Source of the DNA: a virus
Virus record (IMG/VR): IMGVR_UViG_3300040801_002948
Location: 1-64,000 of that record
DNA: 64,000 bases
Direction: 5' to 3' (one strand)
Shown here: piece by piece, positions 1 to 64,000 of the stretch
Position numbering within the stretch: position 1 is the first letter of the stretch
Layout: the number at the start of each line of letters is the position of its first letter
Notes under the pieces: generated by a model
The model's input: the letters and a program-made list of their open reading frames with translations, nothing else
The model's database searches: none
What the model was told of the DNA's origin: nothing
Made by a program: the position numbers and the translations under genes

Positions 1-90
1 GGTTTTAATAGCAGCTACAAATCAAGGGCATCTTGCAACCTGCAAATAAACCAAGTAAAATTTAATGATTAACTAAACAACAATTTTGAA

Positions 91-522
91 ATGGAAAAAC
101 AGAATCTTCCTATTACAGACGTTCGGGAAATGGTTGTTTTTTTGGTAATGCTTGTCATGTTTTATGATGAAGACTTACGCGACGGCCTTGACATTCCTGA
201 AGACTTTTTCAGTGCTGCTAAGCTTTTCCGGCCCGGCACAGATGCTTTCACCGGTGCCCGCGAAATCATTCCACAGTTGCTAGATATGGACGCGGCAGAA
301 TATCAGGAATTAAAAGAAGCCATTATGGAACTGGACATTTCTGATGACGCGGCAGAAGTAATTATTCAAGTGGCATTGATTGAAGGCATTCAAATCTTTA
401 TGTCAATGAACCGTATTGTCATTACAGTAAAAGAACAGCGCAAAGCCAAGGGCGGCGAACGTGGCCAAGTTGGAAACCCGGTAAAAAAACTGCTTGAACT
501 GAAGCGGAAAAAGAACGCTTAA
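91..522 (+). CDS. hypothetical protein (143 aa)
   Basis: Only long ORF here. ATG start. Followed by the intrinsic terminator at 611-643. No recognisable motif. Confidence 0.55.
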   Translation: MEKQNLPITDVREMVVFLVMLVMFYDEDLRDGLDIPEDFFSAAKLFRPGTDAFTGAREIIPQLLDMDAAEYQELKEAIMELDISDDAAEVIIQVALIEGIQIFMSMNRIVITVKEQRKAKGGERGQVGNPVKKLLELKRKKNA

Positions 523-610
523 TTTGCGTTTAAGCGCTGAAGGTTATACCTTTAGGCTTTGCATTGACTTTTACGGGTCTATTGTATGTATTGAAATGAA
601 AGTGAATAGA

Positions 611-643
611 AGCCCGCTGACAAAAATCAGCGGGCTTTTTTTA
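611..643 (+). terminator. intrinsic terminator
   Basis: Perfect 10-bp stem AGCCCGCTGA/TCAGCGGGCT, 6-nt loop, then TTTTTTT. Confidence 0.8.
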
Positions 644-702
644 TTTGGATAATTTACATATATTGGCGGCACTTTCATTTTTCAACCCGTAAACTTTAAA
701 CA

Positions 703-1851
703 ATGCAGTACAACATTTCTGCTGACCAAGAATTCTTGATTGACTTCAGCTTGTCCCTTTCTCAAGGCGCTGTTTTGAATTACTATGTCAAATGCCCGGT
801 GTGGGCAAGATGGACTGACATGAACGGCCGCCGGTTCTACCATATCAGCCGGAACAAAGTTATATCTGAATTTCCTGCCATTAGCATGAAGCCGGACACG
901 GTTTATCGTATTAATAAAGCACTAGAAAAGGCTTGCTTGATAGTTTACAGGACAGACAATAAAAAAGACTTTATAGCCCTTTCGCCGGTTCTTGAATACT
1001 GGATGAAAAAGAAGGATGAAATTTATCTTGCGCGGCTTGATAAAATGGGCCTTGAAGCAAAGCACCTTCAGTTTGAAAAAGAAGCCTTGAATTTGTTTGC
1101 TGACAACTCGGAAAAAAATCCGAGCAAAGCAGAAGAACGGCAAGAACTCGGAAAAAAATCCGAGACAGCTCGGAAAAAAATCCGAGATAACTCGGAAAAA
1201 AATCCGACAAATAAGAACAACAGTAATAAGAACACCAATAATAAGAACAAAGAACTGTCAAGCCTTTTTGCAAAAAAGGCAGTGAATGACCCTGAATTAC
1301 GGTTAATTGAAAGGCTGAACCCAAAGAACCTAAAGCACGCGGGGCTTATTTATGACGTGACAGCGCACTTTATAGAGAAGACCGGGAAGAAGCAAACAAA
1401 GCCTTACACACAAGGCATGTTTGATAAAGTGGTTTATTGGGCAAATAGGGGCTATAGGCTTGAAGACTTCAAAAAGGTCATTGACTTCAAAGTTTGGTAC
1501 TTTACAGAAAAATTCCCCAAGCCTGAAAATATCAACCTTGTTTCCTTTATCAGGAAGGAACATTTTGAAACAAACCTTAGCAGTGCCCAAGAATGGCAAG
1601 AAAACCCAGCACAGGGCAGCACAGAAGCTGTCAAGGGCGATATTTACTATTCAAGGTTTGTCAAGTTTATAGAAAACAACTATCCGCAGTTCAACGGCAT
1701 GGTGCCAAATGCTTCAAGGTTTTTTGAAGCAATAAGGAATAATCCGTCTAAAGCTCAACAATTGCGGCGGGTTGTTAACCTTTTGGCAAAAGAAAACCAC
1801 ACGCCAAACGGACAGGATTTTATCACTTTGATGAAAAAGTTTTCCAAATAA
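703..1851 (+). CDS. putative replication initiator / replisome organizer (DnaD-type C-terminus)
   Basis: 382 aa. wHTH-like N-terminus. Central K/N/E low-complexity linker that carries the DNA iterons. C-terminal KVVYWANRGYRLEDFKKVIDFKVWYF...NLVSFIRKEHFETNL resembles the conserved phage replisome-organizer C-terminus. The TAA stop lies inside the next promoter palindrome. Confidence 0.5.
   Translation: MQYNISADQEFLIDFSLSLSQGAVLNYYVKCPVWARWTDMNGRRFYHISRNKVISEFPAISMKPDTVYRINKALEKACLIVYRTDNKKDFIALSPVLEYWMKKKDEIYLARLDKMGLEAKHLQFEKEALNLFADNSEKNPSKAEERQELGKKSETARKKIRDNSEKNPTNKNNSNKNTNNKNKELSSLFAKKAVNDPELRLIERLNPKNLKHAGLIYDVTAHFIEKTGKKQTKPYTQGMFDKVVYWANRGYRLEDFKKVIDFKVWYFTEKFPKPENINLVSFIRKEHFETNLSSAQEWQENPAQGSTEAVKGDIYYSRFVKFIENNYPQFNGMVPNASRFFEAIRNNPSKAQQLRRVVNLLAKENHTPNGQDFITLMKKFSK
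1107..1208. repeat. four 18-bp palindromic iterons CTCGGAAAAAAATCCGAG (candidate ori)
   Basis: Copies at 1107-1124, 1147-1164, 1169-1186 and 1191-1208 (last base C in copy 4). They fall in three different reading frames of the host ORF. Confidence 0.75.
1210..1249. repeat. AATAAGAACA x3 at 15-bp spacing
   Basis: Units at 1210, 1225 and 1240, directly downstream of the iterons. A-rich. Confidence 0.7.
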
Positions 1852-1909
1852 TTTGGTTTGTATTTTTTTGGGCTTATCTTTACGCCATCGTTAACAAAAA
1901 CCACACAGC
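1844..1909 (+). promoter_or_regulatory. promoter-leader element, partly decayed copy
   Basis: CCAAATAATTTGG at 1844-1856. -7-like TATCTTTA. Leader CCATCGTTAACAAAAACCACACAGC. ATG at 1910. Confidence 0.55.
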
Positions 1910-2869
1910 ATGTTTGACAAGATTTTAGCTTTAAGGAATTTAGAAGTATCAAAAAGCCCGGCGGGCTACGCTGTTTATCACAAGCACCTTGAAACCGGCG
2001 CAAGCCTTTTTGATGATTTTGTGAATTTTGTCCTTCAGTATGACAGCTTTGAGCTTGACGAAATCCGCCGCGCTTACAGAGTTGTTTTCCTGCCAATATT
2101 AAATTCCCGTGGAATAGTGCTTCATGACGATGGCTTTAAGGTTCACGACATGAGAAGCTTTAAAAGAATGGGCACTTCCAAGGCAAACGCTGTCATTTTA
2201 GCGTTTGAAATGGGCCTGTGGGCTTTAAAAGACGTTAGTTGTCAAATTTCCAAGCCGCACTTGCACAAGTCATTGTATAAATTTCTTGATGTTTTGACAG
2301 TGGAGGTTGATGAATTATCCGGGCTATTTGTTTACCGTCCTACTTATGCCGGCCTTAAATGTTATGGCAATTTACATATGTTTGCCAATGATTTTATTGA
2401 AATAGTGGACTATTTTTACCCTGACCATTCATTCAGTGAGTATCAATTTGCTGTTCGCTACCATGAGCATTTTATAAAGCACGCTGTAAGGTGCGAAGTT
2501 GTTGAGCAACCAAGCGGCAACTTTTCTATTGGCGTTCCACTTTCGACCTATTCAAAGCATGAATTTTTAGTCTTTATAGCCTTGCTTGAATTGGAGCTAT
2601 TGGATATTTCCGGAGCAGACGTTTTAAGGCCTACCAATTCAACCGCTATTTACAGGGCTATAGACACCACGACCGGGCAAGAAGTTTTTATTGCAATTGG
2701 GTCTTACATAGAAGGCTATGTTCAATATGCAAAAATTAAGTCTGAAAAAGCTATGGCCCAAAGTTCAAGTTGGCTGTCAATCACACAAAGCCGCTTTGTG
2801 CGTTCAATGACAGGGCAGGATTTTTACAAGCTTTACGCCAATTTGCAATACATAAAGCCGCTTACCTAA
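1910..2869 (+). CDS. hypothetical protein (319 aa)
   Basis: ATG directly after the conserved leader. TAATG junction with the next ORF. Confidence 0.6.
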   Translation: MFDKILALRNLEVSKSPAGYAVYHKHLETGASLFDDFVNFVLQYDSFELDEIRRAYRVVFLPILNSRGIVLHDDGFKVHDMRSFKRMGTSKANAVILAFEMGLWALKDVSCQISKPHLHKSLYKFLDVLTVEVDELSGLFVYRPTYAGLKCYGNLHMFANDFIEIVDYFYPDHSFSEYQFAVRYHEHFIKHAVRCEVVEQPSGNFSIGVPLSTYSKHEFLVFIALLELELLDISGADVLRPTNSTAIYRAIDTTTGQEVFIAIGSYIEGYVQYAKIKSEKAMAQSSSWLSITQSRFVRSMTGQDFYKLYANLQYIKPLT

Positions 2870-3417
2870 TGCAAACTATTGAAGAAACCCTTTCTGAAGC
2901 GGAAAAGGTAAATTTATTGCGTGGCATGTTCGCAGGAATTGCGGACATTCGCCACGTATATGAAGGCACCGCTTCAAAAAAGGTGTGGGAACAGGGATAT
3001 AAATATTTGTCGTTTAAGATGGGCTATAAAATAGACACGCTTGACGGCATGAGCGGCGATGAAGCGCTAAAGGCTTATGACTTGCTTTTAAACCCTGAGC
3101 CAAAAGCATACCAAATTTTACATTACAGGTTTTTCAATACTTATGTTCAGCGCAATGAAGCATGGCTGAAAGTATATGGCGAAATGTTGCCGGAACAGCT
3201 TTTAACTGAACTATTTTTTGCTTTTGACCCTGAAGAACATTTTGCTTTAGCTTATCAGCGTGCCGGGCTTCAAGTCCAAGAACGCCAAATAATTCACAAA
3301 ACATTTGACCGGGCAAAAGCACTTCCTTATATTGCGGATGGCTGGTATTTTGGGTATGCGCCAAAAGACCGGTTGAACAAGCTACCAAACCACACAGCAT
3401 GTACATTGAATTTATAG
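2869..3417 (+). CDS. hypothetical protein (182 aa)
   Basis: Start moved from the ORF-track start (2770) to the internal ATG that forms a TAATG overlap with the upstream stop. Confidence 0.5.
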   Translation: MQTIEETLSEAEKVNLLRGMFAGIADIRHVYEGTASKKVWEQGYKYLSFKMGYKIDTLDGMSGDEALKAYDLLLNPEPKAYQILHYRFFNTYVQRNEAWLKVYGEMLPEQLLTELFFAFDPEEHFALAYQRAGLQVQERQIIHKTFDRAKALPYIADGWYFGYAPKDRLNKLPNHTACTLNL

Positions 3418-5582
3418 AAAACACTTTAAAGCACACAATGAAGGTTGTGGCGCTTTCTGATATCATTCAGGCCCGGCACCGGCCTTTCCAAGCTTATAGG
3501 ACAATTTTCCCTTTTGACAAGACGGTTTTCAGCCACCTTGAAAACACGAAAAGCGAAAAAGACCCTGAAGGGAACGTGAAAGGGTTTGCCGGGAAAGTCT
3601 TTTGTGATACCGTTTTTTTTGATATTGACGGAGGTGACAGCATTGAAGACATTGAAGTTGCCCGGCAGGAAACGCGTAAGCTTGCTAATTTTTTAGCAGT
3701 CCAATGCAATGTTCAGCCTGAACACATTGAAATATACTTCAGTGGCGGCAAGGGCTTTCACCTTGCTTTGCGCGCTGAACATTTTGGCGGTTTCCCGGCA
3801 AGCGCTGGCCTTCCGTCGCAAGTGCGGGCAATGCAAAAAGAATTAAAGCAAAAGCTTGGCCTGAACCACCTTGATACGGCTATTCAGGCCCCGGTGAAGT
3901 TCATCAGGCTACCAAACAGCAGGCACCAAAAAACAGGTTTGTACAAGATCAGGCTGAAGCCGCATGAACTTTCACTTGAAGTGGAAGAAATTATGGAAAT
4001 AGCGCAAGGTCCGGTAGACTACCTTGAAACCGGCGGAAGTATTATTTTGCCTTCTGAAGAACTTGTGGCCCTAAAGGAAAGGGCTTTAACCAAGCCCGAA
4101 AACAAAAACATCATTGAAGGGGAAGACGTGCCCAAAGGTGACAGCGCGCGGTTTGATATGGCTGTAAGGCTGACTTTAAGGAAGTACAGCCATGATGACT
4201 ATTTCCAGAACAACAGAAACAACTTTATGCACCAATTGGCCGCTTGGTGCAATGACCTTGGTGTTGGTGAAAAAGGCAATGGTGAAGTTGCTTTTGATAA
4301 AATTACTGACTATTGCGTTAACGTAATAGGTGATGACCCTGATACGTGGGACGTTGCAAACGTCCAAGGCACAATTTTAGGGCTATATGAACGTGACGCT
4401 GAAAAGTGGGCAGAAAAGAAAGCTTTTGTGGCTTTCCAAAATTCCCACATGGGCAGAAGCTTCAAGAACGAAATTGAACTTATTGAAACGTGCAAAGAGT
4501 TTGCGCGGAATAGTTCTTTCAGCTTGCGGCGCATACTGTTTTTTTTGCGGCAAGTGAACAATAATTTCGATCTTTCCCTTCCTGAAGCAAAGCTTGAAGA
4601 AATTGTTGCTAATTACAGTGAACGCACTTTTGAAAGGGATGAAAACAACCTTGGCTTCACAGCCGCTGAACTTGTCCCTGAAATAGCCGAAAATGTAAGC
4701 GCGGCAATTATGGGCAAAGCGCAAAGTTGCGGCATTGCGTTAGTTGACAAGCTGGAAGGCTATAATTTCCGGGGCAAGTATTGTCAGATATTGGGCAAGC
4801 AGGGCGTTGGTAAGTCGGCGCTTCTTCTTCAGGTTGCGCGTTCAATGTGCGAAGCCGGGCACCGGGCAGTAATTTCAACAATGGAAGACAGCCGCGTTGG
4901 TTTTGGTAAACGTATCTTGAAAGGCAGCTTTCAGGCTGAACCGATTCTTGATGACAATGACATTGTGATTGGATATGAAGACACGGTTCAGCGGCTTTCT
5001 AAATACTTTGCAGACCCTGAAAAGCGGCACCGGGCCATTGAAATGGTTCAGGAAGAACTTAACGGCCTTTATGGCGATAGGATGATAATTGACGATGAAA
5101 CCAGTATGGGGGCCGATCAATACAGGGTTTTTATTGAAGCTTTGATAAAAAAATATGGCCATGTTGAAGCGCTTGGCGTTGATGGCCATAGCATGATGGC
5201 TGACCACGGACTTGGGGAAGTCCATAATGATATTAGGAACGCGGCGGGCCTGAAGAAGCTTGCAAATGAATATAAAATTGGCGTTTTTGACCTTGTTCAT
5301 GTACCAACGCCAATTTCATCAATCCGGCGCGCCCTTCATGACGTGCCAAGGTCAGGAAGTAAAGTTGCTGAACCGGCTGACCTGTTTTTTAGCCTGTCAA
5401 GGTTTGAAGCTGAAGACAGCTTGCCTGATGACCCTAAATACATTCCCAATTATATACATTTCCAGTATTACGGGAAGCGGACAACGGGCAAAACGAAGAA
5501 CTTAGTGCTTGAGGTAGACTTCAACACTATGCACGTTCAAGTTTCAGACATACCGGTTGAAGAATTTACAAACCCGTTTTAA
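3399..5582 (+). CDS. bifunctional primase-polymerase (AEP) / P-loop replicative helicase
   Basis: N-terminal prim-pol motifs FFDIDGGD, SGGKGFHL and RLPNSRH. C-terminal Walker A GKQGVGKSALLL and Walker-B-like MIIDDE. ATG preceded by AAACCACACAGC. Confidence 0.8.
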   Translation: MYIEFIENTLKHTMKVVALSDIIQARHRPFQAYRTIFPFDKTVFSHLENTKSEKDPEGNVKGFAGKVFCDTVFFDIDGGDSIEDIEVARQETRKLANFLAVQCNVQPEHIEIYFSGGKGFHLALRAEHFGGFPASAGLPSQVRAMQKELKQKLGLNHLDTAIQAPVKFIRLPNSRHQKTGLYKIRLKPHELSLEVEEIMEIAQGPVDYLETGGSIILPSEELVALKERALTKPENKNIIEGEDVPKGDSARFDMAVRLTLRKYSHDDYFQNNRNNFMHQLAAWCNDLGVGEKGNGEVAFDKITDYCVNVIGDDPDTWDVANVQGTILGLYERDAEKWAEKKAFVAFQNSHMGRSFKNEIELIETCKEFARNSSFSLRRILFFLRQVNNNFDLSLPEAKLEEIVANYSERTFERDENNLGFTAAELVPEIAENVSAAIMGKAQSCGIALVDKLEGYNFRGKYCQILGKQGVGKSALLLQVARSMCEAGHRAVISTMEDSRVGFGKRILKGSFQAEPILDDNDIVIGYEDTVQRLSKYFADPEKRHRAIEMVQEELNGLYGDRMIIDDETSMGADQYRVFIEALIKKYGHVEALGVDGHSMMADHGLGEVHNDIRNAAGLKKLANEYKIGVFDLVHVPTPISSIRRALHDVPRSGSKVAEPADLFFSLSRFEAEDSLPDDPKYIPNYIHFQYYGKRTTGKTKNLVLEVDFNTMHVQVSDIPVEEFTNPF

Positions 5583-5803
5583 TGGGCACAGAAAGCATTT
5601 ACCAAGCATACCTTAGCGGGTTATTCGATAAAAAACTAAAACCTGTCAGCGGCAATGAAAAGGTTGTTGTGGCAAAAATCTTGAATGACAGTGAAGAAGC
5701 TGTTGATATTGAATGGGCGGAAGTGCCCTATCAATCAGCGCGTTTTGAAGATTTTATAAACAGGGGCTTCAAGTGGGCCCCGTCAAAAAGTGTATTCAAA
5801 TGA
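5582..5803 (+). CDS. hypothetical protein (73 aa)
   Basis: TAATG overlap upstream and ATGA overlap downstream, suggesting translational coupling. Confidence 0.5.
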   Translation: MGTESIYQAYLSGLFDKKLKPVSGNEKVVVAKILNDSEEAVDIEWAEVPYQSARFEDFINRGFKWAPSKSVFK

Positions 5804-6162
5804 TAATTAATGAAGCGACTTTTCAGATTATTGGCAACGTTGGAACGGAACCTGAACTGAAGCAAAGCGGCAATGGCACTACCTATTGTAATTTGTTTGT
5901 GCTTGTCAATGACAGCATAAAGCAGGCAAACGGCGAATACCGGCAGGAAACAAACCCTTTTAGCCTTGTAGCTTTTGCAAAAACGGCCGAACTCATTTCT
6001 AAGCATGTAAGCAAAGGAAATAAGGTTCTTATCAGAGGCCGGATAAACCGCAAGCAAGACCAAAACAACACTTATCAGGTTAATTTTGTGGTCTTGGATT
6101 TTAGCGTAATGAGCAAGCCTTCAGGCAGCGGTTCAACGCCACCACCACCGGGCAGCTATTAA
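5800..6162 (+). CDS. ssb: single-stranded DNA-binding protein
   Basis: OB-fold SSB pattern: NEATFQIIGNVGTEPELK..., FSLVAFAKTAE, KGNKVLIRGRI. Gly/Ser/Pro-rich C-terminal tail. Confidence 0.8.
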   Translation: MIINEATFQIIGNVGTEPELKQSGNGTTYCNLFVLVNDSIKQANGEYRQETNPFSLVAFAKTAELISKHVSKGNKVLIRGRINRKQDQNNTYQVNFVVLDFSVMSKPSGSGSTPPPPGSY

Positions 6163-6174
6163 AACCAAAACACT

Positions 6175-6339
6175 ATGAAGACTTTTTGCTATTTATTATT
6201 ATTGGCTGGCATGGCTTTCCATTTTGCCGCGTCAGACGCTTCAGGTTGGGGTCAGTTGATTTTTAGCCTATTGCTCGGCCTTGGGCTTGCGTCTGGCATT
6301 TCATGGGCTTACAGGGCTTTAAAACAGCGCAATTTGTAA
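6175..6339 (+). CDS. small membrane protein (54 aa, 2 predicted TM)
   Basis: Below the ORF-track length cutoff. Translation: MKTFCYLLLLAGMAFHFAASDASGWGQLIFSLLLGLGLASGISWAYRALKQRNL. Followed by a hairpin. Confidence 0.4.
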   Translation: MKTFCYLLLLAGMAFHFAASDASGWGQLIFSLLLGLGLASGISWAYRALKQRNL

Positions 6340-6353
6340 GCACCTGAAGCAAA

Positions 6354-6386
6354 GCCGGGCTTTGCGGAACAAAGCCCGGCTTATTA
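6354..6386 (+). terminator. intrinsic terminator-like hairpin
   Basis: GCCGGGC...GCCCGGC stem followed by TTATTAT. Confidence 0.5.
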
Positions 6387-6459
6387 TCGTTTTGAAGTAG
6401 TTGGTTTATAGTGTGTTATGGGCGCTAAATGCTTGGTGTGGTGAAAAACCGCTTTACTT

Positions 6460-7188
6460 ATGGCGCTTATGACACTTGAAGAATTCAGGACTTTGGCAAA
6501 AAAGGAAAAGACTAAAACGACAAGTTACGATGACAGGTATGACTTTTCAGTTTTGCCAACTGTAAAAACAGAAGGCAAGATTATTGTTGGAATCGACCCT
6601 GACACGGTAAACGCTGGCTGTGCTGTATATGACAGCGCGGCTGATAATGTTCTTTTTTATGAACTTGTCAAACCCACTAAGATCAGGGAATTTTTGTTTG
6701 ATACCGTACAGCAGCACGGGCGGCCTAACGTTGTTGTAAAGCTTGAAGTGCCGACAATGGCAACTATTTTTGGCACGAATGAGCGTTTAAAAAGAAGCTT
6801 AACGCTTCAGCGCTTGCCTAAAGTGACGATTGAACAGCGCTGCCTTATGCACCTTTTTCATTCAGCAAGGTGCAATGAAAAGGCAAACGCCATTATCCAG
6901 CAAATGGATGAACTGGCTTTGACTTATGAATTGGTGCCTTCTGACCATAGGATGAACTTTGAAAGCAAAAAGCTGAAGCCTATGAAAGATGAAGATTTTA
7001 TGCCTACGTTAGTCAGCCGCGTTCTTGCTGGCAATAAGCGCATTTATCCAAGCAAGGTCAGCGCCGCCAAGCTGAAGCGGGCATTCCCACAAGTAAAAGT
7101 TGCCGGGGAAGAAGACCAACGTGACGCTTTAATGCTTTGTATAAAAGAAGCAATTCTTTTGAAGCTGAAGGCCCGGAACAAATTATAA
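6460..7188 (+). CDS. RuvC-like Holliday junction resolvase (putative)
   Basis: IIVGIDPDTVNAGCAVYD resembles the RuvC GIDPG motif. C-terminal EEDQRDALMLCI resembles the DxxDAL acidic motif. Confidence 0.5.
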   Translation: MALMTLEEFRTLAKKEKTKTTSYDDRYDFSVLPTVKTEGKIIVGIDPDTVNAGCAVYDSAADNVLFYELVKPTKIREFLFDTVQQHGRPNVVVKLEVPTMATIFGTNERLKRSLTLQRLPKVTIEQRCLMHLFHSARCNEKANAIIQQMDELALTYELVPSDHRMNFESKKLKPMKDEDFMPTLVSRVLAGNKRIYPSKVSAAKLKRAFPQVKVAGEEDQRDALMLCIKEAILLKLKARNKL

Positions 7189-7299
7189 AAAGATAAATGT
7201 TGCTTGCCTTTTGCAAAGGCAATATTAAACGTTTACCTTTGAAGAATCAGACCAAAGCCCGTCCGTCAGGGCGGCCTTTCATGTCTGTGTGGTTAGAAT

Positions 7300-7334
7300 G
7301 GGGCCCGGCACTGAACCGGCCCCTTCTTTTTTTT
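7300..7334 (+). terminator. intrinsic terminator
   Basis: GGGGCCCGG / CCGGCCCC stem (one bulge) followed by TTCTTTTTTTT. Confidence 0.6.
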
Positions 7335-7355
7335 ATTCACTTTATTTCAAATGAT

Positions 7356-7751
7356 ATGGCTTTTTCTTGTGGGCTTCCTGAAATTCAGTCTTTGTTAAAT
7401 TGTACGGGGCGGAAAAATCAAGCGCTTAGTTGGGTTGAACGCCATTTCCCTGAAGTTTCTGGTTTTATTGGTGAGTTGCTTTCAATTGGCGGGAGCGGTA
7501 ACGCGGAGCTTTTTGGGTCATCAGATAGCCGTGTTTTAAATTTAGCCTTTTCGTTCCCTTTAAGGGAAGATGAAAAAACGCAACGGTTTTTAAAGACAGT
7601 ACGCAATTCTAAAAATATTCAAGAACTTATTGACGAACACGGTATTAGCTGTCAATTCCACGGCGTTCTTATCTACACTGAGGGCCAAGGCTTTGATTGG
7701 CAATACCAATCTTTAGTTGAAGAAATAATTGAAAAAATAATAAGATTTTAA
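7356..7751 (+). CDS. hypothetical protein (131 aa)
   Basis: The ORF-track start (7197) would read through a terminator. The first ATG after the terminator was chosen instead. Confidence 0.45.
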   Translation: MAFSCGLPEIQSLLNCTGRKNQALSWVERHFPEVSGFIGELLSIGGSGNAELFGSSDSRVLNLAFSFPLREDEKTQRFLKTVRNSKNIQELIDEHGISCQFHGVLIYTEGQGFDWQYQSLVEEIIEKIIRF

Positions 7752-7822
7752 CCAAATAATTTGGTGTTTACAAATAAGCGCTGTATATTTGACCTATCGT
7801 TAACAACAAAACACCACACAAC
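7752..7822 (+). promoter_or_regulatory. promoter-leader element, full copy
   Basis: CCAAATAATTTGG at 7752-7764, N20, TATATTTG, leader CTATCGTTAACAACAAAACACCACACAAC, ATG at 7823. Confidence 0.7.
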
Positions 7823-8191
7823 ATGATTCACGCAACAACATCCAAAGACCTGATGGGCAGTTTTTACAGCATTTGCGGCCGGAAGCTTACAGGCGTTGCA
7901 TCGGCTACGGTACACACTTCCGAATTTGCAAAAGCTAAAGCAGACGGCCACCGCGTTTGCTCCATATGCGCTGCTAAGCTGAAAGCTAAGCAGGAAGCTA
8001 AAAAGCGCGCGCCCAAGCCTAAAGGGCCTACAGCCAAGCAGTTGAACCGCTGGCTGAAAGAAGCTAAGCAAGATGTAAAGGACTTCAACCCTGTTTGGGC
8101 TGATGGCACACCAAAAGCGCCACACATTATTGAAAACCTGAAAGAGCGGGTTTCTGAATTGGAAAAATCGCTTCAGGAACTTGAAGCGTAA
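7823..8191 (+). CDS. hypothetical protein, Cys-pair (zinc-ribbon-like) N-terminus and basic coiled-coil C-terminus
   Basis: SICGRK...HRVCSICAAK, then a K-rich helix. Flanked by its own promoter and terminator. Confidence 0.6.
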   Translation: MIHATTSKDLMGSFYSICGRKLTGVASATVHTSEFAKAKADGHRVCSICAAKLKAKQEAKKRAPKPKGPTAKQLNRWLKEAKQDVKDFNPVWADGTPKAPHIIENLKERVSELEKSLQELEA

Positions 8192-8197
8192 GAAGGT

Positions 8198-8234
8198 GCC
8201 GGGCAAGTTTAAATGAACTGCTTGCCCGGCTTTT
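8198..8234 (+). terminator. intrinsic terminator
   Basis: GCCGGGCAAG / CTTGCCCGGC 10-bp stem followed by TTTT. Confidence 0.75.
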
Positions 8235-8256
8235 CAAAAAAACTTTAAAACAATAC

Positions 8257-8325
8257 CCAAATAATTTGGACGGCAATATAAAGCGCCGTATATTTGAACC
8301 ATCGTTAACAGCAAAACCACACAAC
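8257..8325 (+). promoter_or_regulatory. promoter-leader element, full copy
   Basis: CCAAATAATTTGG at 8257-8269, TATATTTG, AACCATCGTTAACAGCAAAACCACACAAC, ATG at 8326. Confidence 0.7.
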
Positions 8326-8646
8326 ATGAATTACAAAGGAACAAAGCTTACAAAACTTGCAATCACAATTGGCAATATCTTGCGCGGCAAAAAGTACGGC
8401 AAGATTGAAGCAAGCCTTGCTTTGCGCCTTGGTTACGAATATGCAGAACAGATTATTGCTGAAGGCCTTGAATACAAAGTTGTGAGGTTTTACAGCAAGT
8501 CAGAAAAGCGGAATGTTTCAAAGGTGGTTTTGATGCTGCCAACTAATAACCGGGATTTTCAAAACTATGAAGACTTGATTTTGAGAATACGCGGGGCAAA
8601 TTCATTCCGCCGGTACAAAACGTGCCTGTTAAAAAAAGTGTCATAA
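8326..8646 (+). CDS. hypothetical protein (106 aa)
   Basis: The start was set at the ATG following the leader. The ORF-track N-terminal extension from 8266 is a translation of the promoter element. Confidence 0.6.
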   Translation: MNYKGTKLTKLAITIGNILRGKKYGKIEASLALRLGYEYAEQIIAEGLEYKVVRFYSKSEKRNVSKVVLMLPTNNRDFQNYEDLILRIRGANSFRRYKTCLLKKVS

Positions 8647-9236
8647 TGAAAGCATTAAAGCTTGCAGGTTTTTTTGTTTGGATGGCAGTAGCTATTTTTG
8701 TTACCCAAAATTTTTTGAATGTTCTGGATTTTCTTGAAGAAGAAAACACGAGCAGCAAGATATCAAGAAACCACATTTCCTTTCGGGAAAAAGCTTTTCC
8801 TGATTCAGTCAAATTGCCGTATGGCATTGTTGGCGGAAAAAATAATACAATAAAACCACACAGAATGTACGAAATCAACAGAGACAAAGAAGGCAATGAA
8901 ATGCTGATTGCAGAAATGGATGACAGCTACCTTGTCACCAAGGAGAATTGGCTGTTAAAAAGGCTTGATGACGTTAATAACATGATGGACGGAAAGCACG
9001 AAATTCCAGCTTCGCAGCGGGGCCTTTTATCTGCGCGGATTATGGAAATGGACACTGAAGAACTTCAAGAACTTCAAAAGCGTTTGTTAAAGCAAATGTA
9101 CCCGTATATTGCAGAACTTTATTTGCGGGGCTTGTATGACTGCCAAGAACGGCTTCAAGTTGTATTGGGCCGCGCCGGGCAGTTGCGTATAAAGTTGCCC
9201 ACTGAAGTCTTGCCGCCGGCCCCTAATGACTATTAA
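8646..9236 (+). CDS. membrane-anchored hypothetical protein (196 aa)
   Basis: TAATG overlap with the upstream ORF. N-terminal TM LAGFFVWMAVAIFV. Contains an in-frame internal ATG (8865) preceded by AAAACCACACAGA. Confidence 0.55.
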   Translation: MKALKLAGFFVWMAVAIFVTQNFLNVLDFLEEENTSSKISRNHISFREKAFPDSVKLPYGIVGGKNNTIKPHRMYEINRDKEGNEMLIAEMDDSYLVTKENWLLKRLDDVNNMMDGKHEIPASQRGLLSARIMEMDTEELQELQKRLLKQMYPYIAELYLRGLYDCQERLQVVLGRAGQLRIKLPTEVLPPAPNDY

Positions 9237-9239
9237 AGA

Positions 9240-9256
9240 TTTTGTTTGTTAACGAT
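9240..9256 (+). other. anti-leader site A (reverse complement of the conserved leader core)
   Basis: TTTTGTTTGTTAACGAT compared with the reverse complement of ATCGTTAACAACAAAA: one extra T. Lies between the TAA at 9234-9236 and the terminator at 9262-9303. Confidence 0.6.
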
Positions 9257-9261
9257 TTTCC

Positions 9262-9303
9262 GCGCGCGCCTTGCAGGTTCTCAGCCTATGGCGCGCGCTT
9301 TTT
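9262..9303 (+). terminator. intrinsic terminator
   Basis: GCGCGCGCC / GGCGCGCGC stem followed by TTTTT. Confidence 0.75.
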
Positions 9304-9314
9304 AATTTGCAGCC

Positions 9315-9719
9315 ATGAAAAGCCTGTTTCAGAAAATTGCTGAATTCTTTTTCCCATTAAAAACCGTTTCCCGTCCGTTCTATGGGCACGCGGGCACTGA
9401 CAGCGGCTTTGTATGCTGGCTACCTGAAGAAGCGGGCACAGCGTCAAAGTATGCGCGTTTCGTGGGCCGTTTTTCGCCTGTCACCGATTGTTTAGACAAA
9501 GCAGCGGTTTTTTCAGTTATTGACGTTGAAGAAGATGAAGGCGCGTATAAAGTTTTTGACGCTGAAGACCTTGAACGCTTGATGAAAGACATTTTCAGCC
9601 TTGAAAGGGAATTTCCCAAAAATGTTTACGTGCCAAAAGATGTTGTTTACGGCGACCAGCAAAGCAGCATCTTTGTAGACAGGACAACAAAGGTTGCAAA
9701 CCCGTTCTATTTGGATTAA
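9315..9719 (+). CDS. hypothetical protein (134 aa)
   Basis: Clean ORF with an ATG start. Confidence 0.55.
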   Translation: MKSLFQKIAEFFFPLKTVSRPFYGHAGTDSGFVCWLPEEAGTASKYARFVGRFSPVTDCLDKAAVFSVIDVEEDEGAYKVFDAEDLERLMKDIFSLEREFPKNVYVPKDVVYGDQQSSIFVDRTTKVANPFYLD

Positions 9720-9763
9720 ATAAACATTTTGCATATATTGTTGACGCTTCAAAACAACAATAT

Positions 9764-11506
9764 ATGGCCACACAGACCGAAAGTACACAAGCTACTGATA
9801 ATGAGCGGGTTGTAGATAATGCGAACTTGTTCGGGCGTTTTTACGCTCGAATGATAAAGCGGGACATTAAAATAAAAGTGTCCGCGCACGCAGTTAGTAT
9901 AATGTTGACTTCTTTTGTCACTTATACTGTTTTTGTAAACACGTTCAATGCCATTGGATTGACCGGGCGCTTTATTGCTGCTGTTTCTGTTTTCCTTTCC
10001 ATTATTGTAAGCTTGTCAATTGAATCAGGTTTTACCGATCAATGGCACCTGTTTTTTCGCCAAAAGCTTTATGAAGGCAATGGCGAAAGCTGGATAAGGA
10101 TGAAGAAGGTAAACCTTTTCAAGCTGATTCTTTTTAGCGTGCTTAACCCTTTGACGCTGACTATAGGCGGCATTAATGTCGGGAACAATGTTCTTCCAAC
10201 GTACAAAGGCTATGACGTTTCAAAGCTTCATAGTGTCTTCCAATCTCAAAAAAGCGAAGTTGACAGCAAAGCAGAAAAAAGGGTGAGTTATTACAGTGAC
10301 TTGCAGAAAGGTCAGGAAGAACTTATAAAAGCGAAGTATGAAAAGCTAATTGCCAGTGCAGAAGCTGAACAGGTTAGATGGGACAGCTTAGAAAAAATTA
10401 GGAACAAGACTTATCTTTCCTTGAAAACAAAAGCCATACAGCAGGCGCAAAAGTACGCGGCTGATATGGCCGGCGAACTTGCCGCTGTTTCAAGCAAGTA
10501 TGAAGAAAAAAGGCAAAGTGAGCTAAACGCGGCCATAGCGGAAAAAGAAAGGATTGAATCGGTTTATCAGGAAAGGAAAAACCAGCTTGAAGAAACGCAC
10601 GGCACCGGGCGCACGATTCATAATACTACCCGGTGGACGTTAAAGATTTTTTCAGTCCTAGTTGGTTTTTTCGCTTGGGTGGTGGTCATTTTTGCCAGTT
10701 ATCAAGAAGAACTTTATGCTTTTGAAACGCGGCAAGATATGGGCGCGGAAGAAGCGGATTTGACCGATTCAGCTTTTCGCAGGCTTCAGGCAAGCCTTGG
10801 CAGTAATGTTCAAACACGGCTTCATAATTTGGCGGCAATGGCTGAATCAGTAGCGCCGGAAAAAAGGGATAGAGAATATTACCGGCAAAACGGTTTTAAA
10901 GTCTTCCAGCGCGTTGGAAGCGTTGAAGCCCGTGAAGCTGAGCGCCAAGCAAAGCAAATGGCTGAGCGTTTGAAGGAAGAAGAAAAAATTGCAGAACTTA
11001 CAAGGCAAATTCAGGATTTGAAGGCAAAGCTTTCAACTGTGGTTGAACAAAAACCAGCGGTTCCAACAGTTGTCCCAAAAGCCGAAGCACCGGCAAGGCC
11101 ACCTGAAAAAGAAAGCGCTTCTGTTTCAGAGCGGCCGGATTTTTCAAGGCCACTTTTGAATATTGGCAAAGTTCAATATCAGGAAGGGCGCACAAAAATA
11201 AAAGGGCTGGAAATAGAAATGCGGAGCGGGCAGGCTTTTTTTGTCCATAAGTTTAAAAAGAAGGGTAAAGCGCTGGAAGCCTTGAAAGACCAAGACTATT
11301 GCCGCACGGCTCAAGGCACGTATAAAACAAGGGTAAAGGAAAGCACCGAAAAGCTTGTCCAACTTGAACTTCAGGGCGGTTCAGAAAAGTCTATTGCCCG
11401 GGCCCGGCGCGCCCTTGAAAATCGCAATGAAAAGTACCGATATTGGTCTTTGGCTTATATTGTGCTTCAGTCACTCAATAAACAGTTTAACAACCAATTC
11501 AAATGA
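9764..11506 (+). CDS. large multi-TM / coiled-coil membrane protein (580 aa)
   Basis: Several hydrophobic segments (residues about 45-90, 115-140 and 290-315), separated by long E/K/Q-rich helical regions. Confidence 0.65.
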   Translation: MATQTESTQATDNERVVDNANLFGRFYARMIKRDIKIKVSAHAVSIMLTSFVTYTVFVNTFNAIGLTGRFIAAVSVFLSIIVSLSIESGFTDQWHLFFRQKLYEGNGESWIRMKKVNLFKLILFSVLNPLTLTIGGINVGNNVLPTYKGYDVSKLHSVFQSQKSEVDSKAEKRVSYYSDLQKGQEELIKAKYEKLIASAEAEQVRWDSLEKIRNKTYLSLKTKAIQQAQKYAADMAGELAAVSSKYEEKRQSELNAAIAEKERIESVYQERKNQLEETHGTGRTIHNTTRWTLKIFSVLVGFFAWVVVIFASYQEELYAFETRQDMGAEEADLTDSAFRRLQASLGSNVQTRLHNLAAMAESVAPEKRDREYYRQNGFKVFQRVGSVEAREAERQAKQMAERLKEEEKIAELTRQIQDLKAKLSTVVEQKPAVPTVVPKAEAPARPPEKESASVSERPDFSRPLLNIGKVQYQEGRTKIKGLEIEMRSGQAFFVHKFKKKGKALEALKDQDYCRTAQGTYKTRVKESTEKLVQLELQGGSEKSIARARRALENRNEKYRYWSLAYIVLQSLNKQFNNQFK

Positions 11507-11826
11507 GAAAGCAAAGAATAAAAGCGGCTATTGATTACGCTGCAAAGCTGTTTGTGCTTCTGCTGAACCAAGCCGGGCTTTGGGTTGCGGTTTCAAGTAC
11601 GTCAGGTTTTTTCCATTGGCTTATGTGGTTTGTTTTTGTATTCATGACAGTTGGCGTTGTCTTGTCACAAGTTGCTGAAGGCTTGGCTTTTTACCACGTC
11701 AAAAGGTATGAACGCGAAAATGAAATAAGCTTTGCCCGGAATTACGCGGCGGCTTTGTATGCTTCAAGGCGATTCAATTACAGCGTTGCAAAAAAAGCAA
11801 TTGACCGGCTTTTGAATGTCAAATAA
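11503..11826 (+). CDS. membrane protein (107 aa, 2 TM)
   Basis: ATGA overlap with the upstream ORF. TM segments: LFVLLLNQAGLWVAV and LMWFVFVFMTVGVVL. The stop TAA lies inside the palindrome-like TCAAATAATTTGG. Confidence 0.6.
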   Translation: MRKQRIKAAIDYAAKLFVLLLNQAGLWVAVSSTSGFFHWLMWFVFVFMTVGVVLSQVAEGLAFYHVKRYERENEISFARNYAAALYASRRFNYSVAKKAIDRLLNVK

Positions 11827-11879
11827 TTTGGATTTTGTTTTTTATTCCTGTATGTTTGCAACTATAAACCACACATGAC
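11819..11879 (+). promoter_or_regulatory. promoter copy with diverged leader
   Basis: TCAAATAATTTGG, N20, TATGTTTG (a TAnnTTTG match), leader CAACTATAAACCACACATGAC, ATG at 11880. Confidence 0.55.
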
Positions 11880-12869
11880 ATGAGTACAAGCAAAACAACT
11901 ACCACAAAGAAGGCGGCACCGGCAAAGAAACCGGTGGCTAAAGCAAAAAGCGTTGAAGACATTTACAGCGCGGCGGAATTAGAAGCTTTAAGCCGTATTT
12001 ACGGCAAGCTTGACGGCCTTGATTTTATTGTGAGCAAGGCCGAACAAGTGAAGGCAAATCTTCAGCTTTGGCTTCAGGGCTGTAAGACTAACCCGGAATG
12101 GGTGAAGAAGATTAAAGACGGCCGCCGGTTGTCTTCTGTTGACGCGCAATTGACGCGCCTGAAGGCTACTGCGATGTTTGGCCCTTACGGCGCTAAATGG
12201 GGCGTCAGAAAAAAGAAGTTCGACCTTCAGGACTTGGGGCCTGTTGACATCGGCGGTGGCCGTTCAGTGCCTGCCCTTTTGCTGATGCTTACAGCAGAAT
12301 TTTACTATCCAAGCCCTATTGACGGCACAGAAATCAGCTTTGAGACAGAAGGAAGCATTTGGGTTTTTCAGGTTGAGCGGGGCGTTTACAAGCCGGTCAC
12401 AGACCTTATGAAGCGGGTTTCAACGGCCGTTGTCAGCAAATCGCTTTCTTTTATTGGGGTTAATTCTGATGTATTTGAAGGCCGGTTTGATGACCAAGAA
12501 TATCAGCACCAAATTGGTGAACATTTCCAGCCGTTTTTGGCTGAAGTGCCTGACGCGAAGCCGCCAAAAGCACAGCCAAAAACAAGCGCGCCTTCACCGG
12601 TCATTGAATTCAACAAAGACCAAGTGAAGCAACTATTCAAGTGGTTCAACGCTGAATGGGATTCAAATGGCGTGAAGTCTTTCCTTGAATCGAAAGGCTA
12701 TGACATTGACGAAAACAGCCTTAACAAAATCAAGTGGGCTAAGTTCTTCTTCAATCAAATGGCCCAAGATGGAAAGGTTGAACCGGATGACTTTGATAAA
12801 AAAGTGAATCAAAGCTTTGCAACGCTTATCCGTGAAAGCTGGAAAGATTACGCTAATGCACAAAAGTAA
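11880..12869 (+). CDS. hypothetical protein; possible Rad52/Sak-like single-strand annealing protein with a basic AKP-rich N-terminal tail
   Basis: KKAAPAKKPVAKAK tail. AMFGPYGAKWG and SLSFIGVNSDVFEG loosely resemble Rad52-family motifs. The functional call is weak. Confidence 0.35.
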   Translation: MSTSKTTTTKKAAPAKKPVAKAKSVEDIYSAAELEALSRIYGKLDGLDFIVSKAEQVKANLQLWLQGCKTNPEWVKKIKDGRRLSSVDAQLTRLKATAMFGPYGAKWGVRKKKFDLQDLGPVDIGGGRSVPALLLMLTAEFYYPSPIDGTEISFETEGSIWVFQVERGVYKPVTDLMKRVSTAVVSKSLSFIGVNSDVFEGRFDDQEYQHQIGEHFQPFLAEVPDAKPPKAQPKTSAPSPVIEFNKDQVKQLFKWFNAEWDSNGVKSFLESKGYDIDENSLNKIKWAKFFFNQMAQDGKVEPDDFDKKVNQSFATLIRESWKDYANAQK

Positions 12870-13359
12870 ACCTTCACCTTTATGGGCTTATGAAGCGGCT
12901 GAGTATTGGGTCAATTGGTACAGGGCTTTGCCTTCCGTTGACCCAATTCACAAAGCTACTTTGTTGACAGCGCGGCGGAAGCTTGCAGCGGCAAAAGCCG
13001 CGCTGTCAACAGACTTTGGTGAAGCAAGGTATTTGAAAGACTATTTCAAGCACCAAGCAAAGGCAAAGCGTTCAGAGTTTTACAAAGACACTCGCAGCCA
13101 TTACAGCACAAATGAAGACTGTAAAAATGCAGCTTACATAAGGTACGCGGACTTGGAAGAAAAGGCGGCTATTTATGCCGGCCATTATTCACGTCTGGAA
13201 ATGCTTTTAGACAGCATGAAAGACGTGTTAATAAGCATTGGTTACGATATTGCAGAATTAACGGAAGAACGGCGCTACAGTGCGCATATAGAAGCGGCAA
13301 ATATTGGCCGGATGTTAGAAGAAGTAAATAAAAAGCTTAAAAATGAAAACGCTGATTAA
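12856..13359 (+). CDS. hypothetical protein (167 aa)
   Basis: The internal ATG was chosen to minimise overlap. Predicted helical. Confidence 0.45.
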   Translation: MHKSKPSPLWAYEAAEYWVNWYRALPSVDPIHKATLLTARRKLAAAKAALSTDFGEARYLKDYFKHQAKAKRSEFYKDTRSHYSTNEDCKNAAYIRYADLEEKAAIYAGHYSRLEMLLDSMKDVLISIGYDIAELTEERRYSAHIEAANIGRMLEEVNKKLKNENAD

Positions 13360-13645
13360 CGTTGTGGCGGTTTTGGCTGTTGTATTCGCAGCCGCTGTTT
13401 ATTTCCTGCCTGAAAGTTACTTGCCTTTTGATAAGGGCCAACAACATCAGGCAAGAACGGTTTATGTTGTCAATGGTGTCTGGCTGGAAAAGGGCGGAAT
13501 TTACAATTCAAACGAAATAGTAAATTTTTTCCCTAAATTGTCAGGGTTTACGGTTATTGACAGCACCGGCAAGGAAGTCTTTATTGACTTTAAAAATGTT
13601 TCAAATGATTCGATTAATACCCACAAAGTACAGCGGCAAAAATAG
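13343..13645 (+). CDS. N-terminally anchored small protein (100 aa)
   Basis: TM segment LINVVAVLAVVFAAAVYFL. Confidence 0.55.
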   Translation: MKTLINVVAVLAVVFAAAVYFLPESYLPFDKGQQHQARTVYVVNGVWLEKGGIYNSNEIVNFFPKLSGFTVIDSTGKEVFIDFKNVSNDSINTHKVQRQK

Positions 13646-13968
13646 CGTTAGCCTTTCAACGGCTTCGCCTGATTCAAAGCCTTTGCCCGTCTACAGGGGC
13701 AAAAAGCATTATATTTCTAGGTTTGTTCTTGAACGGCCTTTGCGTGTTTTGTGGGTAATATTTGGCGGGAATTTGCATATTTTTTGCAGCCAGCCAGAAA
13801 TTGAAGTATCTGTTTTCCCTGCTGTTTATAAAAAGGTCTTATTGGCCCGTTCTGGCAGCGGTTTTAGTACAAAGTACAGCCTTTCTTTTTTTTCAAGAAT
13901 CGTTTTTTTATTCTTAGGGGCTTACTATTTTAGGTTTCCAAAAACTGAACGCATTAAAATAAAAATTT

Positions 13969-14268
13969 ATGCAGCGTAGTACCTTTTTGAAAATTATTGT
14001 AGCGTTGACACTGCTCAACACTTTAGGGCTTTGCCTTTTGGTTTTTTCAACTGACATATTGAGGCCTGATTCAGTAGTGCAGCATGAAATTGGCGCAAAA
14101 GACAGCCTTGACTTAGAGTTTCAGCGCCTTATGAATGACCGGGTAAATAGCACGCGTCAGCAGTTTTTGAAAAATGACAGCATGTTTGCAACTTTTGCCA
14201 CGGAAACCCGTAAATTGAGTGTTAGGAACGCGAAGCTGATAGACAGCTTGGTTGTTCAAAAAGAATAG
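13969..14268 (+). CDS. N-terminally anchored small protein (99 aa)
   Basis: TM segment FLKIIVALTLLNTLGLCLLVF. First gene after a 320-bp ORF-free spacer. Confidence 0.55.
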   Translation: MQRSTFLKIIVALTLLNTLGLCLLVFSTDILRPDSVVQHEIGAKDSLDLEFQRLMNDRVNSTRQQFLKNDSMFATFATETRKLSVRNAKLIDSLVVQKE

Positions 14269-14273
14269 GGGCT

Positions 14274-14900
14274 TTGGCGGGCATAAAAAACAAGGCAGTG
14301 CAAAAGGAAGTATTACTAGCGATTATCAGCGCTATAGGCGGCGGCGTTTTGACTTTTATCATTAACCTGTTCAGGGAATCAAAAAGTACCTATCAGCTAG
14401 TCTTTAAAGAAAGGCAAGAAGAACTTCAGCGCTTGCGCGAAGATTTTGAAGCCTTGAAAAGCGTATGGGCCGAACAGGTTGAAAAAACGCAACATTCAAA
14501 AGCGAAAATATCAGACTTGCGAAGCCAGATTTTAATGATGCAAGTCTCTGAAAACTCTTTTCCTTTCCCGCAGTGGCTGTCATCTTCTTCTGACCTTGAA
14601 TTATTATCTTTTAATGACTTGTTTGTTAAAGAACTTGTAAGCAAGTTCAGCAAACAAACGCGGGCAGAAATCACAGGAAAACCAATTGAAGAAGTCCTGC
14701 CTGATGACTTAGGCAGGGCTTTTGTTTCTGAAGCAAACAAAGTTCTTGAGACAAAAGCGGCTGTTTATTCTTTGGTCAATGTAAACAATACCGTTTATCT
14801 TGTCATAAAATATCCTAGCATGTTTGAAGACAATATATTTGCCATCAATGGAATGGGCATTAACTTTGACAAAATATCAAACGCTTGCACTTATGAATGA
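14274..14900 (+). CDS. membrane-anchored coiled-coil protein with PAS-like C-terminal domain
   Basis: TTG start, with no in-frame ATG before residue ~88. TM segment LLAIISAIGGGVLTFIINLF. C-terminal ITGKPIEEVLPDDLGRAFVSEANKVLETKAAVYSLVNVNNTVYLVIKYPSMFEDNIFAINGMGINF fits a PAS-fold pattern. Confidence 0.45.
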   Translation: MAGIKNKAVQKEVLLAIISAIGGGVLTFIINLFRESKSTYQLVFKERQEELQRLREDFEALKSVWAEQVEKTQHSKAKISDLRSQILMMQVSENSFPFPQWLSSSSDLELLSFNDLFVKELVSKFSKQTRAEITGKPIEEVLPDDLGRAFVSEANKVLETKAAVYSLVNVNNTVYLVIKYPSMFEDNIFAINGMGINFDKISNACTYE

Positions 14901-15348
14901 TGATAAGATAACTTTGATTCCGACTTTTAACGCACCTGAAAAGAACTATATGTCAGCGGTGGCAAAGTTTTCAGAAAGCGCTTCAACAGGTGTTTGTCGG
15001 GATTATTTTTTACTTACCACAATGCTAACGCCACCACGTAGCCTTTGGCGGGCCCCTGAAGCTCAAACACCAAAAGGCTTTGCCAGTGCTTACCGTCAGT
15101 ATTTGCAAACAATTGATGCACCGCGCGCGCTTGAAGCGCTTGTTCAGTTTATGAAAAGCAGGCGGGTAAAGCATTTATTTTTGGTGACTACAAAAACAAA
15201 AAGGTCTTATGAAGGCGCGCTTGTGCTGCTTGATTTTGTCAAGGAATACGGTATGCAAGTAAACATGAATAACCGCCGGTTCAATATGAACGCAATAAAG
15301 GCAGGGGAAGAAGCCCCGCTGCCTGAAGAAGATGGCCTTCTTTTTTAG
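14893..15348 (+). CDS. hypothetical protein (151 aa)
   Basis: Start set at the ATG overlapping the upstream stop (ATGAATGA). Confidence 0.45.
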   Translation: MNDDKITLIPTFNAPEKNYMSAVAKFSESASTGVCRDYFLLTTMLTPPRSLWRAPEAQTPKGFASAYRQYLQTIDAPRALEALVQFMKSRRVKHLFLVTTKTKRSYEGALVLLDFVKEYGMQVNMNNRRFNMNAIKAGEEAPLPEEDGLLF

Positions 15349-15354
15349 TAGTTG

Positions 15355-15423
15355 TTAAATTATTTGGTTTTTCAAATAGTTTGGCATAACTTAGCGTCAT
15401 CGTTAACAAAAACCACACAGGCG
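15355..15423 (+). promoter_or_regulatory. promoter-leader element, decayed copy
   Basis: TTAAATTATTTGG. Degenerate -7 TAACTTAG. Leader GTCATCGTTAACAAAAACCACACAGGCG. ATG at 15424. Confidence 0.45.
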
Positions 15424-16128
15424 ATGACTGAAAAATTCAAACCTTTTAAGCCAGTCCGTTACAAAGCTATTCCATTAGTCAGGCCGGGCAGCAAGTTAGC
15501 TAAAGAATACCACGGCGACCACAGGCGGCGCGTTGAACACAACGTCAGCGTCTATTGTGGGTTTTCAGGGGCTTTTGAAGCTTTTGCTTTGATGCTTGAG
15601 TTAAAGGATTTGTATTGGAAAGCCTACCACAAGCACGGGCGCGCCTGTATGGAATTTAACCCTGAAGCAAGCGTTGCTTTGCGTGCCCTTCCGGATGAAA
15701 TTGATTACTATGCAATTTCTGAAGGAATCCCAAAGGGTTTTGACCGTCACAATTCTCGCCATACCTGTTTGGTCGAAAGCATTGAAAATTGGGAGGAAAC
15801 GACAATGAAAAGACAAGGGCCCTTGCTCAAGTGCTTTCAAGGCCTAAGCTTTATTTTTTGGGTATCAATGACCGGCAAGGTGACCGGCAAAGAAGAAGAA
15901 ATTGCCGAAAAAGTGTCAATTATGGCGCGCAATTCAAAAAGCTTTGTTGGCCTGTTTTATACCGGTACTTCAGGGAATTTTATTGTATCTTCAAGCTATC
16001 AGCCGACAAGGAAGAAGGCCCTGTCAGAAGCACTTGCTGAAAAGGGTTTAAAATTCGTGTTTGTGCCTTCAAAGGTGCCCGGTTTTGAATGGCTTTCAAT
16101 TAACCTTTTAAACTTTGAAAAATGCTAG
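15424..16128 (+). CDS. hypothetical protein (234 aa)
   Basis: Start at the ATG after the leader. The ORF-track extension is a translation of the element. Confidence 0.6.
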   Translation: MTEKFKPFKPVRYKAIPLVRPGSKLAKEYHGDHRRRVEHNVSVYCGFSGAFEAFALMLELKDLYWKAYHKHGRACMEFNPEASVALRALPDEIDYYAISEGIPKGFDRHNSRHTCLVESIENWEETTMKRQGPLLKCFQGLSFIFWVSMTGKVTGKEEEIAEKVSIMARNSKSFVGLFYTGTSGNFIVSSSYQPTRKKALSEALAEKGLKFVFVPSKVPGFEWLSINLLNFEKC

Positions 16129-16556
16129 ATTTTAGCGGCAAGTCCGCAGAAGAAATTATTGAAGTGCTGGAAGGGCTTGGCGATGTTGTGCCCAACCAGA
16201 CCTATCAGCGCGAACTTTCGCCTGAAGAACTGGAAGACCGCAAGCGGGCTATTGTTGAAACAGCCAAAGACTTGCTTGAAGTTACCGCAGAGAAAAAACA
16301 AATTGCGAAGCAGTACAACGACCGCCTGAAAGAGTTGCGCAAAAAGTCAGGTGAACTTGTCACTGAAATACAGACCGGCTTCACGGAAGAAGTAGGCACG
16401 CTTTATTTGGTGCCTGACTATGCCACCGGGAAAATGCTTATTTATGACGCTGACGGCGGCCTTGTCCTGAAGCGCGCGCTTCAGGCGGGTGAGCGTCAGT
16501 CTTCATTGTTACGTGAATTAAATAACCAAAGATTGAAAGATGGAACCAACGATTAA
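16122..16556 (+). CDS. hypothetical protein (144 aa)
   Basis: Overlapping start. Central coiled-coil. Confidence 0.55.
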   Translation: MLDFSGKSAEEIIEVLEGLGDVVPNQTYQRELSPEELEDRKRAIVETAKDLLEVTAEKKQIAKQYNDRLKELRKKSGELVTEIQTGFTEEVGTLYLVPDYATGKMLIYDADGGLVLKRALQAGERQSSLLRELNNQRLKDGTND

Positions 16557-17256
16557 AATTGAAAACTTACCTGATGACGGGCTGAATATCAGGACGGGTG
16601 ACCTTCCGGACATAATTGAACGCCAAGGCTTTGACCTGTCAGCAAACATTGACGCGCCGTTTGATTTTTGCCTTCAGCAAAGGCCCGCGCCTGAAACGTC
16701 CTTGTTTATTGTGAGCCGCGAAGACGCTTGCGTTGTTTTCAGGACTAATATAAACATGCCTGAAAGCTTTCAGGATGAAATCAAAGGCACTGTTTTTGTT
16801 ACGAATGAAGCGGCTTATTTGTGCGGCGGTAATTCGTATGCGCCCGCAAGCCTTGGCAAGTATTTGCGCGAACGTGCGGCGCTTTTGTTTGAAGACCAAG
16901 CCGGGGCGGGTATTCTTATTTCCCGGCTGATAAACCTTGAAGCGAAAGTTGAAAAGGAACTGAAAGCGTCCGAAAATGAAGAACGCACAAAGAAATCAAT
17001 GATTTTAAACACGATCATTGAAACGAACCTGCCAAAGTCAATTGACTTCAAAATGAGGATTATTGAAGGCGAAGACCCGGTTTCGGTCACGGTTCCGCTG
17101 TGGGTTGAAGAACGGAACGGCAGCGTTTATGCAACCTTAGACTTTGGGCCATATTTTTTAGAAGATATCATTTCAGAAGTATTGGAAACCCGGATTAGTG
17201 CTTTTCAGAAGCGCACAGGCGGCAATTACACTTTCTATCGTGTAGACTACCGATAG
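16540..17256 (+). CDS. hypothetical protein (238 aa)
   Basis: Clean ORF that overlaps the upstream gene by 17 nt. Confidence 0.55.
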   Translation: MEPTIKIENLPDDGLNIRTGDLPDIIERQGFDLSANIDAPFDFCLQQRPAPETSLFIVSREDACVVFRTNINMPESFQDEIKGTVFVTNEAAYLCGGNSYAPASLGKYLRERAALLFEDQAGAGILISRLINLEAKVEKELKASENEERTKKSMILNTIIETNLPKSIDFKMRIIEGEDPVSVTVPLWVEERNGSVYATLDFGPYFLEDIISEVLETRISAFQKRTGGNYTFYRVDYR

Positions 17257-17315
17257 TTAACCAAATGCCCGCTGTGGCTTCCTATAGGCTTCCAGCGGGC
17301 AAAAACCACACAAGC

Positions 17316-17963
17316 ATGAAGATTTTATTCATAGATACCGAAACGACCGGATTGAAGCCGTCAACGGCTGACGCTTTTCAAATTGGCGGCATTTTAATAG
17401 AAACCGGCGCGGGTGAGATATTGCGCGAACAGCGATTTTTTACAGAGTATTGCCCAAAGGTTTTAACAGAAGGTGAACTTAGTGAGCAAAACAAAGCTTG
17501 CCATGGCTACACAGAAGCAGCAATAAACAATTTGGGAAGCCCAAAACAGGCTTTTGAAGTGCTTTCAAATTTCCTGTATTATGCAAATGGGGGCAAAGTG
17601 TCAGAAGAAACCGGCAATTATCCAATTTTGATTGCAGGGTGGAACGTAAGTTTTGACATTGGTTTTTTGCGGAAAGCTATTGGCCAATTTGCCCGGTTTA
17701 AATGGCAGGATTATTTTCACCCTTATACGTTTATTGATATCAAAGGCGCGGCGCTTGCGTTTGAATCAGCGCGCGTTTTTGATGAACCCGTGGAAAGTTA
17801 CAGCCTTGGTAACTTTATAGACCGGTATGGCTTGAAAGTTGGGAAAGGTTATATTCAGGCCTACCAAGATGGCCCGCGCTTTCATGCCGCGCATAATGCA
17901 GCGTATGACGCTGAAATGACCTTCCAAGTGTACAAGCATTTATTTTTTAATCAAACCCAATAG
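17316..17963 (+). CDS. DnaQ-like 3'-5' exonuclease (DEDDh)
   Basis: MKILFIDTETTGL (Exo I), GWNVSFDIGFL (Exo II), HNAAYDAEMT (Exo III). ATG preceded by AAAAACCACACAAGC. Confidence 0.8.
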   Translation: MKILFIDTETTGLKPSTADAFQIGGILIETGAGEILREQRFFTEYCPKVLTEGELSEQNKACHGYTEAAINNLGSPKQAFEVLSNFLYYANGGKVSEETGNYPILIAGWNVSFDIGFLRKAIGQFARFKWQDYFHPYTFIDIKGAALAFESARVFDEPVESYSLGNFIDRYGLKVGKGYIQAYQDGPRFHAAHNAAYDAEMTFQVYKHLFFNQTQ

Positions 17964-17965
17964 AA

Positions 17966-18211
17966 ATGGAAATGGAATTGACGCTGACCTATTTGGTCAC
18001 CACGCTTTCAAAGCCAACGCGCCCCGGCTTTCCGGGCGGCACTACTTCTGAATTCCTGTTCACTTTGCCTGAAAAAGTGCGCATGAAATTAAAGGAAGAA
18101 CCGAAGCCCGGCAACATTCAGCTTGAAGCGTATGAGCCGCCAATTTTTAAGCGCACCGGCTTTCATGTTTTCAGCCTTGTGCATGTGGTAGCCGAAAAGG
18201 TAAGGCCGTAA
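17966..18211 (+). CDS. hypothetical protein (81 aa)
   Basis: Tightly packed behind the exonuclease gene. Confidence 0.5.
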   Translation: MEMELTLTYLVTTLSKPTRPGFPGGTTSEFLFTLPEKVRMKLKEEPKPGNIQLEAYEPPIFKRTGFHVFSLVHVVAEKVRP

Positions 18212-18277
18212 ACAATAGTCCATAATTCAGGCAAGGCGCGCTTTTAAAGTTGTGCCTTGCTTAAAAAATGTAAACAA

Positions 18278-18844
18278 ATGACACTTGACCAAACAGCTTA
18301 CTTTGTTAAATTCATTAACTACAGCCTTAGCGCTCAAAAACTAACCTTGGGCTTGTTGAAGCAGGTACTTAACGATTTGCCAATAGATTCTGACCTTTTT
18401 GAAAAGCAGGTCATTGCACTTAAAACCCAAACTGAAGTACTGGAAAAAACAAAGGTTGTATTGGAAAGGCTAAAGGATGCACAAAAAGATCCGTTCCCTG
18501 AAGTGCATATTGATGAAACAGAAGTTGCAAGTGATATTGATATCAAGCTAGTTGCCCGCTATGCTTTTGACAAATCAAGCCCAATGTTTAGGCCTGTTGG
18601 TTCAGACCTGTCATTTGATGGGCTTACCCACTTAAAGGGCGCGCAAGCTGCTGACGGCAATTTGACCCGGTTAGGCGCTTTTTTTGTCATTGAAACGCTT
18701 GTCATTGGGCTTGCCAGCATTATGAAGAACATGAGCGACACGGGCGAAATTAAAGACCATGAATTCATGAGCGAAGTGGTAGACAGATTGGGCGTTCATT
18801 TTTTGAACCTAGACAATATGCAAGCGTCAGTTCAGAACAAGTGA
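18278..18844 (+). CDS. hypothetical protein (188 aa)
   Basis: First ATG in the ORF; the ORF-track start at 18257 is a TTG inside a hairpin. Confidence 0.5.
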   Translation: MTLDQTAYFVKFINYSLSAQKLTLGLLKQVLNDLPIDSDLFEKQVIALKTQTEVLEKTKVVLERLKDAQKDPFPEVHIDETEVASDIDIKLVARYAFDKSSPMFRPVGSDLSFDGLTHLKGAQAADGNLTRLGAFFVIETLVIGLASIMKNMSDTGEIKDHEFMSEVVDRLGVHFLNLDNMQASVQNK

Positions 18845-18879
18845 TTTTTTCAAATTAAAACCACGGCAAAGATACTCAA

Positions 18880-19401
18880 ATGAGGCACCAAGCCATAAGG
18901 CTGACAGAAACGGAATTGCACATGGCGGCGGCCATAGGCTTTGGGCGAATTGTGAACAACAGGCAAGAATGTTTTCAAAGCCCTACAACCTACAGTAAGC
19001 CGGAACGCCATCAAATAGGCAATATGATTTTTGGCGCTTTGGCTGAAATGGCAGTAGCAAAGATTTTGGGCGGGTATCAGCAGATGATTTTTGGCCAAAG
19101 GCTTTCTTCAGATGTTATTGCCAGCGGTTACCAAATAGAAGTGCGTTCAAGCGATTCGCCAAACGGTAATTTGCTTGTTTATCCGTATGAACTAAACAAG
19201 GGGTGTGTTTTTGCTTTAGTGACCGGGAAAATACCTGAATTCACTTTTCAGGGGTGGGCCACGTCGGCGGACGTGCAAAGTAAGTCTTATGCTTTCAGGA
19301 GCAAGAACGGCAAGCAGATGCACAGATTGCTTCAGCGGGACTTGCGGCCGGTTTCAGAGTTGGTTTCTTTAATTCAAAATAATAGACATGCAAACCATTG
19401 A
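18880..19401 (+). CDS. putative PD-(D/E)XK-type nuclease
   Basis: GALAEMAVAKILG ... SSDVIASGYQIEVRSS gives a D-x9-E-x-R/K arrangement. Motif-level guess only. Confidence 0.35.
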   Translation: MRHQAIRLTETELHMAAAIGFGRIVNNRQECFQSPTTYSKPERHQIGNMIFGALAEMAVAKILGGYQQMIFGQRLSSDVIASGYQIEVRSSDSPNGNLLVYPYELNKGCVFALVTGKIPEFTFQGWATSADVQSKSYAFRSKNGKQMHRLLQRDLRPVSELVSLIQNNRHANH

Positions 19402-19861
19402 GTTTTATAAAAAACACCGGGCCACAGCGGCTTATTTGCGTTTCAAATTCCGCTTCAGGTACGCTGAAGACGCGGTTGTAAACGGCAAGACTTGCGAACA
19501 CCCGGCACAAGTGCCGCTTTATGTTTCAAAGGGCAAATACCCTGACAAAGAAAACTATATAGTAGCGCTTTTGAATTTAGAAACCGGCGTTCTTGACAGT
19601 TGGCTAAAGGGCGTTAAGGCAAGCTTTCACCTGAAAGGGCCTGACGGCTTTACAGGAACTTTGATATCAAACAATGCTGAAACAATATTCAGAGTAAAAG
19701 AAACGGGCGTGCCGGGCTTCTTATCGCGGGATGACGGCGACAGTGACTATTTGGTTTTTGACGTAAATGGCAATGGTGAAATTGTTGGCTGGAATGGGGC
19801 AAGTCTTGACTTGTCTGATTTGGTAAGTGCGCACCACTTTGAAATTGGAAAAGATGACTAA
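19388..19861 (+). CDS. hypothetical protein (157 aa)
   Basis: Clean ORF that overlaps both neighbours. Confidence 0.55.
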   Translation: MQTIEFYKKHRATAAYLRFKFRFRYAEDAVVNGKTCEHPAQVPLYVSKGKYPDKENYIVALLNLETGVLDSWLKGVKASFHLKGPDGFTGTLISNNAETIFRVKETGVPGFLSRDDGDSDYLVFDVNGNGEIVGWNGASLDLSDLVSAHHFEIGKDD

Positions 19862-20522
19862 AGACGGAAGAGTTAAAGTGCTGAACGCTTATGCGGGCGT
19901 TGGGGGCAATAGGGAGCTTTGGCCAAACGACAAAGTGAAAGTTACGGCGGTCGAGCTTGAACCGTACATTGCTGAAATATACCAAGGGCGGCACCCTGAA
20001 GATGAAGTCATTGTTGGCGATGCGCACGAATACATTTTAAAGAACCACAAGAATTTTGACTTTGTTTGGGCTTCGCCACCGTGCCCAAGCCACAGCCAGA
20101 CCAATTGGTTTTTGAATGCGCAAGGCGTTGTTCGTTATCCTGACATGAAGCTATGGCAAGAAATTCTTTTGCTTCAGAGCTTTCACCGTGGCGGGCTTTA
20201 TGTCGTTGAGAATGTAAAAACCTACTATGAACCGCTGATAAAGCCACAGCCAATTGGTAGGCACTACTTTTGGGCGAATTTCCGGCTTCCTATTGAACAG
20301 GGCTTGCAATCGGTCAAGATAGGCCGAATGGACAAGCTGAAAGACGGCACACGGGGCGACAAGCGCGAAAATTTAGCCGGCCATGGTATTGAGTTGCCAC
20401 CGGGCACAAAGAACGCTGACAAGTTGCTAAGGAATTGCCTTTCACCTGAAATTGGCCTTGCTATATTCAACCAAGCTTGGCAGGTGCTGACTACCGGTGA
20501 TTATACACTAAAAATGTTTTGA
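19854..20522 (+). CDS. short DNA (cytosine-5) methyltransferase-like protein
   Basis: LNAYAGVGGN (motif I-like), ASPPCPSHS (Pro-Cys, motif IV-like), LYVVENV (motif VI). Only 222 aa. Confidence 0.6.
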   Translation: MTKDGRVKVLNAYAGVGGNRELWPNDKVKVTAVELEPYIAEIYQGRHPEDEVIVGDAHEYILKNHKNFDFVWASPPCPSHSQTNWFLNAQGVVRYPDMKLWQEILLLQSFHRGGLYVVENVKTYYEPLIKPQPIGRHYFWANFRLPIEQGLQSVKIGRMDKLKDGTRGDKRENLAGHGIELPPGTKNADKLLRNCLSPEIGLAIFNQAWQVLTTGDYTLKMF

Positions 20523-20523
20523 T

Positions 20524-20760
20524 ATGAACTATTTGGAAGGCGAACAGCTACAAAAGCGCGCTGCTGCCCTTAGAAGGCATATTGGCAAGCGTGTGCAGTA
20601 TTTACGGGAATGTGATATTGATAAAAGCGGGCGCGGTTACTTTTTTCCGCGTTTAGGCCGGATAACTAAAGTTCATGGCAGGAACATTTGGTTTGATGAA
20701 AGCCCGGAATGGCTTCCTGATGTTAGGGAAATTGTTTTGATAAATGATAAAACCACATAG
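20524..20760 (+). CDS. hypothetical protein (78 aa)
   Basis: Compactly spaced ORF. Confidence 0.5.
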   Translation: MNYLEGEQLQKRAAALRRHIGKRVQYLRECDIDKSGRGYFFPRLGRITKVHGRNIWFDESPEWLPDVREIVLINDKTT

Positions 20761-20761
20761 C

Positions 20762-20974
20762 ATGAGCAAGACTAAAAAGTTTAGGTACATTTTAAAGACC
20801 CGCAGCGGTGTAATTTTGGTGGAAAGGATTATTGAATTTGGTTCTTTTGAACACCCTTTCCCGGAAGACTGGCAAAGCAGGTCTGCTGTTATCAACCAAG
20901 TCCAAAGGCAAGCCGATGACCTGATAAGTGAATTTATTGATGTTGAAATTACTGAATATGAAGAAGAAGAATGA
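20762..20974 (+). CDS. hypothetical protein (70 aa), acidic C-terminus
   Basis: ATG preceded by AAAACCACATAGC. Confidence 0.5.
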   Translation: MSKTKKFRYILKTRSGVILVERIIEFGSFEHPFPEDWQSRSAVINQVQRQADDLISEFIDVEITEYEEEE

Positions 20975-21293
20975 AGGCCCAATTGTTGTGGGTTCTGTCA
21001 TCATTGAAGGCCCGGAAGACTTGAGCGTTGGCATGTACGCTGAGCGCTTTGAAATTAAAGCAGAAAACGGCGGCTTTGAATTTTATGACGCTCAAGAACT
21101 TAGTTCTTTTGTTGGCTACCTTCAGGACGCGTTTGAAATTTTGACCGGTGAACGGTGCCTTGTCCGCTTTAATGACGCTGAAGGCGAAACCAGCCGTTTG
21201 CCGTGCCCGCACTTAGGCACAAGCAATTGTGAATTTATGTGTTTGACACGGTGCCTGAAGGGCTTTTCTTTTACAAAAGGCGTAAACCAATAA
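20958..21293 (+). CDS. hypothetical protein (111 aa)
   Basis: The internal ATG was chosen. Cys-rich C-terminus CPHLGTSNCEFMCLTRC. Confidence 0.45.
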   Translation: MKKKNEGPIVVGSVIIEGPEDLSVGMYAERFEIKAENGGFEFYDAQELSSFVGYLQDAFEILTGERCLVRFNDAEGETSRLPCPHLGTSNCEFMCLTRCLKGFSFTKGVNQ

Positions 21294-21296
21294 ACT

Positions 21297-21776
21297 ATGC
21301 TGTCAATAAATTATAACTGTTACCGCAGGGGCTATGAAGGGCAGAAAAAGCCAGCTTATGTGAAGACCGGCACAATTGCCGCGAAGTATTACCGGGAAGG
21401 CAAGGAAGACCGGCACAACGGCAAGCCAGACCGTTACGCGGCACAATACGAAAGCCGGGAAGACTTAAAGCAGCGGGCGCACCGTTCAACTGTCATCTAT
21501 CAAGAACCGCCGGTTTTGACGCGGGCGCAAATAGTGGTAGAAAAAGACAGTGACCCAACACAAAGCTTTTCTTATACCCTTATTGGCATTATTGGCGGCT
21601 TGTCAGAGGAAGACCATGAAGCCATTGAAGAAGCTATTTATTCAGCTATGGACGGGCACGGTTGGCCTGAAGAAGGCATTGTTTTTGTAGACCTAAAGGA
21701 AGCAGGCGAACGGCAAGACGTTTTTTGGGTCAAGTTCTATATTGTCACTGACATTTATATTCTTGCCCTTACTTAG
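21297..21776 (+). CDS. hypothetical protein (159 aa)
   Basis: Clean ORF. Confidence 0.55.
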   Translation: MLSINYNCYRRGYEGQKKPAYVKTGTIAAKYYREGKEDRHNGKPDRYAAQYESREDLKQRAHRSTVIYQEPPVLTRAQIVVEKDSDPTQSFSYTLIGIIGGLSEEDHEAIEEAIYSAMDGHGWPEEGIVFVDLKEAGERQDVFWVKFYIVTDIYILALT

Positions 21777-21787
21777 TTGCCATTTCT

Positions 21788-21843
21788 TTTGGTTGTTTGA
21801 TTCTTATGGCTTACCTTTAACGGTGCATTAAAACCACACAAGC
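21788..21843 (+). promoter_or_regulatory. candidate weak promoter (TTTG-N20-TACCTTTA) with AAAACCACACAAGC leader
   Basis: The spacing and boxes resemble the decayed copy at 27599. ATG at 21844. Confidence 0.35.
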
Positions 21844-22008
21844 ATGAATAATTTAGCAAGCATTTTGGACGACTATGCAAGCGGCGTTTCCACGCGCGAA
21901 GAAGCGATAAACGACCTGTTGAAGGCGCGCCGGTTCACAAACCGCTTATTCTTTTTGGCAGGCATTGCGGCGGGCTTTATCCTGTTCACTTTAATTCATT
22001 CAGCATGA
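21844..22008 (+). CDS. small C-terminally anchored membrane protein (54 aa)
   Basis: Below the ORF-track cutoff. Translation: MNNLASILDDYASGVSTREEAINDLLKARRFTNRLFFLAGIAAGFILFTLIHSA. Confidence 0.4.
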   Translation: MNNLASILDDYASGVSTREEAINDLLKARRFTNRLFFLAGIAAGFILFTLIHSA

Positions 22009-22139
22009 AGTTGAAGCGTTTCAGTTTAAAGATGGACAAGCGCGTTGTTTACTGGCTTGACCGCATGTTCAAAGATGCAATGATAGGCCTGATTTGCTTG
22101 GCTGTTTTCTTCATTTTGGGTATATTCATGTTTGGATAA
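22005..22139 (+). CDS. small membrane protein (44 aa)
   Basis: ATGA overlap with the 21844 ORF. Translation: MKLKRFSLKMDKRVVYWLDRMFKDAMIGLICLAVFFILGIFMFG. Confidence 0.35.
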   Translation: MKLKRFSLKMDKRVVYWLDRMFKDAMIGLICLAVFFILGIFMFG

Positions 22140-22140
22140 A

Positions 22141-22530
22141 ATGAGCAGAAGTAGAATGCCAAGTCAAAGGTCAATACATGACCATTGGGCGGAAACGTTG
22201 GCTGAACAGTACGGCAAGTTTTGGATAGAAAGAACTACCGATGTTTGTTTTGCTTGTGGCACAAAAGGTGTTGTTGAGCGGTGCCATATATTGGCGGTTT
22301 TTGACGGCGGCACCCACGACATTGAAAACCTTCACTTGCTTTGTAGGGAATGCCACATTGAAAGCGAATATTTAAACGGTTCTTTTTACTGGAAGTGGTT
22401 TAAGTACAAAGGGCCGTTAAATTCGGCATCTTTAAAGCGGCAACAAAGCCTTATTGGCTTCCTTTCTGAATTGTGCGCAACGGGCCATGAATTGCCACCG
22501 AGTTATAAAGATTTGGTTCAGCTAAAATAA
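22141..22530 (+). CDS. HNH endonuclease
   Basis: CFACG...ERCHILAVFDGGTHDIENLHLLCRECH. Confidence 0.85.
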   Translation: MSRSRMPSQRSIHDHWAETLAEQYGKFWIERTTDVCFACGTKGVVERCHILAVFDGGTHDIENLHLLCRECHIESEYLNGSFYWKWFKYKGPLNSASLKRQQSLIGFLSELCATGHELPPSYKDLVQLK

Positions 22531-22536
22531 GGCATT

Positions 22537-22983
22537 ATGAAATATACACTTATTACCGTGGCCCAATATCGGGCGCTGTCTATTCTTTGTGAGAACGGCC
22601 CGCTTTCGGCTTCTGAATTTGGCTTGATCTTTTGGGCAGGCCACAAAGCCCACAACAAAGTAAGCAACGGCGGCAACGGTGCCCAAAGGGGAAAGGCCGG
22701 GTGGCTTATGGCGGGCAGCTACTTAGGCAAGCTCAAAAAGCGCGGCTTGGTTGAAGAACGTACCTTCAGGCAATTCACGGTAACTGATTACAGCAAAAAG
22801 GCCGTTCTTTGGCACAAGAAAAGTATTTACCGGGAATGGCTAAGGCAGGCAGAAAAGGAATGTGAAGAAATAGGCCACGGCGGCGCAATTTTCCAAGGGC
22901 ACCTGAAGCAAGGCTTTTTCAAGCCCTTCTTTCTAAATGGCTTTAGTCCTGAAATGGTAGCAATTGAAACCCTGCCCTTCTGA
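22537..22983 (+). CDS. winged-helix DNA-binding protein (putative)
   Basis: QYRALSILCENGPLSASEF ... YLGKLKKRGLVEE, a MarR-like wHTH pattern. Confidence 0.45.
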   Translation: MKYTLITVAQYRALSILCENGPLSASEFGLIFWAGHKAHNKVSNGGNGAQRGKAGWLMAGSYLGKLKKRGLVEERTFRQFTVTDYSKKAVLWHKKSIYREWLRQAEKECEEIGHGGAIFQGHLKQGFFKPFFLNGFSPEMVAIETLPF

Positions 22984-23012
22984 ACTGCAAAAACTTTTTC
23001 TAAAGAAAATTG

Positions 23013-23083
23013 CCAAATAATTTGGACGGTAATATAAAGCGCCTTATCTTTGAACCATCGTTAACAGCAAAACCACACAGAAA
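23013..23083 (+). promoter_or_regulatory. promoter-leader element, full copy
   Basis: CCAAATAATTTGG at 23013-23025, TATCTTTG, AACCATCGTTAACAGCAAAACCACACAGAAA, ATG at 23084. Confidence 0.7.
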
Positions 23084-23488
23084 ATGACAACTTCAACTTC
23101 AATTTTGACCCTTGCTTCAGAAATCTATTCTAGCAACTGCAAGCAAGACCCTGAATTCAACAGCCTTTCATCTGAAAGCATTGCCGCCGCCGTTCGGGTT
23201 GACTTATCTGATAAGCTTGGGCGCAAGCTTACAGACGTGGAAGAAGACATGGTTGATGAAGCCCTTCTTTTGTTTGGCGTTGGCGAAAAGCCAAAGCCTT
23301 CTGTCAAGCTGACCAAAAAGCAGGCCTATGTAATGGCTTGCTTGAAGCATCAAGGCGGCAAGATGGAAGTTGAAGTGGGCCCTTTGAGCGGTTTTCACTT
23401 CAGCACGTTGAACAGCCTGAAGAACAAAGGCCTTATTGAGCTTTACAAAGGGGCCTATAAAATGTGGAAAATCAAAAAACTAGGATAA
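23084..23488 (+). CDS. hypothetical protein with C-terminal wHTH-like domain
   Basis: KKQAYVMACLKHQGG...STLNSLKNKGLIEL. Confidence 0.5.
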   Translation: MTTSTSILTLASEIYSSNCKQDPEFNSLSSESIAAAVRVDLSDKLGRKLTDVEEDMVDEALLLFGVGEKPKPSVKLTKKQAYVMACLKHQGGKMEVEVGPLSGFHFSTLNSLKNKGLIELYKGAYKMWKIKKLG

Positions 23489-23736
23489 TGAAAATTGAAC
23501 CTGACCGCCGTGGGATAGAACACGGCTTCACCGTTAACGGCCACGTAAGTATTCATGGCCATATCCACGCGCCGGAAGACTGGCACCTGACGTGCCGGCC
23601 TTTACAAATCTTTGGCGAACGGATTTGCAAGAAAGGCGACCTGAAGCCGGAACAAGTAATCGTTGAAGTGCGCAAGATGTTAGAAGCGCGCCGGGCAGAC
23701 TTTGATAGGTTCATTTCTCAACTTCGCCCTTTTTAA
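23488..23736 (+). CDS. hypothetical protein (82 aa)
   Basis: TAATG overlap with the upstream ORF. The ORF-track GTG start was rejected. Confidence 0.5.
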   Translation: MKIEPDRRGIEHGFTVNGHVSIHGHIHAPEDWHLTCRPLQIFGERICKKGDLKPEQVIVEVRKMLEARRADFDRFISQLRPF

Positions 23737-23760
23737 GCGGTTTAAAGCACTTTCCGTTTT

Positions 23761-23786
23761 CAGCGTACACTACCACGCTGTTTTTT
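23761..23786 (+). terminator. intrinsic terminator
   Basis: CAGCGT/ACGCTG stem followed by TTTTTT. Confidence 0.55.
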
Positions 23787-23842
23787 GACATCGCCTTAAA
23801 TGCGCTAAAAAAACCGCATTGCGGGCTAAAATAAGAATCGAA

Positions 23843-24073
23843 ATGAAGCTGATTGATTATGTGGGCACAGAAGGGCCTTGTTTGGTTATCGAAAGGCCCA
23901 CAGACTTATTCCCGGCTTTAGACCATATTCAGAACATAATGATTGAACTGGAAGAAAGCACAGGCAGCACAGAAGCGGCACGCTGTGTTGAATTCATTTC
24001 AGGCCTAATGGAACAAGCGGAAGCCAACGGCTTTGGGAGCCATGACGATGTTGAAAACGTAGAACACAGATAA
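23843..24073 (+). CDS. hypothetical acidic protein (76 aa)
   Basis: First ATG of the ORF. Confidence 0.5.
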   Translation: MKLIDYVGTEGPCLVIERPTDLFPALDHIQNIMIELEESTGSTEAARCVEFISGLMEQAEANGFGSHDDVENVEHR

Positions 24074-24333
24074 TGACAGAAAGCAGGGCGAACGAATACC
24101 GGGCACTAAAGCAGGTCAAGAACCCAAGCTTGAAGCAGCGGCTTCAGTTGTTTGAATTGGAATCAGAAGTACAGCAGACAACCAACCTTTTGCGATATAG
24201 CCCGCAAGACCGGCAAATTATACTTTCAGGCGTTGGGCTGTGGCGGTTCATGCGCGGCCTTCCTTTAAAGCCTGAAAAGCGCGACCTTTTTCAAACATTT
24301 TACAATACAGATACCAAAGAACATGAACAGTAG
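24073..24333 (+). CDS. hypothetical protein (86 aa)
   Basis: TAATG overlap with the upstream ORF. Confidence 0.5.
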   Translation: MTESRANEYRALKQVKNPSLKQRLQLFELESEVQQTTNLLRYSPQDRQIILSGVGLWRFMRGLPLKPEKRDLFQTFYNTDTKEHEQ

Positions 24334-24586
24334 CAAAAACCCAAATCACACCACGTATGACGTTACTAAGGCGGCGCATGGCGACACGGTTGCAATTGGC
24401 TTGTTCTGGCTATGCAAAGACGGTGACCCAACGCAAGCCATTTTTTACAAAGGTGAGCCGCAAGGGAACAAAGACGTTCTTGTAAGCAATAGGTTTGTTG
24501 GCATGGTTCGCCGGGAAACAGGTTGGCCCGTTGAAGTTATCCAAATAGAACTGGCATTTAAGCCGCAAAGGAAGTTTATAAAATGA
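24323..24586 (+). CDS. hypothetical protein, paralog A of a tandem pair
   Basis: Shares WLCKDGD..QAIFY...ETGW.VEV..IE.AF.P with the next ORF. Confidence 0.6.
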   Translation: MNSSKNPNHTTYDVTKAAHGDTVAIGLFWLCKDGDPTQAIFYKGEPQGNKDVLVSNRFVGMVRRETGWPVEVIQIELAFKPQRKFIK

Positions 24587-24828
24587 AGTTTACCACGCAT
24601 GACATAAACGAGATTAAGACAGGGCGCGTTGTTATTTGCAACGCTTATTGGCTTTGCAAAGATGGCGACACGAAGCAGGCCATCTTTTATGGGTCAACAG
24701 CGCAATGTAATAAAAACCGGTCTATCCCTGACCGGCTAAAAGCGCATACAGAGAAAAAAACCGGCTGGAAGGTTGAAGTGGTTTATGTAGAAATAGCGTT
24801 TAGGCCGCCGCAACCGCAGTGGGTTTAA
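24583..24828 (+). CDS. hypothetical protein, paralog B of a tandem pair
   Basis: ATGA overlap. The paralogy is visible by eye. Confidence 0.6.
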   Translation: MKFTTHDINEIKTGRVVICNAYWLCKDGDTKQAIFYGSTAQCNKNRSIPDRLKAHTEKKTGWKVEVVYVEIAFRPPQPQWV

Positions 24829-24855
24829 AGAAGTGTTGTTCATAGCAAGTTAGGC

Positions 24856-24891
24856 GGCGCAATGCTACTTTTGTGGTGTTGCGCCCTTTTT
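24856..24891 (+). terminator. intrinsic terminator
   Basis: GGCGCAA/TTGCGCC stem followed by CTTTTTC. Confidence 0.55.
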
Positions 24892-24932
24892 CGTATATTG
24901 TTTGTTAGTGCTTGGTGCAAAATCTTAATTCG

Positions 24933-25355
24933 ATGCGTTTTAAAAAGAAGGAACTTGAAGAAGCGGCCCTTGAAGCTATAAAGAAGCACGGGGCTTTAAC
25001 AATAACTGACGTAACGGCCTATTTGCCTTGCAGCCGGGAAACGTTTTATTCCAAGAACTTGCACAAATCTGACGTTATAAAAAGGGCCCTTGAAGACCAG
25101 CGCATAAAGACGAAAGCCAAGCTTCGCAAAAAGTGGCTTGAAGGCCAACAGCCATCAACACAAATTGCCCTTTACAAGCTGATAGGCACACCGGCGGAAG
25201 CTGACCGGCTTAATGGCGTTGTGCGCGAACAGACGGTAAACCACGCGCTTGAAAAGGATTTGCAGTCATGGAAAGACTTGCCGCTGGAAGTCCGGGAAAA
25301 GATTGCTGACCTTCTGGAAGAACACCAAGAACAAGCCACAAATGACAATGAATGA
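24933..25355 (+). CDS. terS: terminase small subunit (putative)
   Basis: 140 aa. HTH-like ALTITDVTAYLPCSRETFYSK. ATGA overlap with the large terminase. Confidence 0.5.
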   Translation: MRFKKKELEEAALEAIKKHGALTITDVTAYLPCSRETFYSKNLHKSDVIKRALEDQRIKTKAKLRKKWLEGQQPSTQIALYKLIGTPAEADRLNGVVREQTVNHALEKDLQSWKDLPLEVREKIADLLEEHQEQATNDNE

Positions 25356-26791
25356 AAACCATTGCAGGCCTGAAGAAGTCCTTGATGGAAGACCGGTTTT
25401 TGCGGTTCTTCACTGAATTTTGGCCGGTCATTGTTGAGGACAAGCTAATAATGAACTGGCATATTGAATTTATCGCTGATGAACTTCAAAAAGTTGGGGA
25501 ATGGGTGATTAATAGGCAACCAAAGGAATACGACCTATTGATAAACGTGCCGCCGGGAAGCTCAAAGTCAACGCTTGCAAGCATTATGTTCCCGGTCTGG
25601 CTTTGGGTCAAAGACCCTTCTTTGCGGATAATTTCAGGAAGTCATTCGTCATCTTTGGCAATGCGCCACGCGGCACGGAGCCGGGACATTATCAGAAGTG
25701 AAAAATTTCAGTTCTATTTTGGCGAACGGTTTGAAATGCGCAAAGACTTTGACAGCAAAGGGTATTACATGAACACCCAAAAAGGCGAACGTCAGGTGAC
25801 TTCCGTGGGTGCAAACATTACCGGTTCACATGCGCATTTACTATTGGTTGATGACCCTATAAACGTCAAGGAAGTCATTAGTGAAACGATTCTTGAAACG
25901 GCTTGCAATTGGGTAGATAAGACCCTTTCAACGCGTGTTGTGGAAAAAAGCCAAGTGCCCACGGTTCAAATTATGCAACGCGCGGCGGGAAAAGACCCTT
26001 CCGGGGAATGGCTAAGGCAGGCAGAAAAGGAAGGGCGGCAAATCAGGCATCTTTGCATACCTTCAGAAGATAAATATAGGGTGAACCCGCCTGAACTTCG
26101 CAAGTATTACCAAAATGGCCTTATGGATGAAAAACGGCTTTCGCGTGAAGTCCTTGACGCTTTTCATGCAAAACTTGGTTCTGATGGCTACAGTGGGCAA
26201 TTTGGGCAAGATATCAAACCGCCGGGCGGCAACATTATCACAGAAGCCATGCTTCCTATTTTGGAATGGTTCAGCCTGCCAGACGCGGCAAAGGGCGTGA
26301 CAGTTAACTTTGTTATTGATAGCAGTGACAAAGAAAAAAGGCACAATGACCCTACAGGGTGCCTTGCTTATATCGCCGTGCAAGGCTATATTTTTATTTT
26401 GGATTACTTCAGCATAAGGGCCCGGTTTTCTCGCCGCTTACAAGCGCTTCAGGCTTTTGTTGAAAAGTACGGAAGCCCAAACAGCCGCGTTTATATAGAG
26501 CCGAAAAGTTCAGGCATTGCCATGTATCAATATTTGTCCGATAACACCAAGCTAAATGCGGAAGAATGGCAAATGTCAGAAGGTGACAAGGTGCGGCGGG
26601 CCCAAGCCATTACGCCTTTTTTAGAGCAAAACCGGGTCTTCCTAATGCGCGGGGCATGGAACCGGGACTTTATAACGGCTTGTACGGGCTTTCCAAAACT
26701 TGCACATGATGAAGAAGTTGATGTTTTGGTAATGGCAGTAACAAACGGCATAGTGCGCGGGGAAGAAAGCTACTATAATTTTTATGACTAA
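25352..26791 (+). CDS. terL: terminase large subunit
   Basis: Walker A-like NVPPGSSKSTLAS, Walker B HLLLVDDP. C-terminal RNaseH-like nuclease acidic motifs (FVIDSSD, HDEEVDVL). Confidence 0.85.
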   Translation: MKTIAGLKKSLMEDRFLRFFTEFWPVIVEDKLIMNWHIEFIADELQKVGEWVINRQPKEYDLLINVPPGSSKSTLASIMFPVWLWVKDPSLRIISGSHSSSLAMRHAARSRDIIRSEKFQFYFGERFEMRKDFDSKGYYMNTQKGERQVTSVGANITGSHAHLLLVDDPINVKEVISETILETACNWVDKTLSTRVVEKSQVPTVQIMQRAAGKDPSGEWLRQAEKEGRQIRHLCIPSEDKYRVNPPELRKYYQNGLMDEKRLSREVLDAFHAKLGSDGYSGQFGQDIKPPGGNIITEAMLPILEWFSLPDAAKGVTVNFVIDSSDKEKRHNDPTGCLAYIAVQGYIFILDYFSIRARFSRRLQALQAFVEKYGSPNSRVYIEPKSSGIAMYQYLSDNTKLNAEEWQMSEGDKVRRAQAITPFLEQNRVFLMRGAWNRDFITACTGFPKLAHDEEVDVLVMAVTNGIVRGEESYYNFYD

Positions 26792-26811
26792 TTTTGTAAA
26801 AACAACCAGCA

Positions 26812-27477
26812 ATGAACCAAGACAACCGGCAAGACCCTATAAAGATGGGCCTGAAGTTAGAAAGCGAAGTGTTTGAACTTGCGCAAAAAGATCAGGCAGA
26901 AGCTGTGAGCCATGCGCTTCAGGCAATTAGCCAAGCGCCAAGCCTGTTTATTTATTCGCCCCTGCCCTATGGCGTGTTATTTATGGGCGAAGCAATGAAG
27001 CCTTCAGAATGGCCTTACATTGACAAGCATATTGCTTTTGCAGTAGCCAACGCGGCGCGCACAGGTAACCTTCAGCCGCTCATTCAGGAATGGGAAAGCA
27101 AGGCACCGCACGCGTTTGTTTACTCAGCACTTTGGCAAGCGCTTCTTCCGGAACTGGAAGTGCAGGCCGGCAATAGTGACAGCAATAGTTTTGTTGAAGT
27201 GTGCGCGGCTTCCGCTGAACGTAGGCAAAATTTCTCTATAAAAGCCGCTGAACGCATTGTGCCGGGTGAAGTGCTGTCTTTCCGCCACATTGACCCTGAC
27301 CGGCTGGAAGTCCGCACAGAAGGGCTGAAATTAAGCCTGAAAGGAACGGTGGTAATGGGCACGCCGTTTGGCTGGACAATAGACGCTGAAATTGACGCGG
27401 CAATTGACATTGGCGTAAAAACCGGCTTTCCTTACGAACTCATTGAAGTTTATAGAGCTTTGCACCCTGAAAACTAA
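26812..27477 (+). CDS. hypothetical protein (221 aa)
   Basis: Clean ORF. Confidence 0.55.
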   Translation: MNQDNRQDPIKMGLKLESEVFELAQKDQAEAVSHALQAISQAPSLFIYSPLPYGVLFMGEAMKPSEWPYIDKHIAFAVANAARTGNLQPLIQEWESKAPHAFVYSALWQALLPELEVQAGNSDSNSFVEVCAASAERRQNFSIKAAERIVPGEVLSFRHIDPDRLEVRTEGLKLSLKGTVVMGTPFGWTIDAEIDAAIDIGVKTGFPYELIEVYRALHPEN

Positions 27478-27552
27478 TTACTATCTTTGTACAAATCAAT
27501 TTATTAACCGTTGCGCGGTTTTTACTTTGGTTTAATGGGATTATGAAGATAT

Positions 27553-27587
27553 GGCCGGTACTCATGAAGCGCCGGCCTTTTCTTTTT
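27553..27587 (+). terminator. intrinsic terminator
   Basis: GGCCGG...CCGGCC stem followed by TTTTCTTTTT. Confidence 0.6.
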
Positions 27588-27598
27588 GCATCTTTTTG

Positions 27599-27666
27599 CT
27601 AAATTATTTGGTACTCTGAACATCTTGCTTTACCTTTATGGCATCGTTAACAACAAACCGAACGTC
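27599..27666 (+). promoter_or_regulatory. promoter-leader element, slightly decayed copy
   Basis: CTAAATTATTTGG, TACCTTTA, GGCATCGTTAACAACAAACCGAACGTC, ATG at 27667. Confidence 0.55.
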
Positions 27667-27915
27667 ATGAAAAATTACAGCGCCTTAGTAAAAAGCAAAG
27701 AAAAGCGGATTTTAACCGCAAAAGGGAATAAGTTTGTTTGGCGCTGCATTGACGTTGCAGCAGAACAGCGGGGCTTGAACCGTTATTCAAAAGAACTGAA
27801 TCCGCTGAAGGAAAAGCTTCGCAATTTGTTGCACCACTTGATAATTGATAAAGGGCTTTCAGCCACTGAAATAAAAGCGATTATCAAAGAAAGTTGCAAT
27901 CTTTTTGCCAAATAA
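27667..27915 (+). CDS. hypothetical protein (82 aa)
   Basis: Cassette ORF. The stop TAA is the centre of the next palindrome (27908-27920). Confidence 0.6.
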   Translation: MKNYSALVKSKEKRILTAKGNKFVWRCIDVAAEQRGLNRYSKELNPLKEKLRNLLHHLIIDKGLSATEIKAIIKESCNLFAK

Positions 27916-27975
27916 TTTGGTATTTACGAATAAGCGCTGTATATTTGAACCATCGTTAACAACAAACCGAACGTC
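27908..27975 (+). promoter_or_regulatory. promoter-leader element, full copy
   Basis: CCAAATAATTTGG, TATATTTG, AACCATCGTTAACAACAAACCGAACGTC, ATG at 27976. Confidence 0.7.
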
Positions 27976-28308
27976 ATGAAAAAGTCAATCGAAAATAAGG
28001 CTATCATTGAAGCACTGAAGGAAGTAGCAACTGACGGCTGGAAAGACAGCGCCACACATGCCACAATGGAAGCGGCGCTTGTGGCTGTGAACTATGCTTC
28101 AGGCATAAATTCAGGTTGGTACAATCCTAAAGCCGTAAAAGTGGAAGGGCTGGAAGGTTTTTTCATGGTCAATGAAAACGGCGGGCTTTGGTATGAATCA
28201 AGAATCATTGAAGCTTCAAACGGCTTCACTATTCAAAACATGACGCTAAAGGCGTTTAACGAATTTGAAGCAAATCTTGGTAAGCACCTTGACCGGCTTG
28301 AAAAATAA
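27976..28308 (+). CDS. hypothetical protein (110 aa)
   Basis: Cassette ORF. Confidence 0.6.
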   Translation: MKKSIENKAIIEALKEVATDGWKDSATHATMEAALVAVNYASGINSGWYNPKAVKVEGLEGFFMVNENGGLWYESRIIEASNGFTIQNMTLKAFNEFEANLGKHLDRLEK

Positions 28309-28323
28309 ACTTCAATCTTTTTG

Positions 28324-28394
28324 CCAAATAATTTGGCGCTTTCATTTACTTGCCGTATATTTGAACCATCGTTAACAACAAAACCACACAGACA
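28324..28394 (+). promoter_or_regulatory. promoter-leader element, full copy (consensus-like)
   Basis: CCAAATAATTTGG at 28324-28336, N20, TATATTTG at 28356-28363, AACCATCGTTAACAACAAAACCACACAGACA, ATG at 28395. Confidence 0.75.
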
Positions 28395-28790
28395 ATGACA
28401 GCTTCAATCAAAGTAGGCAGCAAAATCCGGGCAAAAGTCACTTCTTCTTCATCTTTTTACCTTGAAGTAGAAGGCAACGTCACCGCCATCAACGGCGCGC
28501 GCATTTCCATCCAAGCTACTATGGTAAAAGACCGCTACTCTAAGGAATGGAAGCAGCACCCAACGTCATGCGCTATGAACGTAAGGGAGGAAAATGCAAC
28601 GCTGATTGAAGCGGAAGGCGCGCCGGAAAGCACCGGTGAAATGCTTCAGCAGGTTGTTGCCGCGTTCCTGCCTGCCACGCGGGTAATGAACCAAGGCGAA
28701 CTTACCGCGCACATTCAGAAGATGGGCTATAGCCGGGCCTTTGCGGCTAAGCTTTCAAAAATGTGCTTCCTGAAAGCGCAAGGCAAGTAA
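28395..28790 (+). CDS. hypothetical protein (131 aa)
   Basis: Cassette ORF. Confidence 0.6.
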   Translation: MTASIKVGSKIRAKVTSSSSFYLEVEGNVTAINGARISIQATMVKDRYSKEWKQHPTSCAMNVREENATLIEAEGAPESTGEMLQQVVAAFLPATRVMNQGELTAHIQKMGYSRAFAAKLSKMCFLKAQGK

Positions 28791-28798
28791 AACAGGAA

Positions 28799-28840
28799 GC
28801 CCGGCAAGCGCTACCAAAAGCCATGGCGGGCAACTTTTTT
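28799..28840 (+). terminator. intrinsic terminator (family with 30659 and 31561)
   Basis: GCCCGGC...GGCGGGC stem (one mismatch) followed by AACTTTTTT. Confidence 0.5.
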
Positions 28841-28851
28841 CATCTTTTTCG

Positions 28852-28923
28852 CCAAATTATTTGGTATTTACAATAAAGCCCCGTATATTTGAACCATCGT
28901 TAACAGCAAAACACCACACACAC
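28852..28923 (+). promoter_or_regulatory. promoter-leader element, full copy
   Basis: CCAAATTATTTGG, TATATTTG, AACCATCGTTAACAGCAAAACACCACACACAC, ATG at 28924. Confidence 0.7.
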
Positions 28924-29175
28924 ATGAGAACGAAAATCACAGAAATCCGCGTAGTAATCACAACCAAGGCCCCTTTCCACGTGTGGGCCAAGTATGACAA
29001 CGGACTTCGCAAGTACGAAGGCTTTGACGTTGCTGAAACCGTTGAGGCGGCACATGAGCGCGCCCGCGAATTGGCAACCACGCTAAACGCGGACTTCCGT
29101 AGCGTGACAGACACCGTGAATGTTTCAGTATATGGCACTGACGGCGCTGAAACCAAAAGCAGCTACCGCGTTTAA
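28924..29175 (+). CDS. hypothetical protein (83 aa)
   Basis: Cassette ORF. The ORF-track extension from 28861 is a translation of the element. Confidence 0.6.
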   Translation: MRTKITEIRVVITTKAPFHVWAKYDNGLRKYEGFDVAETVEAAHERARELATTLNADFRSVTDTVNVSVYGTDGAETKSSYRV

Positions 29176-29184
29176 TGGGAAAAT

Positions 29185-29224
29185 AAGCCTGAAGGCATAA
29201 AAGGCCCTTCAGGCTTATTTCTTC
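29185..29224 (+). terminator. intrinsic terminator
   Basis: AAGCCTGAAGG / CCTTCAGGCTT 11-bp stem followed by ATTTCTTC. Confidence 0.6.
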
Positions 29225-29240
29225 ATTAAAATCACACAGC

Positions 29241-29453
29241 ATGTTTAAGCAGAAAAACGGCCTGCAAAAAGCGGGCGTTATTGTCATGATTCTTGGCGTT
29301 GTAGGCTTTTTGGTTTCAAATCAATTTGCGCTTTATCCGGGCGTTCAGTTCAAAGGCTACCTTGTGGCCACTGTTTTTGTCCTTGGCGGCCTTTTGATTA
29401 AAATCCAAGGGGACAACCAAGAAAAGAGCAAAAAAGGCTTTGACAACGAATAA
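29241..29453 (+). CDS. small 2-TM membrane protein (70 aa), holin-like topology
   Basis: TM segments AGVIVMILGVVGFLV and YLVATVFVLGGLLIKI. Charged C-terminal tail. ATG preceded by AAAATCACACAGC. Confidence 0.5.
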   Translation: MFKQKNGLQKAGVIVMILGVVGFLVSNQFALYPGVQFKGYLVATVFVLGGLLIKIQGDNQEKSKKGFDNE

Positions 29454-29500
29454 AAGCCTATATTAAGCGGTGAAGCTTACAGCTTTACCGTTGGCATAGT

Positions 29501-29541
29501 GCCCCGCATTACAAAAGAGTATTGCCGGGGCGCTTTTTTTT
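29501..29541 (+). terminator. intrinsic terminator
   Basis: GCCCCG...CGGGGC stem followed by GCTTTTTTTT. Confidence 0.6.
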
Positions 29542-29551
29542 CATCTTTTCG

Positions 29552-29622
29552 CCAAATTATTTGGTAATTACGAACAAGCGCTTTATATTTGTACCATCGT
29601 TAACAACAAAACCACACAGACA
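29552..29622 (+). promoter_or_regulatory. promoter-leader element, full copy
   Basis: CCAAATTATTTGG, TATATTTG, TACCATCGTTAACAACAAAACCACACAGACA, ATG at 29623. Confidence 0.7.
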
Positions 29623-29910
29623 ATGAAAAAGGCAACATTCCCAAAGCAGATGACAGAGCGCGGCCAAAAGTGGGCGGGCGTTCCCGTAGTCAAAACGATC
29701 ATTATCCGCGAAAGCGGCAACAAAGTTTTCAAGCCTTCAAAAGAAATCCCTTGCGCGGGTTGGTGGCTGTCATTCCTTGAAGAAAACGGTTTCTTCCGGC
29801 GCATGATTCAGGGGCGCATTGTAGGCACTACCACGGTACTTTGGGAAAATAACGAAGGTCAGCGCTTCCGCACTGACTTTGGCGCGGAAATGGAAGATAT
29901 TGAAGGCTAA
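29623..29910 (+). CDS. hypothetical protein (95 aa)
   Basis: Cassette ORF. Confidence 0.6.
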   Translation: MKKATFPKQMTERGQKWAGVPVVKTIIIRESGNKVFKPSKEIPCAGWWLSFLEENGFFRRMIQGRIVGTTTVLWENNEGQRFRTDFGAEMEDIEG

Positions 29911-29918
29911 AGGAACCT

Positions 29919-29950
29919 GCCCGGCGCTTGATAGGTGCCGGGCTTTATTT
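29919..29950 (+). terminator. intrinsic terminator; hairpin core identical to 33817-33843
   Basis: GCCCGGCGC-TTGATAG-GTGCCGGGC followed by TTTATTTT. Confidence 0.65.
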
Positions 29951-29962
29951 TAAATATTCAAG

Positions 29963-30020
29963 CCAAATGTCTTGGAATCCAAAATAAATGGCTTATTTTC
30001 GCATTAAATAAACCACACAG
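29963..30020 (+). promoter_or_regulatory. decayed promoter copy
   Basis: CCAAATGTCTTGG, N19, TATTTTCG, leader CATTAAATAAACCACACAG, ATG at 30021. Confidence 0.35.
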
Positions 30021-30224
30021 ATGAAAAAAGAGACATCAAGACGAATGAAAGCGGCCGCCGCTTGGGCCGAATCTGACGCTTTTGCACGTTGGCAAGCGTA
30101 TCAGCGGAAGCGGCCCACATGGTCAAACCCTACACACCCGAACCATGACAAATGGGTAGTTAGGAAAAACAAAGCTCTAAGGGCAAAAAGGGCTATTTAC
30201 CGGAAGCACAATATTTTAATTTGA
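30021..30224 (+). CDS. hypothetical basic protein (67 aa)
   Basis: ATG after AAACCACACAG. Confidence 0.5.
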   Translation: MKKETSRRMKAAAAWAESDAFARWQAYQRKRPTWSNPTHPNHDKWVVRKNKALRAKRAIYRKHNILI

Positions 30225-30409
30225 TACCCTACAAAGTCCGGCTTCAAGCCTTGGTGCGGGCGCTTTCTGTGTTCGTGTCAAAGCTTGAAGTTTTTATCAG
30301 CCAACACGAAGCCCAAAGCCCAACGGTTGCGGGTATTTTATCAAACATCAAAAGTCAAATTCAAAATGGCATCAGCAAAATCAACGAAGAAGCAAAGAAC
30401 GAAAAGTAA
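30221..30409 (+). CDS. doubtful ORF (62 aa, TTG start)
   Basis: No ATG start. Overlaps the 30366 ORF by 44 nt. Kept only because it fills an otherwise non-coding 140 nt. Confidence 0.2.
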   Translation: MIPYKVRLQALVRALSVFVSKLEVFISQHEAQSPTVAGILSNIKSQIQNGISKINEEAKNEK

Positions 30410-30653
30410 AGCGCCGGAAAAAGGGCGGTTTGTGCCACTTGCCACGGCGGCGGCTCAATACCATGACCTAATAGCGCAAAAACTAAAGGAAATGGGAAGA
30501 AACCCTTCTTCAATCGGTTCTGTGGCTTCAGACCCTATCAAAAGCAGCACGTTTCAGAACATGAAGCACGGGCAAGCCAGCGCGCCCACAATTGCAAAGG
30601 TGGAAGCGTGGCTTGGGAAAAAGCCTTCTGAAGTCTACCTGAAAATACAGTAA
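30366..30653 (+). CDS. small basic protein with XRE/Cro-like HTH C-terminus (putative regulator)
   Basis: The internal ATG was chosen. K-rich N-terminus. ...SSIGSVASDPIKSSTFQNMKHGQASAPTIAKVEAWLG resembles an HTH. Confidence 0.4.
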   Translation: MASAKSTKKQRTKSKAPEKGRFVPLATAAAQYHDLIAQKLKEMGRNPSSIGSVASDPIKSSTFQNMKHGQASAPTIAKVEAWLGKKPSEVYLKIQ

Positions 30654-30658
30654 TTCAG

Positions 30659-30698
30659 GCCCGGCCCGCCATGAAAAGCAAAGCCGGGCATTTTTTTT
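30659..30698 (+). terminator. intrinsic terminator (near-identical to 31561)
   Basis: GCCCGGC-CCGCCATGAAAAGCAAA-GCCGGGC followed by ATTTTTTTT. Confidence 0.7.
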
Positions 30699-30709
30699 GC
30701 ATCTTTTCG

Positions 30710-30779
30710 CCAAATAATTTGGCTTTTACATTTACTTCCTGTATATTTGAACCATCGTTAACAGCAAAACACCACACAC
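30710..30779 (+). promoter_or_regulatory. promoter-leader element, full copy
   Basis: CCAAATAATTTGG, TATATTTG, AACCATCGTTAACAGCAAAACACCACACAC, ATG at 30780. Confidence 0.7.
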
Positions 30780-31064
30780 ATGAAAAAGCAGGAATTCCAA
30801 GCAAAGGCAGAAAAGCAGGTTCAAGATTTTCTAAAGGCTTTTAATCAGGGGCAAATAGTTCTTGGCGGAAAGGTCTTCACCTTTGAAAGTGCCGGGAAGT
30901 ACAGCGTTTGCATAAAAGGCGAACGTGGCGCTTCTTACAGGGTTTCACCGTGCCCGAATTGCACAGTGGACGGTAATAAAGAATTAGCTGTTTACACTAT
31001 CAGCCGCAATTCGCGCGCTGTAGACTTTACTTTGATTAACGGGAAATACACTGAATTAAAATAA
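30780..31064 (+). CDS. hypothetical protein (94 aa)
   Basis: Cassette ORF. Contains CPNC. Confidence 0.6.
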   Translation: MKKQEFQAKAEKQVQDFLKAFNQGQIVLGGKVFTFESAGKYSVCIKGERGASYRVSPCPNCTVDGNKELAVYTISRNSRAVDFTLINGKYTELK

Positions 31065-31069
31065 AGTTG

Positions 31070-31137
31070 CCAAATTATTTGGCACTTTCGATTGCTTGCC
31101 CTATCTTTGAAACATCGTTAACAACAAACCGCAAGAC
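31070..31137 (+). promoter_or_regulatory. promoter-leader element, full copy
   Basis: CCAAATTATTTGG, TATCTTTG, AAACATCGTTAACAACAAACCGCAAGAC, ATG at 31138. Confidence 0.7.
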
Positions 31138-31554
31138 ATGCCACACATTCACTTTTCTTGGAAGACTTCAAAAACTGCAAACGGCTTTCAGTTCACAGTT
31201 AGCCTTAACCAATCACTAAGCGCGCCAAACGCAGAAGGCCGCTATGTGAACACTAAAGTAATTAAAACCGGCACGCTGCCCACGCGGGCCCGCGCAAAGA
31301 CAATGGCGCAAAAGTGGGTCAGGTTCTTTAAGTGGGAATGGAAAATTCGCCTTGAAGCGGCTGAAGAAGACCTTCAGATTTTAGAGCAAAGCGGCGCTTC
31401 AGGAATAACCGGTACAAACCGGGGCACTGTCATGACAAGCTTTGACGATGGCGTTTACTTGTTCCGGGCGCAAAACAATTTCTTCCTTCAGTCATCAGAC
31501 CGCCAAAAAGCACTGATGGCGCTTGCAGAAGTGTATATTGTAATGCGGGACTAA
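31138..31554 (+). CDS. hypothetical protein (138 aa)
   Basis: Cassette ORF. Confidence 0.6.
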   Translation: MPHIHFSWKTSKTANGFQFTVSLNQSLSAPNAEGRYVNTKVIKTGTLPTRARAKTMAQKWVRFFKWEWKIRLEAAEEDLQILEQSGASGITGTNRGTVMTSFDDGVYLFRAQNNFFLQSSDRQKALMALAEVYIVMRD

Positions 31555-31560
31555 ACGCAA

Positions 31561-31600
31561 GCCCGGCACGCCACGAAAAGCAAAGCCGGGCAACTTTTCT
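31561..31600 (+). terminator. terminator hairpin (near-identical to 30659)
   Basis: GCCCGGC-ACGCCACGAAAAGCAAA-GCCGGGC followed by AACTTTTCTT (weak T-run). Confidence 0.5.
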
Positions 31601-31612
31601 TACATTATCTTG

Positions 31613-31682
31613 CCAAATTATTTGGTAATTACAATTGAGCGCCGTATATTTGAACTATCGTTAACAGCAAAAGAAAGACATT
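31613..31682 (+). promoter_or_regulatory. promoter-leader element, full copy
   Basis: CCAAATTATTTGG, TATATTTG, AACTATCGTTAACAGCAAAAGAAAGACATT, ATG at 31683. Confidence 0.7.
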
Positions 31683-32033
31683 ATGTTTACAATCAATGAC
31701 CCGCGTTTCACAGACCCTTCAAAGAAAGCACAATTGGAAGCAGACCTGAAGCGGATAGCCGCTTACCTTGAGCGCACAGAAGCGTTTCAGGAAAGCTTGC
31801 GCGCTCAAGCGCCAAAGCGCCCGGAAGCGCCAAAGGTCGAATGGCAGGACTTTGAAGGCACTGAAGTTTTGCGCAAAGGCGCTGACGGCCGTTTTTTGGC
31901 TGTTCCTGCGAATGGCCGCAAATCTTGCCGCACTTATGCAATCATTGACACGCAAGACCGGTCAGATATCTTTTGCCAAGTATCTAAGGCCGAAGTTTAC
32001 AACTGGCTTGCAACTGCTAATGAAGATTTTTAA
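31683..32033 (+). CDS. hypothetical protein (116 aa)
   Basis: Cassette ORF. Confidence 0.6.
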   Translation: MFTINDPRFTDPSKKAQLEADLKRIAAYLERTEAFQESLRAQAPKRPEAPKVEWQDFEGTEVLRKGADGRFLAVPANGRKSCRTYAIIDTQDRSDIFCQVSKAEVYNWLATANEDF

Positions 32034-32053
32034 CACTTTCAAACCATACAGAC

Positions 32054-32314
32054 ATGAGCAAAGAAGAATTTGAAGCTTTAGACCCTAACAGCCCAAAGGC
32101 TAAAGCAATGCGAAAAAACGCTGAAGAAGCGGGCAAGAAAGGCTACCTTGCTAAGGTCAAGGAACGTAAAACAAAGAAGCGGCGCTTGATTCAGAAAGGA
32201 GGCGTTAACACAAAGACCGGCGAGTTTAAGCCGGAAGAAACGCTGAAAGTAAAGGGCGGCTTTAAAACCCGCATAAGGGCCCGCTTCTTCAGGGACAAAA
32301 CAGAAGAAGAATAA
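32054..32314 (+). CDS. very basic small protein (86 aa)
   Basis: About 30% K/R. ATG preceded by CAAACCATACAGAC. Confidence 0.55.
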   Translation: MSKEEFEALDPNSPKAKAMRKNAEEAGKKGYLAKVKERKTKKRRLIQKGGVNTKTGEFKPEETLKVKGGFKTRIRARFFRDKTEEE

Positions 32315-32335
32315 ACGGTTTGTTTTAGGTTGTTA

Positions 32336-32369
32336 GGCCCGCACAGAAGCGCTGTGTGGGCCTTTTTTT
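32336..32369 (+). terminator. intrinsic terminator
   Basis: GGCCCGCACAG / CTGTGTGGGCC stem (one mismatch) followed by TTTTTTT. Confidence 0.7.
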
Positions 32370-32382
32370 GTATATTGGTGGC

Positions 32383-33036
32383 ATGGCAAAGCAAATTGTA
32401 TTTTTGGACGCGGGGCACGGCGGAATTGACCCGAACACGGGGCAATATACCACGGCCCCAAGCAAAATGTTCAGGTTTGACCCTGACCAACTGGAAGCCC
32501 ACGGTGACGGCTATATTTATGAAGGCGTTTTGAACCGGGCTATCTGTGATTTTATGGCCTATCATTTGCGGAATTTGGGAATTTTAGTTTTCCCGGTTTA
32601 TGACGCTGTTGAAGATACGGCGCTTGATACGCGGGTAAGTATGGCAAACGCTGTATTTGCTTCAATGGGCCCTTCTGACGCGGGTTTATTTGTTTCTGAA
32701 CATTGCAACGCTTCAAGGGCGCATAATGCTTCAGGATTTGAAATATTCACTTCGCCGGGCAATACAAAATCAGACCGGGCAGCAGATTTTATTTATACGC
32801 AAGTTGGGGCCTTGGTGCCTTCTTTGCGGAAGCGCCCTGACTACAGTGACGGCGATGCAGATAAAGAAGCTTTTTTTAAAGTATTGGTTGAAACAGCTTT
32901 GCCGGCCGTACTTATTGAAAATGGGTTTATGGACTTTTTGAAAGACGCTGAGCGTTTATTAAACCCTTCCTTCCTAAATTTAATGGCACAAGCCAAAGCA
33001 ATTGGAATCTTCAAATATTTTGCAACTATCAAATAA
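32383..33036 (+). CDS. N-acetylmuramoyl-L-alanine amidase (Amidase_3-type endolysin)
   Basis: FLDAGHGGIDPNTG, VSEHCNAS and AVLIENGFMDF match the MurNAc-LAA zinc-ligand pattern. Confidence 0.85.
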   Translation: MAKQIVFLDAGHGGIDPNTGQYTTAPSKMFRFDPDQLEAHGDGYIYEGVLNRAICDFMAYHLRNLGILVFPVYDAVEDTALDTRVSMANAVFASMGPSDAGLFVSEHCNASRAHNASGFEIFTSPGNTKSDRAADFIYTQVGALVPSLRKRPDYSDGDADKEAFFKVLVETALPAVLIENGFMDFLKDAERLLNPSFLNLMAQAKAIGIFKYFATIK

Positions 33037-33092
33037 TTTGCATAAATTGCCGCTTTAGTCCATTACACACTATATCCAAGCACTGCCCAAGT

Positions 33093-33124
33093 CCTGAAAT
33101 TAAACCTTCAGGGCTTTTTTTTTG
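33093..33124 (+). terminator. intrinsic terminator
   Basis: CCTGAA/TTCAGG stem followed by GCTTTTTTTTT. Confidence 0.5.
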
Positions 33125-33134
33125 CATCTTTTTG

Positions 33135-33205
33135 CCAAATAATTTGGCGCTTTCGTTTACTTCCTTTATATTTGTACCATCGTTAACAACAAAACCACAC
33201 AGACA
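33135..33205 (+). promoter_or_regulatory. promoter-leader element, full copy
   Basis: CCAAATAATTTGG, TATATTTG, TACCATCGTTAACAACAAAACCACACAGACA, ATG at 33206. Confidence 0.7.
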
Positions 33206-33397
33206 ATGAAAAAGTCATTAACAGAGTTGGAAGAAAAAGCGGCACAGATTGCAGAAAAGCACCCAAAGACAAAAGCCAAGGTTATCTTCAGCCCGTGGGC
33301 GCATGGCTACTTTATTGAAGTTGCCACAGTAGACCAAGCAAAAGCGCTGAGCGAAATTCATAAAGGCTTCCGCTTTTCTTCCGGTTCTTATCAATAA
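33206..33397 (+). CDS. hypothetical protein (63 aa)
   Basis: Cassette ORF. Confidence 0.55.
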   Translation: MKKSLTELEEKAAQIAEKHPKTKAKVIFSPWAHGYFIEVATVDQAKALSEIHKGFRFSSGSYQ

Positions 33398-33403
33398 TAC
33401 AAA

Positions 33404-33455
33404 GCCCGGCAAAAAATAATCGCCAAATATTTTGGAATTGCCGGGCGGCTTTTTT
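33404..33455 (+). terminator. terminator hairpin that encloses the next -33 palindrome in its loop
   Basis: GCCCGGCAA (33404-12) / TTGCCGGGC (33438-46) followed by GGCTTTTTT. The loop carries CCAAATATTTTGG. Confidence 0.55.
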
Positions 33456-33492
33456 ATCTTTGAACCATCGTTAACAACAAAACCACACAGTC
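33423..33492 (+). promoter_or_regulatory. promoter-leader element, full copy
   Basis: CCAAATATTTTGG, N20, TATCTTTG, AACCATCGTTAACAACAAAACCACACAGTC, ATG at 33493. Confidence 0.65.
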
Positions 33493-33810
33493 ATGAAGAT
33501 TCAGGATTTTCTTACGGCAAGCGCAAACCACAGCCGCATAGAATTTAACGTTAAAGGCCGGTCGTTTACGCACTTTTACACGCGTGAACAGTGGGAAGAA
33601 GCGCTGATTGAAAACGGCCTTAGCCGCCGGTTTGCAAGCCTTATTTTCGATAAGTTTCTTGGCCATGACAGCGCGCCAAGAACAATTGGCGAAAAGATTC
33701 AAATGCACGTAAAAACGGTAAAGCAGGCGCGCGAATATGGCGAAGCCTTGCAGGATTGCACAAACGCGGCTGAGCTTGAAGCGTTTTGCGAGTATTTTAA
33801 CAATAAGTAA
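33493..33810 (+). CDS. hypothetical protein (105 aa)
   Basis: Cassette ORF. Confidence 0.6.
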   Translation: MKIQDFLTASANHSRIEFNVKGRSFTHFYTREQWEEALIENGLSRRFASLIFDKFLGHDSAPRTIGEKIQMHVKTVKQAREYGEALQDCTNAAELEAFCEYFNNK

Positions 33811-33816
33811 CAACGG

Positions 33817-33843
33817 GGCCCGGCGCTTGATAGGTGCCGGGCC
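33817..33843 (+). other. conserved hairpin without T-run (core identical to 29919-29943)
   Basis: GGCCCGGCGC-TTGATAG-GTGCCGGGCC, 16 nt upstream of the ATG at 33860. Confidence 0.6.
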
Positions 33844-33859
33844 TACAAAACCACACAAA

Positions 33860-34210
33860 ATGGAAGTTCAAGATATTGTGGACGAAATCAACTTTAGAAA
33901 AGAAGAAGCAGGCCGCCAAGCCAAGGTAATGCGCGCGGCTTCCGCGCAAACATTTGACGAAGAACTATCTTCAAGCTGTTTCAACATGCAGCTTGCCCTT
34001 TCCCGGTTCCAAAAAGAGTTGATAATGTTGCGCGGCAATATTCAGGAAAAGTCCGACTTTATGAAAGTCCTGAATCAAAAGGCAGCGCAAGTTGAAAAAG
34101 CGATTCTTGACCATTACAAAGAAGGGCAAGAACCGGCCCGGCACCTTGGGTTTATGTATGAATTTCTGAAGAAGCTAAAGGCGAAAATTTATGACGGTGC
34201 GCAAGATTAA
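33860..34210 (+). CDS. hypothetical coiled-coil protein (116 aa)
   Basis: ATG preceded by AAAACCACACAAA. The ORF-track extension from 33737 reads through the hairpin. Confidence 0.55.
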   Translation: MEVQDIVDEINFRKEEAGRQAKVMRAASAQTFDEELSSSCFNMQLALSRFQKELIMLRGNIQEKSDFMKVLNQKAAQVEKAILDHYKEGQEPARHLGFMYEFLKKLKAKIYDGAQD

Positions 34211-34452
34211 CGGCGGCCGCGCTTATTTTACGCGCGCCGGGCTTTTTTTAATGGCGTTCACCACGCTTTCAGAATGGCGCGCTTTTGATATTCGCGCGCG
34301 GGCTTGGTTCTTGTCCCTGTCAACGCATAGAGTGTACAGGGCCGAAGAACAGCCTGTCAAGTATCTTTTCAAATACCGGTCTTTGGTAGTGTTCGGCATC
34401 AGCTTTGGCTTTGGTGCGCGGCCTGCCAAAGGTTGGGGCAAAATCAAATCTT

Positions 34453-34863
34453 ATGCCCTTACAGAGCTATAGGCCAACATCTTTGCACCCTTCAGTAAAG
34501 ATTGGCGACCACGGTTTTTGGTGGTGCCTTGGTTGGATTATTGAAGCCCAAGAACACCCGCTTTTATTGCCCTATACTTGCTATAGGGACACGGACACGG
34601 AAGAAGACGGTGAGCAAGACTTTGGCACAGTCCGTGACGCGGTTCAGCACGCTATCAGAAACCCGTTCCTTGCTGCTGATAGGAACCTTTCTGACTACGG
34701 GCACACACAGGCACGCCGGGTGCCTGAAGGTATCTTCAGGGGCTTTAAATGGCGCTTTGACGGCCGTTTCAATTGCTACTTCATTGAAGGGCATAGCGTG
34801 CCACAATTAAGAAAAACTGACATTTACACAACAATAAAAACAATGCAAGATGGCAAAAGGTAG
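34453..34863 (+). CDS. hypothetical protein (136 aa)
   Basis: First ATG of the ORF. The start is uncertain and no promoter copy lies upstream. Confidence 0.4.
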   Translation: MPLQSYRPTSLHPSVKIGDHGFWWCLGWIIEAQEHPLLLPYTCYRDTDTEEDGEQDFGTVRDAVQHAIRNPFLAADRNLSDYGHTQARRVPEGIFRGFKWRFDGRFNCYFIEGHSVPQLRKTDIYTTIKTMQDGKR

Positions 34864-35119
34864 CCAGTTCTTATTTGTTTACACAGGCAAGCGGACGTTC
34901 CAGTTTTACGCTTCAGATATTGAAGTGTTTAACCATTATAGAGTAAACGAGCGTTTTGTTTGCCGGGTATCTTTCAAAAAAAGCCCTGACGGCTTAAACG
35001 TGCCTTATATAGGGTTTACCGTTTCGAGTTTCAAGGAAGTGCGCGCTTTATCTCAATGGCTTGATGAAAGCAGGGGAAGCGGCACAGATGACTATTTTTT
35101 AACAATAAAAACCACATAA
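34850..35119 (+). CDS. hypothetical protein (89 aa)
   Basis: Overlapping ATG start. Confidence 0.5.
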   Translation: MAKGSQFLFVYTGKRTFQFYASDIEVFNHYRVNERFVCRVSFKKSPDGLNVPYIGFTVSSFKEVRALSQWLDESRGSGTDDYFLTIKTT

Positions 35120-35120
35120 C

Positions 35121-35339
35121 ATGGAAGACTTTCGTTTTGTAGAACGCGTAAATGACGGCATTACAAAGGGCTTTAATCTTTTGACATGGTACGGCGGCAA
35201 AGACTACCTGACCAAGTTTGCCTTCCTTGGATTCATAAAGTATGAAGACAAGCCGCTTGTTTTGAACATTCTTTTTGTGGGCCTGCCTTGGTACATTTGG
35301 GCATTAGCCGGAATTCTTTATTTTTTCTTGACCCGGTAA
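35121..35339 (+). CDS. small membrane protein (72 aa)
   Basis: C-terminal hydrophobic LVLNILFVGLPWYIWALAGILYFFL. ATG preceded by AAAAACCACATAAC. Confidence 0.5.
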   Translation: MEDFRFVERVNDGITKGFNLLTWYGGKDYLTKFAFLGFIKYEDKPLVLNILFVGLPWYIWALAGILYFFLTR

Positions 35340-35349
35340 GCCGTTGCAA

Positions 35350-35385
35350 TACAGTCAGTTATAAAAGCTGACTGTATTTTTTTGC
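35350..35385 (+). terminator. intrinsic terminator
   Basis: ATACAGTCAG / CTGACTGTAT perfect 10-bp stem followed by TTTTTT. Confidence 0.8.
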
Positions 35386-35395
35386 ATCTTTTTCG

Positions 35396-35464
35396 CCAAA
35401 TAATTTGGCATTTGTAATTACTCGCCGTATATTTGAACTATCGTTAACAACAAAACCACACAGC
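35396..35464 (+). promoter_or_regulatory. promoter-leader element, full copy
   Basis: CCAAATAATTTGG, TATATTTG, AACTATCGTTAACAACAAAACCACACAGC, ATG at 35465. Confidence 0.7.
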
Positions 35465-35713
35465 ATGAATATCAAGACGCAAATCACAGAAACAGCAGAA
35501 TACAGAAGCACTTTAGTCAAAGTTGGCAAGACCGAATGGGCGGTCATGGTGGTGACTGGAAAAACAAATTACGTGTCAGTGCGCAAGGTTACAAGTAACC
35601 CGTTCGGCGCGCTGGGAAAGCAGTTTGAAAACGCTGATGCTGCTATTGCAAATTACAAGTCAGCAAAGATGCAAGCTATGTTGATTCAGGTATTTGACAT
35701 GCTTCAAAAGTAA
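35465..35713 (+). CDS. hypothetical protein (82 aa)
   Basis: Cassette ORF. Confidence 0.6.
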   Translation: MNIKTQITETAEYRSTLVKVGKTEWAVMVVTGKTNYVSVRKVTSNPFGALGKQFENADAAIANYKSAKMQAMLIQVFDMLQK

Positions 35714-35742
35714 AAATAAGCCGGGCTTTAGGGTAAAACCTG

Positions 35743-35813
35743 CCAAATGATTTGGTTATTATAATTGTCCGCCGTATATTTGAACTATCGTTAACAACAA
35801 AACACCACACGAC
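35743..35813 (+). promoter_or_regulatory. promoter-leader element, full copy
   Basis: CCAAATGATTTGG, TATATTTG, AACTATCGTTAACAACAAAACACCACACGAC, ATG at 35814. Confidence 0.7.
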
Positions 35814-36113
35814 ATGACAAATTCAGAAAAGCTTGGCATTACCTTTGAAAACATTATGGCGCTTGGCGCTGAAACCATCGCCCGCCGTTCAGCGCGGGTT
35901 TATATCAACTACCTGTATTATATGAATGGTGGCGGTGGCTACACTAAGAAAGCCGTTGAAAAGATGGAAGCGCGCCAAAAGGAACTGACGCTTCAGGACG
36001 TTGAAGGCTTTGCCCGGTCAGTTGTCCGGGTAATTGATAAAGCGCCGGAAACGTGCCCAACAAAGCGCTATTTTCAAAAAGCTTATGCGCAATGGTTTGC
36101 GCCCAAAAAATAG
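35814..36113 (+). CDS. hypothetical protein (99 aa)
   Basis: Cassette ORF. Confidence 0.6.
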   Translation: MTNSEKLGITFENIMALGAETIARRSARVYINYLYYMNGGGGYTKKAVEKMEARQKELTLQDVEGFARSVVRVIDKAPETCPTKRYFQKAYAQWFAPKK

Positions 36114-36165
36114 ACTATAATAAGCCGGGCTTTAGGCCCGGTATTTCTTCACCTTACAACCAATA

Positions 36166-36366
36166 ATGATGAAACCGAACGTAGTATTTTTTGACGGGAC
36201 TTCCTACTATGTTGACAGCGCTGAAATGGCCGAGCAAGAAAAGGCTGACGGCGCTGAAGTGGTGGCTTCTTTTGACACTATGGAAGAAGCTGAAGCTTTG
36301 GCTGATGAAAAAATGGCCGAAGCTTACCCGCCGCACATGAACCGTTCCTTCACCGGTTACAGGTAG
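36166..36366 (+). CDS. small acidic protein (66 aa)
   Basis: About a quarter of residues are D/E. No own promoter copy. Confidence 0.5.
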   Translation: MMKPNVVFFDGTSYYVDSAEMAEQEKADGAEVVASFDTMEEAEALADEKMAEAYPPHMNRSFTGYR

Positions 36367-36404
36367 ACTAACAGCCTGAAGGTGAGCAACTTGAAAAATA
36401 AGTG

Positions 36405-36472
36405 CCAAATAATTTGGTTTATAAAGTTGCTTGCCTTATCTTTGAAACATCGTTAACACAAACCACGCAAAC
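36405..36472 (+). promoter_or_regulatory. promoter-leader element, full copy
   Basis: CCAAATAATTTGG, TATCTTTG, AAACATCGTTAACACAAACCACGCAAAC, ATG at 36473. Confidence 0.7.
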
Positions 36473-36892
36473 ATGAAAGACAGACAGTTTATTCAAAGCT
36501 TGATAGACCAATTGCATTTTAACCAGTCAATAAGCTTTGGTACAGAAGAAGACCTTCTGACCGTAACGCACATGCGCGTTAGCGCCTATGAAAGCGCTTT
36601 CTTTTTCACCTTAAATGGGCAAGCGCATGACAAGTATAAAACCGCGTTAGGCGCGGGCCTTGGGTGCAATGGCTTTCTTGAAAAAGGTTTCCGGCTTGAA
36701 CTTGAGCCGGAAGAAGCTGTCATGGCCCTTAGAATGGCTTTAGAAAGGCATGATTCAGAACTTGTTTTGGAGCTTCTGAACCCTGACCGGCGCGAAAGCT
36801 TGCCGGATTGGGAAGAAGCGCCTGACTACATTTTTGATGACTGGCAGGGCTATGAAAGCAAGGCATTGAAATTTCTTGAACGGTTCCAGTAA
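36473..36892 (+). CDS. hypothetical protein (139 aa)
   Basis: Cassette ORF. Confidence 0.6.
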   Translation: MKDRQFIQSLIDQLHFNQSISFGTEEDLLTVTHMRVSAYESAFFFTLNGQAHDKYKTALGAGLGCNGFLEKGFRLELEPEEAVMALRMALERHDSELVLELLNPDRRESLPDWEEAPDYIFDDWQGYESKALKFLERFQ

Positions 36893-36903
36893 AAATTGCA
36901 ATA

Positions 36904-37344
36904 ATGATTGATTATAAAACAATAAAGGGTGACATAAAACTTTGGCTTTGCACCGGGAAAGGCGGCGCAAAGAAGCGCATAAACGCAAAGCGGCTGAAGA
37001 CACCAAAAGCGGCCGCTTTGTATGCAGAAAAGACAGGGCTTGAACGGCCTATAGTAGTGACCGGCCTTTTAACGCACGCGGAAACAAAGCCTGTCTTCCG
37101 GCTTGAACGGCCGGGCTTTGAACAGTTCTTGCTTGACCAAACAATAAAGGTAGCCGCCAAGCACCTTGAAGCATACCGGGCGCGAATGGAAGGCGATGAA
37201 AAAGCAAAGGCACAAATGGAAGACCTGTTTTTATGCTTTTGCGCGCTGAATAAGGAAGCCGCAAAAGTTTCAACTGAGCTTGCCGGGGCTGTTTACCGGG
37301 CTTGGTCTGACGGCGCTTTTTTGCCGGTGAAGATTATAGTTTAA
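36904..37344 (+). CDS. hypothetical protein (146 aa)
   Basis: Second gene of the last cassette operon. Confidence 0.55.
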   Translation: MIDYKTIKGDIKLWLCTGKGGAKKRINAKRLKTPKAAALYAEKTGLERPIVVTGLLTHAETKPVFRLERPGFEQFLLDQTIKVAAKHLEAYRARMEGDEKAKAQMEDLFLCFCALNKEAAKVSTELAGAVYRAWSDGAFLPVKIIV

Positions 37345-37349
37345 AGATA

Positions 37350-37366
37350 TTTTTGTTGTAACGATG
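37350..37366 (+). other. anti-leader site B (reverse complement of the conserved leader core)
   Basis: TTTTTGTTGTAACGATG compared with the reverse complement of CATCGTTAACAACAAAA: one base missing. Lies between the TAA at 37342-37344 and the terminator at 37374-37409. Confidence 0.6.
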
Positions 37367-37373
37367 TTTTACA

Positions 37374-37409
37374 GCCGCGTGCCTTTTGCTTGGTGCGCGG
37401 CTTTTTTTT
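37374..37409 (+). terminator. intrinsic terminator
   Basis: GCCGCG...CGCGGC stem followed by TTTTTTTT. Confidence 0.7.
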
Positions 37410-37429
37410 ATCTTGCACAAAAGTCTATT

Positions 37430-38077
37430 ATGAAAAACCCAAAATTTAAGGCGCTTGTGGAAGCGTCTATGGATTGCATTGAAGACGCGCAAGCCAAGGG
37501 CGAAGGAAAGATTATTGTGAACTTTCTTTCGCTTATGTCAGAGCGTGTGTACGGTGAGCCGGGCAACCTTGCGAAAGCGCTTAATCTTCAGCCTTCAATT
37601 TTGTCAGCGCCAAAAGTGCCGCGTGTGAAGTCCGGGGCAAGTCAATTGTCAAAGCTTGGGCAAGATCAGCGCAAAAATTGTGCAACTTGCCCTGATGCAA
37701 AGGAAATTGAAAAGGCCTTGCCCGGCATCAGCACAAGCCGGAAGCAGAAGACCGGGGCAGATAGAGCCGCACAGGGCGACTTTCAAAAGGAAGCTGAACA
37801 GATAGCCGGTGAACCCGACAAAGACCCGCCACAGGACGCGCCTGACCTTACAGCGGCAAAAAAAGAAGAAGGCTTGCCTTCGCACCCTTCAGAGTGCCGC
37901 ACCCTTGAGCAATTGAAAAAATGGTATGGCTTTGGTACTGCCCGGCCTGAATCAGATATTGCAGAAGCAATAAAAGCTGACCTTGATTTGTTACAGGTTG
38001 ACTACAGCGGCCGCCTTTCAAAGGCTGACAGCTTGGTAAAGGAATTCTTCAGTAAAGTGATTCAGGGCAATGATTAA
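37430..38077 (+). CDS. hypothetical protein (215 aa)
   Basis: First ATG after the terminator. The ORF-track start at 37364 lies inside the hairpin. Confidence 0.5.
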   Translation: MKNPKFKALVEASMDCIEDAQAKGEGKIIVNFLSLMSERVYGEPGNLAKALNLQPSILSAPKVPRVKSGASQLSKLGQDQRKNCATCPDAKEIEKALPGISTSRKQKTGADRAAQGDFQKEAEQIAGEPDKDPPQDAPDLTAAKKEEGLPSHPSECRTLEQLKKWYGFGTARPESDIAEAIKADLDLLQVDYSGRLSKADSLVKEFFSKVIQGND

Positions 38078-38945
38078 AATAAGGGTTGAAACGGCGAACG
38101 GTGAACAGCAAGAAATAAGGCTTATTTCTGACTACAGGGAAGTAACGCACAGCCAGTACATTGATTTTATGTATGCTAAAGGCCGCTATAGTGAAGCGGT
38201 TGTCAGCATTGACCCAACGCAAGACGGCGCAACGGCGATGGCTGAAGCGCTTTCTTTTGTCACAGAAGGCGATATCAGCAACATTCCTTTTATGTTGCCT
38301 GAAGATGACCTTGAAGCAGGGACTTTGCCGCCGCTTCAGGAAGGCATAAGCCTTTTAAGAATGTTCTTCTTTGCTGAATCGGTCTTAATGGCTTACAGTC
38401 CGGAAGACAGGAAGCAGGAATTGCTTGCTGAAGATTACGCTTACACACACAAAGGTAAAAAGCGAGTGCTGACCCAAAAGCGCGCCACGCGGGCCATTGC
38501 CAAGCGGGGCATGACAACAATGGAAGTCATTGAAACAAACGCTTTGTACCATACCCTGAACCAATTACTGAAGGTAAAATCAGACAAGTACGGTGAACGG
38601 CATTTTGAAGCGGACTTGAAAATGCTGGCAATATTGCTAAGGCCTGAAGGTGAAGCCCTTCCTTTGCGAATGAAAGAGCGCAATGAATACATTGAACAGA
38701 ATGCCCGTGAATTGTCGGACGTGCCCAATTATGTCATAAAAGACGTATCTTTTTTTTTGACGCGTACATGCAAGGCCTTAGAAGTGTCGGTGAGTACGCC
38801 GCTTTTTTTGATGGCGCACCGGAATTTAATTTCACATCAGGAAATAAACAAAATGATGGTGGAAATGATAAAAAAGCATATAGGGAGCAATACGCTGAGT
38901 TCATTAGTAAACACTTGGGGCCCCGGTGGGTATACCGGGAAATGA
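38070..38945 (+). CDS. hypothetical protein (291 aa)
   Basis: Overlapping start. First of a translationally coupled chain. Confidence 0.55.
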   Translation: MIKIRVETANGEQQEIRLISDYREVTHSQYIDFMYAKGRYSEAVVSIDPTQDGATAMAEALSFVTEGDISNIPFMLPEDDLEAGTLPPLQEGISLLRMFFFAESVLMAYSPEDRKQELLAEDYAYTHKGKKRVLTQKRATRAIAKRGMTTMEVIETNALYHTLNQLLKVKSDKYGERHFEADLKMLAILLRPEGEALPLRMKERNEYIEQNARELSDVPNYVIKDVSFFLTRTCKALEVSVSTPLFLMAHRNLISHQEINKMMVEMIKKHIGSNTLSSLVNTWGPGGYTGK

Positions 38946-39055
38946 TGGATTCGCCGTTGTTAGGTTCAGCAACAGGTGAAGACCGGCTTTCGGCAATGCT
39001 TAACCTAGATTTTGAATTGACAGTTGATTACCTAACTAGGAAAATGATTAAATGA
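38942..39055 (+). CDS. tiny ORF (37 aa), doubtful
   Basis: ATGA overlaps at both ends link the 38070 and 39052 ORFs. Confidence 0.25.
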   Translation: MMDSPLLGSATGEDRLSAMLNLDFELTVDYLTRKMIK

Positions 39056-40740
39056 TGAACAAGAAAAAACAGGCTTTGCGCCTAATTAGGCAACAGCAGC
39101 TTCAAGAAAGGCGCGAATTGCTGCTTGCTGAACGCGAATGGGATATAATGTTGCCGGAAGAACCGGTGACGGTATTCAACGGGCCCGTTGCAAACGCGCG
39201 GAATTGGGGCTTTGACTACCTGACAAAAGGCCTTTCAAAGTTTGAAATGAAAAGCCCGGTCACAATAAATGTTGCTGACACGGGCGCGCTGTCTGCGAAT
39301 AAGTATCTTCAGCACCTTGATACGGAGCTTGCCAAGGACTACACAGATGGCCGTGACGGGCTTTTGGATGGCCATGACCACTTCAGCCATTGCCAAGGTA
39401 TTATTGGCGCTACAAAAGAAGGTATTGGCGTATTATGGCACCCTTTGCTTCGCCAACATTTCAGTCAGTTCTTGCAATTCGGAAGCCGCGTACTTCTGAA
39501 CGGCGGTGCAGGTTCTTATGAATGGGTTGAACGGTACGCAAACGCAATGGCCGACTTGTACACCAAAAACCCGCGCATAAAAGACAAGCCTTTCATTCTG
39601 TCTTGGTCATTCGGTGGCAGTGGTAGCCATCAAGGCGTTGCAGACGCTGTTAACTACCTTGAAGACTTGGGCATTTTTGTTGTTTCTTCAGCGGGCAATA
39701 ATGGCGTTTCAGTGGGCTTTCCGGCGCGCCTTGCGCCTGTCTTTGCTTCAGCGGCCTTTGACAGCGGCGAAAACCGGGCAAGCTTCAGCGGGCGCGGGCA
39801 AGAACTTTCTTTTTGCGCGCCGGGCGTTCAAATCCTGTCTTGCGGTGCTGACCAAGATGAACTGTTGTACATGAACGGCACTTCAATGTCAGGGCCCGGG
39901 AACGCGGCAATGCTTGCTTTGCTGTTGGCGCAAAATCCGGATTTGACACCAAAAGAAGTCCGCGCTTTGTTGGAAGCGGGCGACCTTACCAAAGACCTTG
40001 GAAACGCGGGATTCGATGACTTGTATGGTTGGGGCGCAACTACTGCGGGCACCGTTCTTGATGAACCCGCTGACGTTCCAGACAATCCAGATGAACCGGG
40101 CGACGGCCCCGGCGATGAACCCGGAAACCCGGAAGCACCGATTGACAAAAAGCCGTTTAAAGAGCGTCAGCACGCTTTTGAACTGGAAGTTGAAGCGCTT
40201 ATTGTTTACAGCCGGATGAATCAGCGGGCGCGGGCGGAAATGGGCCTTTCTGATGAACCGTTTGAATTTATGCTTGATTCGCCGGAAGGCGCAAACATAC
40301 TCAGCAGGCAAGCGGCGGAATTTGCCAGACTGGACGCTATTGAAATGAAAGTTACTTCAAAGCGTGCCGGGGAAGCCATTTCGGCCTACTTGCTTGAATA
40401 TGCTGAAGGGTATTATCAAAACCGTGGCTTTGGCCTTCCTTACCTTGTGGATATCAAGTATATTCTTGGCGTGGCCGGGTATTTCCTTTTGTTGGACTTG
40501 TTCAAGAACAAGCGGGACTTGTTCAATGAGATCACAAACGTCCGCTTCCTTGGTTGGGAAGGTGAAAGCTATTCAGGCATAATGCACCGGGCCCCGGTAT
40601 GGGAACGCGGCACAACGCCATACCTTAGCACCATTGAAGAATTTACCACGGCATTTGAACAGCAATTTGGCTTGCGTTTGCCGGTTCCAAATGGCGGCGC
40701 ATATGTTGACGGCGGGGAACGAATTATTTCTAAGCGATGA
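39052..40740 (+). CDS. subtilisin-like serine protease (peptidase S8) with Pro/Asp/Glu-rich linker and ~190-aa C-terminal domain
   Basis: Catalytic triad contexts: INVADTGA (Asp), HFSHCQGIIGA (His), MNGTSMSGPGNAAMLALLLA (Ser). Linker: DEPADVPDNPDEPGDGPGDEPGNPEAP. Confidence 0.85.
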   Translation: MMNKKKQALRLIRQQQLQERRELLLAEREWDIMLPEEPVTVFNGPVANARNWGFDYLTKGLSKFEMKSPVTINVADTGALSANKYLQHLDTELAKDYTDGRDGLLDGHDHFSHCQGIIGATKEGIGVLWHPLLRQHFSQFLQFGSRVLLNGGAGSYEWVERYANAMADLYTKNPRIKDKPFILSWSFGGSGSHQGVADAVNYLEDLGIFVVSSAGNNGVSVGFPARLAPVFASAAFDSGENRASFSGRGQELSFCAPGVQILSCGADQDELLYMNGTSMSGPGNAAMLALLLAQNPDLTPKEVRALLEAGDLTKDLGNAGFDDLYGWGATTAGTVLDEPADVPDNPDEPGDGPGDEPGNPEAPIDKKPFKERQHAFELEVEALIVYSRMNQRARAEMGLSDEPFEFMLDSPEGANILSRQAAEFARLDAIEMKVTSKRAGEAISAYLLEYAEGYYQNRGFGLPYLVDIKYILGVAGYFLLLDLFKNKRDLFNEITNVRFLGWEGESYSGIMHRAPVWERGTTPYLSTIEEFTTAFEQQFGLRLPVPNGGAYVDGGERIISKR

Positions 40741-41375
40741 CTGAATTTATAGTACCTGAAGGGCGGCACAAAAGCAGGCCCTTCAGGTTTAGCCCTTCTT
40801 TTTGTGAGTACAAGCCGGAAAAGGCCATAATGGTCAACCAAGGCGAAAGCTCAAAGTATATTGTCAGGGATTCGGCCGGCAATATGCACGTTGACCAATG
40901 GGACTGGCTTAAAGTGCTGGGAAGGCAATTTCATGTAAACCCGCACAAAAATACTTACATGCTTGCCACGCGGTTCAACCCTATTGAAGATGTGTTTGAA
41001 TACACTTCTTACTTTCACGTTAATGGGCGCGTTTATGTTGGCACCTTGTTTCAAAATCCGGGCATCAGTTTTGATTTGCTGAAGAAGGCAAAGAAAGACT
41101 TGTCAAAGGGCAAAATTGAAACCTTTGCAGCAAACCAATATAAAGAGCTTGTAATGTTCCGCCGGCCTATAGCGGTCAGAAAAGCAGGTCAGCCGCTGTT
41201 TATTGATGAAATTACAGAACATTCACTTTGCCGGTATGGCTTCCGGTACAAAGAAGAAGAAAGGCTGACTGTCAAGCCAATAAGCCGGAATTGGTTTAGC
41301 CTTAAAATATACCCTTGGTTTGGGGGCACTTCAAAAGCGCCTTCAGACTGGAAAGTTGTTATTCATAATTGGTAA
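40737..41375 (+). CDS. hypothetical protein (212 aa)
   Basis: ATGA overlap with the protease gene. Confidence 0.55.
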   Translation: MTEFIVPEGRHKSRPFRFSPSFCEYKPEKAIMVNQGESSKYIVRDSAGNMHVDQWDWLKVLGRQFHVNPHKNTYMLATRFNPIEDVFEYTSYFHVNGRVYVGTLFQNPGISFDLLKKAKKDLSKGKIETFAANQYKELVMFRRPIAVRKAGQPLFIDEITEHSLCRYGFRYKEEERLTVKPISRNWFSLKIYPWFGGTSKAPSDWKVVIHNW

Positions 41376-41385
41376 GGCAGATTTT

Positions 41386-41424
41386 GCGCCGGGCCCCAAT
41401 GACTGGAAGCCCGGCGCTTTTTTT
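41386..41424 (+). terminator. intrinsic terminator at a convergent gene junction
   Basis: GCGCCGGGC / GCCCGGCGC 9-bp stem followed by TTTTTTT. Confidence 0.75.
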
Positions 41425-41782
41425 ACATGCCGTCAATAAGGTCTTCAATTTCGTCCATAACGCCGGAAAAAGATGGGTTAATGATTGATGTTAAAATCTG
41501 AAGGGCGGCTTCTGCCTTTTCCCGGTCATTGTCCATGACTAGCAAATTAGCCGTCTGAAAAGCCTTTTGCCCGGTCAATATCTTTGAACCCGGCCCGGCC
41601 CTTAATGTGCCGTTAACGTCAACAAAAACGCTTTCATTGTCATCAGTCTGGACAATTGACACAAGCGCTTTAACTTCTTTTCCAGGATAAACCCAAGCGC
41701 CGGCCTTGACCATAGCTTTTGCCAAGTCTTTGTTTTTGGCCCAACTGCCCTGTTGTGTTCGTACTACGAAAATAATTTCCAT
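41423..41782 (-). CDS. hypothetical protein (119 aa)
   Basis: Third gene of a minus-strand operon. Confidence 0.6.
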   Translation of the reverse strand: MEIIFVVRTQQGSWAKNKDLAKAMVKAGAWVYPGKEVKALVSIVQTDDNESVFVDVNGTLRAGPGSKILTGQKAFQTANLLVMDNDREKAEAALQILTSIINPSFSGVMDEIEDLIDGM

Positions 41783-41808
41783 ATCTGCATGGTTTAAATG
41801 TTAAAAAA

Positions 41809-42183
41809 TTAATTTATTGGTTTTATTAAGAACTCTGCAAGCAACTTATCTTTCAAATCGTATGCCTTGAAGAACAAAATTCCGTTCTTTTCTGTATGCA
41901 GGCACAGCCGCACAGTTCGCGGGAAGTCAGGGTTGAAAGCGCGCTGATTTTCCGTGACGTTATAGAACTTGCGCCGGGCGGCACCTGCAAAAGGGCTGTC
42001 AGCGTCAAAACTTTCTTCGCCGTGGTCTTCACCATAAATAAATTCAATACGGGGCGTGCTTATTATTTGGCAATTTTGCGGCATTACGTCAGAAAGCGTT
42101 CCTGTTTCTGATATTACCAAATACCCGGCACCGGTCTTCCTTATGACCTTGTGCCGGGCGTTGTTTATTATCGCTACTAGCAT
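41809..42183 (-). CDS. hypothetical protein (124 aa)
   Basis: Minus strand. Overlaps the upstream gene by 7 nt. Confidence 0.6.
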   Translation of the reverse strand: MLVAIINNARHKVIRKTGAGYLVISETGTLSDVMPQNCQIISTPRIEFIYGEDHGEESFDADSPFAGAARRKFYNVTENQRAFNPDFPRTVRLCLHTEKNGILFFKAYDLKDKLLAEFLIKPIN

Positions 42184-42446
42184 TTTTCAATGTTTACTTC
42201 TTCAATTTCTTCTTCAGTGTTCAGCCAATAGCGGTCATTATTTGCCGCGCATTCGCGCATTTCGGCAAGCGTTGGCCGCGCGAACGTATTATAGGAACGC
42301 TTGAGAATAACCGCTTTGTAGCGGGTGAAATACGTTTCCGGAATTTGGCTGATTGAATCAAACCACTTTGTTTGCGTGGTGGTTTGGTCAATGTTTTCAA
42401 AGCGGATGGCGAAAACTGTTTTTCTGATTGGTGTGCGGTCTGTCAT
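42177..42446 (-). CDS. hypothetical protein (89 aa)
   Basis: ATG directly follows a minus-strand copy of the leader. Confidence 0.6.
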   Translation of the reverse strand: MTDRTPIRKTVFAIRFENIDQTTTQTKWFDSISQIPETYFTRYKAVILKRSYNTFARPTLAEMRECAANNDRYWLNTEEEIEEVNIEKC

Positions 42447-42517
42447 TGTCTGTGTGGTTTTGTTGTTAACGATGGTTCAAAGATAAGACAACCAAGCGAG
42501 AATACCAAATTATTTGG
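42447..42517 (-). promoter_or_regulatory. promoter-leader element, full copy on the minus strand
   Basis: Minus-strand reading: CCAAATAATTTGG, TATCTTTG, AACCATCGTTAACAACAAAACCACACAGACA, ATG (42446). Confidence 0.7.
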
Positions 42518-42525
42518 AATAACAT

Positions 42526-42729
42526 TTAGTTATTGAATAATTGCTTGACAACTGCCTTGGCTGTTTTGCCCGCGCCGGTGCTTTCTTCCCAAGCTTTAAA
42601 GGTCATTCCGGCTTCCTTCATTTCATAGGCTTCTTTAAACAGCTCAATAGTTGATTCAGACAGCAAAAAGGTTTTAGTTGCTTCGCTTGCTGCCTTAAAG
42701 CTTTTTGTGGACTTGATGAAATTTTTCAT
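42526..42729 (-). CDS. hypothetical protein (67 aa)
   Basis: Start at the ATG after the leader. The ORF-track extension to 42834 is a translation of the element. Confidence 0.6.
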   Translation of the reverse strand: MKNFIKSTKSFKAASEATKTFLLSESTIELFKEAYEMKEAGMTFKAWEESTGAGKTAKAVVKQLFNN

Positions 42730-42798
42730 GGTGTGTGGTTTTGTTGCTAACGATGGTTCAAAGATAGGGCAAGCAAACGTAATTACCAAATTATTTGG
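42730..42798 (-). promoter_or_regulatory. promoter-leader element, full copy on the minus strand
   Basis: Minus-strand reading: CCAAATAATTTGG, TATCTTTG, AACCATCGTTAGCAACAAAACCACACACC, ATG (42729). Confidence 0.7.
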
Positions 42799-42821
42799 CA
42801 AAAAGATTGCAATTATTTTTG
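42794..42821 (+). promoter_or_regulatory. candidate divergent + strand promoter sharing the palindrome
   Basis: TTTG at 42794-42797 (right arm of the same palindrome), N16, TATTTTTG at 42814-42821 (matches TAnnTTTG). Lies upstream of the tail block that starts at 42903. The spacer is shorter than in the other copies. Confidence 0.35.
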
Positions 42822-42902
42822 CATTGCCGCGCATGGCGTTGATTTTGCAAGTGTTTCAAAGCCTTGTGGGTTTATGTTATTTTGGGCCAAAAGGGCCTAA
42901 AT

Positions 42903-43613
42903 ATGAATCTATTTGAAGACGCTTTAAAGCGTGTTGTAATGTTTGCGCCTTATGGGCCTGACAGGTTGAATTGTTTTTCTAAGGTCACAACGTTTTCTGA
43001 ATTTTCTGAAAACTGCTTTGGCGCTACTTATGAAGACTATGTGAACGGTGATTACTATGCGCGCGAATGGGTAGGCGCGGGCGCAAGCCGTGAAAACATG
43101 CGCACGGAATTTAACGCGCTGACCATATACGAACAACACCGGGGCGGGGGCCCTTTCGCGTCTTACATAGTGAACATTCTTGCGCCGGTGGCTTACTCTG
43201 ATGACGCGACAAACCACGGCAAGCCACGGACAAAAAGAACGGCTTCAAGGTCTTGTTTTGCCAATGCCCAATATGTTCTTCAGCAGCTTTCTAAATACTA
43301 CCTTTTTGAATTTATAGACGGCACCGGGAATGAATATTCAGCGTATTGTTCAGAGCAATACGCGGCTTGGCTTTTATCTTCCCAAGGCTATCAGCAGGCG
43401 CGGAATACAGCGCGCAAGCTTGATGCTTCAATAATGGGCTTTAAAGACATCAAGATAACGGCGAACACGTTTGATGAAATTGGCATTGTTGACGTAATGG
43501 GCTGCTTTATGGAATTCAGGGTGAAGAACTGCTTTGACATTGAAGCTGAAGAACAGTTCTTCAATGAAGGCGAACTGAAGGTAAATGTGACAAATTATGG
43601 CGGCTACAGGTAA
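42903..43613 (+). CDS. structural-module protein (236 aa), function unknown
   Basis: First ATG of the ORF; the ORF-track start is a TTG. Sits two genes upstream of the tape measure. Confidence 0.5.
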   Translation: MNLFEDALKRVVMFAPYGPDRLNCFSKVTTFSEFSENCFGATYEDYVNGDYYAREWVGAGASRENMRTEFNALTIYEQHRGGGPFASYIVNILAPVAYSDDATNHGKPRTKRTASRSCFANAQYVLQQLSKYYLFEFIDGTGNEYSAYCSEQYAAWLLSSQGYQQARNTARKLDASIMGFKDIKITANTFDEIGIVDVMGCFMEFRVKNCFDIEAEEQFFNEGELKVNVTNYGGYR

Positions 43614-44079
43614 AATAATTGTCCGGCTAATGCTTCAGCATTTGGTTGACGGGGCAAAAGAAGAACTCACAGAACAGGGCCATGTAGCATCAGGCGCGGG
43701 CCTGAAATCGCTTGAAGCAAAAATTCAGGTGACGCCAACGGGATTTTTGGGGCTTGTGCTTGTGGAAAAATACGTTCTTGACCTTGACCAAAGGCAGCGG
43801 CCAAAGGTGGTGCCTATAGGCGATTTGCTAAAGTGGGCAAGCAATGTTGGCAACTTCACAACAGCGGGCAATAAGCTTGCCTTTGCGCGGCGCGTTCAGT
43901 TCAGCATTGCGCGCTTTGGCGTGCCAACGCCGGGCAGTTTTCTTTTCACTAACAATGGCCGGCGAACTGAATGGGTGAAATATGGGGCTTTGCGCGTGGA
44001 AAAACGGCTTGACAGGTTAATTGATGACCCTGATTTTGTGCGGTCAATACTGGATGACGCTATAAGACAAAGGCCTTAA
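43597..44079 (+). CDS. structural-module protein (160 aa), tail-assembly position
   Basis: Immediately upstream of the tape measure. Call is by position only. Confidence 0.45.
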   Translation: MAATGKIIVRLMLQHLVDGAKEELTEQGHVASGAGLKSLEAKIQVTPTGFLGLVLVEKYVLDLDQRQRPKVVPIGDLLKWASNVGNFTTAGNKLAFARRVQFSIARFGVPTPGSFLFTNNGRRTEWVKYGALRVEKRLDRLIDDPDFVRSILDDAIRQRP

Positions 44080-44091
44080 AAAAAAGTACAG

Positions 44092-47000
44092 ATGGCAAAG
44101 GTAATTGCATACGAATTAAGGATAAACGGAATAGACGTTTCCATTAAAAATGGCAATCAGCTAAAGGAAGCAATAAAGCTTTTGAACCGTGAACTGAACC
44201 GCACAGAAGACGCGGCCAAATTCCGTGAAATCCAAAAAGACCTTGGTGCTTTAAAGCAGATACAAAAAGAAGTTAGGGACGAAACCCGAAAGCAAGGGCG
44301 CGCATTTGAAGAAGCTGGAAAAAAAGGCACAGGCAGCTACAGAGAATTACAGCTTCAAATGTCAAGGCTAAAGAAGGAATTCAAAGAGCTTTCAGCAGCA
44401 GAAAGGCAGGGCGATGTAGGGCAGCGGCTTCAGAAAAACATTGCCGGGCTATCAGGGCAGCTAAAGCGCATTGACAAAGACCTTGGCGATAATTTTAGAA
44501 ATGTTGGTAACTATCAGTCAGCGTTGGGCGGCGCTTTCGGTTCACTTAAAGCGGGATTGCTTGCAGCCGGTATTTCTATAGGGCTTCAGCAAATCAATGA
44601 AGCGCTTGTGGCATCTATCCGGCTTTTTGCTGACTTTACTAATCAAATTGCAACGCTTCAGGCAATCAGTGGCGCTTCCGGCGATGAAATTGAATTTCTG
44701 GAAGGGCGGGCGCGGGCCCTTGGTGAAACAACACAATTCACAGCTTCGCAAGTGGCACAGCTTCAGACTAACTTTGCGCGTGTGGGCTTTAACACAAGCG
44801 AAATTGACGCGGCAACAGAATCAACGCTTGACTTGGCGCTTGCCACCGGTGAAGACCTTGCTGAAAGCGCTGATGTGGTAGCTTCAACGCTTGGCGGCTA
44901 CCAACTAGCAGCGCGGGAAACCAAGCGTGTCAATGATGTTCTTGCGGCTTCCTTCAATAGTACGGCCCTTCAGCTTGAAACGTTTTCTGAATCGTCAAAG
45001 CTTGTGGCACCAATTGCCGCTACGCTTGGCATTACAATAGAGCAAAGCACGGCATCAATAGGCGCGCTGGCTGACGCTGGCTTGCGTGGTACTGTTTCAG
45101 GTACAGCGCTAAGAAGGGTGTTCACTGAACTTGGCACGGAAGGCAGCAAGCTTTCAGAACGGCTTGGCCTTGTGGTCAACGATTCAGAAAGCTTTGAACA
45201 GGCTTTAACAAAGCTTGGGGAAGAAACAATTACTGTTTCAGAAGCTACAGAATTGGTGGGCAGGAATGCGGCTTCAGCCTTTGTTGTCTTTGCCGCGTCA
45301 GCGCCAAAAATTCAAGAACTTACAGCAGCTTTTAACGATGCTTCAGAAGCGGTTGACCAATACGGCAACAAAGTAGGCGCGGCGGCGGCGGCTTCAGCCA
45401 TTATTGAAGACACGCTGACCGGTGACATTAATAAATTCCAGTCAGCGCTTGAAGGCTTTCAGCTTTTCTTTGTAGACTTATTTGACGATCAGCTAAGAAG
45501 CGCTATTCAGGGGACCACAAGCCTTTTCAGGCCTTTACAGACAGCCACAGCAGCACTGTTTGAATTATTTGCGCCCTTGGTTCAAGAAATACGGCGCTTG
45601 GGGCGGAACATTGGGATAGTAGGCGGGGAAGTGGGGCTGTTTGAAGGCCTTGCCCGGTTTTTGGTGGGCACGCTTGGCTTATTGGTCAATGTGGTCACAA
45701 GTGTAATACGCGGGTATAATGTGCTGTCTGAAGCGATTCAGGAAACGGCGGCTTCCGGTGAAGGCTTTATCAGCGGCTTTCTTCAAGGTGTTATTGATGC
45801 TTTTGGCGTTATCATTGACCTTGCATCAAAGGTGCCCGGCTTCCTTAGTGGCGTGGTAACGTCTTTTGCTGACTTCCGGGACAGCTTTTTGACCGGCGAT
45901 GACTTTAACCTTGCAGAAAGCTTTGAACGTGGCAGGAAAGCCGCTGAAGACTTTTTTGCAGCGGGCAAGGAAAAGGAACAAGACATTTTGCAGCCGCTTC
46001 AGCTTACGGAAGAACAGCTTTTAAAGCTTGACGAACTTTACCGGCGGCTTTCAGAAACAACAGGGCTTTCATTAAACCAAATACGCGGGATTGGTGAAGA
46101 AGTAGTAAAGAACGCTGAAACCTATGAAGGGGCCCTTGGCGATATTCAGACCCGCGTTTTGAAGCTTTTCACCGATCAACAAACAGCAGCGGCGGCCCGT
46201 GGTGGTGACGGGGCCGGCGGTGACAGCGGCGGCGGCGCGGCGGCGGGGCCTGCTGGCAGTATTAAAGCCCTTCAGGAACAGGTTGCACAGCTAAAGCAGG
46301 AACTTGACGTGCAAACCACGGAAAGCGGCATTCAGCGCGTAATTGAACAGCTTATTGAAAAGCAGTCAGAACTTGAAGACCTTCAGCGGACGGTTGAAAC
46401 CATCCGGAATGTGGCTGAAGAAGCGGTTGTTGATTTTGATGGGGCCAATGTTGGGGCTGATGTTCAAATTGAAGATGTAGGCGGGGAATCAGATCAAGAA
46501 TACATTCAGCGGCAGCAAGAAATAATTGACGCGCGGGCGCAAGCAGCAATTCAGGCGCTTCAATCGGAAGAACTATCTTTCCAAGAATATGAAAACAGAA
46601 AGACAGAAATTTTGCGCGAAGCAGAAATGGAACGGCTTGAACTTCAGCTTGCCTTTGCGCAGGAAGGCACGGCGGAATATCTGGCTATTAAGAACAAAAT
46701 GTATGAGCTTGAAACACAGCGCGCAAGGGAAGCAAAGCAGAACCAAGAAGAAGTTGAAGAACAGTTTTATGAAGAAATAAAACAGCTTGGCTTTCAGTTT
46801 TTGCAAGACACTTTAAACAATCAATTTCAAGGCCAATTAAATGCGATTGAAGAACGGAAGAACAAGCAAATTGAAGCGCTTGAAGAAGAACAGCGGCGGC
46901 GCTTAGAGCTTGCCGAAGAAGGGAGCCTTGAGGAAGAAAGGCTTTTAAGGGAATTTGAACAGCAGCGGCAAGAAATTGAACTTGAAGCGGCAAGGAAAAG

Positions 47001-47640
47001 CAAAGAGATTCAAGTCAAGCAGGCAATTGCCAACACGGCGCTTGCCATTGGTAATGCGCTGGCAACAGTAAAACCATTTGCGCCCAATGCGATTGCAGCG
47101 GCCGCAATTGCAGCCGTTCAGGGCGCTATTCAGGTGGCAACAATACAAAGCCAGACTTTTGCAAAGGGTGGGCGCATAAAGGGCCCGGCGCACAGTCAAG
47201 GCGGTGTTCCTGCTGTTGTCCGCTCAACAGGCCAACGTGTTGAGCTTGAAGGCGAAGAAGGCGTAATAAATAAACGTTCAATGCGGTCTTCAAAAGTTGT
47301 CACTGTCACCGGGCGGCCGGCTGAGATTGCAAGCGCAATTAATGCAATGGACAATAACGGTGTGCCCTTTTCGGGCATCCCCAAAGCCCGGCTTCGCTAT
47401 AAATTCCAGACGGGCGGCGTAATACCTTCCGCCACACAACTGAACCTTGCTTCAGGCGGGCAAAATGCACAAGGTTCTTCTTTTGTTGTATCTTTAGAAC
47501 CTGAAGCGCTTGAAGGGCTAAGGATGGCCGTATATGACGGCAGCCGGGGCGGAGCCAAAGACGGCAGCCGTGAAGGCATCAGCGATAGTGCAAAATCTAA
47601 AGCGCGGCAAGACCTGTTGAATAAAAGGACAAATTTATAA
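44092..47640 (+). CDS. tail tape measure protein
   Basis: 1182 aa, mostly helical/coiled-coil. Hydrophobic central segments, a Gly-rich patch (GGDGAGGDSGGGAAAG) and a long E/Q/R-rich coiled-coil. Typical size and position. Confidence 0.8.
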   Translation: MAKVIAYELRINGIDVSIKNGNQLKEAIKLLNRELNRTEDAAKFREIQKDLGALKQIQKEVRDETRKQGRAFEEAGKKGTGSYRELQLQMSRLKKEFKELSAAERQGDVGQRLQKNIAGLSGQLKRIDKDLGDNFRNVGNYQSALGGAFGSLKAGLLAAGISIGLQQINEALVASIRLFADFTNQIATLQAISGASGDEIEFLEGRARALGETTQFTASQVAQLQTNFARVGFNTSEIDAATESTLDLALATGEDLAESADVVASTLGGYQLAARETKRVNDVLAASFNSTALQLETFSESSKLVAPIAATLGITIEQSTASIGALADAGLRGTVSGTALRRVFTELGTEGSKLSERLGLVVNDSESFEQALTKLGEETITVSEATELVGRNAASAFVVFAASAPKIQELTAAFNDASEAVDQYGNKVGAAAAASAIIEDTLTGDINKFQSALEGFQLFFVDLFDDQLRSAIQGTTSLFRPLQTATAALFELFAPLVQEIRRLGRNIGIVGGEVGLFEGLARFLVGTLGLLVNVVTSVIRGYNVLSEAIQETAASGEGFISGFLQGVIDAFGVIIDLASKVPGFLSGVVTSFADFRDSFLTGDDFNLAESFERGRKAAEDFFAAGKEKEQDILQPLQLTEEQLLKLDELYRRLSETTGLSLNQIRGIGEEVVKNAETYEGALGDIQTRVLKLFTDQQTAAAARGGDGAGGDSGGGAAAGPAGSIKALQEQVAQLKQELDVQTTESGIQRVIEQLIEKQSELEDLQRTVETIRNVAEEAVVDFDGANVGADVQIEDVGGESDQEYIQRQQEIIDARAQAAIQALQSEELSFQEYENRKTEILREAEMERLELQLAFAQEGTAEYLAIKNKMYELETQRAREAKQNQEEVEEQFYEEIKQLGFQFLQDTLNNQFQGQLNAIEERKNKQIEALEEEQRRRLELAEEGSLEEERLLREFEQQRQEIELEAARKSKEIQVKQAIANTALAIGNALATVKPFAPNAIAAAAIAAVQGAIQVATIQSQTFAKGGRIKGPAHSQGGVPAVVRSTGQRVELEGEEGVINKRSMRSSKVVTVTGRPAEIASAINAMDNNGVPFSGIPKARLRYKFQTGGVIPSATQLNLASGGQNAQGSSFVVSLEPEALEGLRMAVYDGSRGGAKDGSREGISDSAKSKARQDLLNKRTNL

Positions 47641-47642
47641 AG

Positions 47643-48821
47643 ATGGCTGTTACACTTGTTTCTTCGCCTGATAGTGTTGTTACCCGTTTGCCAAAGGTTG
47701 AATGGGTTTTGCGGCTTGCCAATTCCGGAACATACCCTAACGAACGGTATATGTTTTACCGGCTTGAAATAGTGGGAACTGGTTTCTTGCAGGCGGCGCG
47801 CAATGTTATCACGGCGGCGGGCATAAATATACCTTTGGATTTTTCAGATATATTGAAGCCCTATCTTTCTATTCCTTTTCCGGGGCTTTCCGGGGCAAGC
47901 TATCAGACAATAAATTCGTCAACGGTTGATATTAGGCTTGAGTACGGCGAATATCAGTTCAACGTTGAAACCCAAGCCCGGACAACAGTAAGTACTTCAC
48001 AGTCAAGCACGGTAAAAGTCATTGACGGTTCAAGGCAGTTTTTTGACGATACAATTAACCCTTCAAATGACCATGTAGTTTTAAGCCGCCGGCCGGCGCA
48101 AAAAAGCATAGGCCTGAATCAACATGACTGGCTTTATGTTTTGGTTTCTACAGGCCAAGTGTGTATTGTGACAGTAAGTATTTATGACGCGGCGGGCGGG
48201 CTTTTGGGCACGCATGGCCAAGCGATGTTTCAGGGCCAAATTGGGTATGTGCCTATAGGCGGGGCCAACATGATAACGCAAGCAGCGTCAGCAGCGGGCC
48301 CCAAGGAAGATTGGGCTTATGCCATTGTGTCTTTGACAAACCTTGTGAATTGGTCAAGGACTGAATTTAGGGTTGATTTTGACCGGTCAGAATGCAATGA
48401 ACAACCGGCTGAAATACTGTTTCAAGAACCTATTGGCGGGTTTACTTCAATTGGTTTTGACAGCGTTGACTTTGCCGTTCAAAGGCAGGCTTCAATTGCT
48501 GTTTCAAAATACCAGCACAGTGCAAGCCTTTCTGATAATATCGCTGAAGGCAGCGGCGGGCGTTCTGTGGCATCTTTGCGCGGCCCGGAAGTGTTGACCT
48601 TCAGGCGGGCGTTTGATGCGCGCACAGCGCGGGAAATGCGGGGCCTTATTCGTTCGTTAGCGGCAAGTAAGCGCCACTTTGTTAAGTATGAATTGCCCAA
48701 CGGCAATATTGAAGCCATACCGGCTATATTAGAAAGCTCTAATATTTCAAGTTATACAGATGGCGAAGATTTTGAACTTGAAGTGCAATTGACAATATTC
48801 AAAGACTTAATCAGCGCTTAA
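47643..48821 (+). CDS. tail protein (distal-tail-protein position)
   Basis: 392 aa, directly after the tape measure. Call is by position only. Confidence 0.4.
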   Translation: MAVTLVSSPDSVVTRLPKVEWVLRLANSGTYPNERYMFYRLEIVGTGFLQAARNVITAAGINIPLDFSDILKPYLSIPFPGLSGASYQTINSSTVDIRLEYGEYQFNVETQARTTVSTSQSSTVKVIDGSRQFFDDTINPSNDHVVLSRRPAQKSIGLNQHDWLYVLVSTGQVCIVTVSIYDAAGGLLGTHGQAMFQGQIGYVPIGGANMITQAASAAGPKEDWAYAIVSLTNLVNWSRTEFRVDFDRSECNEQPAEILFQEPIGGFTSIGFDSVDFAVQRQASIAVSKYQHSASLSDNIAEGSGGRSVASLRGPEVLTFRRAFDARTAREMRGLIRSLAASKRHFVKYELPNGNIEAIPAILESSNISSYTDGEDFELEVQLTIFKDLISA

Positions 48822-51010
48822 TGAAAGATTATATCCAATTGCTTACAGTGCCTTCAAATGCGCCTTCAAATTTTCTTGAGAATGGGCAGCTTTTTTTGGA
48901 CACGGCTGAAGGGTTTTCTTTTTCAATAACAGAAAACGCGGCGCAACTTACGCAAGCCAATGACTTAAAAGGCGATGGGCTGCTTTCAATTGGCTTGCCA
49001 AAAACACCAAAAAACCTTTTTGTATTTAACAAGTATTTAAGCCCAAATCAAGCAAGCGCGGTTTTTGACCCTTTGGAGGTTGTTTGCATTACCGGCGGCA
49101 TGAAAGTTTTGCCGCAAAACCTTTGTTTTTTCAAGTCCGCTTCAGATGAAACAGAAGGGCTTGGTTCGATAGAAATAGAATTGCTGCCCGGCAATGAATA
49201 TTGGGTTTCTAAGGCAAAGAATTTATACTTGAATCAAATCGACCTTGGAAGCTTTCAGGTGACGGTGAACAGCATCTTGAACAACTGGAATGAAGACGGG
49301 CTTTATATTGACGCGAACGAAAACAATAGTGTTTGGCCTGTCATCAATTACGGGCGTTTCATGAGGCCCCAAGATGACTTTTACGGCATAATGATTGAAG
49401 ATTTGCGCCCGTTGATATCAATGCACGGGCTTTTAAAGCAGGGCTTCAAAGCCATTGGCTATAAATTCCAAAGCCCGCTGACCGGGGCTGAATGGTTCAA
49501 TCGTCTTTGGGTTTATGAACTGGCTGAAAAATTGGACTATGAAGACCGGGGCGTTGAATTCCAAGGCTACACAAGAAATCTTTCTTCGCAAGCGGCGGGC
49601 GGGCAGTTTATCTTTGGCCCGCATGTGCCGCTAAATTTCCCTGACAGGATAAATGACCCTTCAGACGGCTTTTCACAACAGGACGTTGAAACGGTGCCGC
49701 AAGTTGGTTCTTATGAAGCTACAATGTGGCAATACACACGGCCCGGCAATTCAGACTTCAGGAGCGTGCTAACTTTCCGGGTCAGCAGTAGCCTTTTTGG
49801 CGCTTATGATACTTTTTTTGATGTAGCACTGTATTCTTACCCTGACCAAGAAAGGCTGGACATTGAACCAAATATTGAAATTCCACAAGGCGCAAATTTT
49901 GCTGACGTTGAAGTTGTCTTCAATTTCAATGTTGAATTTGGGCAAAGGGTATATTTGGCCATTGAGGCCGTTCATGGGTCAATAACCGGGCTAAATATTA
50001 CGCTTGACATTCTTGCCGGTGCTGAATGGCAACTTTCCCCTGAATCAGACCAAATCTATCCGGGCGACACGGTTCCAACGGGGCAATTGCTTCACCCTGA
50101 ACGCACTTTCTTTGAATTCCTGAAAGGTTGTGCGCATTTGTTCTTTGGCAAGATTGAAGAAGACCGGGAAGCGCGGACAATTACGATTTTTCCGCCGGAG
50201 CGCACAAGGGTTTTTGAAGATGAAATTGAAGGGTTTTTCCTAAGCAGAGACAATTTTAAAGATTTGTCTGAATACATAGTTGACGGCAGCGAAGAAATAC
50301 AGATTGAAGATGAAGAAACAGCGCGCTTTGTGCGGCTTTCTTTTGCTGATTCAGACTGTGGTTTCATAAATGCTGAAGAACTGGAAGATGAAGCGCCGCT
50401 TTATTCGCGATTGGTTGACCTTGGTGAAGGTGAAGACCGTATTGAACGCTATGAAAACCCACACTTTGAACCTACTGCAAATATAGACTTTTACCGCCGG
50501 TCAATTCCGGCAATGTGGGAAGAAACAAAGCCTGAAGCGCCGGGCCTGAAAATTGGGCCACGCGTGCTTTATTGTGTTGGCAATGTTGACATGAAAATTG
50601 GCGCAACTACAGTTGAAGAAAGTTCAGCTTGGGTTTTTGAAACCTATGAATTGAAAAAAATACTTTATTTTGGGCAGGAACCAAGGCGGCCTTACCTTGA
50701 CGGCGGGGCAACTGTTGTTTCTGATAAAAGCGTTGTTTACCAAGCGACTGAAGAAAATGAACTTGACCTTTTCAAAATGTTCTGGAAGTTCAAAGTTTGG
50801 CAATTGAACTATTCAAAAAACTACATTTATACAGCGGTTTTGCCTTTTGAAGTTTTTGATTCAATTAGCTTTAGGCAGCTTGTTTTTGTGGCATACAGGC
50901 AAACAGTTCTTGCCGGTTCTTTGCAGTCCAAAGAAAACTATGAACCGGCAAACGATATGGCCGCACAGATTACAATAAAACCGGATGCACGGCCTTTTGA
51001 AGGATTTTGA
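48821..51010 (+). CDS. tail tip / baseplate hub protein (Tal position)
   Basis: 729 aa, second gene after the tape measure, TAATG junction. Call is by position only. Confidence 0.4.
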   Translation: MKDYIQLLTVPSNAPSNFLENGQLFLDTAEGFSFSITENAAQLTQANDLKGDGLLSIGLPKTPKNLFVFNKYLSPNQASAVFDPLEVVCITGGMKVLPQNLCFFKSASDETEGLGSIEIELLPGNEYWVSKAKNLYLNQIDLGSFQVTVNSILNNWNEDGLYIDANENNSVWPVINYGRFMRPQDDFYGIMIEDLRPLISMHGLLKQGFKAIGYKFQSPLTGAEWFNRLWVYELAEKLDYEDRGVEFQGYTRNLSSQAAGGQFIFGPHVPLNFPDRINDPSDGFSQQDVETVPQVGSYEATMWQYTRPGNSDFRSVLTFRVSSSLFGAYDTFFDVALYSYPDQERLDIEPNIEIPQGANFADVEVVFNFNVEFGQRVYLAIEAVHGSITGLNITLDILAGAEWQLSPESDQIYPGDTVPTGQLLHPERTFFEFLKGCAHLFFGKIEEDREARTITIFPPERTRVFEDEIEGFFLSRDNFKDLSEYIVDGSEEIQIEDEETARFVRLSFADSDCGFINAEELEDEAPLYSRLVDLGEGEDRIERYENPHFEPTANIDFYRRSIPAMWEETKPEAPGLKIGPRVLYCVGNVDMKIGATTVEESSAWVFETYELKKILYFGQEPRRPYLDGGATVVSDKSVVYQATEENELDLFKMFWKFKVWQLNYSKNYIYTAVLPFEVFDSISFRQLVFVAYRQTVLAGSLQSKENYEPANDMAAQITIKPDARPFEGF

Positions 51011-51194
51011 TGAACAGGGATTAAGGGAACTTGGCGAACAAGTACGCGCTGAAGGGCATCAGCACGGGCTTAAAGGTGTTATGGACGTTTTGCAAAAACA
51101 CGGGCTTATCGAAAATTGTACAGCTTGTAATAAAAGTAAAGCGTTGGCATGGCTTCAGATAATTTTGAACGGCACCCAAAGCGGGAAGCAATGA
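50985..51194 (+). CDS. hypothetical protein (69 aa)
   Basis: Overlaps the upstream end by 26 nt. Confidence 0.4.
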   Translation: MHGLLKDFDEQGLRELGEQVRAEGHQHGLKGVMDVLQKHGLIENCTACNKSKALAWLQIILNGTQSGKQ

Positions 51195-51430
51195 TTGTAA
51201 AGGTGGTTCAGGAAGTGTTCAAGCAAGATGTTTCTTGTTTGGAAGACATTCCTGAAGGCCTTCTTTTGTTCTTTGCCTACCAAGACTATAAAACCCTGAT
51301 AAGGCCGCTTGTGGATATAGCGCGCCAACGTGGGCAAACCAACGGGCAAATTGCCATTACATTTGGCGTTTCTAAAGGGTTTGTTGAATATCATTTTTCA
51401 ACGCATAGCCTTTTGGAAGAAGAAGAATGA
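51191..51430 (+). CDS. small HTH protein (79 aa), putative regulator
   Basis: ATGA overlap with the upstream ORF. RQRGQTNGQIAITFGVSKGFVEYH resembles a sigma-region-4/LuxR-like HTH. Acidic tail. Confidence 0.4.
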   Translation: MIVKVVQEVFKQDVSCLEDIPEGLLLFFAYQDYKTLIRPLVDIARQRGQTNGQIAITFGVSKGFVEYHFSTHSLLEEEE

Positions 51431-51582
51431 TGTTTAAGTTTTGGTTATTATTTGTTTACACTCTGAAGGCTTGGCGCTAACGCGTCAGGCCTTTTTGCAT
51501 TGGCAAACAATGCAGAACAGGCGTAAAGCCTTTCTTTGCCGGGCCTTGGTTTTTATTTTTGAGCGAAACAAAACCAATTCAA

Positions 51583-52665
51583 ATGCCTAAAGGCACGCTA
51601 AGGATTCGCACAGTTAGAAATATTGGTTGGGGCTTTAATGATGCAGACCTTGAAGAACAGCTTTCAGGCTTTTCAGGAAACAGAATTGAAGTGCCAATTA
51701 ACAGCTATGGCGGTGACGTTTTTAGTGGCCTTGCAGCTTACAACCTTTTGCGCGGGCGTTCTGAGAAAATCAATACCAAGATTCTTGGCATCGCCGCAAG
51801 TATGGGCACAATTTTAAGCGCTTCAGGTTCTTCCGGGATGGTGGAAATGCCTGAAAATGGCTATTACATGATTCACAACCCGAAAGGCGGGAATTACAGT
51901 GAATCGGAAAAGATGGCAAGCTTTGCTGACCTTTTGCGCCAAATGGAATTGGATATGGCTAATATTTACCGAAAGCGCACACAAAGCGCGGGGCAAGATA
52001 TCAGCCTTGAAACAATCCAAGAATGGATGCGGAAGGAAAAGTGGTTCAACGCTGAAGCCGCTTTGAAGTATGGTTTTGTGGATAAATTGACCGATGGCGT
52101 TAAGCTTTCGGCTCATGTGAATATGGATGAACTAAAGGGGCTTTATTCTAACGTCCCTGATACTCTTTTAAGCAAAAATTATTATCAGATGGGATTTAAA
52201 GACCAGTTCAAAGCCCTTGCAGATGGATTCACTAAGCTTGTGAACTCAATGGAAGAAGAAGGCACAGGAGGCACAGAAGGCGCAAAGCCTGATGCTGAAG
52301 GGCAAGCCCCGGAAAATACCGGCGGGCAAGATTCAGGCAAGCCCGAAGGCAAGCCCGAAAGTAAAGCAGAAGGCGAAAAGCCTAACGCTGAAGCGCCTGA
52401 AGTAAGCGCGAAAATTGAAAAGCTGGAAGCAAGTGTTTCAGACATGAAAAGCGCGCTTGAAACAGTAACCGAAACCTTCAAGGCCGCACAAGCCACAATG
52501 GCTTCAATGGCGAAGACTATTGAAGACCAAAAAAAGGCCAATGCTGCTTTAAAGCAGATGGTCGTTGGCAAGTCTGAAGGCGGGAAAAACACAGCGCCGG
52601 CCGCCGCTGAAGCGATGGCGGAAAAAACCTTCCGTGAAGTGACGAATGAAGCTGAATTTGGCTAA
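51583..52665 (+). CDS. ClpP-like (S14) prohead protease fused to scaffold-like C-terminal region
   Basis: INSYGGDVFSGLAAYN, GIAASMGTIL and YMIHNP are ClpP Ser/His contexts. The C-terminal 150 aa are E/K/A-rich and coiled-coil. Confidence 0.75.
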   Translation: MPKGTLRIRTVRNIGWGFNDADLEEQLSGFSGNRIEVPINSYGGDVFSGLAAYNLLRGRSEKINTKILGIAASMGTILSASGSSGMVEMPENGYYMIHNPKGGNYSESEKMASFADLLRQMELDMANIYRKRTQSAGQDISLETIQEWMRKEKWFNAEAALKYGFVDKLTDGVKLSAHVNMDELKGLYSNVPDTLLSKNYYQMGFKDQFKALADGFTKLVNSMEEEGTGGTEGAKPDAEGQAPENTGGQDSGKPEGKPESKAEGEKPNAEAPEVSAKIEKLEASVSDMKSALETVTETFKAAQATMASMAKTIEDQKKANAALKQMVVGKSEGGKNTAPAAAEAMAEKTFREVTNEAEFG

Positions 52666-52729
52666 AGTTGGCCTTCAGTAACCGTGTGTTTGGCGACACT
52701 TGTATTTCCTTAACAACTATTCAGAAATT

Positions 52730-53944
52730 ATGCAAAAATTACTGATTAAGCCACAGCCAACGCCGGGCAATGACAACGCTTTCTTCTTCACAGATAAGAC
52801 GTTGAACCAATTGGCCCGGGCGCGCTATCAGGACACGTTTGGTTTCTATCAGAACACCTTCAACCTGTTCAGCTACATGCAGATGAACCGGCGCAACCAA
52901 TTTGTCGTGCATTACCCGAAAGGCACGCCGCTTGTGTGGCAGCCTTATCAGGCCTGTTCCTACAATACCACCGGTTCAATCACTCTTGACCGACGGGAAC
53001 TGACACCTGACCCTATCTACATGAAGGAACGCTTCTGCCATGATAGCTTGATGGATTCCTGTTTTGAACATTTCATCAACTACGATGCAAACGGCGATAT
53101 CAGCCTTTCACCTGAAGGCGTGCGCATGTTCAACATGCTTATTGAAGAACTGATGGCCAACGCACAGCTTGGCTTCCGTATCAGCGCCGTTTCCGGGCAG
53201 ATGTTTGACGTTGATTCGGTCAATTTCAGCATGGACAATACTGCAAACATTGAAGACCTTTTCAAGCGAGTACACCCAACGCTTAAAGGCGTTCTGAAAA
53301 TCGCTTACGACCAAGCGCAAATTGATGCGCCTTGGATGGACTTGGACGTTGCTGCTGACACGGATTTTGATGAAATGGGCGAGTTTACCGGAAACCCTGT
53401 TGACGCGGTTGAAGCTATTGCGGCCAAAGCGCCAAAGCCTTTGCGCCAATTGTACAAGCGCGGCGGGACAGTGACCGGTAACCGGTTCAACTTCCTTCCT
53501 ATCATTGTTTGTTCTGATGGGTGGTACAGCGCTTTCTTGCGCCGGTACAATGAAGAAGGCGCACAAGTAGCGCTGAACCGGGTACGCCTGAGCAAGCGGA
53601 CGTTTGGCGCTGAAAATAGCCCAACGCCTACGGAAGTCATGTATCTTGACGGGCGGGTGCCTATTGTGCCGCTGTCTGAAATTACCGGCTTTGACCAATA
53701 CGTTGAAGGCAACCTTAACTTCCTTGGAATTGTCGCTTCCGGCAATATGCAAGTTGGTTCAAGCTTTACGGGCTTGCCAAACGATATTGAAGGCCGGGAC
53801 ATTGGCGTAATGATTGGCCGGGACAATGACATGCACAGTGACAGCTATGGTTCTTATACCGTGCTTTCACACGTACTGGCAAAGACTGCAATTGCAGATA
53901 AAAACTACTTTGCCGGGTGCATCAATCATACGGTGCCCGCATAA
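52730..53944 (+). CDS. major capsid protein (candidate)
   Basis: 404 aa, immediately after the protease/scaffold gene. Followed by a strong hairpin at 53953-53995. No motif-level proof. Confidence 0.55.
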   Translation: MQKLLIKPQPTPGNDNAFFFTDKTLNQLARARYQDTFGFYQNTFNLFSYMQMNRRNQFVVHYPKGTPLVWQPYQACSYNTTGSITLDRRELTPDPIYMKERFCHDSLMDSCFEHFINYDANGDISLSPEGVRMFNMLIEELMANAQLGFRISAVSGQMFDVDSVNFSMDNTANIEDLFKRVHPTLKGVLKIAYDQAQIDAPWMDLDVAADTDFDEMGEFTGNPVDAVEAIAAKAPKPLRQLYKRGGTVTGNRFNFLPIIVCSDGWYSAFLRRYNEEGAQVALNRVRLSKRTFGAENSPTPTEVMYLDGRVPIVPLSEITGFDQYVEGNLNFLGIVASGNMQVGSSFTGLPNDIEGRDIGVMIGRDNDMHSDSYGSYTVLSHVLAKTAIADKNYFAGCINHTVPA

Positions 53945-53952
53945 ATGGCCAA

Positions 53953-53995
53953 ACCTTAAAGGGTTTCATTTAGCCCTTTAAGGTGCCTTTTCTTT
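53953..53995 (+). terminator. strong hairpin / terminator after the capsid gene
   Basis: ACCTTAAAGGG / CCCTTTAAGGT perfect 11-bp stem followed by GCCTTTTCTTT. Confidence 0.7.
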
Positions 53996-54014
53996 AACTT
54001 AAAAACTGATAGCA

Positions 54015-54584
54015 ATGCCAGATTTTAGTTGCCAGTTGCCGGCCATTACCACCGTTGATAATTGCCAAGACCAAGGCGGGCTTTTGACCGTTTTCTGGAC
54101 TGATTCAAGCAATATTGATTGGGAAGCGATGGCCACGGCTACCAATTACACAGACGGGACTTTCAGCGTTCAGTCATGGGTACTGACCACGGGTTCTTGG
54201 AATGAAATCACGTTTGAACGTGAAAACGGGCGGCTTGACAGCCTTTACACTTCCGGTACGAATTACTATGAAGTCAGCCTTTTGAACCTGCTGCTGAAAG
54301 GCCATGAAAAGGCGCGTACCATTGCAATGGGGCAAGCAATTCCCTGTTGTGGTATCATTGCGCAAGTTCATGACAACAACAGCAAGGCGCGTATCATTGG
54401 CAAGGAATTTATCAATGGCGCTTGGGTTGACCCTGTTCGGCGCTTGCGTATTACGCGGCACCTTGACACCACCGGCGCTTTCGGAACGGAAGACGACCTT
54501 GCCCGTGACGAATTTGACCTGACTGCCCGGCACAGTAAGCCTTTGCCTTACTCTGACGTGGATATTGCCACAATGCGGGCATAA
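54015..54584 (+). CDS. structural protein (189 aa), role unknown
   Basis: Position in the head/tail module. Predicted beta-rich. Confidence 0.45.
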   Translation: MPDFSCQLPAITTVDNCQDQGGLLTVFWTDSSNIDWEAMATATNYTDGTFSVQSWVLTTGSWNEITFERENGRLDSLYTSGTNYYEVSLLNLLLKGHEKARTIAMGQAIPCCGIIAQVHDNNSKARIIGKEFINGAWVDPVRRLRITRHLDTTGAFGTEDDLARDEFDLTARHSKPLPYSDVDIATMRA

Positions 54585-54600
54585 TTTCAAAAAACCAAGA

Positions 54601-54849
54601 ATGGCTGATTTTAAATATGGCCCTTCAGAGTTTGCCCAAATTTCACCTGTTCGCGTTGGACTGCCTGCAAAAGGCGGTTCACGCGTATTGGTGGGGCTTG
54701 GTGGTGAGTTCAAAGGGCATACAACAACGCCTGAAGCAACGCCTGAACAATACCGGCAAGCCTATGAATTAGGGTATGCAAAATATGTGGTCAGGGAAGA
54801 AGTAAAAGTTGCTTCAAAGAAGAAAGAAGGCGATAAAAAAGAAAGTTAA
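54601..54849 (+). CDS. hypothetical structural-module protein (82 aa)
   Basis: The internal ATG was chosen. K/E-rich tail. Confidence 0.45.
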   Translation: MADFKYGPSEFAQISPVRVGLPAKGGSRVLVGLGGEFKGHTTTPEATPEQYRQAYELGYAKYVVREEVKVASKKKEGDKKES

Positions 54850-56177
54850 TGTACAGGCTGAAGAACCCTTTGCCAAAAGCCTTAAAGGATGAACACCGTT
54901 TATCTGAATTCTTCCAGAATTACAGGCTTGTGCCATTTGCCGGGTCTTCAAGGTACACTTCGCATAGTTATTTGCGGCTATTGAATGACTTGTATGAGCT
55001 AAGCCCAAGCCATGAAGCTTGTATTGATGACTTAGGGTTCTATTGTTTTGAAGGCACGCCAACGCTGATAAAGAAACCAGCGGGCTTTGTAACGGCACAG
55101 CAGGCAGATGAAGAAGAAATTCCTGAAGCTGAAGTTGTTGCTGTTTCTGAAGCGCTGGCTGACGTGGGTTTGACGTTTATGAAAATAGTAGACGTGGCCG
55201 GGCATTTATACCGGGACTGGAAAAAGACCGGAAACGCTTTTTTGCGCTATCAGCAGTTAGAAATTTCGGGTGAAAAAATTGTCCGGATTGAAGCGGTTGA
55301 CCCTATGGACATTATGTATTTGTACACTGAAAAGGGTGAACCGTTAACGGGCATTTATAGTGAAACGTTCTTTGAAGGCTATTTTCGGGAAATGCCGGAA
55401 TTTGTCAATTTTTACCCGTTCTTCCGGGAAATTGAAAATGGCGTTGAAACGATTATTCATTACAAGCATCAGCGCGACCACGGCAAGTGGTACGGCAGGC
55501 CTGACAGCCTTGCTGCAATTGTTTCAATGCTTACTGAATACCAATACTTGCTTCACAATATGAAAGTGTCAGCAAGTGAAGTTGCAAACAAGGCTATTTT
55601 TGCTTTTAAGCGGAAAAATACCGGTTCAAGCCTTCCGGGCATGAAAGGCACAAGCGCGGCTGACTTGCATTTTGAATCAATGGCGGCGGCTTTAAGGCGG
55701 AAAGGGACAAATAAAGGCAGCACAGAAGAAGTTGACGGCATTGGTGTAATTACTTACCCGGATGAACCGCCAAAGATGTACAGCATGGAAATTGACCGGG
55801 ATTGGAGGTATTTTACTTCAGTAATGCCGCACGCGTCATCTGTCATCTACCACCAAGGGCACCGTTGGTCTGAACTAATCAACGGGCACCGGGCCACACC
55901 GGGAAGCATAGGCGGGAACGTTTTGATTGACCAATTCAAAATAGTGAACACGGCAATTGTCAAGCCCACACAGTCAAGATGGTCACAGCAATACGTGAAC
56001 AAGCTTTTTGAACTTATTGGGCAGTTTACCGGCATTGAAGAACTTGGCGGCTTTAGCCTGATGTTTGAAGACAAAATTACAAGCTTGGTTGGAAGCTTGT
56101 CAGGCGGAACCCAGCAGGGCACGCCAATAGATGAACCGATTGAAGAACCTGAAACCGGCGGCGATGACGATAATTAA
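54849..56177 (+). CDS. portal protein (candidate)
   Basis: 442 aa; by elimination, the only ORF I consider a portal candidate in size and composition. KWYGRPDSLAAIVSMLTEYQYLLHNMKV is portal-like. Acidic C-terminus. Confidence 0.45.
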   Translation: MYRLKNPLPKALKDEHRLSEFFQNYRLVPFAGSSRYTSHSYLRLLNDLYELSPSHEACIDDLGFYCFEGTPTLIKKPAGFVTAQQADEEEIPEAEVVAVSEALADVGLTFMKIVDVAGHLYRDWKKTGNAFLRYQQLEISGEKIVRIEAVDPMDIMYLYTEKGEPLTGIYSETFFEGYFREMPEFVNFYPFFREIENGVETIIHYKHQRDHGKWYGRPDSLAAIVSMLTEYQYLLHNMKVSASEVANKAIFAFKRKNTGSSLPGMKGTSAADLHFESMAAALRRKGTNKGSTEEVDGIGVITYPDEPPKMYSMEIDRDWRYFTSVMPHASSVIYHQGHRWSELINGHRATPGSIGGNVLIDQFKIVNTAIVKPTQSRWSQQYVNKLFELIGQFTGIEELGGFSLMFEDKITSLVGSLSGGTQQGTPIDEPIEEPETGGDDDN

Positions 56178-56901
56178 CAAAGAAGAAGTGGTGCGGCTTA
56201 CGGAGCTTGAGACAGGTTTTTTTGACCGGTTGAGCATTCGCAATATAAAGCTTGTGGAAGCTCAACTGAAAACCACTTGCATTGGCCCTGACCTTTATGG
56301 GGCGCTTGTGGCGGCACTGACGGACTTTTCCGGCGCTTTGCAATACTCAAGCGGCACAACTTACACAATAGGCGAAACGGTTTTTTACAATGGCGTTTAC
56401 AGGGAAGCCACAAAAAGCACCACGCTTGAACCAAGCCATGACTTTGCTTGGAAAGATGCTGAAAAGTTCAATGACGCGGCATTGAATGAACTGTGGAATG
56501 AAAAGGGTCTTGGTGAAGTTTTTGCTTATGCAGTGCTGGCAGATTCATTGCCATTAATCAAAACAAAGACCCGGAACGCGGGCCTTGTGAATAACTTTTC
56601 ATCAGGTGAACAGCGCGCGGTTCAGTATGACATCAGGGACGCTGAAGATTACATTATCAATACAGCGGGCAGGTGGATAGACGTATTTGTTGCCAACTAC
56701 AAAACCGCCGGTTTGCCTTACAGCGTGCCTTGTGTGGACAACTATGAACAATGCACTTGTAATTCAGCGTGCGCAAGCGGTGAAGCAACAAATTTGGAGC
56801 GAATTTTTTATGGCGGCTTTGACTACATAGGGCAAACAAATACCTTGTGCCGGGCCTGCAAAAGAAAAATGTATAATTCGGGGCATTATGGCGTTTATTG
56901 A
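56164..56901 (+). CDS. hypothetical structural-module protein (245 aa)
   Basis: Overlapping start. Cys-rich C-terminus. Confidence 0.5.
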   Translation: MTIINKEEVVRLTELETGFFDRLSIRNIKLVEAQLKTTCIGPDLYGALVAALTDFSGALQYSSGTTYTIGETVFYNGVYREATKSTTLEPSHDFAWKDAEKFNDAALNELWNEKGLGEVFAYAVLADSLPLIKTKTRNAGLVNNFSSGEQRAVQYDIRDAEDYIINTAGRWIDVFVANYKTAGLPYSVPCVDNYEQCTCNSACASGEATNLERIFYGGFDYIGQTNTLCRACKRKMYNSGHYGVY

Positions 56902-57214
56902 TGAACTTAAAAAGGGTGGCTTAAAGCTTGAAAAGGCTTTATGGGAAAAGACCAAAAAAATGATTTTTGCTTCCGGCGAAATGGCACCGGAAGGCACGCA
57001 AGAAAAACGGGTTAACGTTTGCAAAAATTTGCTTGGCGAAAACAAGCCTTGCCCGTATTACGGACAGGTGGCACCTTTCCCAACCGAACAGCTAAAACTT
57101 GAAGGCTGTGAAAGTTGCGGTTGTCCATTTGAGACAAAGGCCCGAATGGTAAAAGCCTTTGGCCAGACTGTAAAATGCCCGCACCCTGATGGTAACAAGT
57201 GGGCAAATTTGTAA
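56888..57214 (+). CDS. small Cys-rich protein (108 aa)
   Basis: VCKN...CPYYG...CESCGCP...KCPH suggests zinc binding. Confidence 0.5.
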   Translation: MAFIDELKKGGLKLEKALWEKTKKMIFASGEMAPEGTQEKRVNVCKNLLGENKPCPYYGQVAPFPTEQLKLEGCESCGCPFETKARMVKAFGQTVKCPHPDGNKWANL

Positions 57215-57230
57215 TTCAAAAACTTTAGGA

Positions 57231-57983
57231 ATGAACTTTGAAACCATTTCACCAAACGAGCGCGGCCGGCTTCATGCAAACCCAAACCGCAACCCAAAAA
57301 CACAGCTTGCCGCAATTGGTACGTGTGACGATTACGGTGCCGTAGGACGTGACGTAATTACCGGCATTGACGGTGACCTTACGGCAATTACCATTGATGG
57401 CGTTGAATACGCTTTTGACAGTGCTGTTGACCATACTGACGTTGACGCGGTTGAAGCGGCCATTGCTGACAAGTTGGAAAACGCGGGCCCTTCAAGCGAA
57501 TACAACATTTGGGTAAAAGCCCGCTATGTTGATTCAGAACTTTCCGTTGTCCATGACGGCCGGCGCACAATTAGCGTCATTGACAAATCAGGCGGCACGT
57601 TCAGCGCTACCCGGTTGACTTCTGAAAAGACAGTCAGCAAGTACACAGTTCAGGACGTTGTTGGTGCTATTTCTGTTTCCTATGGCGGCACCACTCAAGC
57701 GCTGGCAAATAGCCCGTATGCGCACAGCGGGACGGCTGGCACAGATGCGACCACGGCGGCAAGCATTGAAACTGACCTTGTGGCAGCGCTTACGGCAGTT
57801 GGCTTGTCACCTGTTGGCAGCGCCCTTGTTTACCGGGAAACATCAGGCAGCGGCGCGTCAGTTGCTGTTGATAACGCTGAAAGCGCCTATGACATTACCT
57901 TCTGGATTGAAAAGCCGTCCGGTGACGTTAGCCTTAACGGCACAGTCCTGAAGGCAGAAGAAACTACTGTTGAAGTAGTGTAA
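57231..57983 (+). CDS. hypothetical structural-module protein (250 aa)
   Basis: The internal ATG was chosen. Ala/Ser/Thr/Val-rich. Confidence 0.5.
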   Translation: MNFETISPNERGRLHANPNRNPKTQLAAIGTCDDYGAVGRDVITGIDGDLTAITIDGVEYAFDSAVDHTDVDAVEAAIADKLENAGPSSEYNIWVKARYVDSELSVVHDGRRTISVIDKSGGTFSATRLTSEKTVSKYTVQDVVGAISVSYGGTTQALANSPYAHSGTAGTDATTAASIETDLVAALTAVGLSPVGSALVYRETSGSGASVAVDNAESAYDITFWIEKPSGDVSLNGTVLKAEETTVEVV

Positions 57984-58007
57984 ATTTTCACCGAGTTCGC
58001 CAAACCC

Positions 58008-58045
58008 GGGCCCCTGCCTTGTTTTCAGGGCGGGGGCTATTATTT
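58008..58045 (+). terminator. terminator-like hairpin
   Basis: CCCCTGCC / GGCGGGGG stem (one G-U pair) followed by CTATTATTTT. Confidence 0.45.
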
Positions 58046-58052
58046 TGACCGT

Positions 58053-59039
58053 ATGCGTATTTTTTTGACTGTTTCTTTTTTGCTGTTGTGCTTTATTGGC
58101 TTTTCGCAAAACCAGCGAAAGTTCAATTTAAGGTGCGCAGAAGGGGACACGCTAATAAATGACCCTTACTGTGATTGGTGCCAAGTAGGTGAAACTTATT
58201 ACCACTATGGCGTAACTATTGAAAGCCCTTCACAGCGCTTTGAATACATAAGGCACCCTTACACCGCGCGCGGCATAAATGACCGGTTCATTGAAATAAC
58301 TTACGACCGGGACAGTGTTTTTTTGGTGGACAAAAGCTTCACTGTTTTTGAAAACACGGCAATGAAAGTTGTACTTGATAGCTTAAATGGGTGCCCTACA
58401 GCACCGGAAGTGCCGGGCACGGGATGCACGCGAATAGATACAATGTATATTGCTAATGACAGCATTTGCATTGCGCTTGATTGCGACACTACCCTATTTT
58501 GTCAAGACCTTAGTCAATACCGGGACAGCTTGAGTGTTGGCGGTGTCACTGTTTACCGGGAATATTGGACAAGCTTAAATACAGATCAGCTTGCAGTAAC
58601 TGTAAACGGCGGTTCATTGCCTACAGCCACGCGGCAAATCTTTGTGAACGTGGAAGGCATCAAGCAAAAGGAAGGCGCGGCGGGCGTTGGCGACTACACA
58701 GTAAACGGGCCTTTGATAGAATTCAATTATACCCTTGAAGATGAAGACGTTGAAGTTTGGTTCATTGATGAAACGGGGCCTGTTGAAGTTTACCGGGAAT
58801 ACTTCACCGGGCTGAATTCAAGCAGCTTTTCCGTTTCGGTCAATGGTGGTGTTTTGCCCGTCCTAAACCAAGCTTTAAAAGTCTTCATTGAAGGGCAGAA
58901 GCTTTCAGAAGGGCCCAATGGCGATTATGAAATAACAGGCAATTCAATCAATTTAAAATACACCCTTGAAGATGAAGACGCTGAAGTTTGGTTCATTATG
59001 AACACTTCAGATGTAGGCTTTTTGGGCTTATTCAGGTAG
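58053..59039 (+). CDS. protein with signal-peptide-like N-terminus and an internally duplicated ~80-aa domain
   Basis: N-terminus MRIFLTVSFLLLCFIGFSQ. VYREYWTSLN...EDEDVEVWFI is repeated as VYREYFTGLN...EDEDAEVWFI. Confidence 0.6.
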   Translation: MRIFLTVSFLLLCFIGFSQNQRKFNLRCAEGDTLINDPYCDWCQVGETYYHYGVTIESPSQRFEYIRHPYTARGINDRFIEITYDRDSVFLVDKSFTVFENTAMKVVLDSLNGCPTAPEVPGTGCTRIDTMYIANDSICIALDCDTTLFCQDLSQYRDSLSVGGVTVYREYWTSLNTDQLAVTVNGGSLPTATRQIFVNVEGIKQKEGAAGVGDYTVNGPLIEFNYTLEDEDVEVWFIDETGPVEVYREYFTGLNSSSFSVSVNGGVLPVLNQALKVFIEGQKLSEGPNGDYEITGNSINLKYTLEDEDAEVWFIMNTSDVGFLGLFR

Positions 59040-59041
59040 CT

Positions 59042-59464
59042 ATGAGATTTTTACCGGGAACGGCAATTTTTATTGAAGTAAAAAACCTTGGTTTTCAACG
59101 TCTTGGCGTTGGCGAAACAGCGCTTATTTGCGGGTTTAAGTCAGGTTTTTGTTCAAAGAACAATCCTTCAGTCAGATTTTTTGCAGAACGGAAGACAGAA
59201 GGCGACTATTTCATTTACCCTGAATGGAAAATTGGGCTAAGGCGAATAAAAGGCTTGGCCGCTGTTTGCCAAAAAGGCGACACGGTTTATTTGTTTGCTG
59301 AATACAAGAAAGGGGAAATGGCCGTTTTTGTCCAAAAGAAAGGGCAAGAACGAACACCGGGCTTCGTTTCGCAAATGCCCACAGGCTTCATTTCGCGGCT
59401 TGTGCGCCCTTTTTATGCAATTAAGACATCAATACAAAGGCTGACATGGAAAAAGTTAAAATAG
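59042..59464 (+). CDS. hypothetical protein (140 aa)
   Basis: The internal ATG just after the upstream stop was chosen. Confidence 0.4.
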   Translation: MRFLPGTAIFIEVKNLGFQRLGVGETALICGFKSGFCSKNNPSVRFFAERKTEGDYFIYPEWKIGLRRIKGLAAVCQKGDTVYLFAEYKKGEMAVFVQKKGQERTPGFVSQMPTGFISRLVRPFYAIKTSIQRLTWKKLK

Positions 59465-62400
59465 CAGCGTTATTTGCGCTTGTGCTTTGTGGGTTTTCTT
59501 CTTTAGCACAAACAGACCCGGTGACAAGGGTGAAACCGTACAGAATTGAAGGTAGCGCCGCGCCGGGGCAAGTTATTGTTGCAGACGCTGAAAATGATGG
59601 CCGGTGGAATGACAGCTTGGTTTATTGGCAAGGCTTTTTGACAATTAACGGCGACACGGCAATAACTGAATGGCAAATTGTTGATGAATTTCAAATTGCT
59701 TCAGACATTTTGACAATTAGTTTGTCAAATGATGGGCAAGCGCCGCTTTCGGTTGACTTGTCGGCTTACCTTGATAATACAGACACGCAAGATTTATCTT
59801 TTGCGGGCACTACCCTTTCCCTGACCGATGGGGGAAGCGTTGACCTTTCCAGCTTGCAAGACGGCACCGGGACTGATGACCAAACGCTTTCTTTAGCTGG
59901 CAATACTCTTTCTATTGAAGACGGGAACAGCGTTGACCTTTCCGGCATTAGTAGTCAAGACAACCAAACAGTTGATACATTCAGTTTGTCCGGAACAGTC
60001 CTGACCTTTGCATTGGAGCGGGACAACGAAAGCCCTTACACAGTTGACCTTTCGGGATTACAGGACGGCACCGGAACAGACGACCAAAATTTAACCCTTG
60101 CAGGCAATACGCTTTCTATTGAATCGGGCAATAGTGTAAGCCTTGCGGCCTACCTTGATAATACAGACACGCAAGATTTATCTTTTGCAGGCACTACCCT
60201 TTCTTTGACTGACGGCGGAAGCGTTGACCTTTCGAGCCTGCAAGACGGAACCGGTACAGACGATCAGCAAGTAAACACATTTAGCCTGTCAGGCACTGAT
60301 TTGACGCTTGAAATTGAAAGCGATGGTCAAGCACCGCATATTGTTGATTTGTCCAGCTTACAAGACGGCACCGGAACTGATAGCCAAACCCTTTCTTTTG
60401 CTATTGCTTCCGGCGATTTGTCTATATCTTCAGGCAATACAGTAAACATTCCAGCGATGGCCGGCGCAACGTCATCAGCGGACGGTGAACAAGGCTTTGT
60501 TCCTAAACCTACGGCAGGTGAAGAAAATCTTTTCTTGCGCGGCGATGGCACTTGGGGCAATCCTACCACTGGCGGCGATAATTGGGGAAGCCAAGTTGCG
60601 CAAACATCAGGCTTTATTGGCGGCGATGGCACGGGCCCTAACGCTATCAGCCTGATTCAAAACGGCGCGTCAAATGGACAAGGTTTAATTTACGATTCAG
60701 GCGCGGGCGAATGGACAGCGCGCGCCCAACTTGACAGCCAAAGTTTGAGCTTCGCAGGCACCACGCTTTCCCTGACAAATGGCGGAAGCGTTGACCTTTC
60801 CATTTTGCAGGACGGCACCGGCACAGATGACCAACAAATTCAGCTATTTAGTTTGTCTGGCACTACTTTAGAAATAGACCTTGAAGGTGACGCTTCAAGC
60901 CCGCATACAGTCAATCTTTCGAGCCTTCAGGACGGCACCGGCACAGACGATCAGAAAGTAAACACATTTAGCCTGTCAGGTACTGACTTGACCCTTGAGA
61001 TTGAAGGCGATGGCCAAGCGCCACACGTTGTTGACCTTTCGAGCCTTCAGGACGGCACCGGCACTGATGACCAAAACTTAACCCTTGCAAGCAATACGCT
61101 TTCTATTGAATCAGGAAACAGTGTGAGCCTTGCAGCTTACCTTGACAACACAGACACACAAGACTTATCTTTGGCGGGCACTACCCTTTCCTTGACTAAT
61201 GGCGGCAGCGTTGACCTTTCCGGGTATCTTGATAACACAGATAGGCAAACCGTTGACACTTTCAGTCTATCCGGAACAATTTTGACCCTTACCTTAGAAA
61301 ATGACAACGAAACGCCTTATTCAGTCAACCTTTCGAGCCTTCAGGACGGCACAGGGACGGATAATCAAGCATTAAGTTACGGCGGCGGTGGTTCATTGTC
61401 TATTAGCAATGGAAACAGTGTTGACCTTTCAGACTTGCTTGACAACACGGACACGCAAGATTTATCTTTAGCGGGCACTACCCTTTCCCTGACCAATGGC
61501 GGAAGCGTTGACCTTTCCGGAATAGTTGGTGACGATGATTGGCGGTTTACTGGCACTGAAAATCATTCAAGCCATGCTTTCAGAATAGGCCAAACAAGCA
61601 TTGGCACGTCTTCAAGCGGGTATGGTTTGCGCGTTGACACTAACTTTCAGTTTAATGTTTACGGAAACGCCAATACATTTGACTGGCAAGACGGCACCGG
61701 AAGAAGTGTTGACAAAGGTTTAATGTGGGAAGGCGCGGGCGGTTCGGACGGTTCGGGCCCAAAGGCTGGCACAAACAACAGCTTTATTTTGTCAACAGAT
61801 GACGCGGCAATTGGCGCAAATGATGTTTTAGGCAGTATTTTGTTTTCAGGTGAAGCGCCGGGCCTTGGAGCGGTCAGGCGGTCAGCAATGATAAAAGCTT
61901 ACGCTTCCGCCGGTTGGACATCTTTAAACAATGCCACTGATTTAAGCTTTTACGCAGTGCCTTCAGGAAGCACTACCCTATCAAGAATAATGAGCTTAAA
62001 AGCCAATGAACGCATTGAATTGCCTTCTTATTCAGGCTTTTCAGATGGCATTCCAGACTATTTTATTGGCATGAGCAACGCGGAAGAATTGACGCGGCAC
62101 AGCATCGCTGGAACGGCTTCTGATGGGAAGGTGCTAAAGCTTGATTCAGGCGGTCTTTCTTGGCAAGATGACAATGAAGGCGCGGCGGCCGTATCTGTTG
62201 ATTTGAACTTACTTAGGGACACGATAGAAGTCACCGGGCACGGCTTTACGGCAAGCCAAACACCAATACCGTTTTTTGTTGACAGGTCATCAGGCAGCGT
62301 TGGCAATATAGGTGCAGCAGTCAACAGTTCAGATGAAAAAACGCACAGCGGTTTTATTGTTGAAGTGCTAAGTGTTGACAGCCTAGTTGTTGCCACCGGC

Positions 62401-63921
62401 GGTGTGTTTAATAAGTCCGGGCACGGGTATTTAATTGGGCGCGACTATTTTACCACGGGTACAGCGCACAGCTATGACACTATAGCGCCGGCCGGGCAGA
62501 TAAACGACTTTGTTTGGACAGTATTGGACGCTAACAGGCTTCTTTTGAAGGATGTTCGGCCTTATGACCCTTCAGATGACAGCGGGGCAAGCGGCGGCCT
62601 TTGGTTTTCCAACGGCACTATTGCTGAATTTGTCCCTGCTTCAGACACGCTTGGTGTTGGCGGCGTTAATGGCATTTCTGTTGATGTTTTTTCTGATAGC
62701 CTTCAAATAGGTCTTGACCTTGCCGGGCTGACTTCGCCTTCTGTTGATGGCGCTGACTTTATGCTTGTGGAAGATCAAAGCACCGGGCTTGCTTACCGGG
62801 CAACTGTTTCTGATATAGCCGGGGCGGGAACAGCGCAAAGCCTGTCTATAACAGAAGCTACCGGAGAATTGTCCATTAGCAGCGGGAATACTGTTGACCT
62901 TTCCGAACTAATTGATGAACAGGTAAACACTTTGCTTGTTGCCGGTTCAAATATAACGTTGACTTACGATGACAGCGCAAACACTTTAACTGTTGATGCT
63001 GACGATACGCAAGATTTAAGCCTTGTTGGAAACAGCCTTCAGCTTGTCAACGGCGGAAGCGTTGACCTTTCCGGATATCTTGACAACACGGACAGCCAAA
63101 CCTTGTCTTTTAATGTAGGCGCGGGCGAATTAAGCATTTCCGGGGGCAACACAATTAATATTTCTGACATCAATACAGATGACCAAACATTAAGCTTTGA
63201 CAATGCCGCTTGGACGGTTTCAATAAGCGATGGCAACACAATTGACATTGGCGAATTGATTGAAGATAAAATGAGCGCAACGATAGTTGGCGGCACTGAT
63301 ATTGAAGCGGTTTACAATGACGTGCTGAATGAAGTAAGGTTAAATTATACTGGCACGGGTGGTGGCGACCCTGACCAAACATTAAGCTTTACAAGCACAA
63401 GTTTGACGATATCCGGCACCGGCGGCAATACTGTTGATATCAGCCACGCGGCAACACATTTGCGCGCCGGGGCTGATGAAATAGACGGCGACCAAATTGA
63501 TATTGACTGGAACCCAATAGGCAGTTATACGCCTTCTTCCGCGCCTTCTGAAGTCTCGCACCCTGACCACTTGACTGCGCACCTTTACGGTATTGGTGAA
63601 AAGCTCTCTGAATTAATGCCGAACAACAAAGGAAGCCAAACTTCCGGGGCAATAGATTGGAATGGCAAATACAATGGCTTTGTGCCTATTAGCATGACAG
63701 GCGCTTCCTCAAAAACAATTACGATGACAGGTGCATTAAGCGGGGGCGGGGCTTACATTATTCGCTTCACAGGTGCTGATGACACTGATACGGTAACGTG
63801 GCCGGCAAATGTCGAATATGAAGACGGGTCAGCCGTTGGCACTGATATTTTAGCAGATGGGCGGCGAATGGTGCAAATGTATTATGACGGCACAGACTAT
63901 ATAATTGCAGGCGGATATTAA
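59446..63921 (+). CDS. giant repetitive tail-fibre-like protein (1491 aa) with signal-peptide-like N-terminus
   Basis: N-terminus MEKVKIAALFALVLCGFSSLAQ. At least 30 copies of a ~20-aa unit (xLSLxGxTLSLxxGGSVDLSxLQDGTGTDDQ / YLDNTDTQ). GFVPKPTAGEENLFLRGDGTW is a motif I associate with phage fibre proteins. Confidence 0.7.
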   Translation: MEKVKIAALFALVLCGFSSLAQTDPVTRVKPYRIEGSAAPGQVIVADAENDGRWNDSLVYWQGFLTINGDTAITEWQIVDEFQIASDILTISLSNDGQAPLSVDLSAYLDNTDTQDLSFAGTTLSLTDGGSVDLSSLQDGTGTDDQTLSLAGNTLSIEDGNSVDLSGISSQDNQTVDTFSLSGTVLTFALERDNESPYTVDLSGLQDGTGTDDQNLTLAGNTLSIESGNSVSLAAYLDNTDTQDLSFAGTTLSLTDGGSVDLSSLQDGTGTDDQQVNTFSLSGTDLTLEIESDGQAPHIVDLSSLQDGTGTDSQTLSFAIASGDLSISSGNTVNIPAMAGATSSADGEQGFVPKPTAGEENLFLRGDGTWGNPTTGGDNWGSQVAQTSGFIGGDGTGPNAISLIQNGASNGQGLIYDSGAGEWTARAQLDSQSLSFAGTTLSLTNGGSVDLSILQDGTGTDDQQIQLFSLSGTTLEIDLEGDASSPHTVNLSSLQDGTGTDDQKVNTFSLSGTDLTLEIEGDGQAPHVVDLSSLQDGTGTDDQNLTLASNTLSIESGNSVSLAAYLDNTDTQDLSLAGTTLSLTNGGSVDLSGYLDNTDRQTVDTFSLSGTILTLTLENDNETPYSVNLSSLQDGTGTDNQALSYGGGGSLSISNGNSVDLSDLLDNTDTQDLSLAGTTLSLTNGGSVDLSGIVGDDDWRFTGTENHSSHAFRIGQTSIGTSSSGYGLRVDTNFQFNVYGNANTFDWQDGTGRSVDKGLMWEGAGGSDGSGPKAGTNNSFILSTDDAAIGANDVLGSILFSGEAPGLGAVRRSAMIKAYASAGWTSLNNATDLSFYAVPSGSTTLSRIMSLKANERIELPSYSGFSDGIPDYFIGMSNAEELTRHSIAGTASDGKVLKLDSGGLSWQDDNEGAAAVSVDLNLLRDTIEVTGHGFTASQTPIPFFVDRSSGSVGNIGAAVNSSDEKTHSGFIVEVLSVDSLVVATGGVFNKSGHGYLIGRDYFTTGTAHSYDTIAPAGQINDFVWTVLDANRLLLKDVRPYDPSDDSGASGGLWFSNGTIAEFVPASDTLGVGGVNGISVDVFSDSLQIGLDLAGLTSPSVDGADFMLVEDQSTGLAYRATVSDIAGAGTAQSLSITEATGELSISSGNTVDLSELIDEQVNTLLVAGSNITLTYDDSANTLTVDADDTQDLSLVGNSLQLVNGGSVDLSGYLDNTDSQTLSFNVGAGELSISGGNTINISDINTDDQTLSFDNAAWTVSISDGNTIDIGELIEDKMSATIVGGTDIEAVYNDVLNEVRLNYTGTGGGDPDQTLSFTSTSLTISGTGGNTVDISHAATHLRAGADEIDGDQIDIDWNPIGSYTPSSAPSEVSHPDHLTAHLYGIGEKLSELMPNNKGSQTSGAIDWNGKYNGFVPISMTGASSKTITMTGALSGGGAYIIRFTGADDTDTVTWPANVEYEDGSAVGTDILADGRRMVQMYYDGTDYIIAGGY
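59707..61520 (+). repeat. intragenic tandem/higher-order repeat region 1 of the fibre gene
   Basis: DNA-level near-identical blocks, for example 59761-59885 vs 60141-60265, 60055-60185 vs 61040-61170, and 60241-60355 vs 60925-61040. Interrupted by a unique insert at about 60440-60735. Confidence 0.8.
62830..63440 (+). repeat. intragenic repeat region 2 of the fibre gene (more diverged units)
   Basis: Units LSITEATGELSISSGNTVDLSEL, DLSLVGNSLQLVNGGSVDLSGYLDNTD, TLSFNVGAGELSISGGNTINISD, and others. Confidence 0.7.
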
Positions 63922-63933
63922 AAAAAAGGAAGT

Positions 63934-64000
63934 ATGAAAGCTTTTTTGTCAACGTTTTTCTTGGTCTTGCCCTTTGTTTTAAATGGGCAATTTTATGCGC
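63934..64000 (+). CDS. partial ORF (5' end only) with signal-peptide-like N-terminus
   Basis: MKAFLSTFFLVLPFVLNGQFYA... runs off the window. Confidence 0.4.
   Translation, partial: MKAFLSTFFLVLPFVLNGQFYA

Follow-up and report, generated by a model that had tools for sequence, protein, structure and literature searches.

Short promoter-bearing motifs repeated across a phage genome have been described in T4-type phages as PeSL (promoter-early stem-loop) cassettes (Arbiol et al. 2010, PMC2839356; Comeau et al. 2014, PMC4122927). The family analyzed here resembles PeSLs. These short, conserved intergenic motifs number in the dozens per genome and combine a consensus host primary-sigma promoter and an AT-rich upstream region with a terminator or stem-loop and with the start codon and translation signal of the gene that follows. 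They cluster before ORFans in a hyperplastic region, with a few copies in the replication module, and have been proposed as sites of homologous exchange. Repeated sites are also known from the stoperators of L5/Cluster A mycobacteriophages, 13-bp sites present 20 to 30 times per genome through which one repressor silences many transcription units; they are asymmetric, orientation dependent, bound by monomers, and located mostly inside transcribed regions, where they stop elongation (PMC9283540, PMC6550527). For Bacteroidota, the phage promoter P_BfP1E6 and its phage RBS have been reported (Whitaker et al. 2017, as cited in bioRxiv 10.1101/2025.03.18.644028 and PMC11554821), and according to the description in the former source this promoter with its UP elements is several-fold stronger than native rRNA/rpoD promoters, which reach at most ~20% of its output. 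Compared by description, P_BfP1E6 resembles the present modules as a Bacteroidota phage promoter that is used by host RNA polymerase (RNAP) without phage factors and that couples UP elements and a -7 consensus to a phage-derived translation leader, but it is a single engineered part and not a ~20-copy family in one genome.

The window, i.e., the whole stretch of 64,000 nucleotides that was analyzed, comes from an uncultured phage of Bacteroidota and contains about 20 near-identical cassettes of 70 to 150 nt, composed of terminator, host-type promoter, and ribosome-loading leader, most of them preceding small unknown genes. The module has a fixed order of a 13-bp palindrome (CCAAATWATTTGG), 19 nt, the -7 box TAnnTTTG, ATCGTTAACA, a CA-rich leader, and ATG. 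Allowing up to one mismatch, CCAAATWATTTGG was found at 20 sites in the window versus 0.34 expected from shuffles, a frequency far above chance, and every one of these sites falls inside a module. In all 18 full copies the palindrome is kept, with a center base that varies between A and T, and its start lies 32 nt before that of the -7 box; the element ATCGTTA[A/G]CA sits 4 nt past the -7 box, and the ATG follows 68 to 72 nt after the palindrome start. A regular-expression search for TTTG-N18-21-TAnnTTTG returned 21 sites in the window, 18 of which are listed copies (the decayed one before ATG 11880 and the 17 full ones whose -7 box is perfect), and in all 18 TTTG and TA are separated by exactly 20 nt. 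Independently, a repeat finder recovered the family, reporting a 114-nt repeat with 11 copies and a 77-nt repeat with 15. The 18 full and 5 decayed copies of the original prediction were thereby all found at their coordinates with fixed geometry, and the 18 ATGs listed there, including 42446 and 42729 on the - strand, are real. The length of ~70 to 100 nt given for the module needs correction in that the repeat in several copies extends further upstream, to a length of ~150 nt, and includes a predicted intrinsic terminator.

On the + strand, full modules extend over 7735..7825 (palindrome 7752-7764, -7 box 7784-7791, ATG 7823), 8240..8328 (in the same order, 8257-8269, 8289-8296, and 8326), 22996..23086 (23013-23025, 23045-23052, and 23084; 91% identical over 77 nt to the copy at 8257), 27891..27978 (27908-27920, 27940-27947, and 27976), 28307..28397 (28324-28336, 28356-28363, and 28395), 31053..31140 (17-bp perfect palindrome TGCCAAATTATTTGGCA at 31068-31084, 31102-31109, and 31138), 35726..35816 (35743-35755 with G as the center base, 35775-35782, and 35814), and 36388..36475 (36405-36417, 36437-36444, and 36473). 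The full module at 33404..33495 is distinguished by a strong hairpin (33404-33446) around its palindrome (33423-33435; -7 box 33455-33462, ATG 33493). On the - strand, full modules are present at 42444..42534 (palindrome 42505-42517, ATG 42446, reading downward) and 42727..42815 (palindrome 42786-42798, GTTAGC variant, ATG 42729); the former is predicted to drive 42177-42446 and probably also 41809-42183 and 41423-41782. The decayed copies, all on the + strand and as described in the original prediction, range from the almost complete module at 1827..1912 (perfect palindrome 1844-1856, -7 box TATCTTTA, ATCGTTAAC at 1887, ATG 1910) through 11802..11882 in front of an exonuclease gene (TCAAATAATTTGG at 11819-11831, -7 box TATGTTTG, lacking ATCGTTAAC, ATG 11880), 15338..15426 (TTAAATTATTTGG at 15355-15367, degenerate -7 box, ATCGTTAAC at 15399, ATG 15424), and 29962..30023 (GCCAAATGTCTTGG at 29962-29975, translation-start motif kept, ATG 30021, predicted terminator 29919-29943 upstream) to 21830..21846, which consists of the translation-start motif alone (AAAACCACACAAGC-ATG, ATG 21844).

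At the sequence level, the reading of the modules as host-RNAP promoters is supported by a perfect -33/-7 consensus with fixed spacing. All 18 full copies have TTTG at -33 followed by exactly 20 nt, within the ~19 to 21 nt of Bacteroidota sigma-A promoters, and 17 of them carry the perfect TAnnTTTG (TATATTTG or TATCTTTG) in agreement with the number originally given, the exception being the copy at 27599. The predicted +1 lies within AACC-ATCG, and the resulting predicted 5' untranslated region (5'UTR) of ~25 to 28 nt differs little from the mode of 23 nt reported for B. thetaiotaomicron (PMC7366714), which fits this reading. The combination of CCAAATWATTTGG, N19, and TATMTTTG was found at no fewer than 95 genome loci, nearly all from Bacteroidota; at 16 of the 95 a tRNA gene follows on the same strand within less than 100 nt, and 8 are 16S rRNA operon promoters, 2 of them verified with Rfam (start of the 16S gene 190 to 240 nt downstream) and 6 inferred, which share 16S operon leaders and lie at contig ends. 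Since the identical 13-mer occurs with identical spacing at Bacteroidota tRNA/rRNA promoters, the -33 palindrome is, judged from these matches, not phage specific. An A/T-rich stretch further upstream is likewise common to both, but the host promoters have CACCCG/CATCCG in the start-site region where the phage has AACCATCG, and they lack the CA-rich leader because their products are RNAs. The host-element reading would account better for the A-tract core than for the flanking C/G pairs, since the CC form was only ~1.6 to 2 times as frequent as a GG control in a scan of IMG/VR. No description of such an extended -33 element was found in the literature searched.

The symmetry of the -33 element raises the alternative that the inverted repeat is the operator of a dimeric DNA-binding protein, e.g., a phage repressor for early shut-off or immunity, or a co-opted host factor of stable-RNA promoters, through which one protein could switch all ~20 promoters together. 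In favor of this are the retention of the palindrome in 18 of 18 full copies, its absence outside promoters in the window, and the A/T flip at its center, which a symmetric site would lead one to expect, and promoters matching the consensus this closely are likelier to be repressed than activated. Most relatives also have inverted repeats over the -33 whose lineage-specific outer arms differ yet remain symmetric (TGCCA..TGGCA, TTCCA..TGGAA, TTGTC..GACAA, and TATGCAA..TTGCATA), which counts against a pure RNAP element because such an element does not predict them; shuffle tests of arm symmetry gave p = 0.0006 to 0.015 in three lineages (~2e-4 combined), and such a repeat was present in 0 of 69 other predicted promoters of unrelated fetched loci. 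However, symmetry alone was nonsignificant in three or four lineages, the distance between the half-sites varies from 1 to 7 nt among the relatives, and much of the symmetry is the trivial self-complementarity of AAAT/ATTT where an A-tract stands beside TTTG. The occurrence of the same 13-mer and spacing at host tRNA/rRNA promoters of many genera means that a phage-specific protein is not required, and none of the ~98 ORFs was recognized as coding for a helix-turn-helix protein, sigma factor, repressor, or integrase, which is a weak negative. We therefore regard a dimeric operator as rather unlikely, albeit as the strongest competitor of the host-promoter reading. The stoperators are similar only in the many-fold repetition of a 13-bp site across a phage genome; the site described here is symmetric and always at -33, and no repressor gene was found, which sets it apart from an L5-type stoperator regulon.

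The T-rich block upstream of the -33 is, in 7 copies, the U-tract of strong predicted intrinsic terminators, where hairpins of -12 to -21 kcal/mol end 21 to 29 nt before the TTTG and are followed by T-runs. These full + strand modules are 27545..27669 (predicted terminator 27545-27585, dG -18.3; palindrome variant CTAAATTATTTGG at 27599-27611, weak -7 box TACCTTTA, ATG 27667), 28799..28926 (terminator 28799-28831, dG -15.7; palindrome 28852-28864, -7 box 28884-28891, ATG 28924), 29498..29625 (in the same order, 29498-29534, dG -21.3; 29552-29564, 29584-29591, and 29623), 30659..30782 (30659-30689, dG -15.4; 30710-30722, 30742-30749, and 30780), 31561..31685 (31561-31591, nearly identical to the terminator 30659-30689; 31613-31625, 31645-31652, and 31683), 33089..33208 (33089-33116, dG -12.3; 33135-33147, 33167-33174, and 33206), and 35348..35467 (35348-35378, dG -18; 35396-35408, 35428-35435, and 35465). 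Similarity between copies runs through the terminator and ends at coding boundaries. The palindrome itself might also act as a PeSL-like stem-loop in read-through RNA, serving as an attenuation/termination or processing mark that insulates each cassette. PeSL stem-loops may indeed overlap the -35 (PMC2839356), the hairpin at 33404-33446 (~-19 kcal/mol) encloses the palindrome and its T-tract enters the -7 box, in the unrelated contig L186 a U-rich -7 box comes after a hairpin of -17.7 kcal/mol that spans -33 and spacer, and the variant left arms CTAAAT, TCAAAT, and TTAAAT are all C-to-T changes that would survive as G-U pairs. This function is nevertheless quite improbable in our view: the palindrome of the window alone folds at just -5 to -6 kcal/mol without a subsequent T-run, 7 copies already possess a separate strong predicted terminator, and the host tRNA/rRNA promoters share the 13-mer although a hairpin would serve no obvious need there. 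In copies that have neither an upstream terminator nor an enclosing hairpin, the weak palindrome is the only structure.

Downstream of the promoter, the + strand has 22 occurrences of the motif AAACCA[C/T]A versus 2 expected, and in 19 of the 22 cases an ATG lies 9 to 14 nt from the motif start, including at least nine promoterless genes. It precedes, without a promoter, the ATGs 3399, 8865, 17316, 20762, 32054, 33860, and 35121. Because promoterless genes carry it too, the 3' leader AAACCACACAG-N-ATG is read as a general translation-start motif, apparently the Shine-Dalgarno-less translation start signal of this phage. The last 25 nt before the ATG are 80% A+C, and the predicted folding energy from -30 to +30 is -1.8 kcal/mol versus -6.0 kcal/mol for other genes (p = 6.5e-6). 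These leader features fit the determinants of translation initiation in Bacteroidetes, and the absence of a Shine-Dalgarno sequence is expected for Bacteroidota (PMC6847099).

Between promoter and leader, ATCGTTAACA at +1..+10 could be a specific recognition site, either in DNA, as an operator with GTTAAC as its core, or in RNA, as a 5'-terminal tag through which a phage or host protein would control the stability or translation of early mRNAs. Of the 18 full copies, 17 have it unchanged and one has G for A; 2 decayed copies also keep it intact, and the same decamer follows the -7 box in unrelated contigs of 33 to 50% GC (L186 with 5 copies, L283/L289, L287, L284, and L288), most with an ATG 17 to 25 nt downstream; this conservation exceeds what a start-site context would obviously need. 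Yet the 8 IMG/VR matches are ~2 times a rough chance expectation, outside the modules GTTAAC shows neither avoidance nor enrichment (11 copies, with ~18 expected in all from base composition), and other relatives retain only RTCG at this position, which fits a start-site preference. The -33 and +1 blocks are also separable, as L167 has the palindrome without GTTAAC, with TACCAGACAAC in its place, and L186 and several IMG/VR contigs keep ATCGTTAACA in other -33 contexts. Because the two blocks occur apart in other phages, they are not a paired operator system. A dedicated recognition site at ATCGTTAACA seems the least likely of the alternatives.

The single-regulator regulon that the original prediction proposed, with one operator at -33 and another at +1, consequently lacks support, because the palindrome is present at host promoters, the T-rich block is a predicted U-tract in 7 copies, and the leader is present at promoterless genes; the separability of the blocks and, weakly, the failure to detect a regulator point in the same direction. 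Each of the three conserved parts that had seemed unexplained can be accounted for in ordinary terms or is at least distributed differently. The claim that the cargo genes are unrelated to each other was confirmed: no BLASTP pair at E <= 0.01 was found among 23 proteins, and a Pfam scan of 20 cargo-region proteins gave no match. All six TerL relatives examined (40 to 60% identical, the closest genome found having a TerL 60% identical) have their own repeated cassette after TerL. Cassette identity is 0.76 to 0.82 within a genome versus 0.63 to 0.70 between genomes, and cassettes that precede orthologous cargo genes resemble each other no more than random between-genome pairs do; the cassettes evidently evolve in concert within each genome. 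Few cargo genes are common to the relatives, those that are have been reordered, and identical cassette subunits are present in unrelated phages and contigs. The suggestion of recombinogenic cassette boundaries thus gains indirect support from concerted evolution, reshuffled cargo, and shared subunits, from which we infer the exchange itself.

Overall, the modules are best read as a Bacteroidota counterpart to the mobile promoter cassettes of T4-like phages, with no evidence for a new regulator, and we consider it reasonably probable that they are PeSL-like composite early-expression cassettes that are read by host RNAP and spread by duplication or recombination. In common with PeSLs, they have a consensus promoter (-33/-7) preceded by a T-rich block and an A/T tract, stem-loops (7 upstream predicted terminators and one hairpin enclosing the -33), and a hyperplastic location, with 14 copies clustered in 27.6 to 36.5 kb before cargo that is without Pfam match, mutually unrelated, and mostly absent from relatives. 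They differ in using Bacteroidota -33 TTTG/-7 TAnnTTTG elements instead of sigma-70 ones, in the CA-rich unstructured leader with AAACCACACAG that replaces a Shine-Dalgarno sequence next to the start codon, in their greater uniformity and fixed geometry, in the usual position of the strong stem-loop upstream of the promoter and not within it, and in that recombination is deduced from sequence, whereas PeSLs are marked by mini-circles and by indels or replacements that, between close relatives, have the cassettes as their limits. Nor is the phage a T4-type myovirus, as its gene order differs from that of T4 and its genome of ~64 kb codes for a tape measure protein and a ClpP-like prohead protease; comparison with cultured phages revealed no similarity.

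Each copy would be a self-contained expression cassette that host machinery alone can read. In many copies, an intrinsic terminator would provide the upstream block through its U-tract and T-rich stretch, followed by an extended -33 element whose A/T tract and TTTGG jointly make up the 13-bp palindrome, a spacer fixed at 20 nt from TTTG to TA, the sigma-A -7 box TAnnTTTG, and ATCGTTAACA as the start-site and initially transcribed block. The A/C-only leader, with A at -3 and further A's at about -12 to -15, would be unable to fold and may thus allow ribosome loading without a Shine-Dalgarno sequence. Such cassettes would turn most of the small ORFan genes and a few genes of the replication region into strong, probably early transcription units. 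The identity over 70 to 150 nt would have arisen mainly from copying, by duplication, recombination, or gene conversion between cassettes, so that they may also serve as portable homology for gene shuffling, as PeSLs do in T4-type phages.

The repeated promoter-plus-leader module proved to be real. With at most one mismatch allowed, the window has 20 sites of the 13-bp palindrome over the -33 element (CCAAATWATTTGG), compared with 0.34 in shuffled sequence; all 20 lie inside modules, the geometry is rigid, and a repeat finder recovered the family independently. The pattern TTTG-N18-21-TAnnTTTG has 21 sites in the 64 kb, 18 of which correspond to copies listed in the original prediction, i.e., the decayed copy at 11880 and the 17 full copies whose -7 box is perfect, and in all 18 the distance from TTTG to TA is exactly 20 nt. 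The remaining full copy, at 27599, has TACCTTTA as its -7 box. The palindrome starts 32 nt before the -7 box in all 18 full copies and 68 to 72 nt before the ATG in the modules, where ATCGTTA[A/G]CA begins 4 nt past the -7 box, and per-column information peaks in three blocks, GCCAAATaATTTGG, TATaTTTG, and ATCGTTAACAaCAAAaC. On recheck, the ATGs and decayed copies listed in the prediction were all correct, as was its count of 17 perfect -7 boxes. Two further candidates were dismissed: the minus-strand ATCGTTAAC at 9256 is devoid of a promoter, and a divergent promoter arising from the mirrored TTTG lacks a -7 box on the opposite strand.

Fourteen modules are located between 27.6 and 36.5 kb, one per ~660 bp, in a stretch of small ORFs between the terminase gene (25352-26791) and the structural genes, e.g., the tape measure protein gene (44092-47640), and the others are found in the replication region and, as two minus-strand copies, at 42.4 to 42.8 kb. 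The cargo genes downstream of the cassettes are, as had been claimed, mutually unrelated, with no detectable similarity between their proteins, and a scan of 20 proteins from the cargo region gave no Pfam match. A consensus promoter that lacks the palindrome (TTTGCACCC..TATCTTTG) is present at 27459-27489, at the end of ORF 26812-27477, followed by a short hairpin with a T-run at 27506-27520 and only far off by the next ATG; it may be a read-in promoter for the cassette array or drive a small RNA. The two minus-strand cassettes would drive a four-gene island (41423-42834, minus strand) between plus-strand structural genes. Together with plus-strand copies they make up inverted repeats as long as 92 nt (85% complementary), at which homologous recombination could lead to inversion. 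A late-promoter motif was not evident in the other intergenic regions of the window.

The genome itself is that of an uncultured tailed phage with ~45% GC. A megablast search of cultured phages with 20 kb of the window gave no nucleotide match, BLAST with one module returned nothing meaningful, and IMG/VR searched with the large terminase (TerL) alone yielded no relative, an exact TerL lookup no record. Recognizable genes encode a replication initiator, a primase/helicase, an SSB, exonucleases, a DNA methylase, an amidase endolysin, a ClpP-like prohead protease, and a subtilase-like protease. The ~98 ORFs yielded neither an integrase nor a sigma factor, an RNA polymerase, or a helix-turn-helix protein, and Pfam, PHROGs, and NCBIfam searches found no regulator gene. 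The largest ORF (59446-63921; 1,491 aa), probably a tail fibre or adhesin gene, contains many diverged repeats of ~50 to 120 nt at 59750-63300, whose spacing in multiples of 3 (87, 93, 120, 204 nt, etc.; families D4 to D12) indicates an array of repetitive protein domains. The window is extreme in its usage of hexamer palindromes. Those without a single copy in the 64 kb (at least 12: CTGCAG, CTCGAG, CGTACG, CGATCG, CCTAGG, CCGCGG, CAGCTG, ATGCAT, ATCGAT, AGATCT, ACTAGT, and ACATGT) suggest restriction-site avoidance; AAGCTT and GCGCGC have 91 and 65 copies, respectively, compared with a rough estimate of ~15 each from base composition.

The outer parts of the module resemble ordinary expression signals. 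Seven copies are preceded by a hairpin of -12 to -21 kcal/mol that ends 21 to 29 nt 5' of the TTTG and is followed by a T-run; the upstream block TTTTTGCATCTTTTT is therefore largely the U-tract of a terminator merging with the T-rich stretch. In an alignment of four copies, the similarity takes in the terminator and ends at the coding boundaries, which extends the repeated unit to up to ~150 nt. At the other end, AAACCA[C/T]A occurs 22 times on the plus strand against 2 expected, with an ATG 9 to 14 nt from the motif start in 19 cases. Since the motif also precedes the ATGs at 3399, 8865, 17316, 20762, 21844, 30021, 32054, 33860, and 35121, where an intact promoter is lacking, the 3' leader is a general translation-start signal of the phage and does not belong to a promoter-specific operator. 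The last 25 nt before the module ATGs consist of 80% A+C, predicted folding from -30 to +30 is weak (-1.8 versus -6.0 kcal/mol in other genes; p=6.5e-6), and A occupies position -3 and positions around -12 to -15, where it has been reported as a positive determinant of translation without Shine-Dalgarno pairing in Bacteroidetes (PMC6847099). The 115 single matches of the leader 16-mer in IMG/VR, none of them in a promoter context, were discarded as chance matches.

The -33 palindrome is not a general feature of Bacteroidota promoters, as none of 69 other predicted promoters from unrelated fetched loci had an inverted repeat at -33. A strong palindrome-specific enrichment in IMG/VR had to be rejected as well: the palindromic left arm CCAAAT was found at 51 loci (16 dereplicated clusters), compared with 25 (10) for GGAAAT and at least 120 (at least 57) for AAAAAT. 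A sharp drop was seen only with left arms that break the A-tract, namely, CACAAT with 11 loci (7 clusters) and AACCAT with none in either count. These counts identify the A-tract beside TTTGG as the strongly preferred feature, to which the C/G ends add at most ~2-fold, and much of the apparent palindrome follows inevitably from the fact that AAAT|ATTT is self-complementary.

When a single genome per species was scanned, CCAAATWATTTGG-N19-TATMTTTG was found at 95 genome loci, nearly all in Bacteroidota (Prevotella, Alistipes, Muribaculaceae, and Bacteroidaceae, with some Flavobacteriales, Chitinophagales, Sphingobacteriales, and Marinilabiliales), e.g., L227 598-637, L228 365-404, and L265 431-470, all on the minus strand. 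A tRNA gene lies directly downstream on the same strand at 16 of them, and 8 are 16S rRNA operon leaders; in 2 of these 8, Rfam places the 16S start 190 to 240 nt downstream, and the other 6 are the same leaders at contig ends. Stable-RNA promoters thus account for about a quarter of the matches; as a rough baseline estimate, they represent 1 to 2% of all promoters. The dereplicated host sites share an A-rich stretch near -50. Their occurrence at tRNA and 16S rRNA genes implies that the 13-mer is used by host RNA polymerase at the strongest promoters of the host; a phage-specific protein is unnecessary to explain it. The searched literature contained no paper with the 13-mer in a relevant context and no description of an extended -33, which we suggest to be a promoter-strength element, UP-like or factor-bound, outside the textbook TTTG/TAnnTTTG description. 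This side result for many Bacteroidales may matter more than the cassettes themselves.

TerL homologues led to six related contigs (~62 to 65 kb) or prophages with 40 to 60% identity, all of which have many small ORFs and a repeated cassette of their own after TerL. The relatives include SRR17165160_1985, Ga0160421_1000078, and Ga0307031_1000063. One of the two closest relatives, L167, has kept TGCCAAAT-W-ATTTGGCA and has a different +1 region (TACCAGACAAC) without GTTAAC; the other, L168, shows TTCCAtATTATTTGGAA, the -7 variant CACCTTTG, and again a different +1 region. More distant relatives carry other inverted repeats at -33, i.e., TTGTCAAAATATTTGGACAA in L170, ATCAAAATAATTTGAT in L171, TATTCT..GGAATA in L172, and TTATGCAAAAACTTGCATAA in L174. 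The leaders are CA-rich and end with AAACCA in L167 and L168 and are A-rich in the more distant phages. Genes of the queuosine/archaeosine type (QueC, PTPS, and GTP cyclohydrolase I) or PAPS-reductase/DUF3440 genes, located upstream of TerL in L172/L173, L167, and L170, suggest DNA base modification in this phage clade; neither type was detected in the window.

These lineage-specific, symmetric -33 arms are what a reading based on RNA polymerase or an UP-like element leaves unexplained, and they raise the possibility that a dimeric regulator acts at the inverted repeat. In shuffle tests, the symmetry was significant in L174 (p=0.0006), L167 (0.004), L170 (0.015), and the window (0.005 to 0.05) and, counting perfect arms only, nonsignificant in L168, L171, L172, and the unrelated metagenome contig L186; the Fisher combination amounts to ~2e-4 for lineages that are not fully independent. 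We regard a dimeric regulator as rather unlikely. A stem-loop role of the repeat is quite improbable, because the palindrome of the window folds as RNA at only -5 to -6 kcal/mol.

The +1 block ATCGTTAACA has a distribution of its own. The 23-mer spanning -7 and +1 was absent from the isolate and MAG genomes scanned, so that the host could not be identified by this route, and was found in a single metagenome contig, L186 (Ga0102963_1012999, 1-3544; 3.5 kb, 33% GC), which has no similarity to the window, coding sequence included, apart from the cassette parts. Its five cassettes each contain TATCTTTG-N4-ATCGTTAACA and an AT-rich leader, combined with a different and much stronger -33 inverted repeat (GGGATAGGTTTG..CAAACTTATCCC, -17.7 kcal/mol); the hairpin of about -18 kcal/mol extends from the -33 through the spacer, and its U-tract is provided by the -7 box. 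TATMTTTG-N4-ATCGTTAACA is present in 8 IMG/VR contigs, several with an ATG 17 to 25 nt downstream and one pair with a leader (ATCGTTAACAACAAAACAACAAGACAATG) nearly identical to that of the window. GTTAAC as a restriction or methylation target was rejected, its frequency outside the modules being unusual in no way. That ATCGTTAACA is invariant and reappears in unrelated phages exceeds the obvious needs of a start site; a specific binding role is highly doubtful. Since phages differ in how they combine the -33 element, the -7/+1 unit, and the translation-start motif, these are separable parts, which argues against a paired operator system and for modular expression signals, which may be subject to exchange themselves. 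A joint reading would make the -33 repeat the site of a so far undescribed dimeric factor at stable-RNA promoters across Bacteroidota, perhaps also with phage-encoded or lineage-specific half-site versions; its presence on ~20 early promoters would tie the early programme of the clade to this factor, and ATCGTTAACA, separately, would represent another control element, located at mRNA 5' ends and mobile on its own. Taken as a whole, we consider this unlikely.

Cassette identity averages 0.76 to 0.82 within a genome versus 0.63 to 0.70 between genomes, and cassettes in front of orthologous cargo (window 30780/L168 15614 and window 31683/L168 11896) resemble each other no more closely than cassettes paired at random between genomes. 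The few cargo genes common to the relatives are reordered or lie across TerL. Such concerted evolution would be expected of cassettes that flank exchangeable genes and undergo copying or conversion inside each genome. In the best-supported model, terminator, promoter, and leader form a composite cassette that is read by the RNA polymerase and ribosomes of the host and for which we infer promoter activity, start site, timing, and recombination; each small gene would be made a strong, probably early, unit by its cassette. Both the promoter and the cassette-boundary reading of the original prediction were retained, but its single regulator with two operators was not, given the separable parts and the 13-mer at host promoters.

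The cassette would work in the same way as the promoter-early stem-loop (PeSL) of T4-type phages, but is built from Bacteroidota signals. In PeSLs, a consensus sigma-70 promoter with an AT-rich region upstream of it is joined to the start signals of an ORFan and to a terminator stem-loop, with which the -35 can overlap; about 50 per genome are found in hyperplastic regions, where they mediate modular shuffling (PMC2839356, PMC4122927). The lack of a Shine-Dalgarno sequence, a phage that is not of the T4 type, and recombination that is only putative place the window cassette outside the strict PeSL family. Engineering already makes use of a strong Bacteroides phage promoter that has UP elements and is paired with its own RBS; the output of the native rRNA and rpoD promoters is no more than ~20% of that of this part (bioRxiv 10.1101/2025.03.18.644028; PMC11554821). 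For engineering in Bacteroidota, the window offers ~20 naturally occurring versions of a promoter-plus-leader part that is probably very strong, and the cassettes can serve as a simple mark by which early genes of such phages are annotated. The extended -33 13-mer, common to phage cassettes and host tRNA/rRNA promoters, is the most useful by-product. If the dimeric-factor reading were true, the whole early programme would be coupled to the growth state of the host or to a single phage switch. Under the best-supported model, the mobile regulatory cassette architecture of T4-like coliphages would also exist in an unrelated, uncultured clade of Bacteroidota phages, where a -33/-7 promoter and a CA-rich leader without Shine-Dalgarno sequence replace the coliphage signals.

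What the first reader, a model, noticed from the sequence alone, without database searches (positions are those of the whole stretch)
9240..9303. Anti-leader site A: reverse complement of the conserved 5' leader placed between a stop codon and an intrinsic terminator
TTTTGTTTGTTAACGAT (9240-9256) is the reverse complement of the leader core ATCGTTAAC-AACAAAA with one extra base. It begins 4 nt after the TAA of 8646-9236. Five nt later comes the hairpin GCGCGCGCC/GGCGCGCGC plus TTTTT.

No -7 box, palindrome or minus-strand ORF accompanies it, so it is not simply an inverted gene unit. As RNA, the 3' end of the transcript from promoter 8257 would carry about 16 nt complementary to its own 5' leader and to the leaders of about 20 other early mRNAs. 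A seed followed directly by a terminator hairpin is the layout of 3'UTR-derived regulatory RNAs.

Possible roles are 5'-3' pairing in cis or shut-off of leader-bearing mRNAs in trans. The alternative explanation is a scar from an inversion between element copies.
Basis: partly seen in the sequence, partly recalled or inferred. Interest (0 to 1): 0.65.

Follow-up and report, generated by a model that had tools for sequence, protein, structure and literature searches.

The report
Anti-leader elements in phage 3' UTRs
A Bacteroidota phage carries, just before the terminators of two small operons, a short sequence that is the exact antisense of the 5' end shared by about 20 of its mRNAs. This looks like an RNA switch that closes or silences those messages, but no RNA data exist to prove it.

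Summary
TTTTGTTTGTTAACGAT (9240-9256) is the reverse complement of the leader core ATCGTTAACAACAAAA with one extra T. It lies 3 nt after the TAA and 5 nt before a GC hairpin plus T5.

I found a second copy with the same layout at 37351-37365: TAA, a 6-nt spacer, TTTTGTTGTAACGAT, 8 nt, hairpin, T8. Matches this good are expected about 0.01 times per window. The two sites are the two best leader-pairing windows of 62,868 tested.

Duplex energies with all 20 leaders average -14.8 and -14.2 kcal/mol. Shuffled controls give about -6, and 0 of 200 reach the observed values. Complementarity covers exactly +1 to +16 of the predicted mRNA. There is no further homology to the promoter cassette, so this is not an inverted gene unit or a simple inversion scar. 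Full-length transcripts of both operons fold into 5'-3' panhandles, with pair probability above 0.9 at most positions in A and about 0.3-1.0 in B.

The most likely function is RNA-level sequestration of the leader, in cis first and possibly in trans as a roughly 65-nt 3' fragment.

Evidence is missing in three places. No RNA reads were found. The only relative that covers both positions has a different leader and no anti-leader. Sites A and B may be paralogous copies of one module.

The parts
8257..8300 (+). Promoter of operon A. It has CCAAATAATTTGG (8257-8269, holding the -33 TTTG), the -7 box TATATTTG (8289-8296) and the 4-nt spacer aacc.
   Evidence: This promoter type (the 13-mer, a 19-nt spacer between it and the -7 box, then TATMTTTG) is a generic strong Bacteroidota promoter, found in 58 IMG/VR loci.
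8301..8316 (+). Leader core of operon A, ATCGTTAACAGCAAAA. This is the predicted +1 to +16 of the mRNA.
   Evidence: [quoted passage not shown]
8326..9236 (+). Two-gene operon A: 8326-8646 (106 aa) and 8646-9236 (196 aa, hydrophobic N-terminus, no homologue in the database).
   Evidence: The first gene has a 46% identical homologue in the relative L118.
9240..9256 (+). Anti-leader A, TTTTGTTTGTTAACGAT. It is complementary to leader +1 to +16 with one bulged U.
9262..9303 (+). Intrinsic-terminator-like hairpin A (9-bp GC stem extended by inner pairs) plus T5.
   Evidence: The 67-nt fragment folds at -26.8 kcal/mol, z = -3.4.
9302..9317 (+). -7-like box TTAATTTG, 5 nt, then the ATG of gene 9315-9719. 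This may be a weak promoter giving a leaderless mRNA.
   Evidence: Read directly from the sequence. Analogous junctions occur at 32363-32385 and in L117 at 12238-12262. This is an inference.
36405..36463 (+). Promoter and leader of operon B: CCAAATAATTTGG (36405-36417), -7 box TATCTTTG (36437-36444), and the leader ATCGTTAACACAAAC from 36449. This is the most divergent of the 20 leaders.
36473..37344 (+). Two-gene operon B: 36473-36892 (139 aa) and 36904-37344 (146 aa). No family match. Not homologous to the proteins of operon A.
37351..37365 (+). Anti-leader B, TTTTGTTGTAACGAT. It is complementary to leader +1 to +16 with one leader A bulged.
37374..37409 (+). Intrinsic-terminator-like hairpin B (GCCGCGTGCC / GGTGCGCGGC) plus T8.
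   Evidence: The 65-nt fragment folds at -22.1 kcal/mol, z = -3.8.
37409..37432 (+). -7-like box TATCTTGC. A TTTG in the hairpin loop lies 20 nt upstream of it. The ATG at 37430 starts the next gene block.
   Evidence: Read directly from the sequence. The homologous junction in the relative L117 (14139-14230) has a terminator, T9 and TATATTGC before the homologous gene.

Best explanation
Sites A (9240-9256) and B (37351-37365) are 3'-UTR 'anti-leaders'. Each is a 15-17-nt RNA segment between the last stop codon of a two-gene operon and its intrinsic terminator. Each is antisense to nucleotides +1 to +16 of the 5' leader that starts that operon and 19 other phage transcripts.

Proposed mechanism: once RNA polymerase has transcribed the 3' UTR, the anti-leader pairs with the mRNA's own 5' end and closes the roughly 1-kb message into a panhandle. 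This buries the normally unstructured, A-rich 5' leader. Bacteroidota ribosomes have no Shine-Dalgarno pairing and depend on such a leader. It also creates a 16-bp duplex at the 5' terminus.

The expected result is expression limited mainly to the co-transcriptional period, and/or altered mRNA decay. Decay could change through a double-strand-specific cut or, conversely, through protection of the 5' end. Because all leaders share the sequence, any 3' fragment that survives (anti-leader + hairpin + U tail, about 65 nt) could also pair in trans.

What is shown: the complementarity, its exact extent, its position, its statistical significance and the predicted folding. What is inferred: the TSS, that the terminators work, that pairing happens in vivo, and the direction of the effect.
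For: - Two sites share one layout: stop, 3-6 nt, anti-leader, 5-8 nt, GC hairpin, T-run.
- Chance expectation is about 0.01 per window.
- A and B are the top two of 62,868 windows for pairing with the leader core.
- Mean duplex energy with the 20 leaders is -14.8 (A) and -14.2 (B) kcal/mol. Shuffles give -6.2 +/- 1.4 and -6.4 +/- 1.7, and 0 of 200 reach the observed values. Ten other terminator-proximal 3' UTRs give -3.3 to -10.3.
- Complementarity starts at the predicted +1. [quoted passage not shown] It stops at +16 in both sites.
- No homology to the rest of the promoter cassette.
- In partition-function folds of 8301-9303 and 36449-37409, the leader pairs with the anti-leader. Probability is above 0.9 at 14 of 16 positions in A, and 0.3-1.0 at positions 1-14 in B.
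- Leader nucleotides 1-16 are otherwise predicted mostly unpaired (mean 0.72 over the 20 transcripts). Adding the 3' UTR drops this from 0.49 to 0.04 in A and from 0.80 to 0.27 in B.
- Each anti-leader tolerates a single-base indel at a position that is invariant in the 20 leaders. That fits a bulge in an RNA duplex better than a shared protein site on DNA.
Against: - There is no RNA evidence. The metatranscriptomes of the source sample hold no phage contigs.
- The own leader of operon B is the worst partner of anti-B (-9.9 against -15.0 kcal/mol for consensus leaders). A purely cis function would not predict this.
- A and B share TTAAAGAT upstream, similar hairpin 5' arms, and a T-run followed by TAnnTTGCA downstream. 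They may therefore be copies of one module rather than independent inventions.
- IMGVR_UViG_3300012855_000001 (58% identical large terminase, TerL) is the only relative that covers both positions. It has a terminator at the B-equivalent but no significant complementarity to its own, different, leader: -9.8 kcal/mol, reached by 6.6% of shuffles.
- The start codon (+26 to +30) is not itself in the duplex.
Confidence: 0.4

Rival explanations
1. The element acts mainly in trans as a 3'-UTR-derived small RNA. Processing or termination would release fragments of about 65 nt (anti-leader seed, terminator hairpin, U tail). These accumulate and pair with the 5' ends of all 20 leader-bearing mRNAs, giving a global, delayed shut-off or stabilisation of that promoter class.
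For: - The seed-then-terminator layout is present, and both fragments fold with a strong hairpin and a largely open seed.
- Both sites pair equally well with nearly all leaders.
- Anti-B matches the consensus leader better than its own operon's leader (-15.0 against -9.9 kcal/mol). That fits a trans target set.
- The conserved AAAGAU(A)UUUU just 5' of the seed resembles an A/U-rich single-strand endonuclease site. This last point is inference from general knowledge, not tested.
- UTR-derived sRNAs exist in Bacteroides (PMC7366714).
Against: - No small RNA has been observed and there is no Rfam match.
- Only 2 of about 20 equally promoted units would supply the antisense, so stoichiometric shut-off needs much greater stability of the fragment.
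- On the full-length mRNA the seed is predicted to be occupied in cis.
- Not seen in the one relative that covers both positions.
Confidence: 0.2
2. The element is a non-functional by-product. A terminator module that happened to capture or evolve a short inverted copy of the leader was duplicated to two places. The resemblance persists because the copies are young, or because recombination with the many leader copies keeps them alike.
For: - A and B share flanks: TTAAAGAT, similar hairpin arms, and a T-run followed by TAnnTTGCA.
- A third module with the same TTAAAGA stop context and terminator (24826-24900) has only 8 of 16 matches. It looks like a decayed copy, or one that never had the element.
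- The promoter cassettes evolve in concert, since each related phage has its own genome-wide leader. Recombination among repeats is therefore active.
- The relative lacks the element.
Against: - Homology to the cassette is confined to exactly +1 to +16 in both copies, with no trace of the -7 box or the palindrome. An inversion or inverted insertion of a cassette would leave these.
- Between A and B the spacer, loop and stem have diverged strongly, while the 16-mer has no substitutions, only one indel each.
- 16 nt is short for homology-driven conversion.
- No inversion joints in the DNA contigs.
Confidence: 0.25
3. The element is a DNA-level site. A phage or host protein that recognises the double-stranded leader box ATCGTTAAC(A)ACAAAA at +1 to +16 of the cassettes would also bind the two inverted copies. 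These lie about 57-75 bp upstream of the putative starts of the next genes. The protein could activate those genes or block transcription there, in the manner of phi29 p4-type dual regulators.
For: - ATCGTTAACA is nearly invariant in the leaders (19 of 20 exact) and contains the palindrome GTTAAC.
- The same box sits directly after -7 boxes in unrelated phage contigs. This suggests a factor common to many phages or hosts.
- Both anti-sites lie at a similar distance upstream of a -7-like box that follows the terminator.
Against: - Both anti-sites carry a 1-bp indel inside the box. B destroys GTTAAC (GTAAC). This would shift the register of a protein site, whereas those positions never vary in the leaders.
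- No DNA-binding protein was identified among the neighbouring genes.
- The complementarity ends exactly at the predicted RNA 5' end.
Confidence: 0.1
4. The element is part of an invertible DNA switch. The leader and anti-leader would be inverted repeats flanking a roughly 0.95-kb segment (8301-9256 and 36449-37365) that a recombinase flips to turn the two genes off.
For: Imperfect 16-bp inverted repeats bracket both two-gene segments.
Against: - No contig in three DNA runs shows the inverted junction. Contigs run straight through both sites, though depth is only 3-5x.
- No minus-strand ORF would be switched on.
- No recombinase was identified among the roughly 35 proteins scanned. The remaining proteins of the window were not scanned.
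- The repeats are short and carry indels.
Confidence: 0.03

Closest known systems
5'-3' UTR pairing within one bacterial mRNA: icaR of Staphylococcus aureus (PMC3868564), and the fbi-tac fold-back of hok mRNA of plasmid R1 (from my own knowledge)
   Same: A short element in the 3' UTR is complementary to the 5' untranslated end of the same message. Pairing closes the molecule and is expected to lower translation and/or expose it to a double-strand RNase.
   Different: - In icaR the target is the Shine-Dalgarno region. Here it is the extreme 5' end (+1 to +16) of an SD-less Bacteroidota-type leader.
- Here the target is shared by about 20 mRNAs, so the element cannot be specific to one gene.
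- The element sits 5-8 nt from the terminator in a very short 3' UTR.
- It occurs twice in a phage genome.
- There is no experimental evidence here.
3'-UTR-derived small RNAs that share the parental mRNA's terminator, such as CpxQ, SroC and DapZ in enterobacteria (from my own knowledge), and the UTR-derived candidates in Bacteroides thetaiotaomicron (PMC7366714)
   Same: A seed lies directly upstream of the mRNA's own intrinsic terminator, in the 3' UTR, and is complementary to the 5' regions of other mRNAs.
   Different: - The predicted targets are the phage's own transcripts, including the parental mRNA itself.
- The seed is a full 16-nt antisense of a repeated leader, not a 7-12-nt seed.
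- No RNA species has been observed.
- No Hfq-type chaperone is known in this phylum (from my own knowledge).
PeSL promoter-terminator cassettes of T4-like phages (PMC2839356, PMC4122927)
   Same: The background on which the anti-leader sits is of this kind. A conserved composite of terminator stem-loop plus promoter (plus leader here) is repeated about 15 times around small variable ORFs at 27.5-36.5 kb, and differs as a set between related phages.
   Different: PeSLs have no described antisense copy of their transcribed part. The anti-leader is not a PeSL and shares only 16 nt with the cassette.
Protein-mediated shut-off of phage early mRNAs through a common leader feature: T4 RegA and RegB (from my own knowledge). 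Also lambda sib retroregulation of int by a 3' element.
   Same: In both cases a single phage-borne determinant acts on many early mRNAs through a shared 5' feature, or a site 3' of a gene controls its expression after transcription.
   Different: Here the recogniser would be RNA, not protein. sib acts through an RNase III hairpin formed only in read-through transcripts, not by pairing with the 5' end.

Membership tests
Intrinsic (Rho-independent) terminator | GC-rich hairpin directly followed by a U/T run | tested here: met
   A: 9262-9298 plus T5. B: 37374-37401 plus T8. The standard scan missed both because its settings allow loops of only 3-8 nt. Termination itself has not been shown.
cis 5'-3' UTR pairing (icaR / hok fbi-tac type) | The 3' UTR segment is complementary to the 5' UTR of the same transcript | tested here: met
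   16 nt with one bulge in both operons. Predicted pair probability is above 0.9 at most positions in A and 0.3-1.0 in B.
cis 5'-3' UTR pairing (icaR / hok fbi-tac type) | Pairing masks the ribosome-binding region | tested here: inconclusive
   The duplex covers +1 to +16 of a 25-30-nt leader. That includes the A-rich stretch at about -18 to -12, but not the start codon. Bacteroidota lack SD pairing and initiation is tuned by structure and upstream A residues (PMC6847099).
cis 5'-3' UTR pairing (icaR / hok fbi-tac type) | Mutation of the 3' element changes protein or mRNA level, and compensatory changes restore it | not testable with these tools
   Needs reporters. The host is unknown because the phage is known only from a metagenome.
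3'-UTR-derived sRNA | Lies in a 3' UTR and shares the mRNA's terminator | tested here: met
3'-UTR-derived sRNA | A discrete, stable short RNA accumulates | not testable with these tools
   Three metatranscriptomes of the same sample hold no phage contigs.
3'-UTR-derived sRNA | Seed is complementary to target mRNAs beyond chance | tested here: met
   Mean energies are -14.8 and -14.2 kcal/mol against about -6 for shuffles, with 0 of 200 reaching the observed values. A and B are the top two windows genome-wide.
Inverted promoter cassette / inversion scar | Homology to the cassette extends beyond the leader, to the -7 box and the palindrome | tested here: not met
   nhmmer with the 120-nt cassette profile aligns site A over 11 positions only (E = 4.6) and does not report site B.
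Invertible DNA segment | Both orientations are present in the population | tested here: not met
   No joints were found, and contigs cross both sites colinearly in three runs. Depth is low and only contigs were available.
Rfam RNA families | Match at gathering score | tested here: not met
   No match in the whole window.

The most novel reading that the evidence does not exclude
The two modules encode phage anti-leader RNAs. These would be stable fragments of about 65 nt from the 3' ends of two operons, pairing with the first 16 nt of every leader-bearing phage mRNA. They would provide an RNA-only, self-timed shut-off or re-programming of a whole promoter class at the borders with the differently promoted gene blocks (9315 onward and 37430 onward). 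This would be an RNA counterpart of T4 RegA/RegB.
Probability: 0.2. Interest if true: 0.8.

Novelty: new variant of a known kind. Interest (0 to 1): 0.6.

Why it matters
Post-transcriptional control in Bacteroidota and their phages is poorly known. These organisms lack Shine-Dalgarno-based initiation and Hfq.

A 3'-UTR element that is the exact antisense of a leader shared by about 20 phage mRNAs would be a very compact regulatory device. It could close a message on itself, or silence a whole class of messages, using 16 nt.

It is directly testable with small reporters and compensatory mutations. If it works, it would also be a portable part for gene control in Bacteroidota.

If it proves to be a neutral by-product, it still documents how repeated promoter-leader cassettes seed antisense sequences in phage genomes.

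Tried and rejected
**Looking for relatives**
- DNA search of 7700-10700 against 50,697 GenBank phages gave no match.
- The 196-aa protein has no homologue except itself, and no IMG/VR relative.
- Exact-protein look-up gave three JGI contigs that are 100% identical over the site, so they carry no information.
- The 580-aa protein found nothing in metagenome contigs. TerL found nothing in IMG/VR.
- The S8 protease gene gave only distant cellular hits.

**Relatives found through TerL**
- I obtained L114 (60% identity), L115 with L117, L118 and L121 (all the same IMG/VR contig, 58%), L119 (49%) and L120 (48%).
- Only the IMG/VR contig covers the positions equivalent to A and B. It has no anti-leader.
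- L114 and L119 stop short of those positions, so their negative result says nothing.

**RNA evidence**
- The runs from the same sample hold no phage RNA contigs.
- No other sample holds the phage.

**Other checks**
- Rfam and tRNA scans found nothing.
- A literature search for the motif returned only papers in unrelated fields, with no sign of a link to this element; none was opened.
- Scans with the full 27-30-nt leader were too noisy to use. The A/C-rich 3' half pairs with many G/U-rich coding windows.

**Rejected readings**
- Chance.
- Inverted cassette remnant.
- Transposon with terminal inverted repeats. The A and B proteins are unrelated and too small.
- Host-wide leader motif. There are only 3 hits in 596 Gb of genomes.

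Full report
**What the window is**

The window is most of a tailed phage genome of about 67 kb. It encodes a large terminase (TerL), a tape-measure protein, a head protease, a primase-helicase and an Amidase_3 endolysin. The source is a microbial-mat metagenome.

Its promoters are of the Bacteroidota type, with TTTG at -33 and TAnnTTTG at -7. The nearest terminases include prophages of Pontibacter and Hymenobacter. There is no DNA relative among GenBank phages.

**The leader**

Twenty promoter units share the same arrangement:
- CCAAATAATTTGG;
- about 20 nt;
- TAt(a/c)TTTG;
- 4 nt;
- ATCGTTAACA(A/G)CAAAAccacaca..ATG.

In Flavobacterium johnsoniae the transcription start site (TSS) lies 4-5 nt after the -7 element (PMC6847099). 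The mRNAs are therefore predicted to start at the A of ATCG and to carry leaders of 25-30 nt. This is close to the typical leader length of 23 nt in Bacteroides thetaiotaomicron (PMC7366714). In partition-function folds, leader nucleotides 1-16 are mostly unpaired, with a mean unpaired probability of 0.72.

**The observation**

- TAA at 9234-9236, then AGA;
- TTTTGTTTGTTAACGAT at 9240-9256;
- TTTCC;
- hairpin at 9262-9298;
- T5 at 9299-9303.

The 17-mer is the reverse complement of the 16-nt leader core with one extra T.

**A second site**

An edit-distance search found a second antisense copy at 37351-37365, TTTTGTTGTAACGAT, with one base missing. It has the same architecture:
- TAA at 37342-37344;
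- a 6-nt spacer (AGATAT);
- the anti-leader;
- 8 nt;
- hairpin GCCGCGTGCC/GGTGCGCGGC;
- T8, ending at 37409.

Like site A, it closes a two-gene operon that starts with a leader promoter. Operon A runs from 8257 to 9303 and operon B from 36405 to 37409. The proteins of the two operons are unrelated and match no family.

**More than chance**

- Matches within one edit of the 16-mer are expected about 0.01 times per window in dinucleotide shuffles, and 0.002-0.003 times per strand analytically.
- I scanned 62,868 30-nt windows on both strands, excluding the antisense of the leaders themselves. A and B are the two best partners of the leader core, at -14.9 and -14.5 kcal/mol. The background is -3.4 +/- 1.8 and the next best window, in coding sequence, is -12.8.
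- Both fall in the few tens of nucleotides between a stop codon and a terminator.
- Against all 20 leaders the mean duplex energy is -14.8 (A) and -14.2 (B). Shuffled anti-leaders give -6.2 +/- 1.4 and -6.4 +/- 1.7, and none of 200 reaches the observed value. Ten other terminator-proximal 3' UTRs give -3.3 to -10.3.

**What it is not**

- It is not an inverted cassette. A profile of the whole 120-nt cassette finds all 20 promoters plus three degenerate ones. On the minus strand at site A it aligns only 11 positions (E = 4.6), and it does not report site B. No -7 box or palindrome remnant exists.
- Complementarity runs from the predicted +1 to +16 in both sites and stops there on both sides. 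An inversion between cassettes would leave whole chimeric cassettes, not a 16-mer.
- DNA contigs from three runs cross both sites colinearly without inversion joints. Depth was only 3-5x.
- The leader is not a host-wide motif. There are 3 hits in 596 Gb of genomes.

**Predicted behaviour as RNA**

I folded the full transcripts 8301-9303 and 36449-37409.
- The 5' leader pairs with the anti-leader. Probability is above 0.9 at 14 of 16 positions in A, and 0.3-1.0 at positions 1-14 in B.
- The terminator hairpins form independently.
- Adding the 3' UTR lowers the mean unpaired probability of leader nucleotides 1-16 from 0.49 to 0.04 in A and from 0.80 to 0.27 in B.
- The isolated 65-67-nt 3' fragments fold into a strong hairpin with a largely open anti-leader.

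**Cis or trans**

Cis pairing is the physically most direct consequence, so it is my first choice. Two observations lean towards a trans component:
- Both elements pair equally well with nearly all leaders.
- Anti-B fits the consensus leader (-15.0) much better than the divergent leader of its own operon (-9.9, the worst of the 20).

The direction of any effect is not predictable from sequence. It could be translational block, RNase III-type cleavage, or protection of the 5' end.

**Evidence that weakens a functional reading**

1. There is no RNA data.
2. A and B share flanks: TTAAAGAT including the stop codon, similar 5' hairpin arms, and a T-run followed by TAnnTTGCA. They may be paralogous copies of one module.
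3. A third module with the same TTAAAGA stop context and a terminator (24826-24900) has only 8 of 16 matches.
4. Related phages each have their own genome-wide leader: AGACAACAACAC.. in L114, TGTCAGAGAGATAC.. in the IMG/VR contig, and ATCAAAGAAACAAA.. in L119.
5. In the only relative that covers both equivalent positions, the B-equivalent keeps the terminator, the T-run, the TATATTGC box and the homologous downstream gene. Its spacer pairs with its own leader only weakly: -9.8 kcal/mol, reached by 6.6% of shuffles.
6. The A-equivalent in that relative has different genes and no terminator.

The element is therefore lineage-specific as far as can be seen.

Against a neutral origin:
- the spacer, loop and stems of A and B have diverged strongly, while the 16-mer shows no substitutions, only one indel each;
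- those indels fall at positions that never vary in the 20 leaders. This is what a bulge-tolerant RNA duplex allows and a shared DNA-binding site does not.

**Verdict**

The RNA-antisense interpretation is the best supported, but it rests on computation only.

| Reading | Confidence |
|---|---|
| cis 5'-3' closure | 0.40 |
| mainly trans-acting 3'-UTR sRNA | 0.20 |
| non-functional duplicated module | 0.25 |
| DNA-level protein site | 0.10 |
| invertible segment | 0.03 |
| chance | below 0.01 |

The closest known systems are icaR-type and hok-type 5'-3' UTR pairing and 3'-UTR-derived sRNAs. The repeated promoter-terminator cassettes resemble the PeSLs of T4-like phages. I rate it a new variant of a known kind, with interest 0.6.

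Noticed in passing
window 37342-37432: A second anti-leader module, 'site B'. It was not part of the finding as given. Its layout is TAA, then AGATAT, then TTTTGTTGTAACGAT, then 8 nt, then a hairpin, then T8, then TATCTTGC, then ATG at 37430.
   Followed up: yes
L103 (Ga0102963_1012999) 560-3500; L104; IMG/VR loci L003, L015, L020, L026, L028, L031, L033, L034, L038, L039, L041, L108-L110, L112, L113: The box ATCGTTAACA lies 3-5 nt after a TAnnTTTG -7 box in many otherwise unrelated phage contigs. L103 has five such promoters in 3.5 kb. Downstream leader sequences differ between contigs. In 596 Gb of bacterial genomes, the longer form of the junction (a TTTG, 3-4 nt, then the box extended into the leader, ATCGTTAACARCAAAAC) has only 3 hits; the 10-nt box alone was not searched there. 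A phage-borne element of unknown role at the transcription start appears to spread horizontally.
   Followed up: partly
window 9299-9317; 32363-32385; 24886-24900; 37402-37432; L117 12238-12262 and 14192-14230: Terminator T-runs are followed at once by a -7-like box (TTAATTTG, TATATTGG, TATATTGT, TATCTTGC; TATATTTG in the relative). In three cases exactly 4-5 nt later comes the ATG. This suggests compact terminator-promoter junctions that give leaderless or very short-leader mRNAs. The genes concerned are the endolysin (32383), the terminase operon (24933) and the block starting at 37430.
   Followed up: partly
window 24826-24900: A third module has the same TTAAAGA stop context, a terminator and a T-run followed by TATATTGT. 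Its spacer (AGTGTTGTTCATAGCAAG) keeps only TGTTGTT of the anti-leader. It pairs with the leader core at -7.4 kcal/mol, ranking in the top 4% of windows.
   Followed up: partly
window 32315-32335; L104 1598-1650 (minus strand): The 3' UTR before the endolysin terminator (ACGGTTTGTTTTAGGTTGTTA) is complementary to the leader variant AACAAACCG found at 27643, 27952 and 31114. It pairs at -11.5 kcal/mol, in the top 0.6% of windows. In L104, which shares the leader and the amidase gene, an intergenic hairpin before the amidase carries TGTAAACGAT in its loop. That sequence is complementary to 9 of the first 10 leader nucleotides. Both observations are marginal statistically.
   Followed up: partly
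window 8850-8867: Inside ORF 8646-9236, an in-frame ATG at 8865 (Met74) is preceded by AAAACCACACAGA. This is the same sequence as the 3' half of the conserved leader. It may be an internal start giving a shorter product that lacks the hydrophobic N-terminus.
   Followed up: no
L114, L115/L117/L118/L121, L119 compared with the window: Related phages (49-60% TerL identity) each have their own conserved promoter-leader cassette, repeated many times after the terminase gene. The leader sequences are genome-specific. This indicates concerted evolution of the cassettes, in the manner of the PeSLs of T4-like phages.
   Followed up: partly
window 11807-11886, 21785-21852, 29940-30024: Three degenerate promoter cassettes lack the ATCGTTAAC box but keep the AACCACACA part of the leader (nhmmer E = 2e-7, 0.011 and 6e-4).
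   Followed up: no
window 39052-40740 and 51583-52665: The phage encodes an S8 subtilisin-like peptidase. Its best hits are cellular proteins at 26-41% identity. This is in addition to a canonical head-maturation protease.
   Followed up: no
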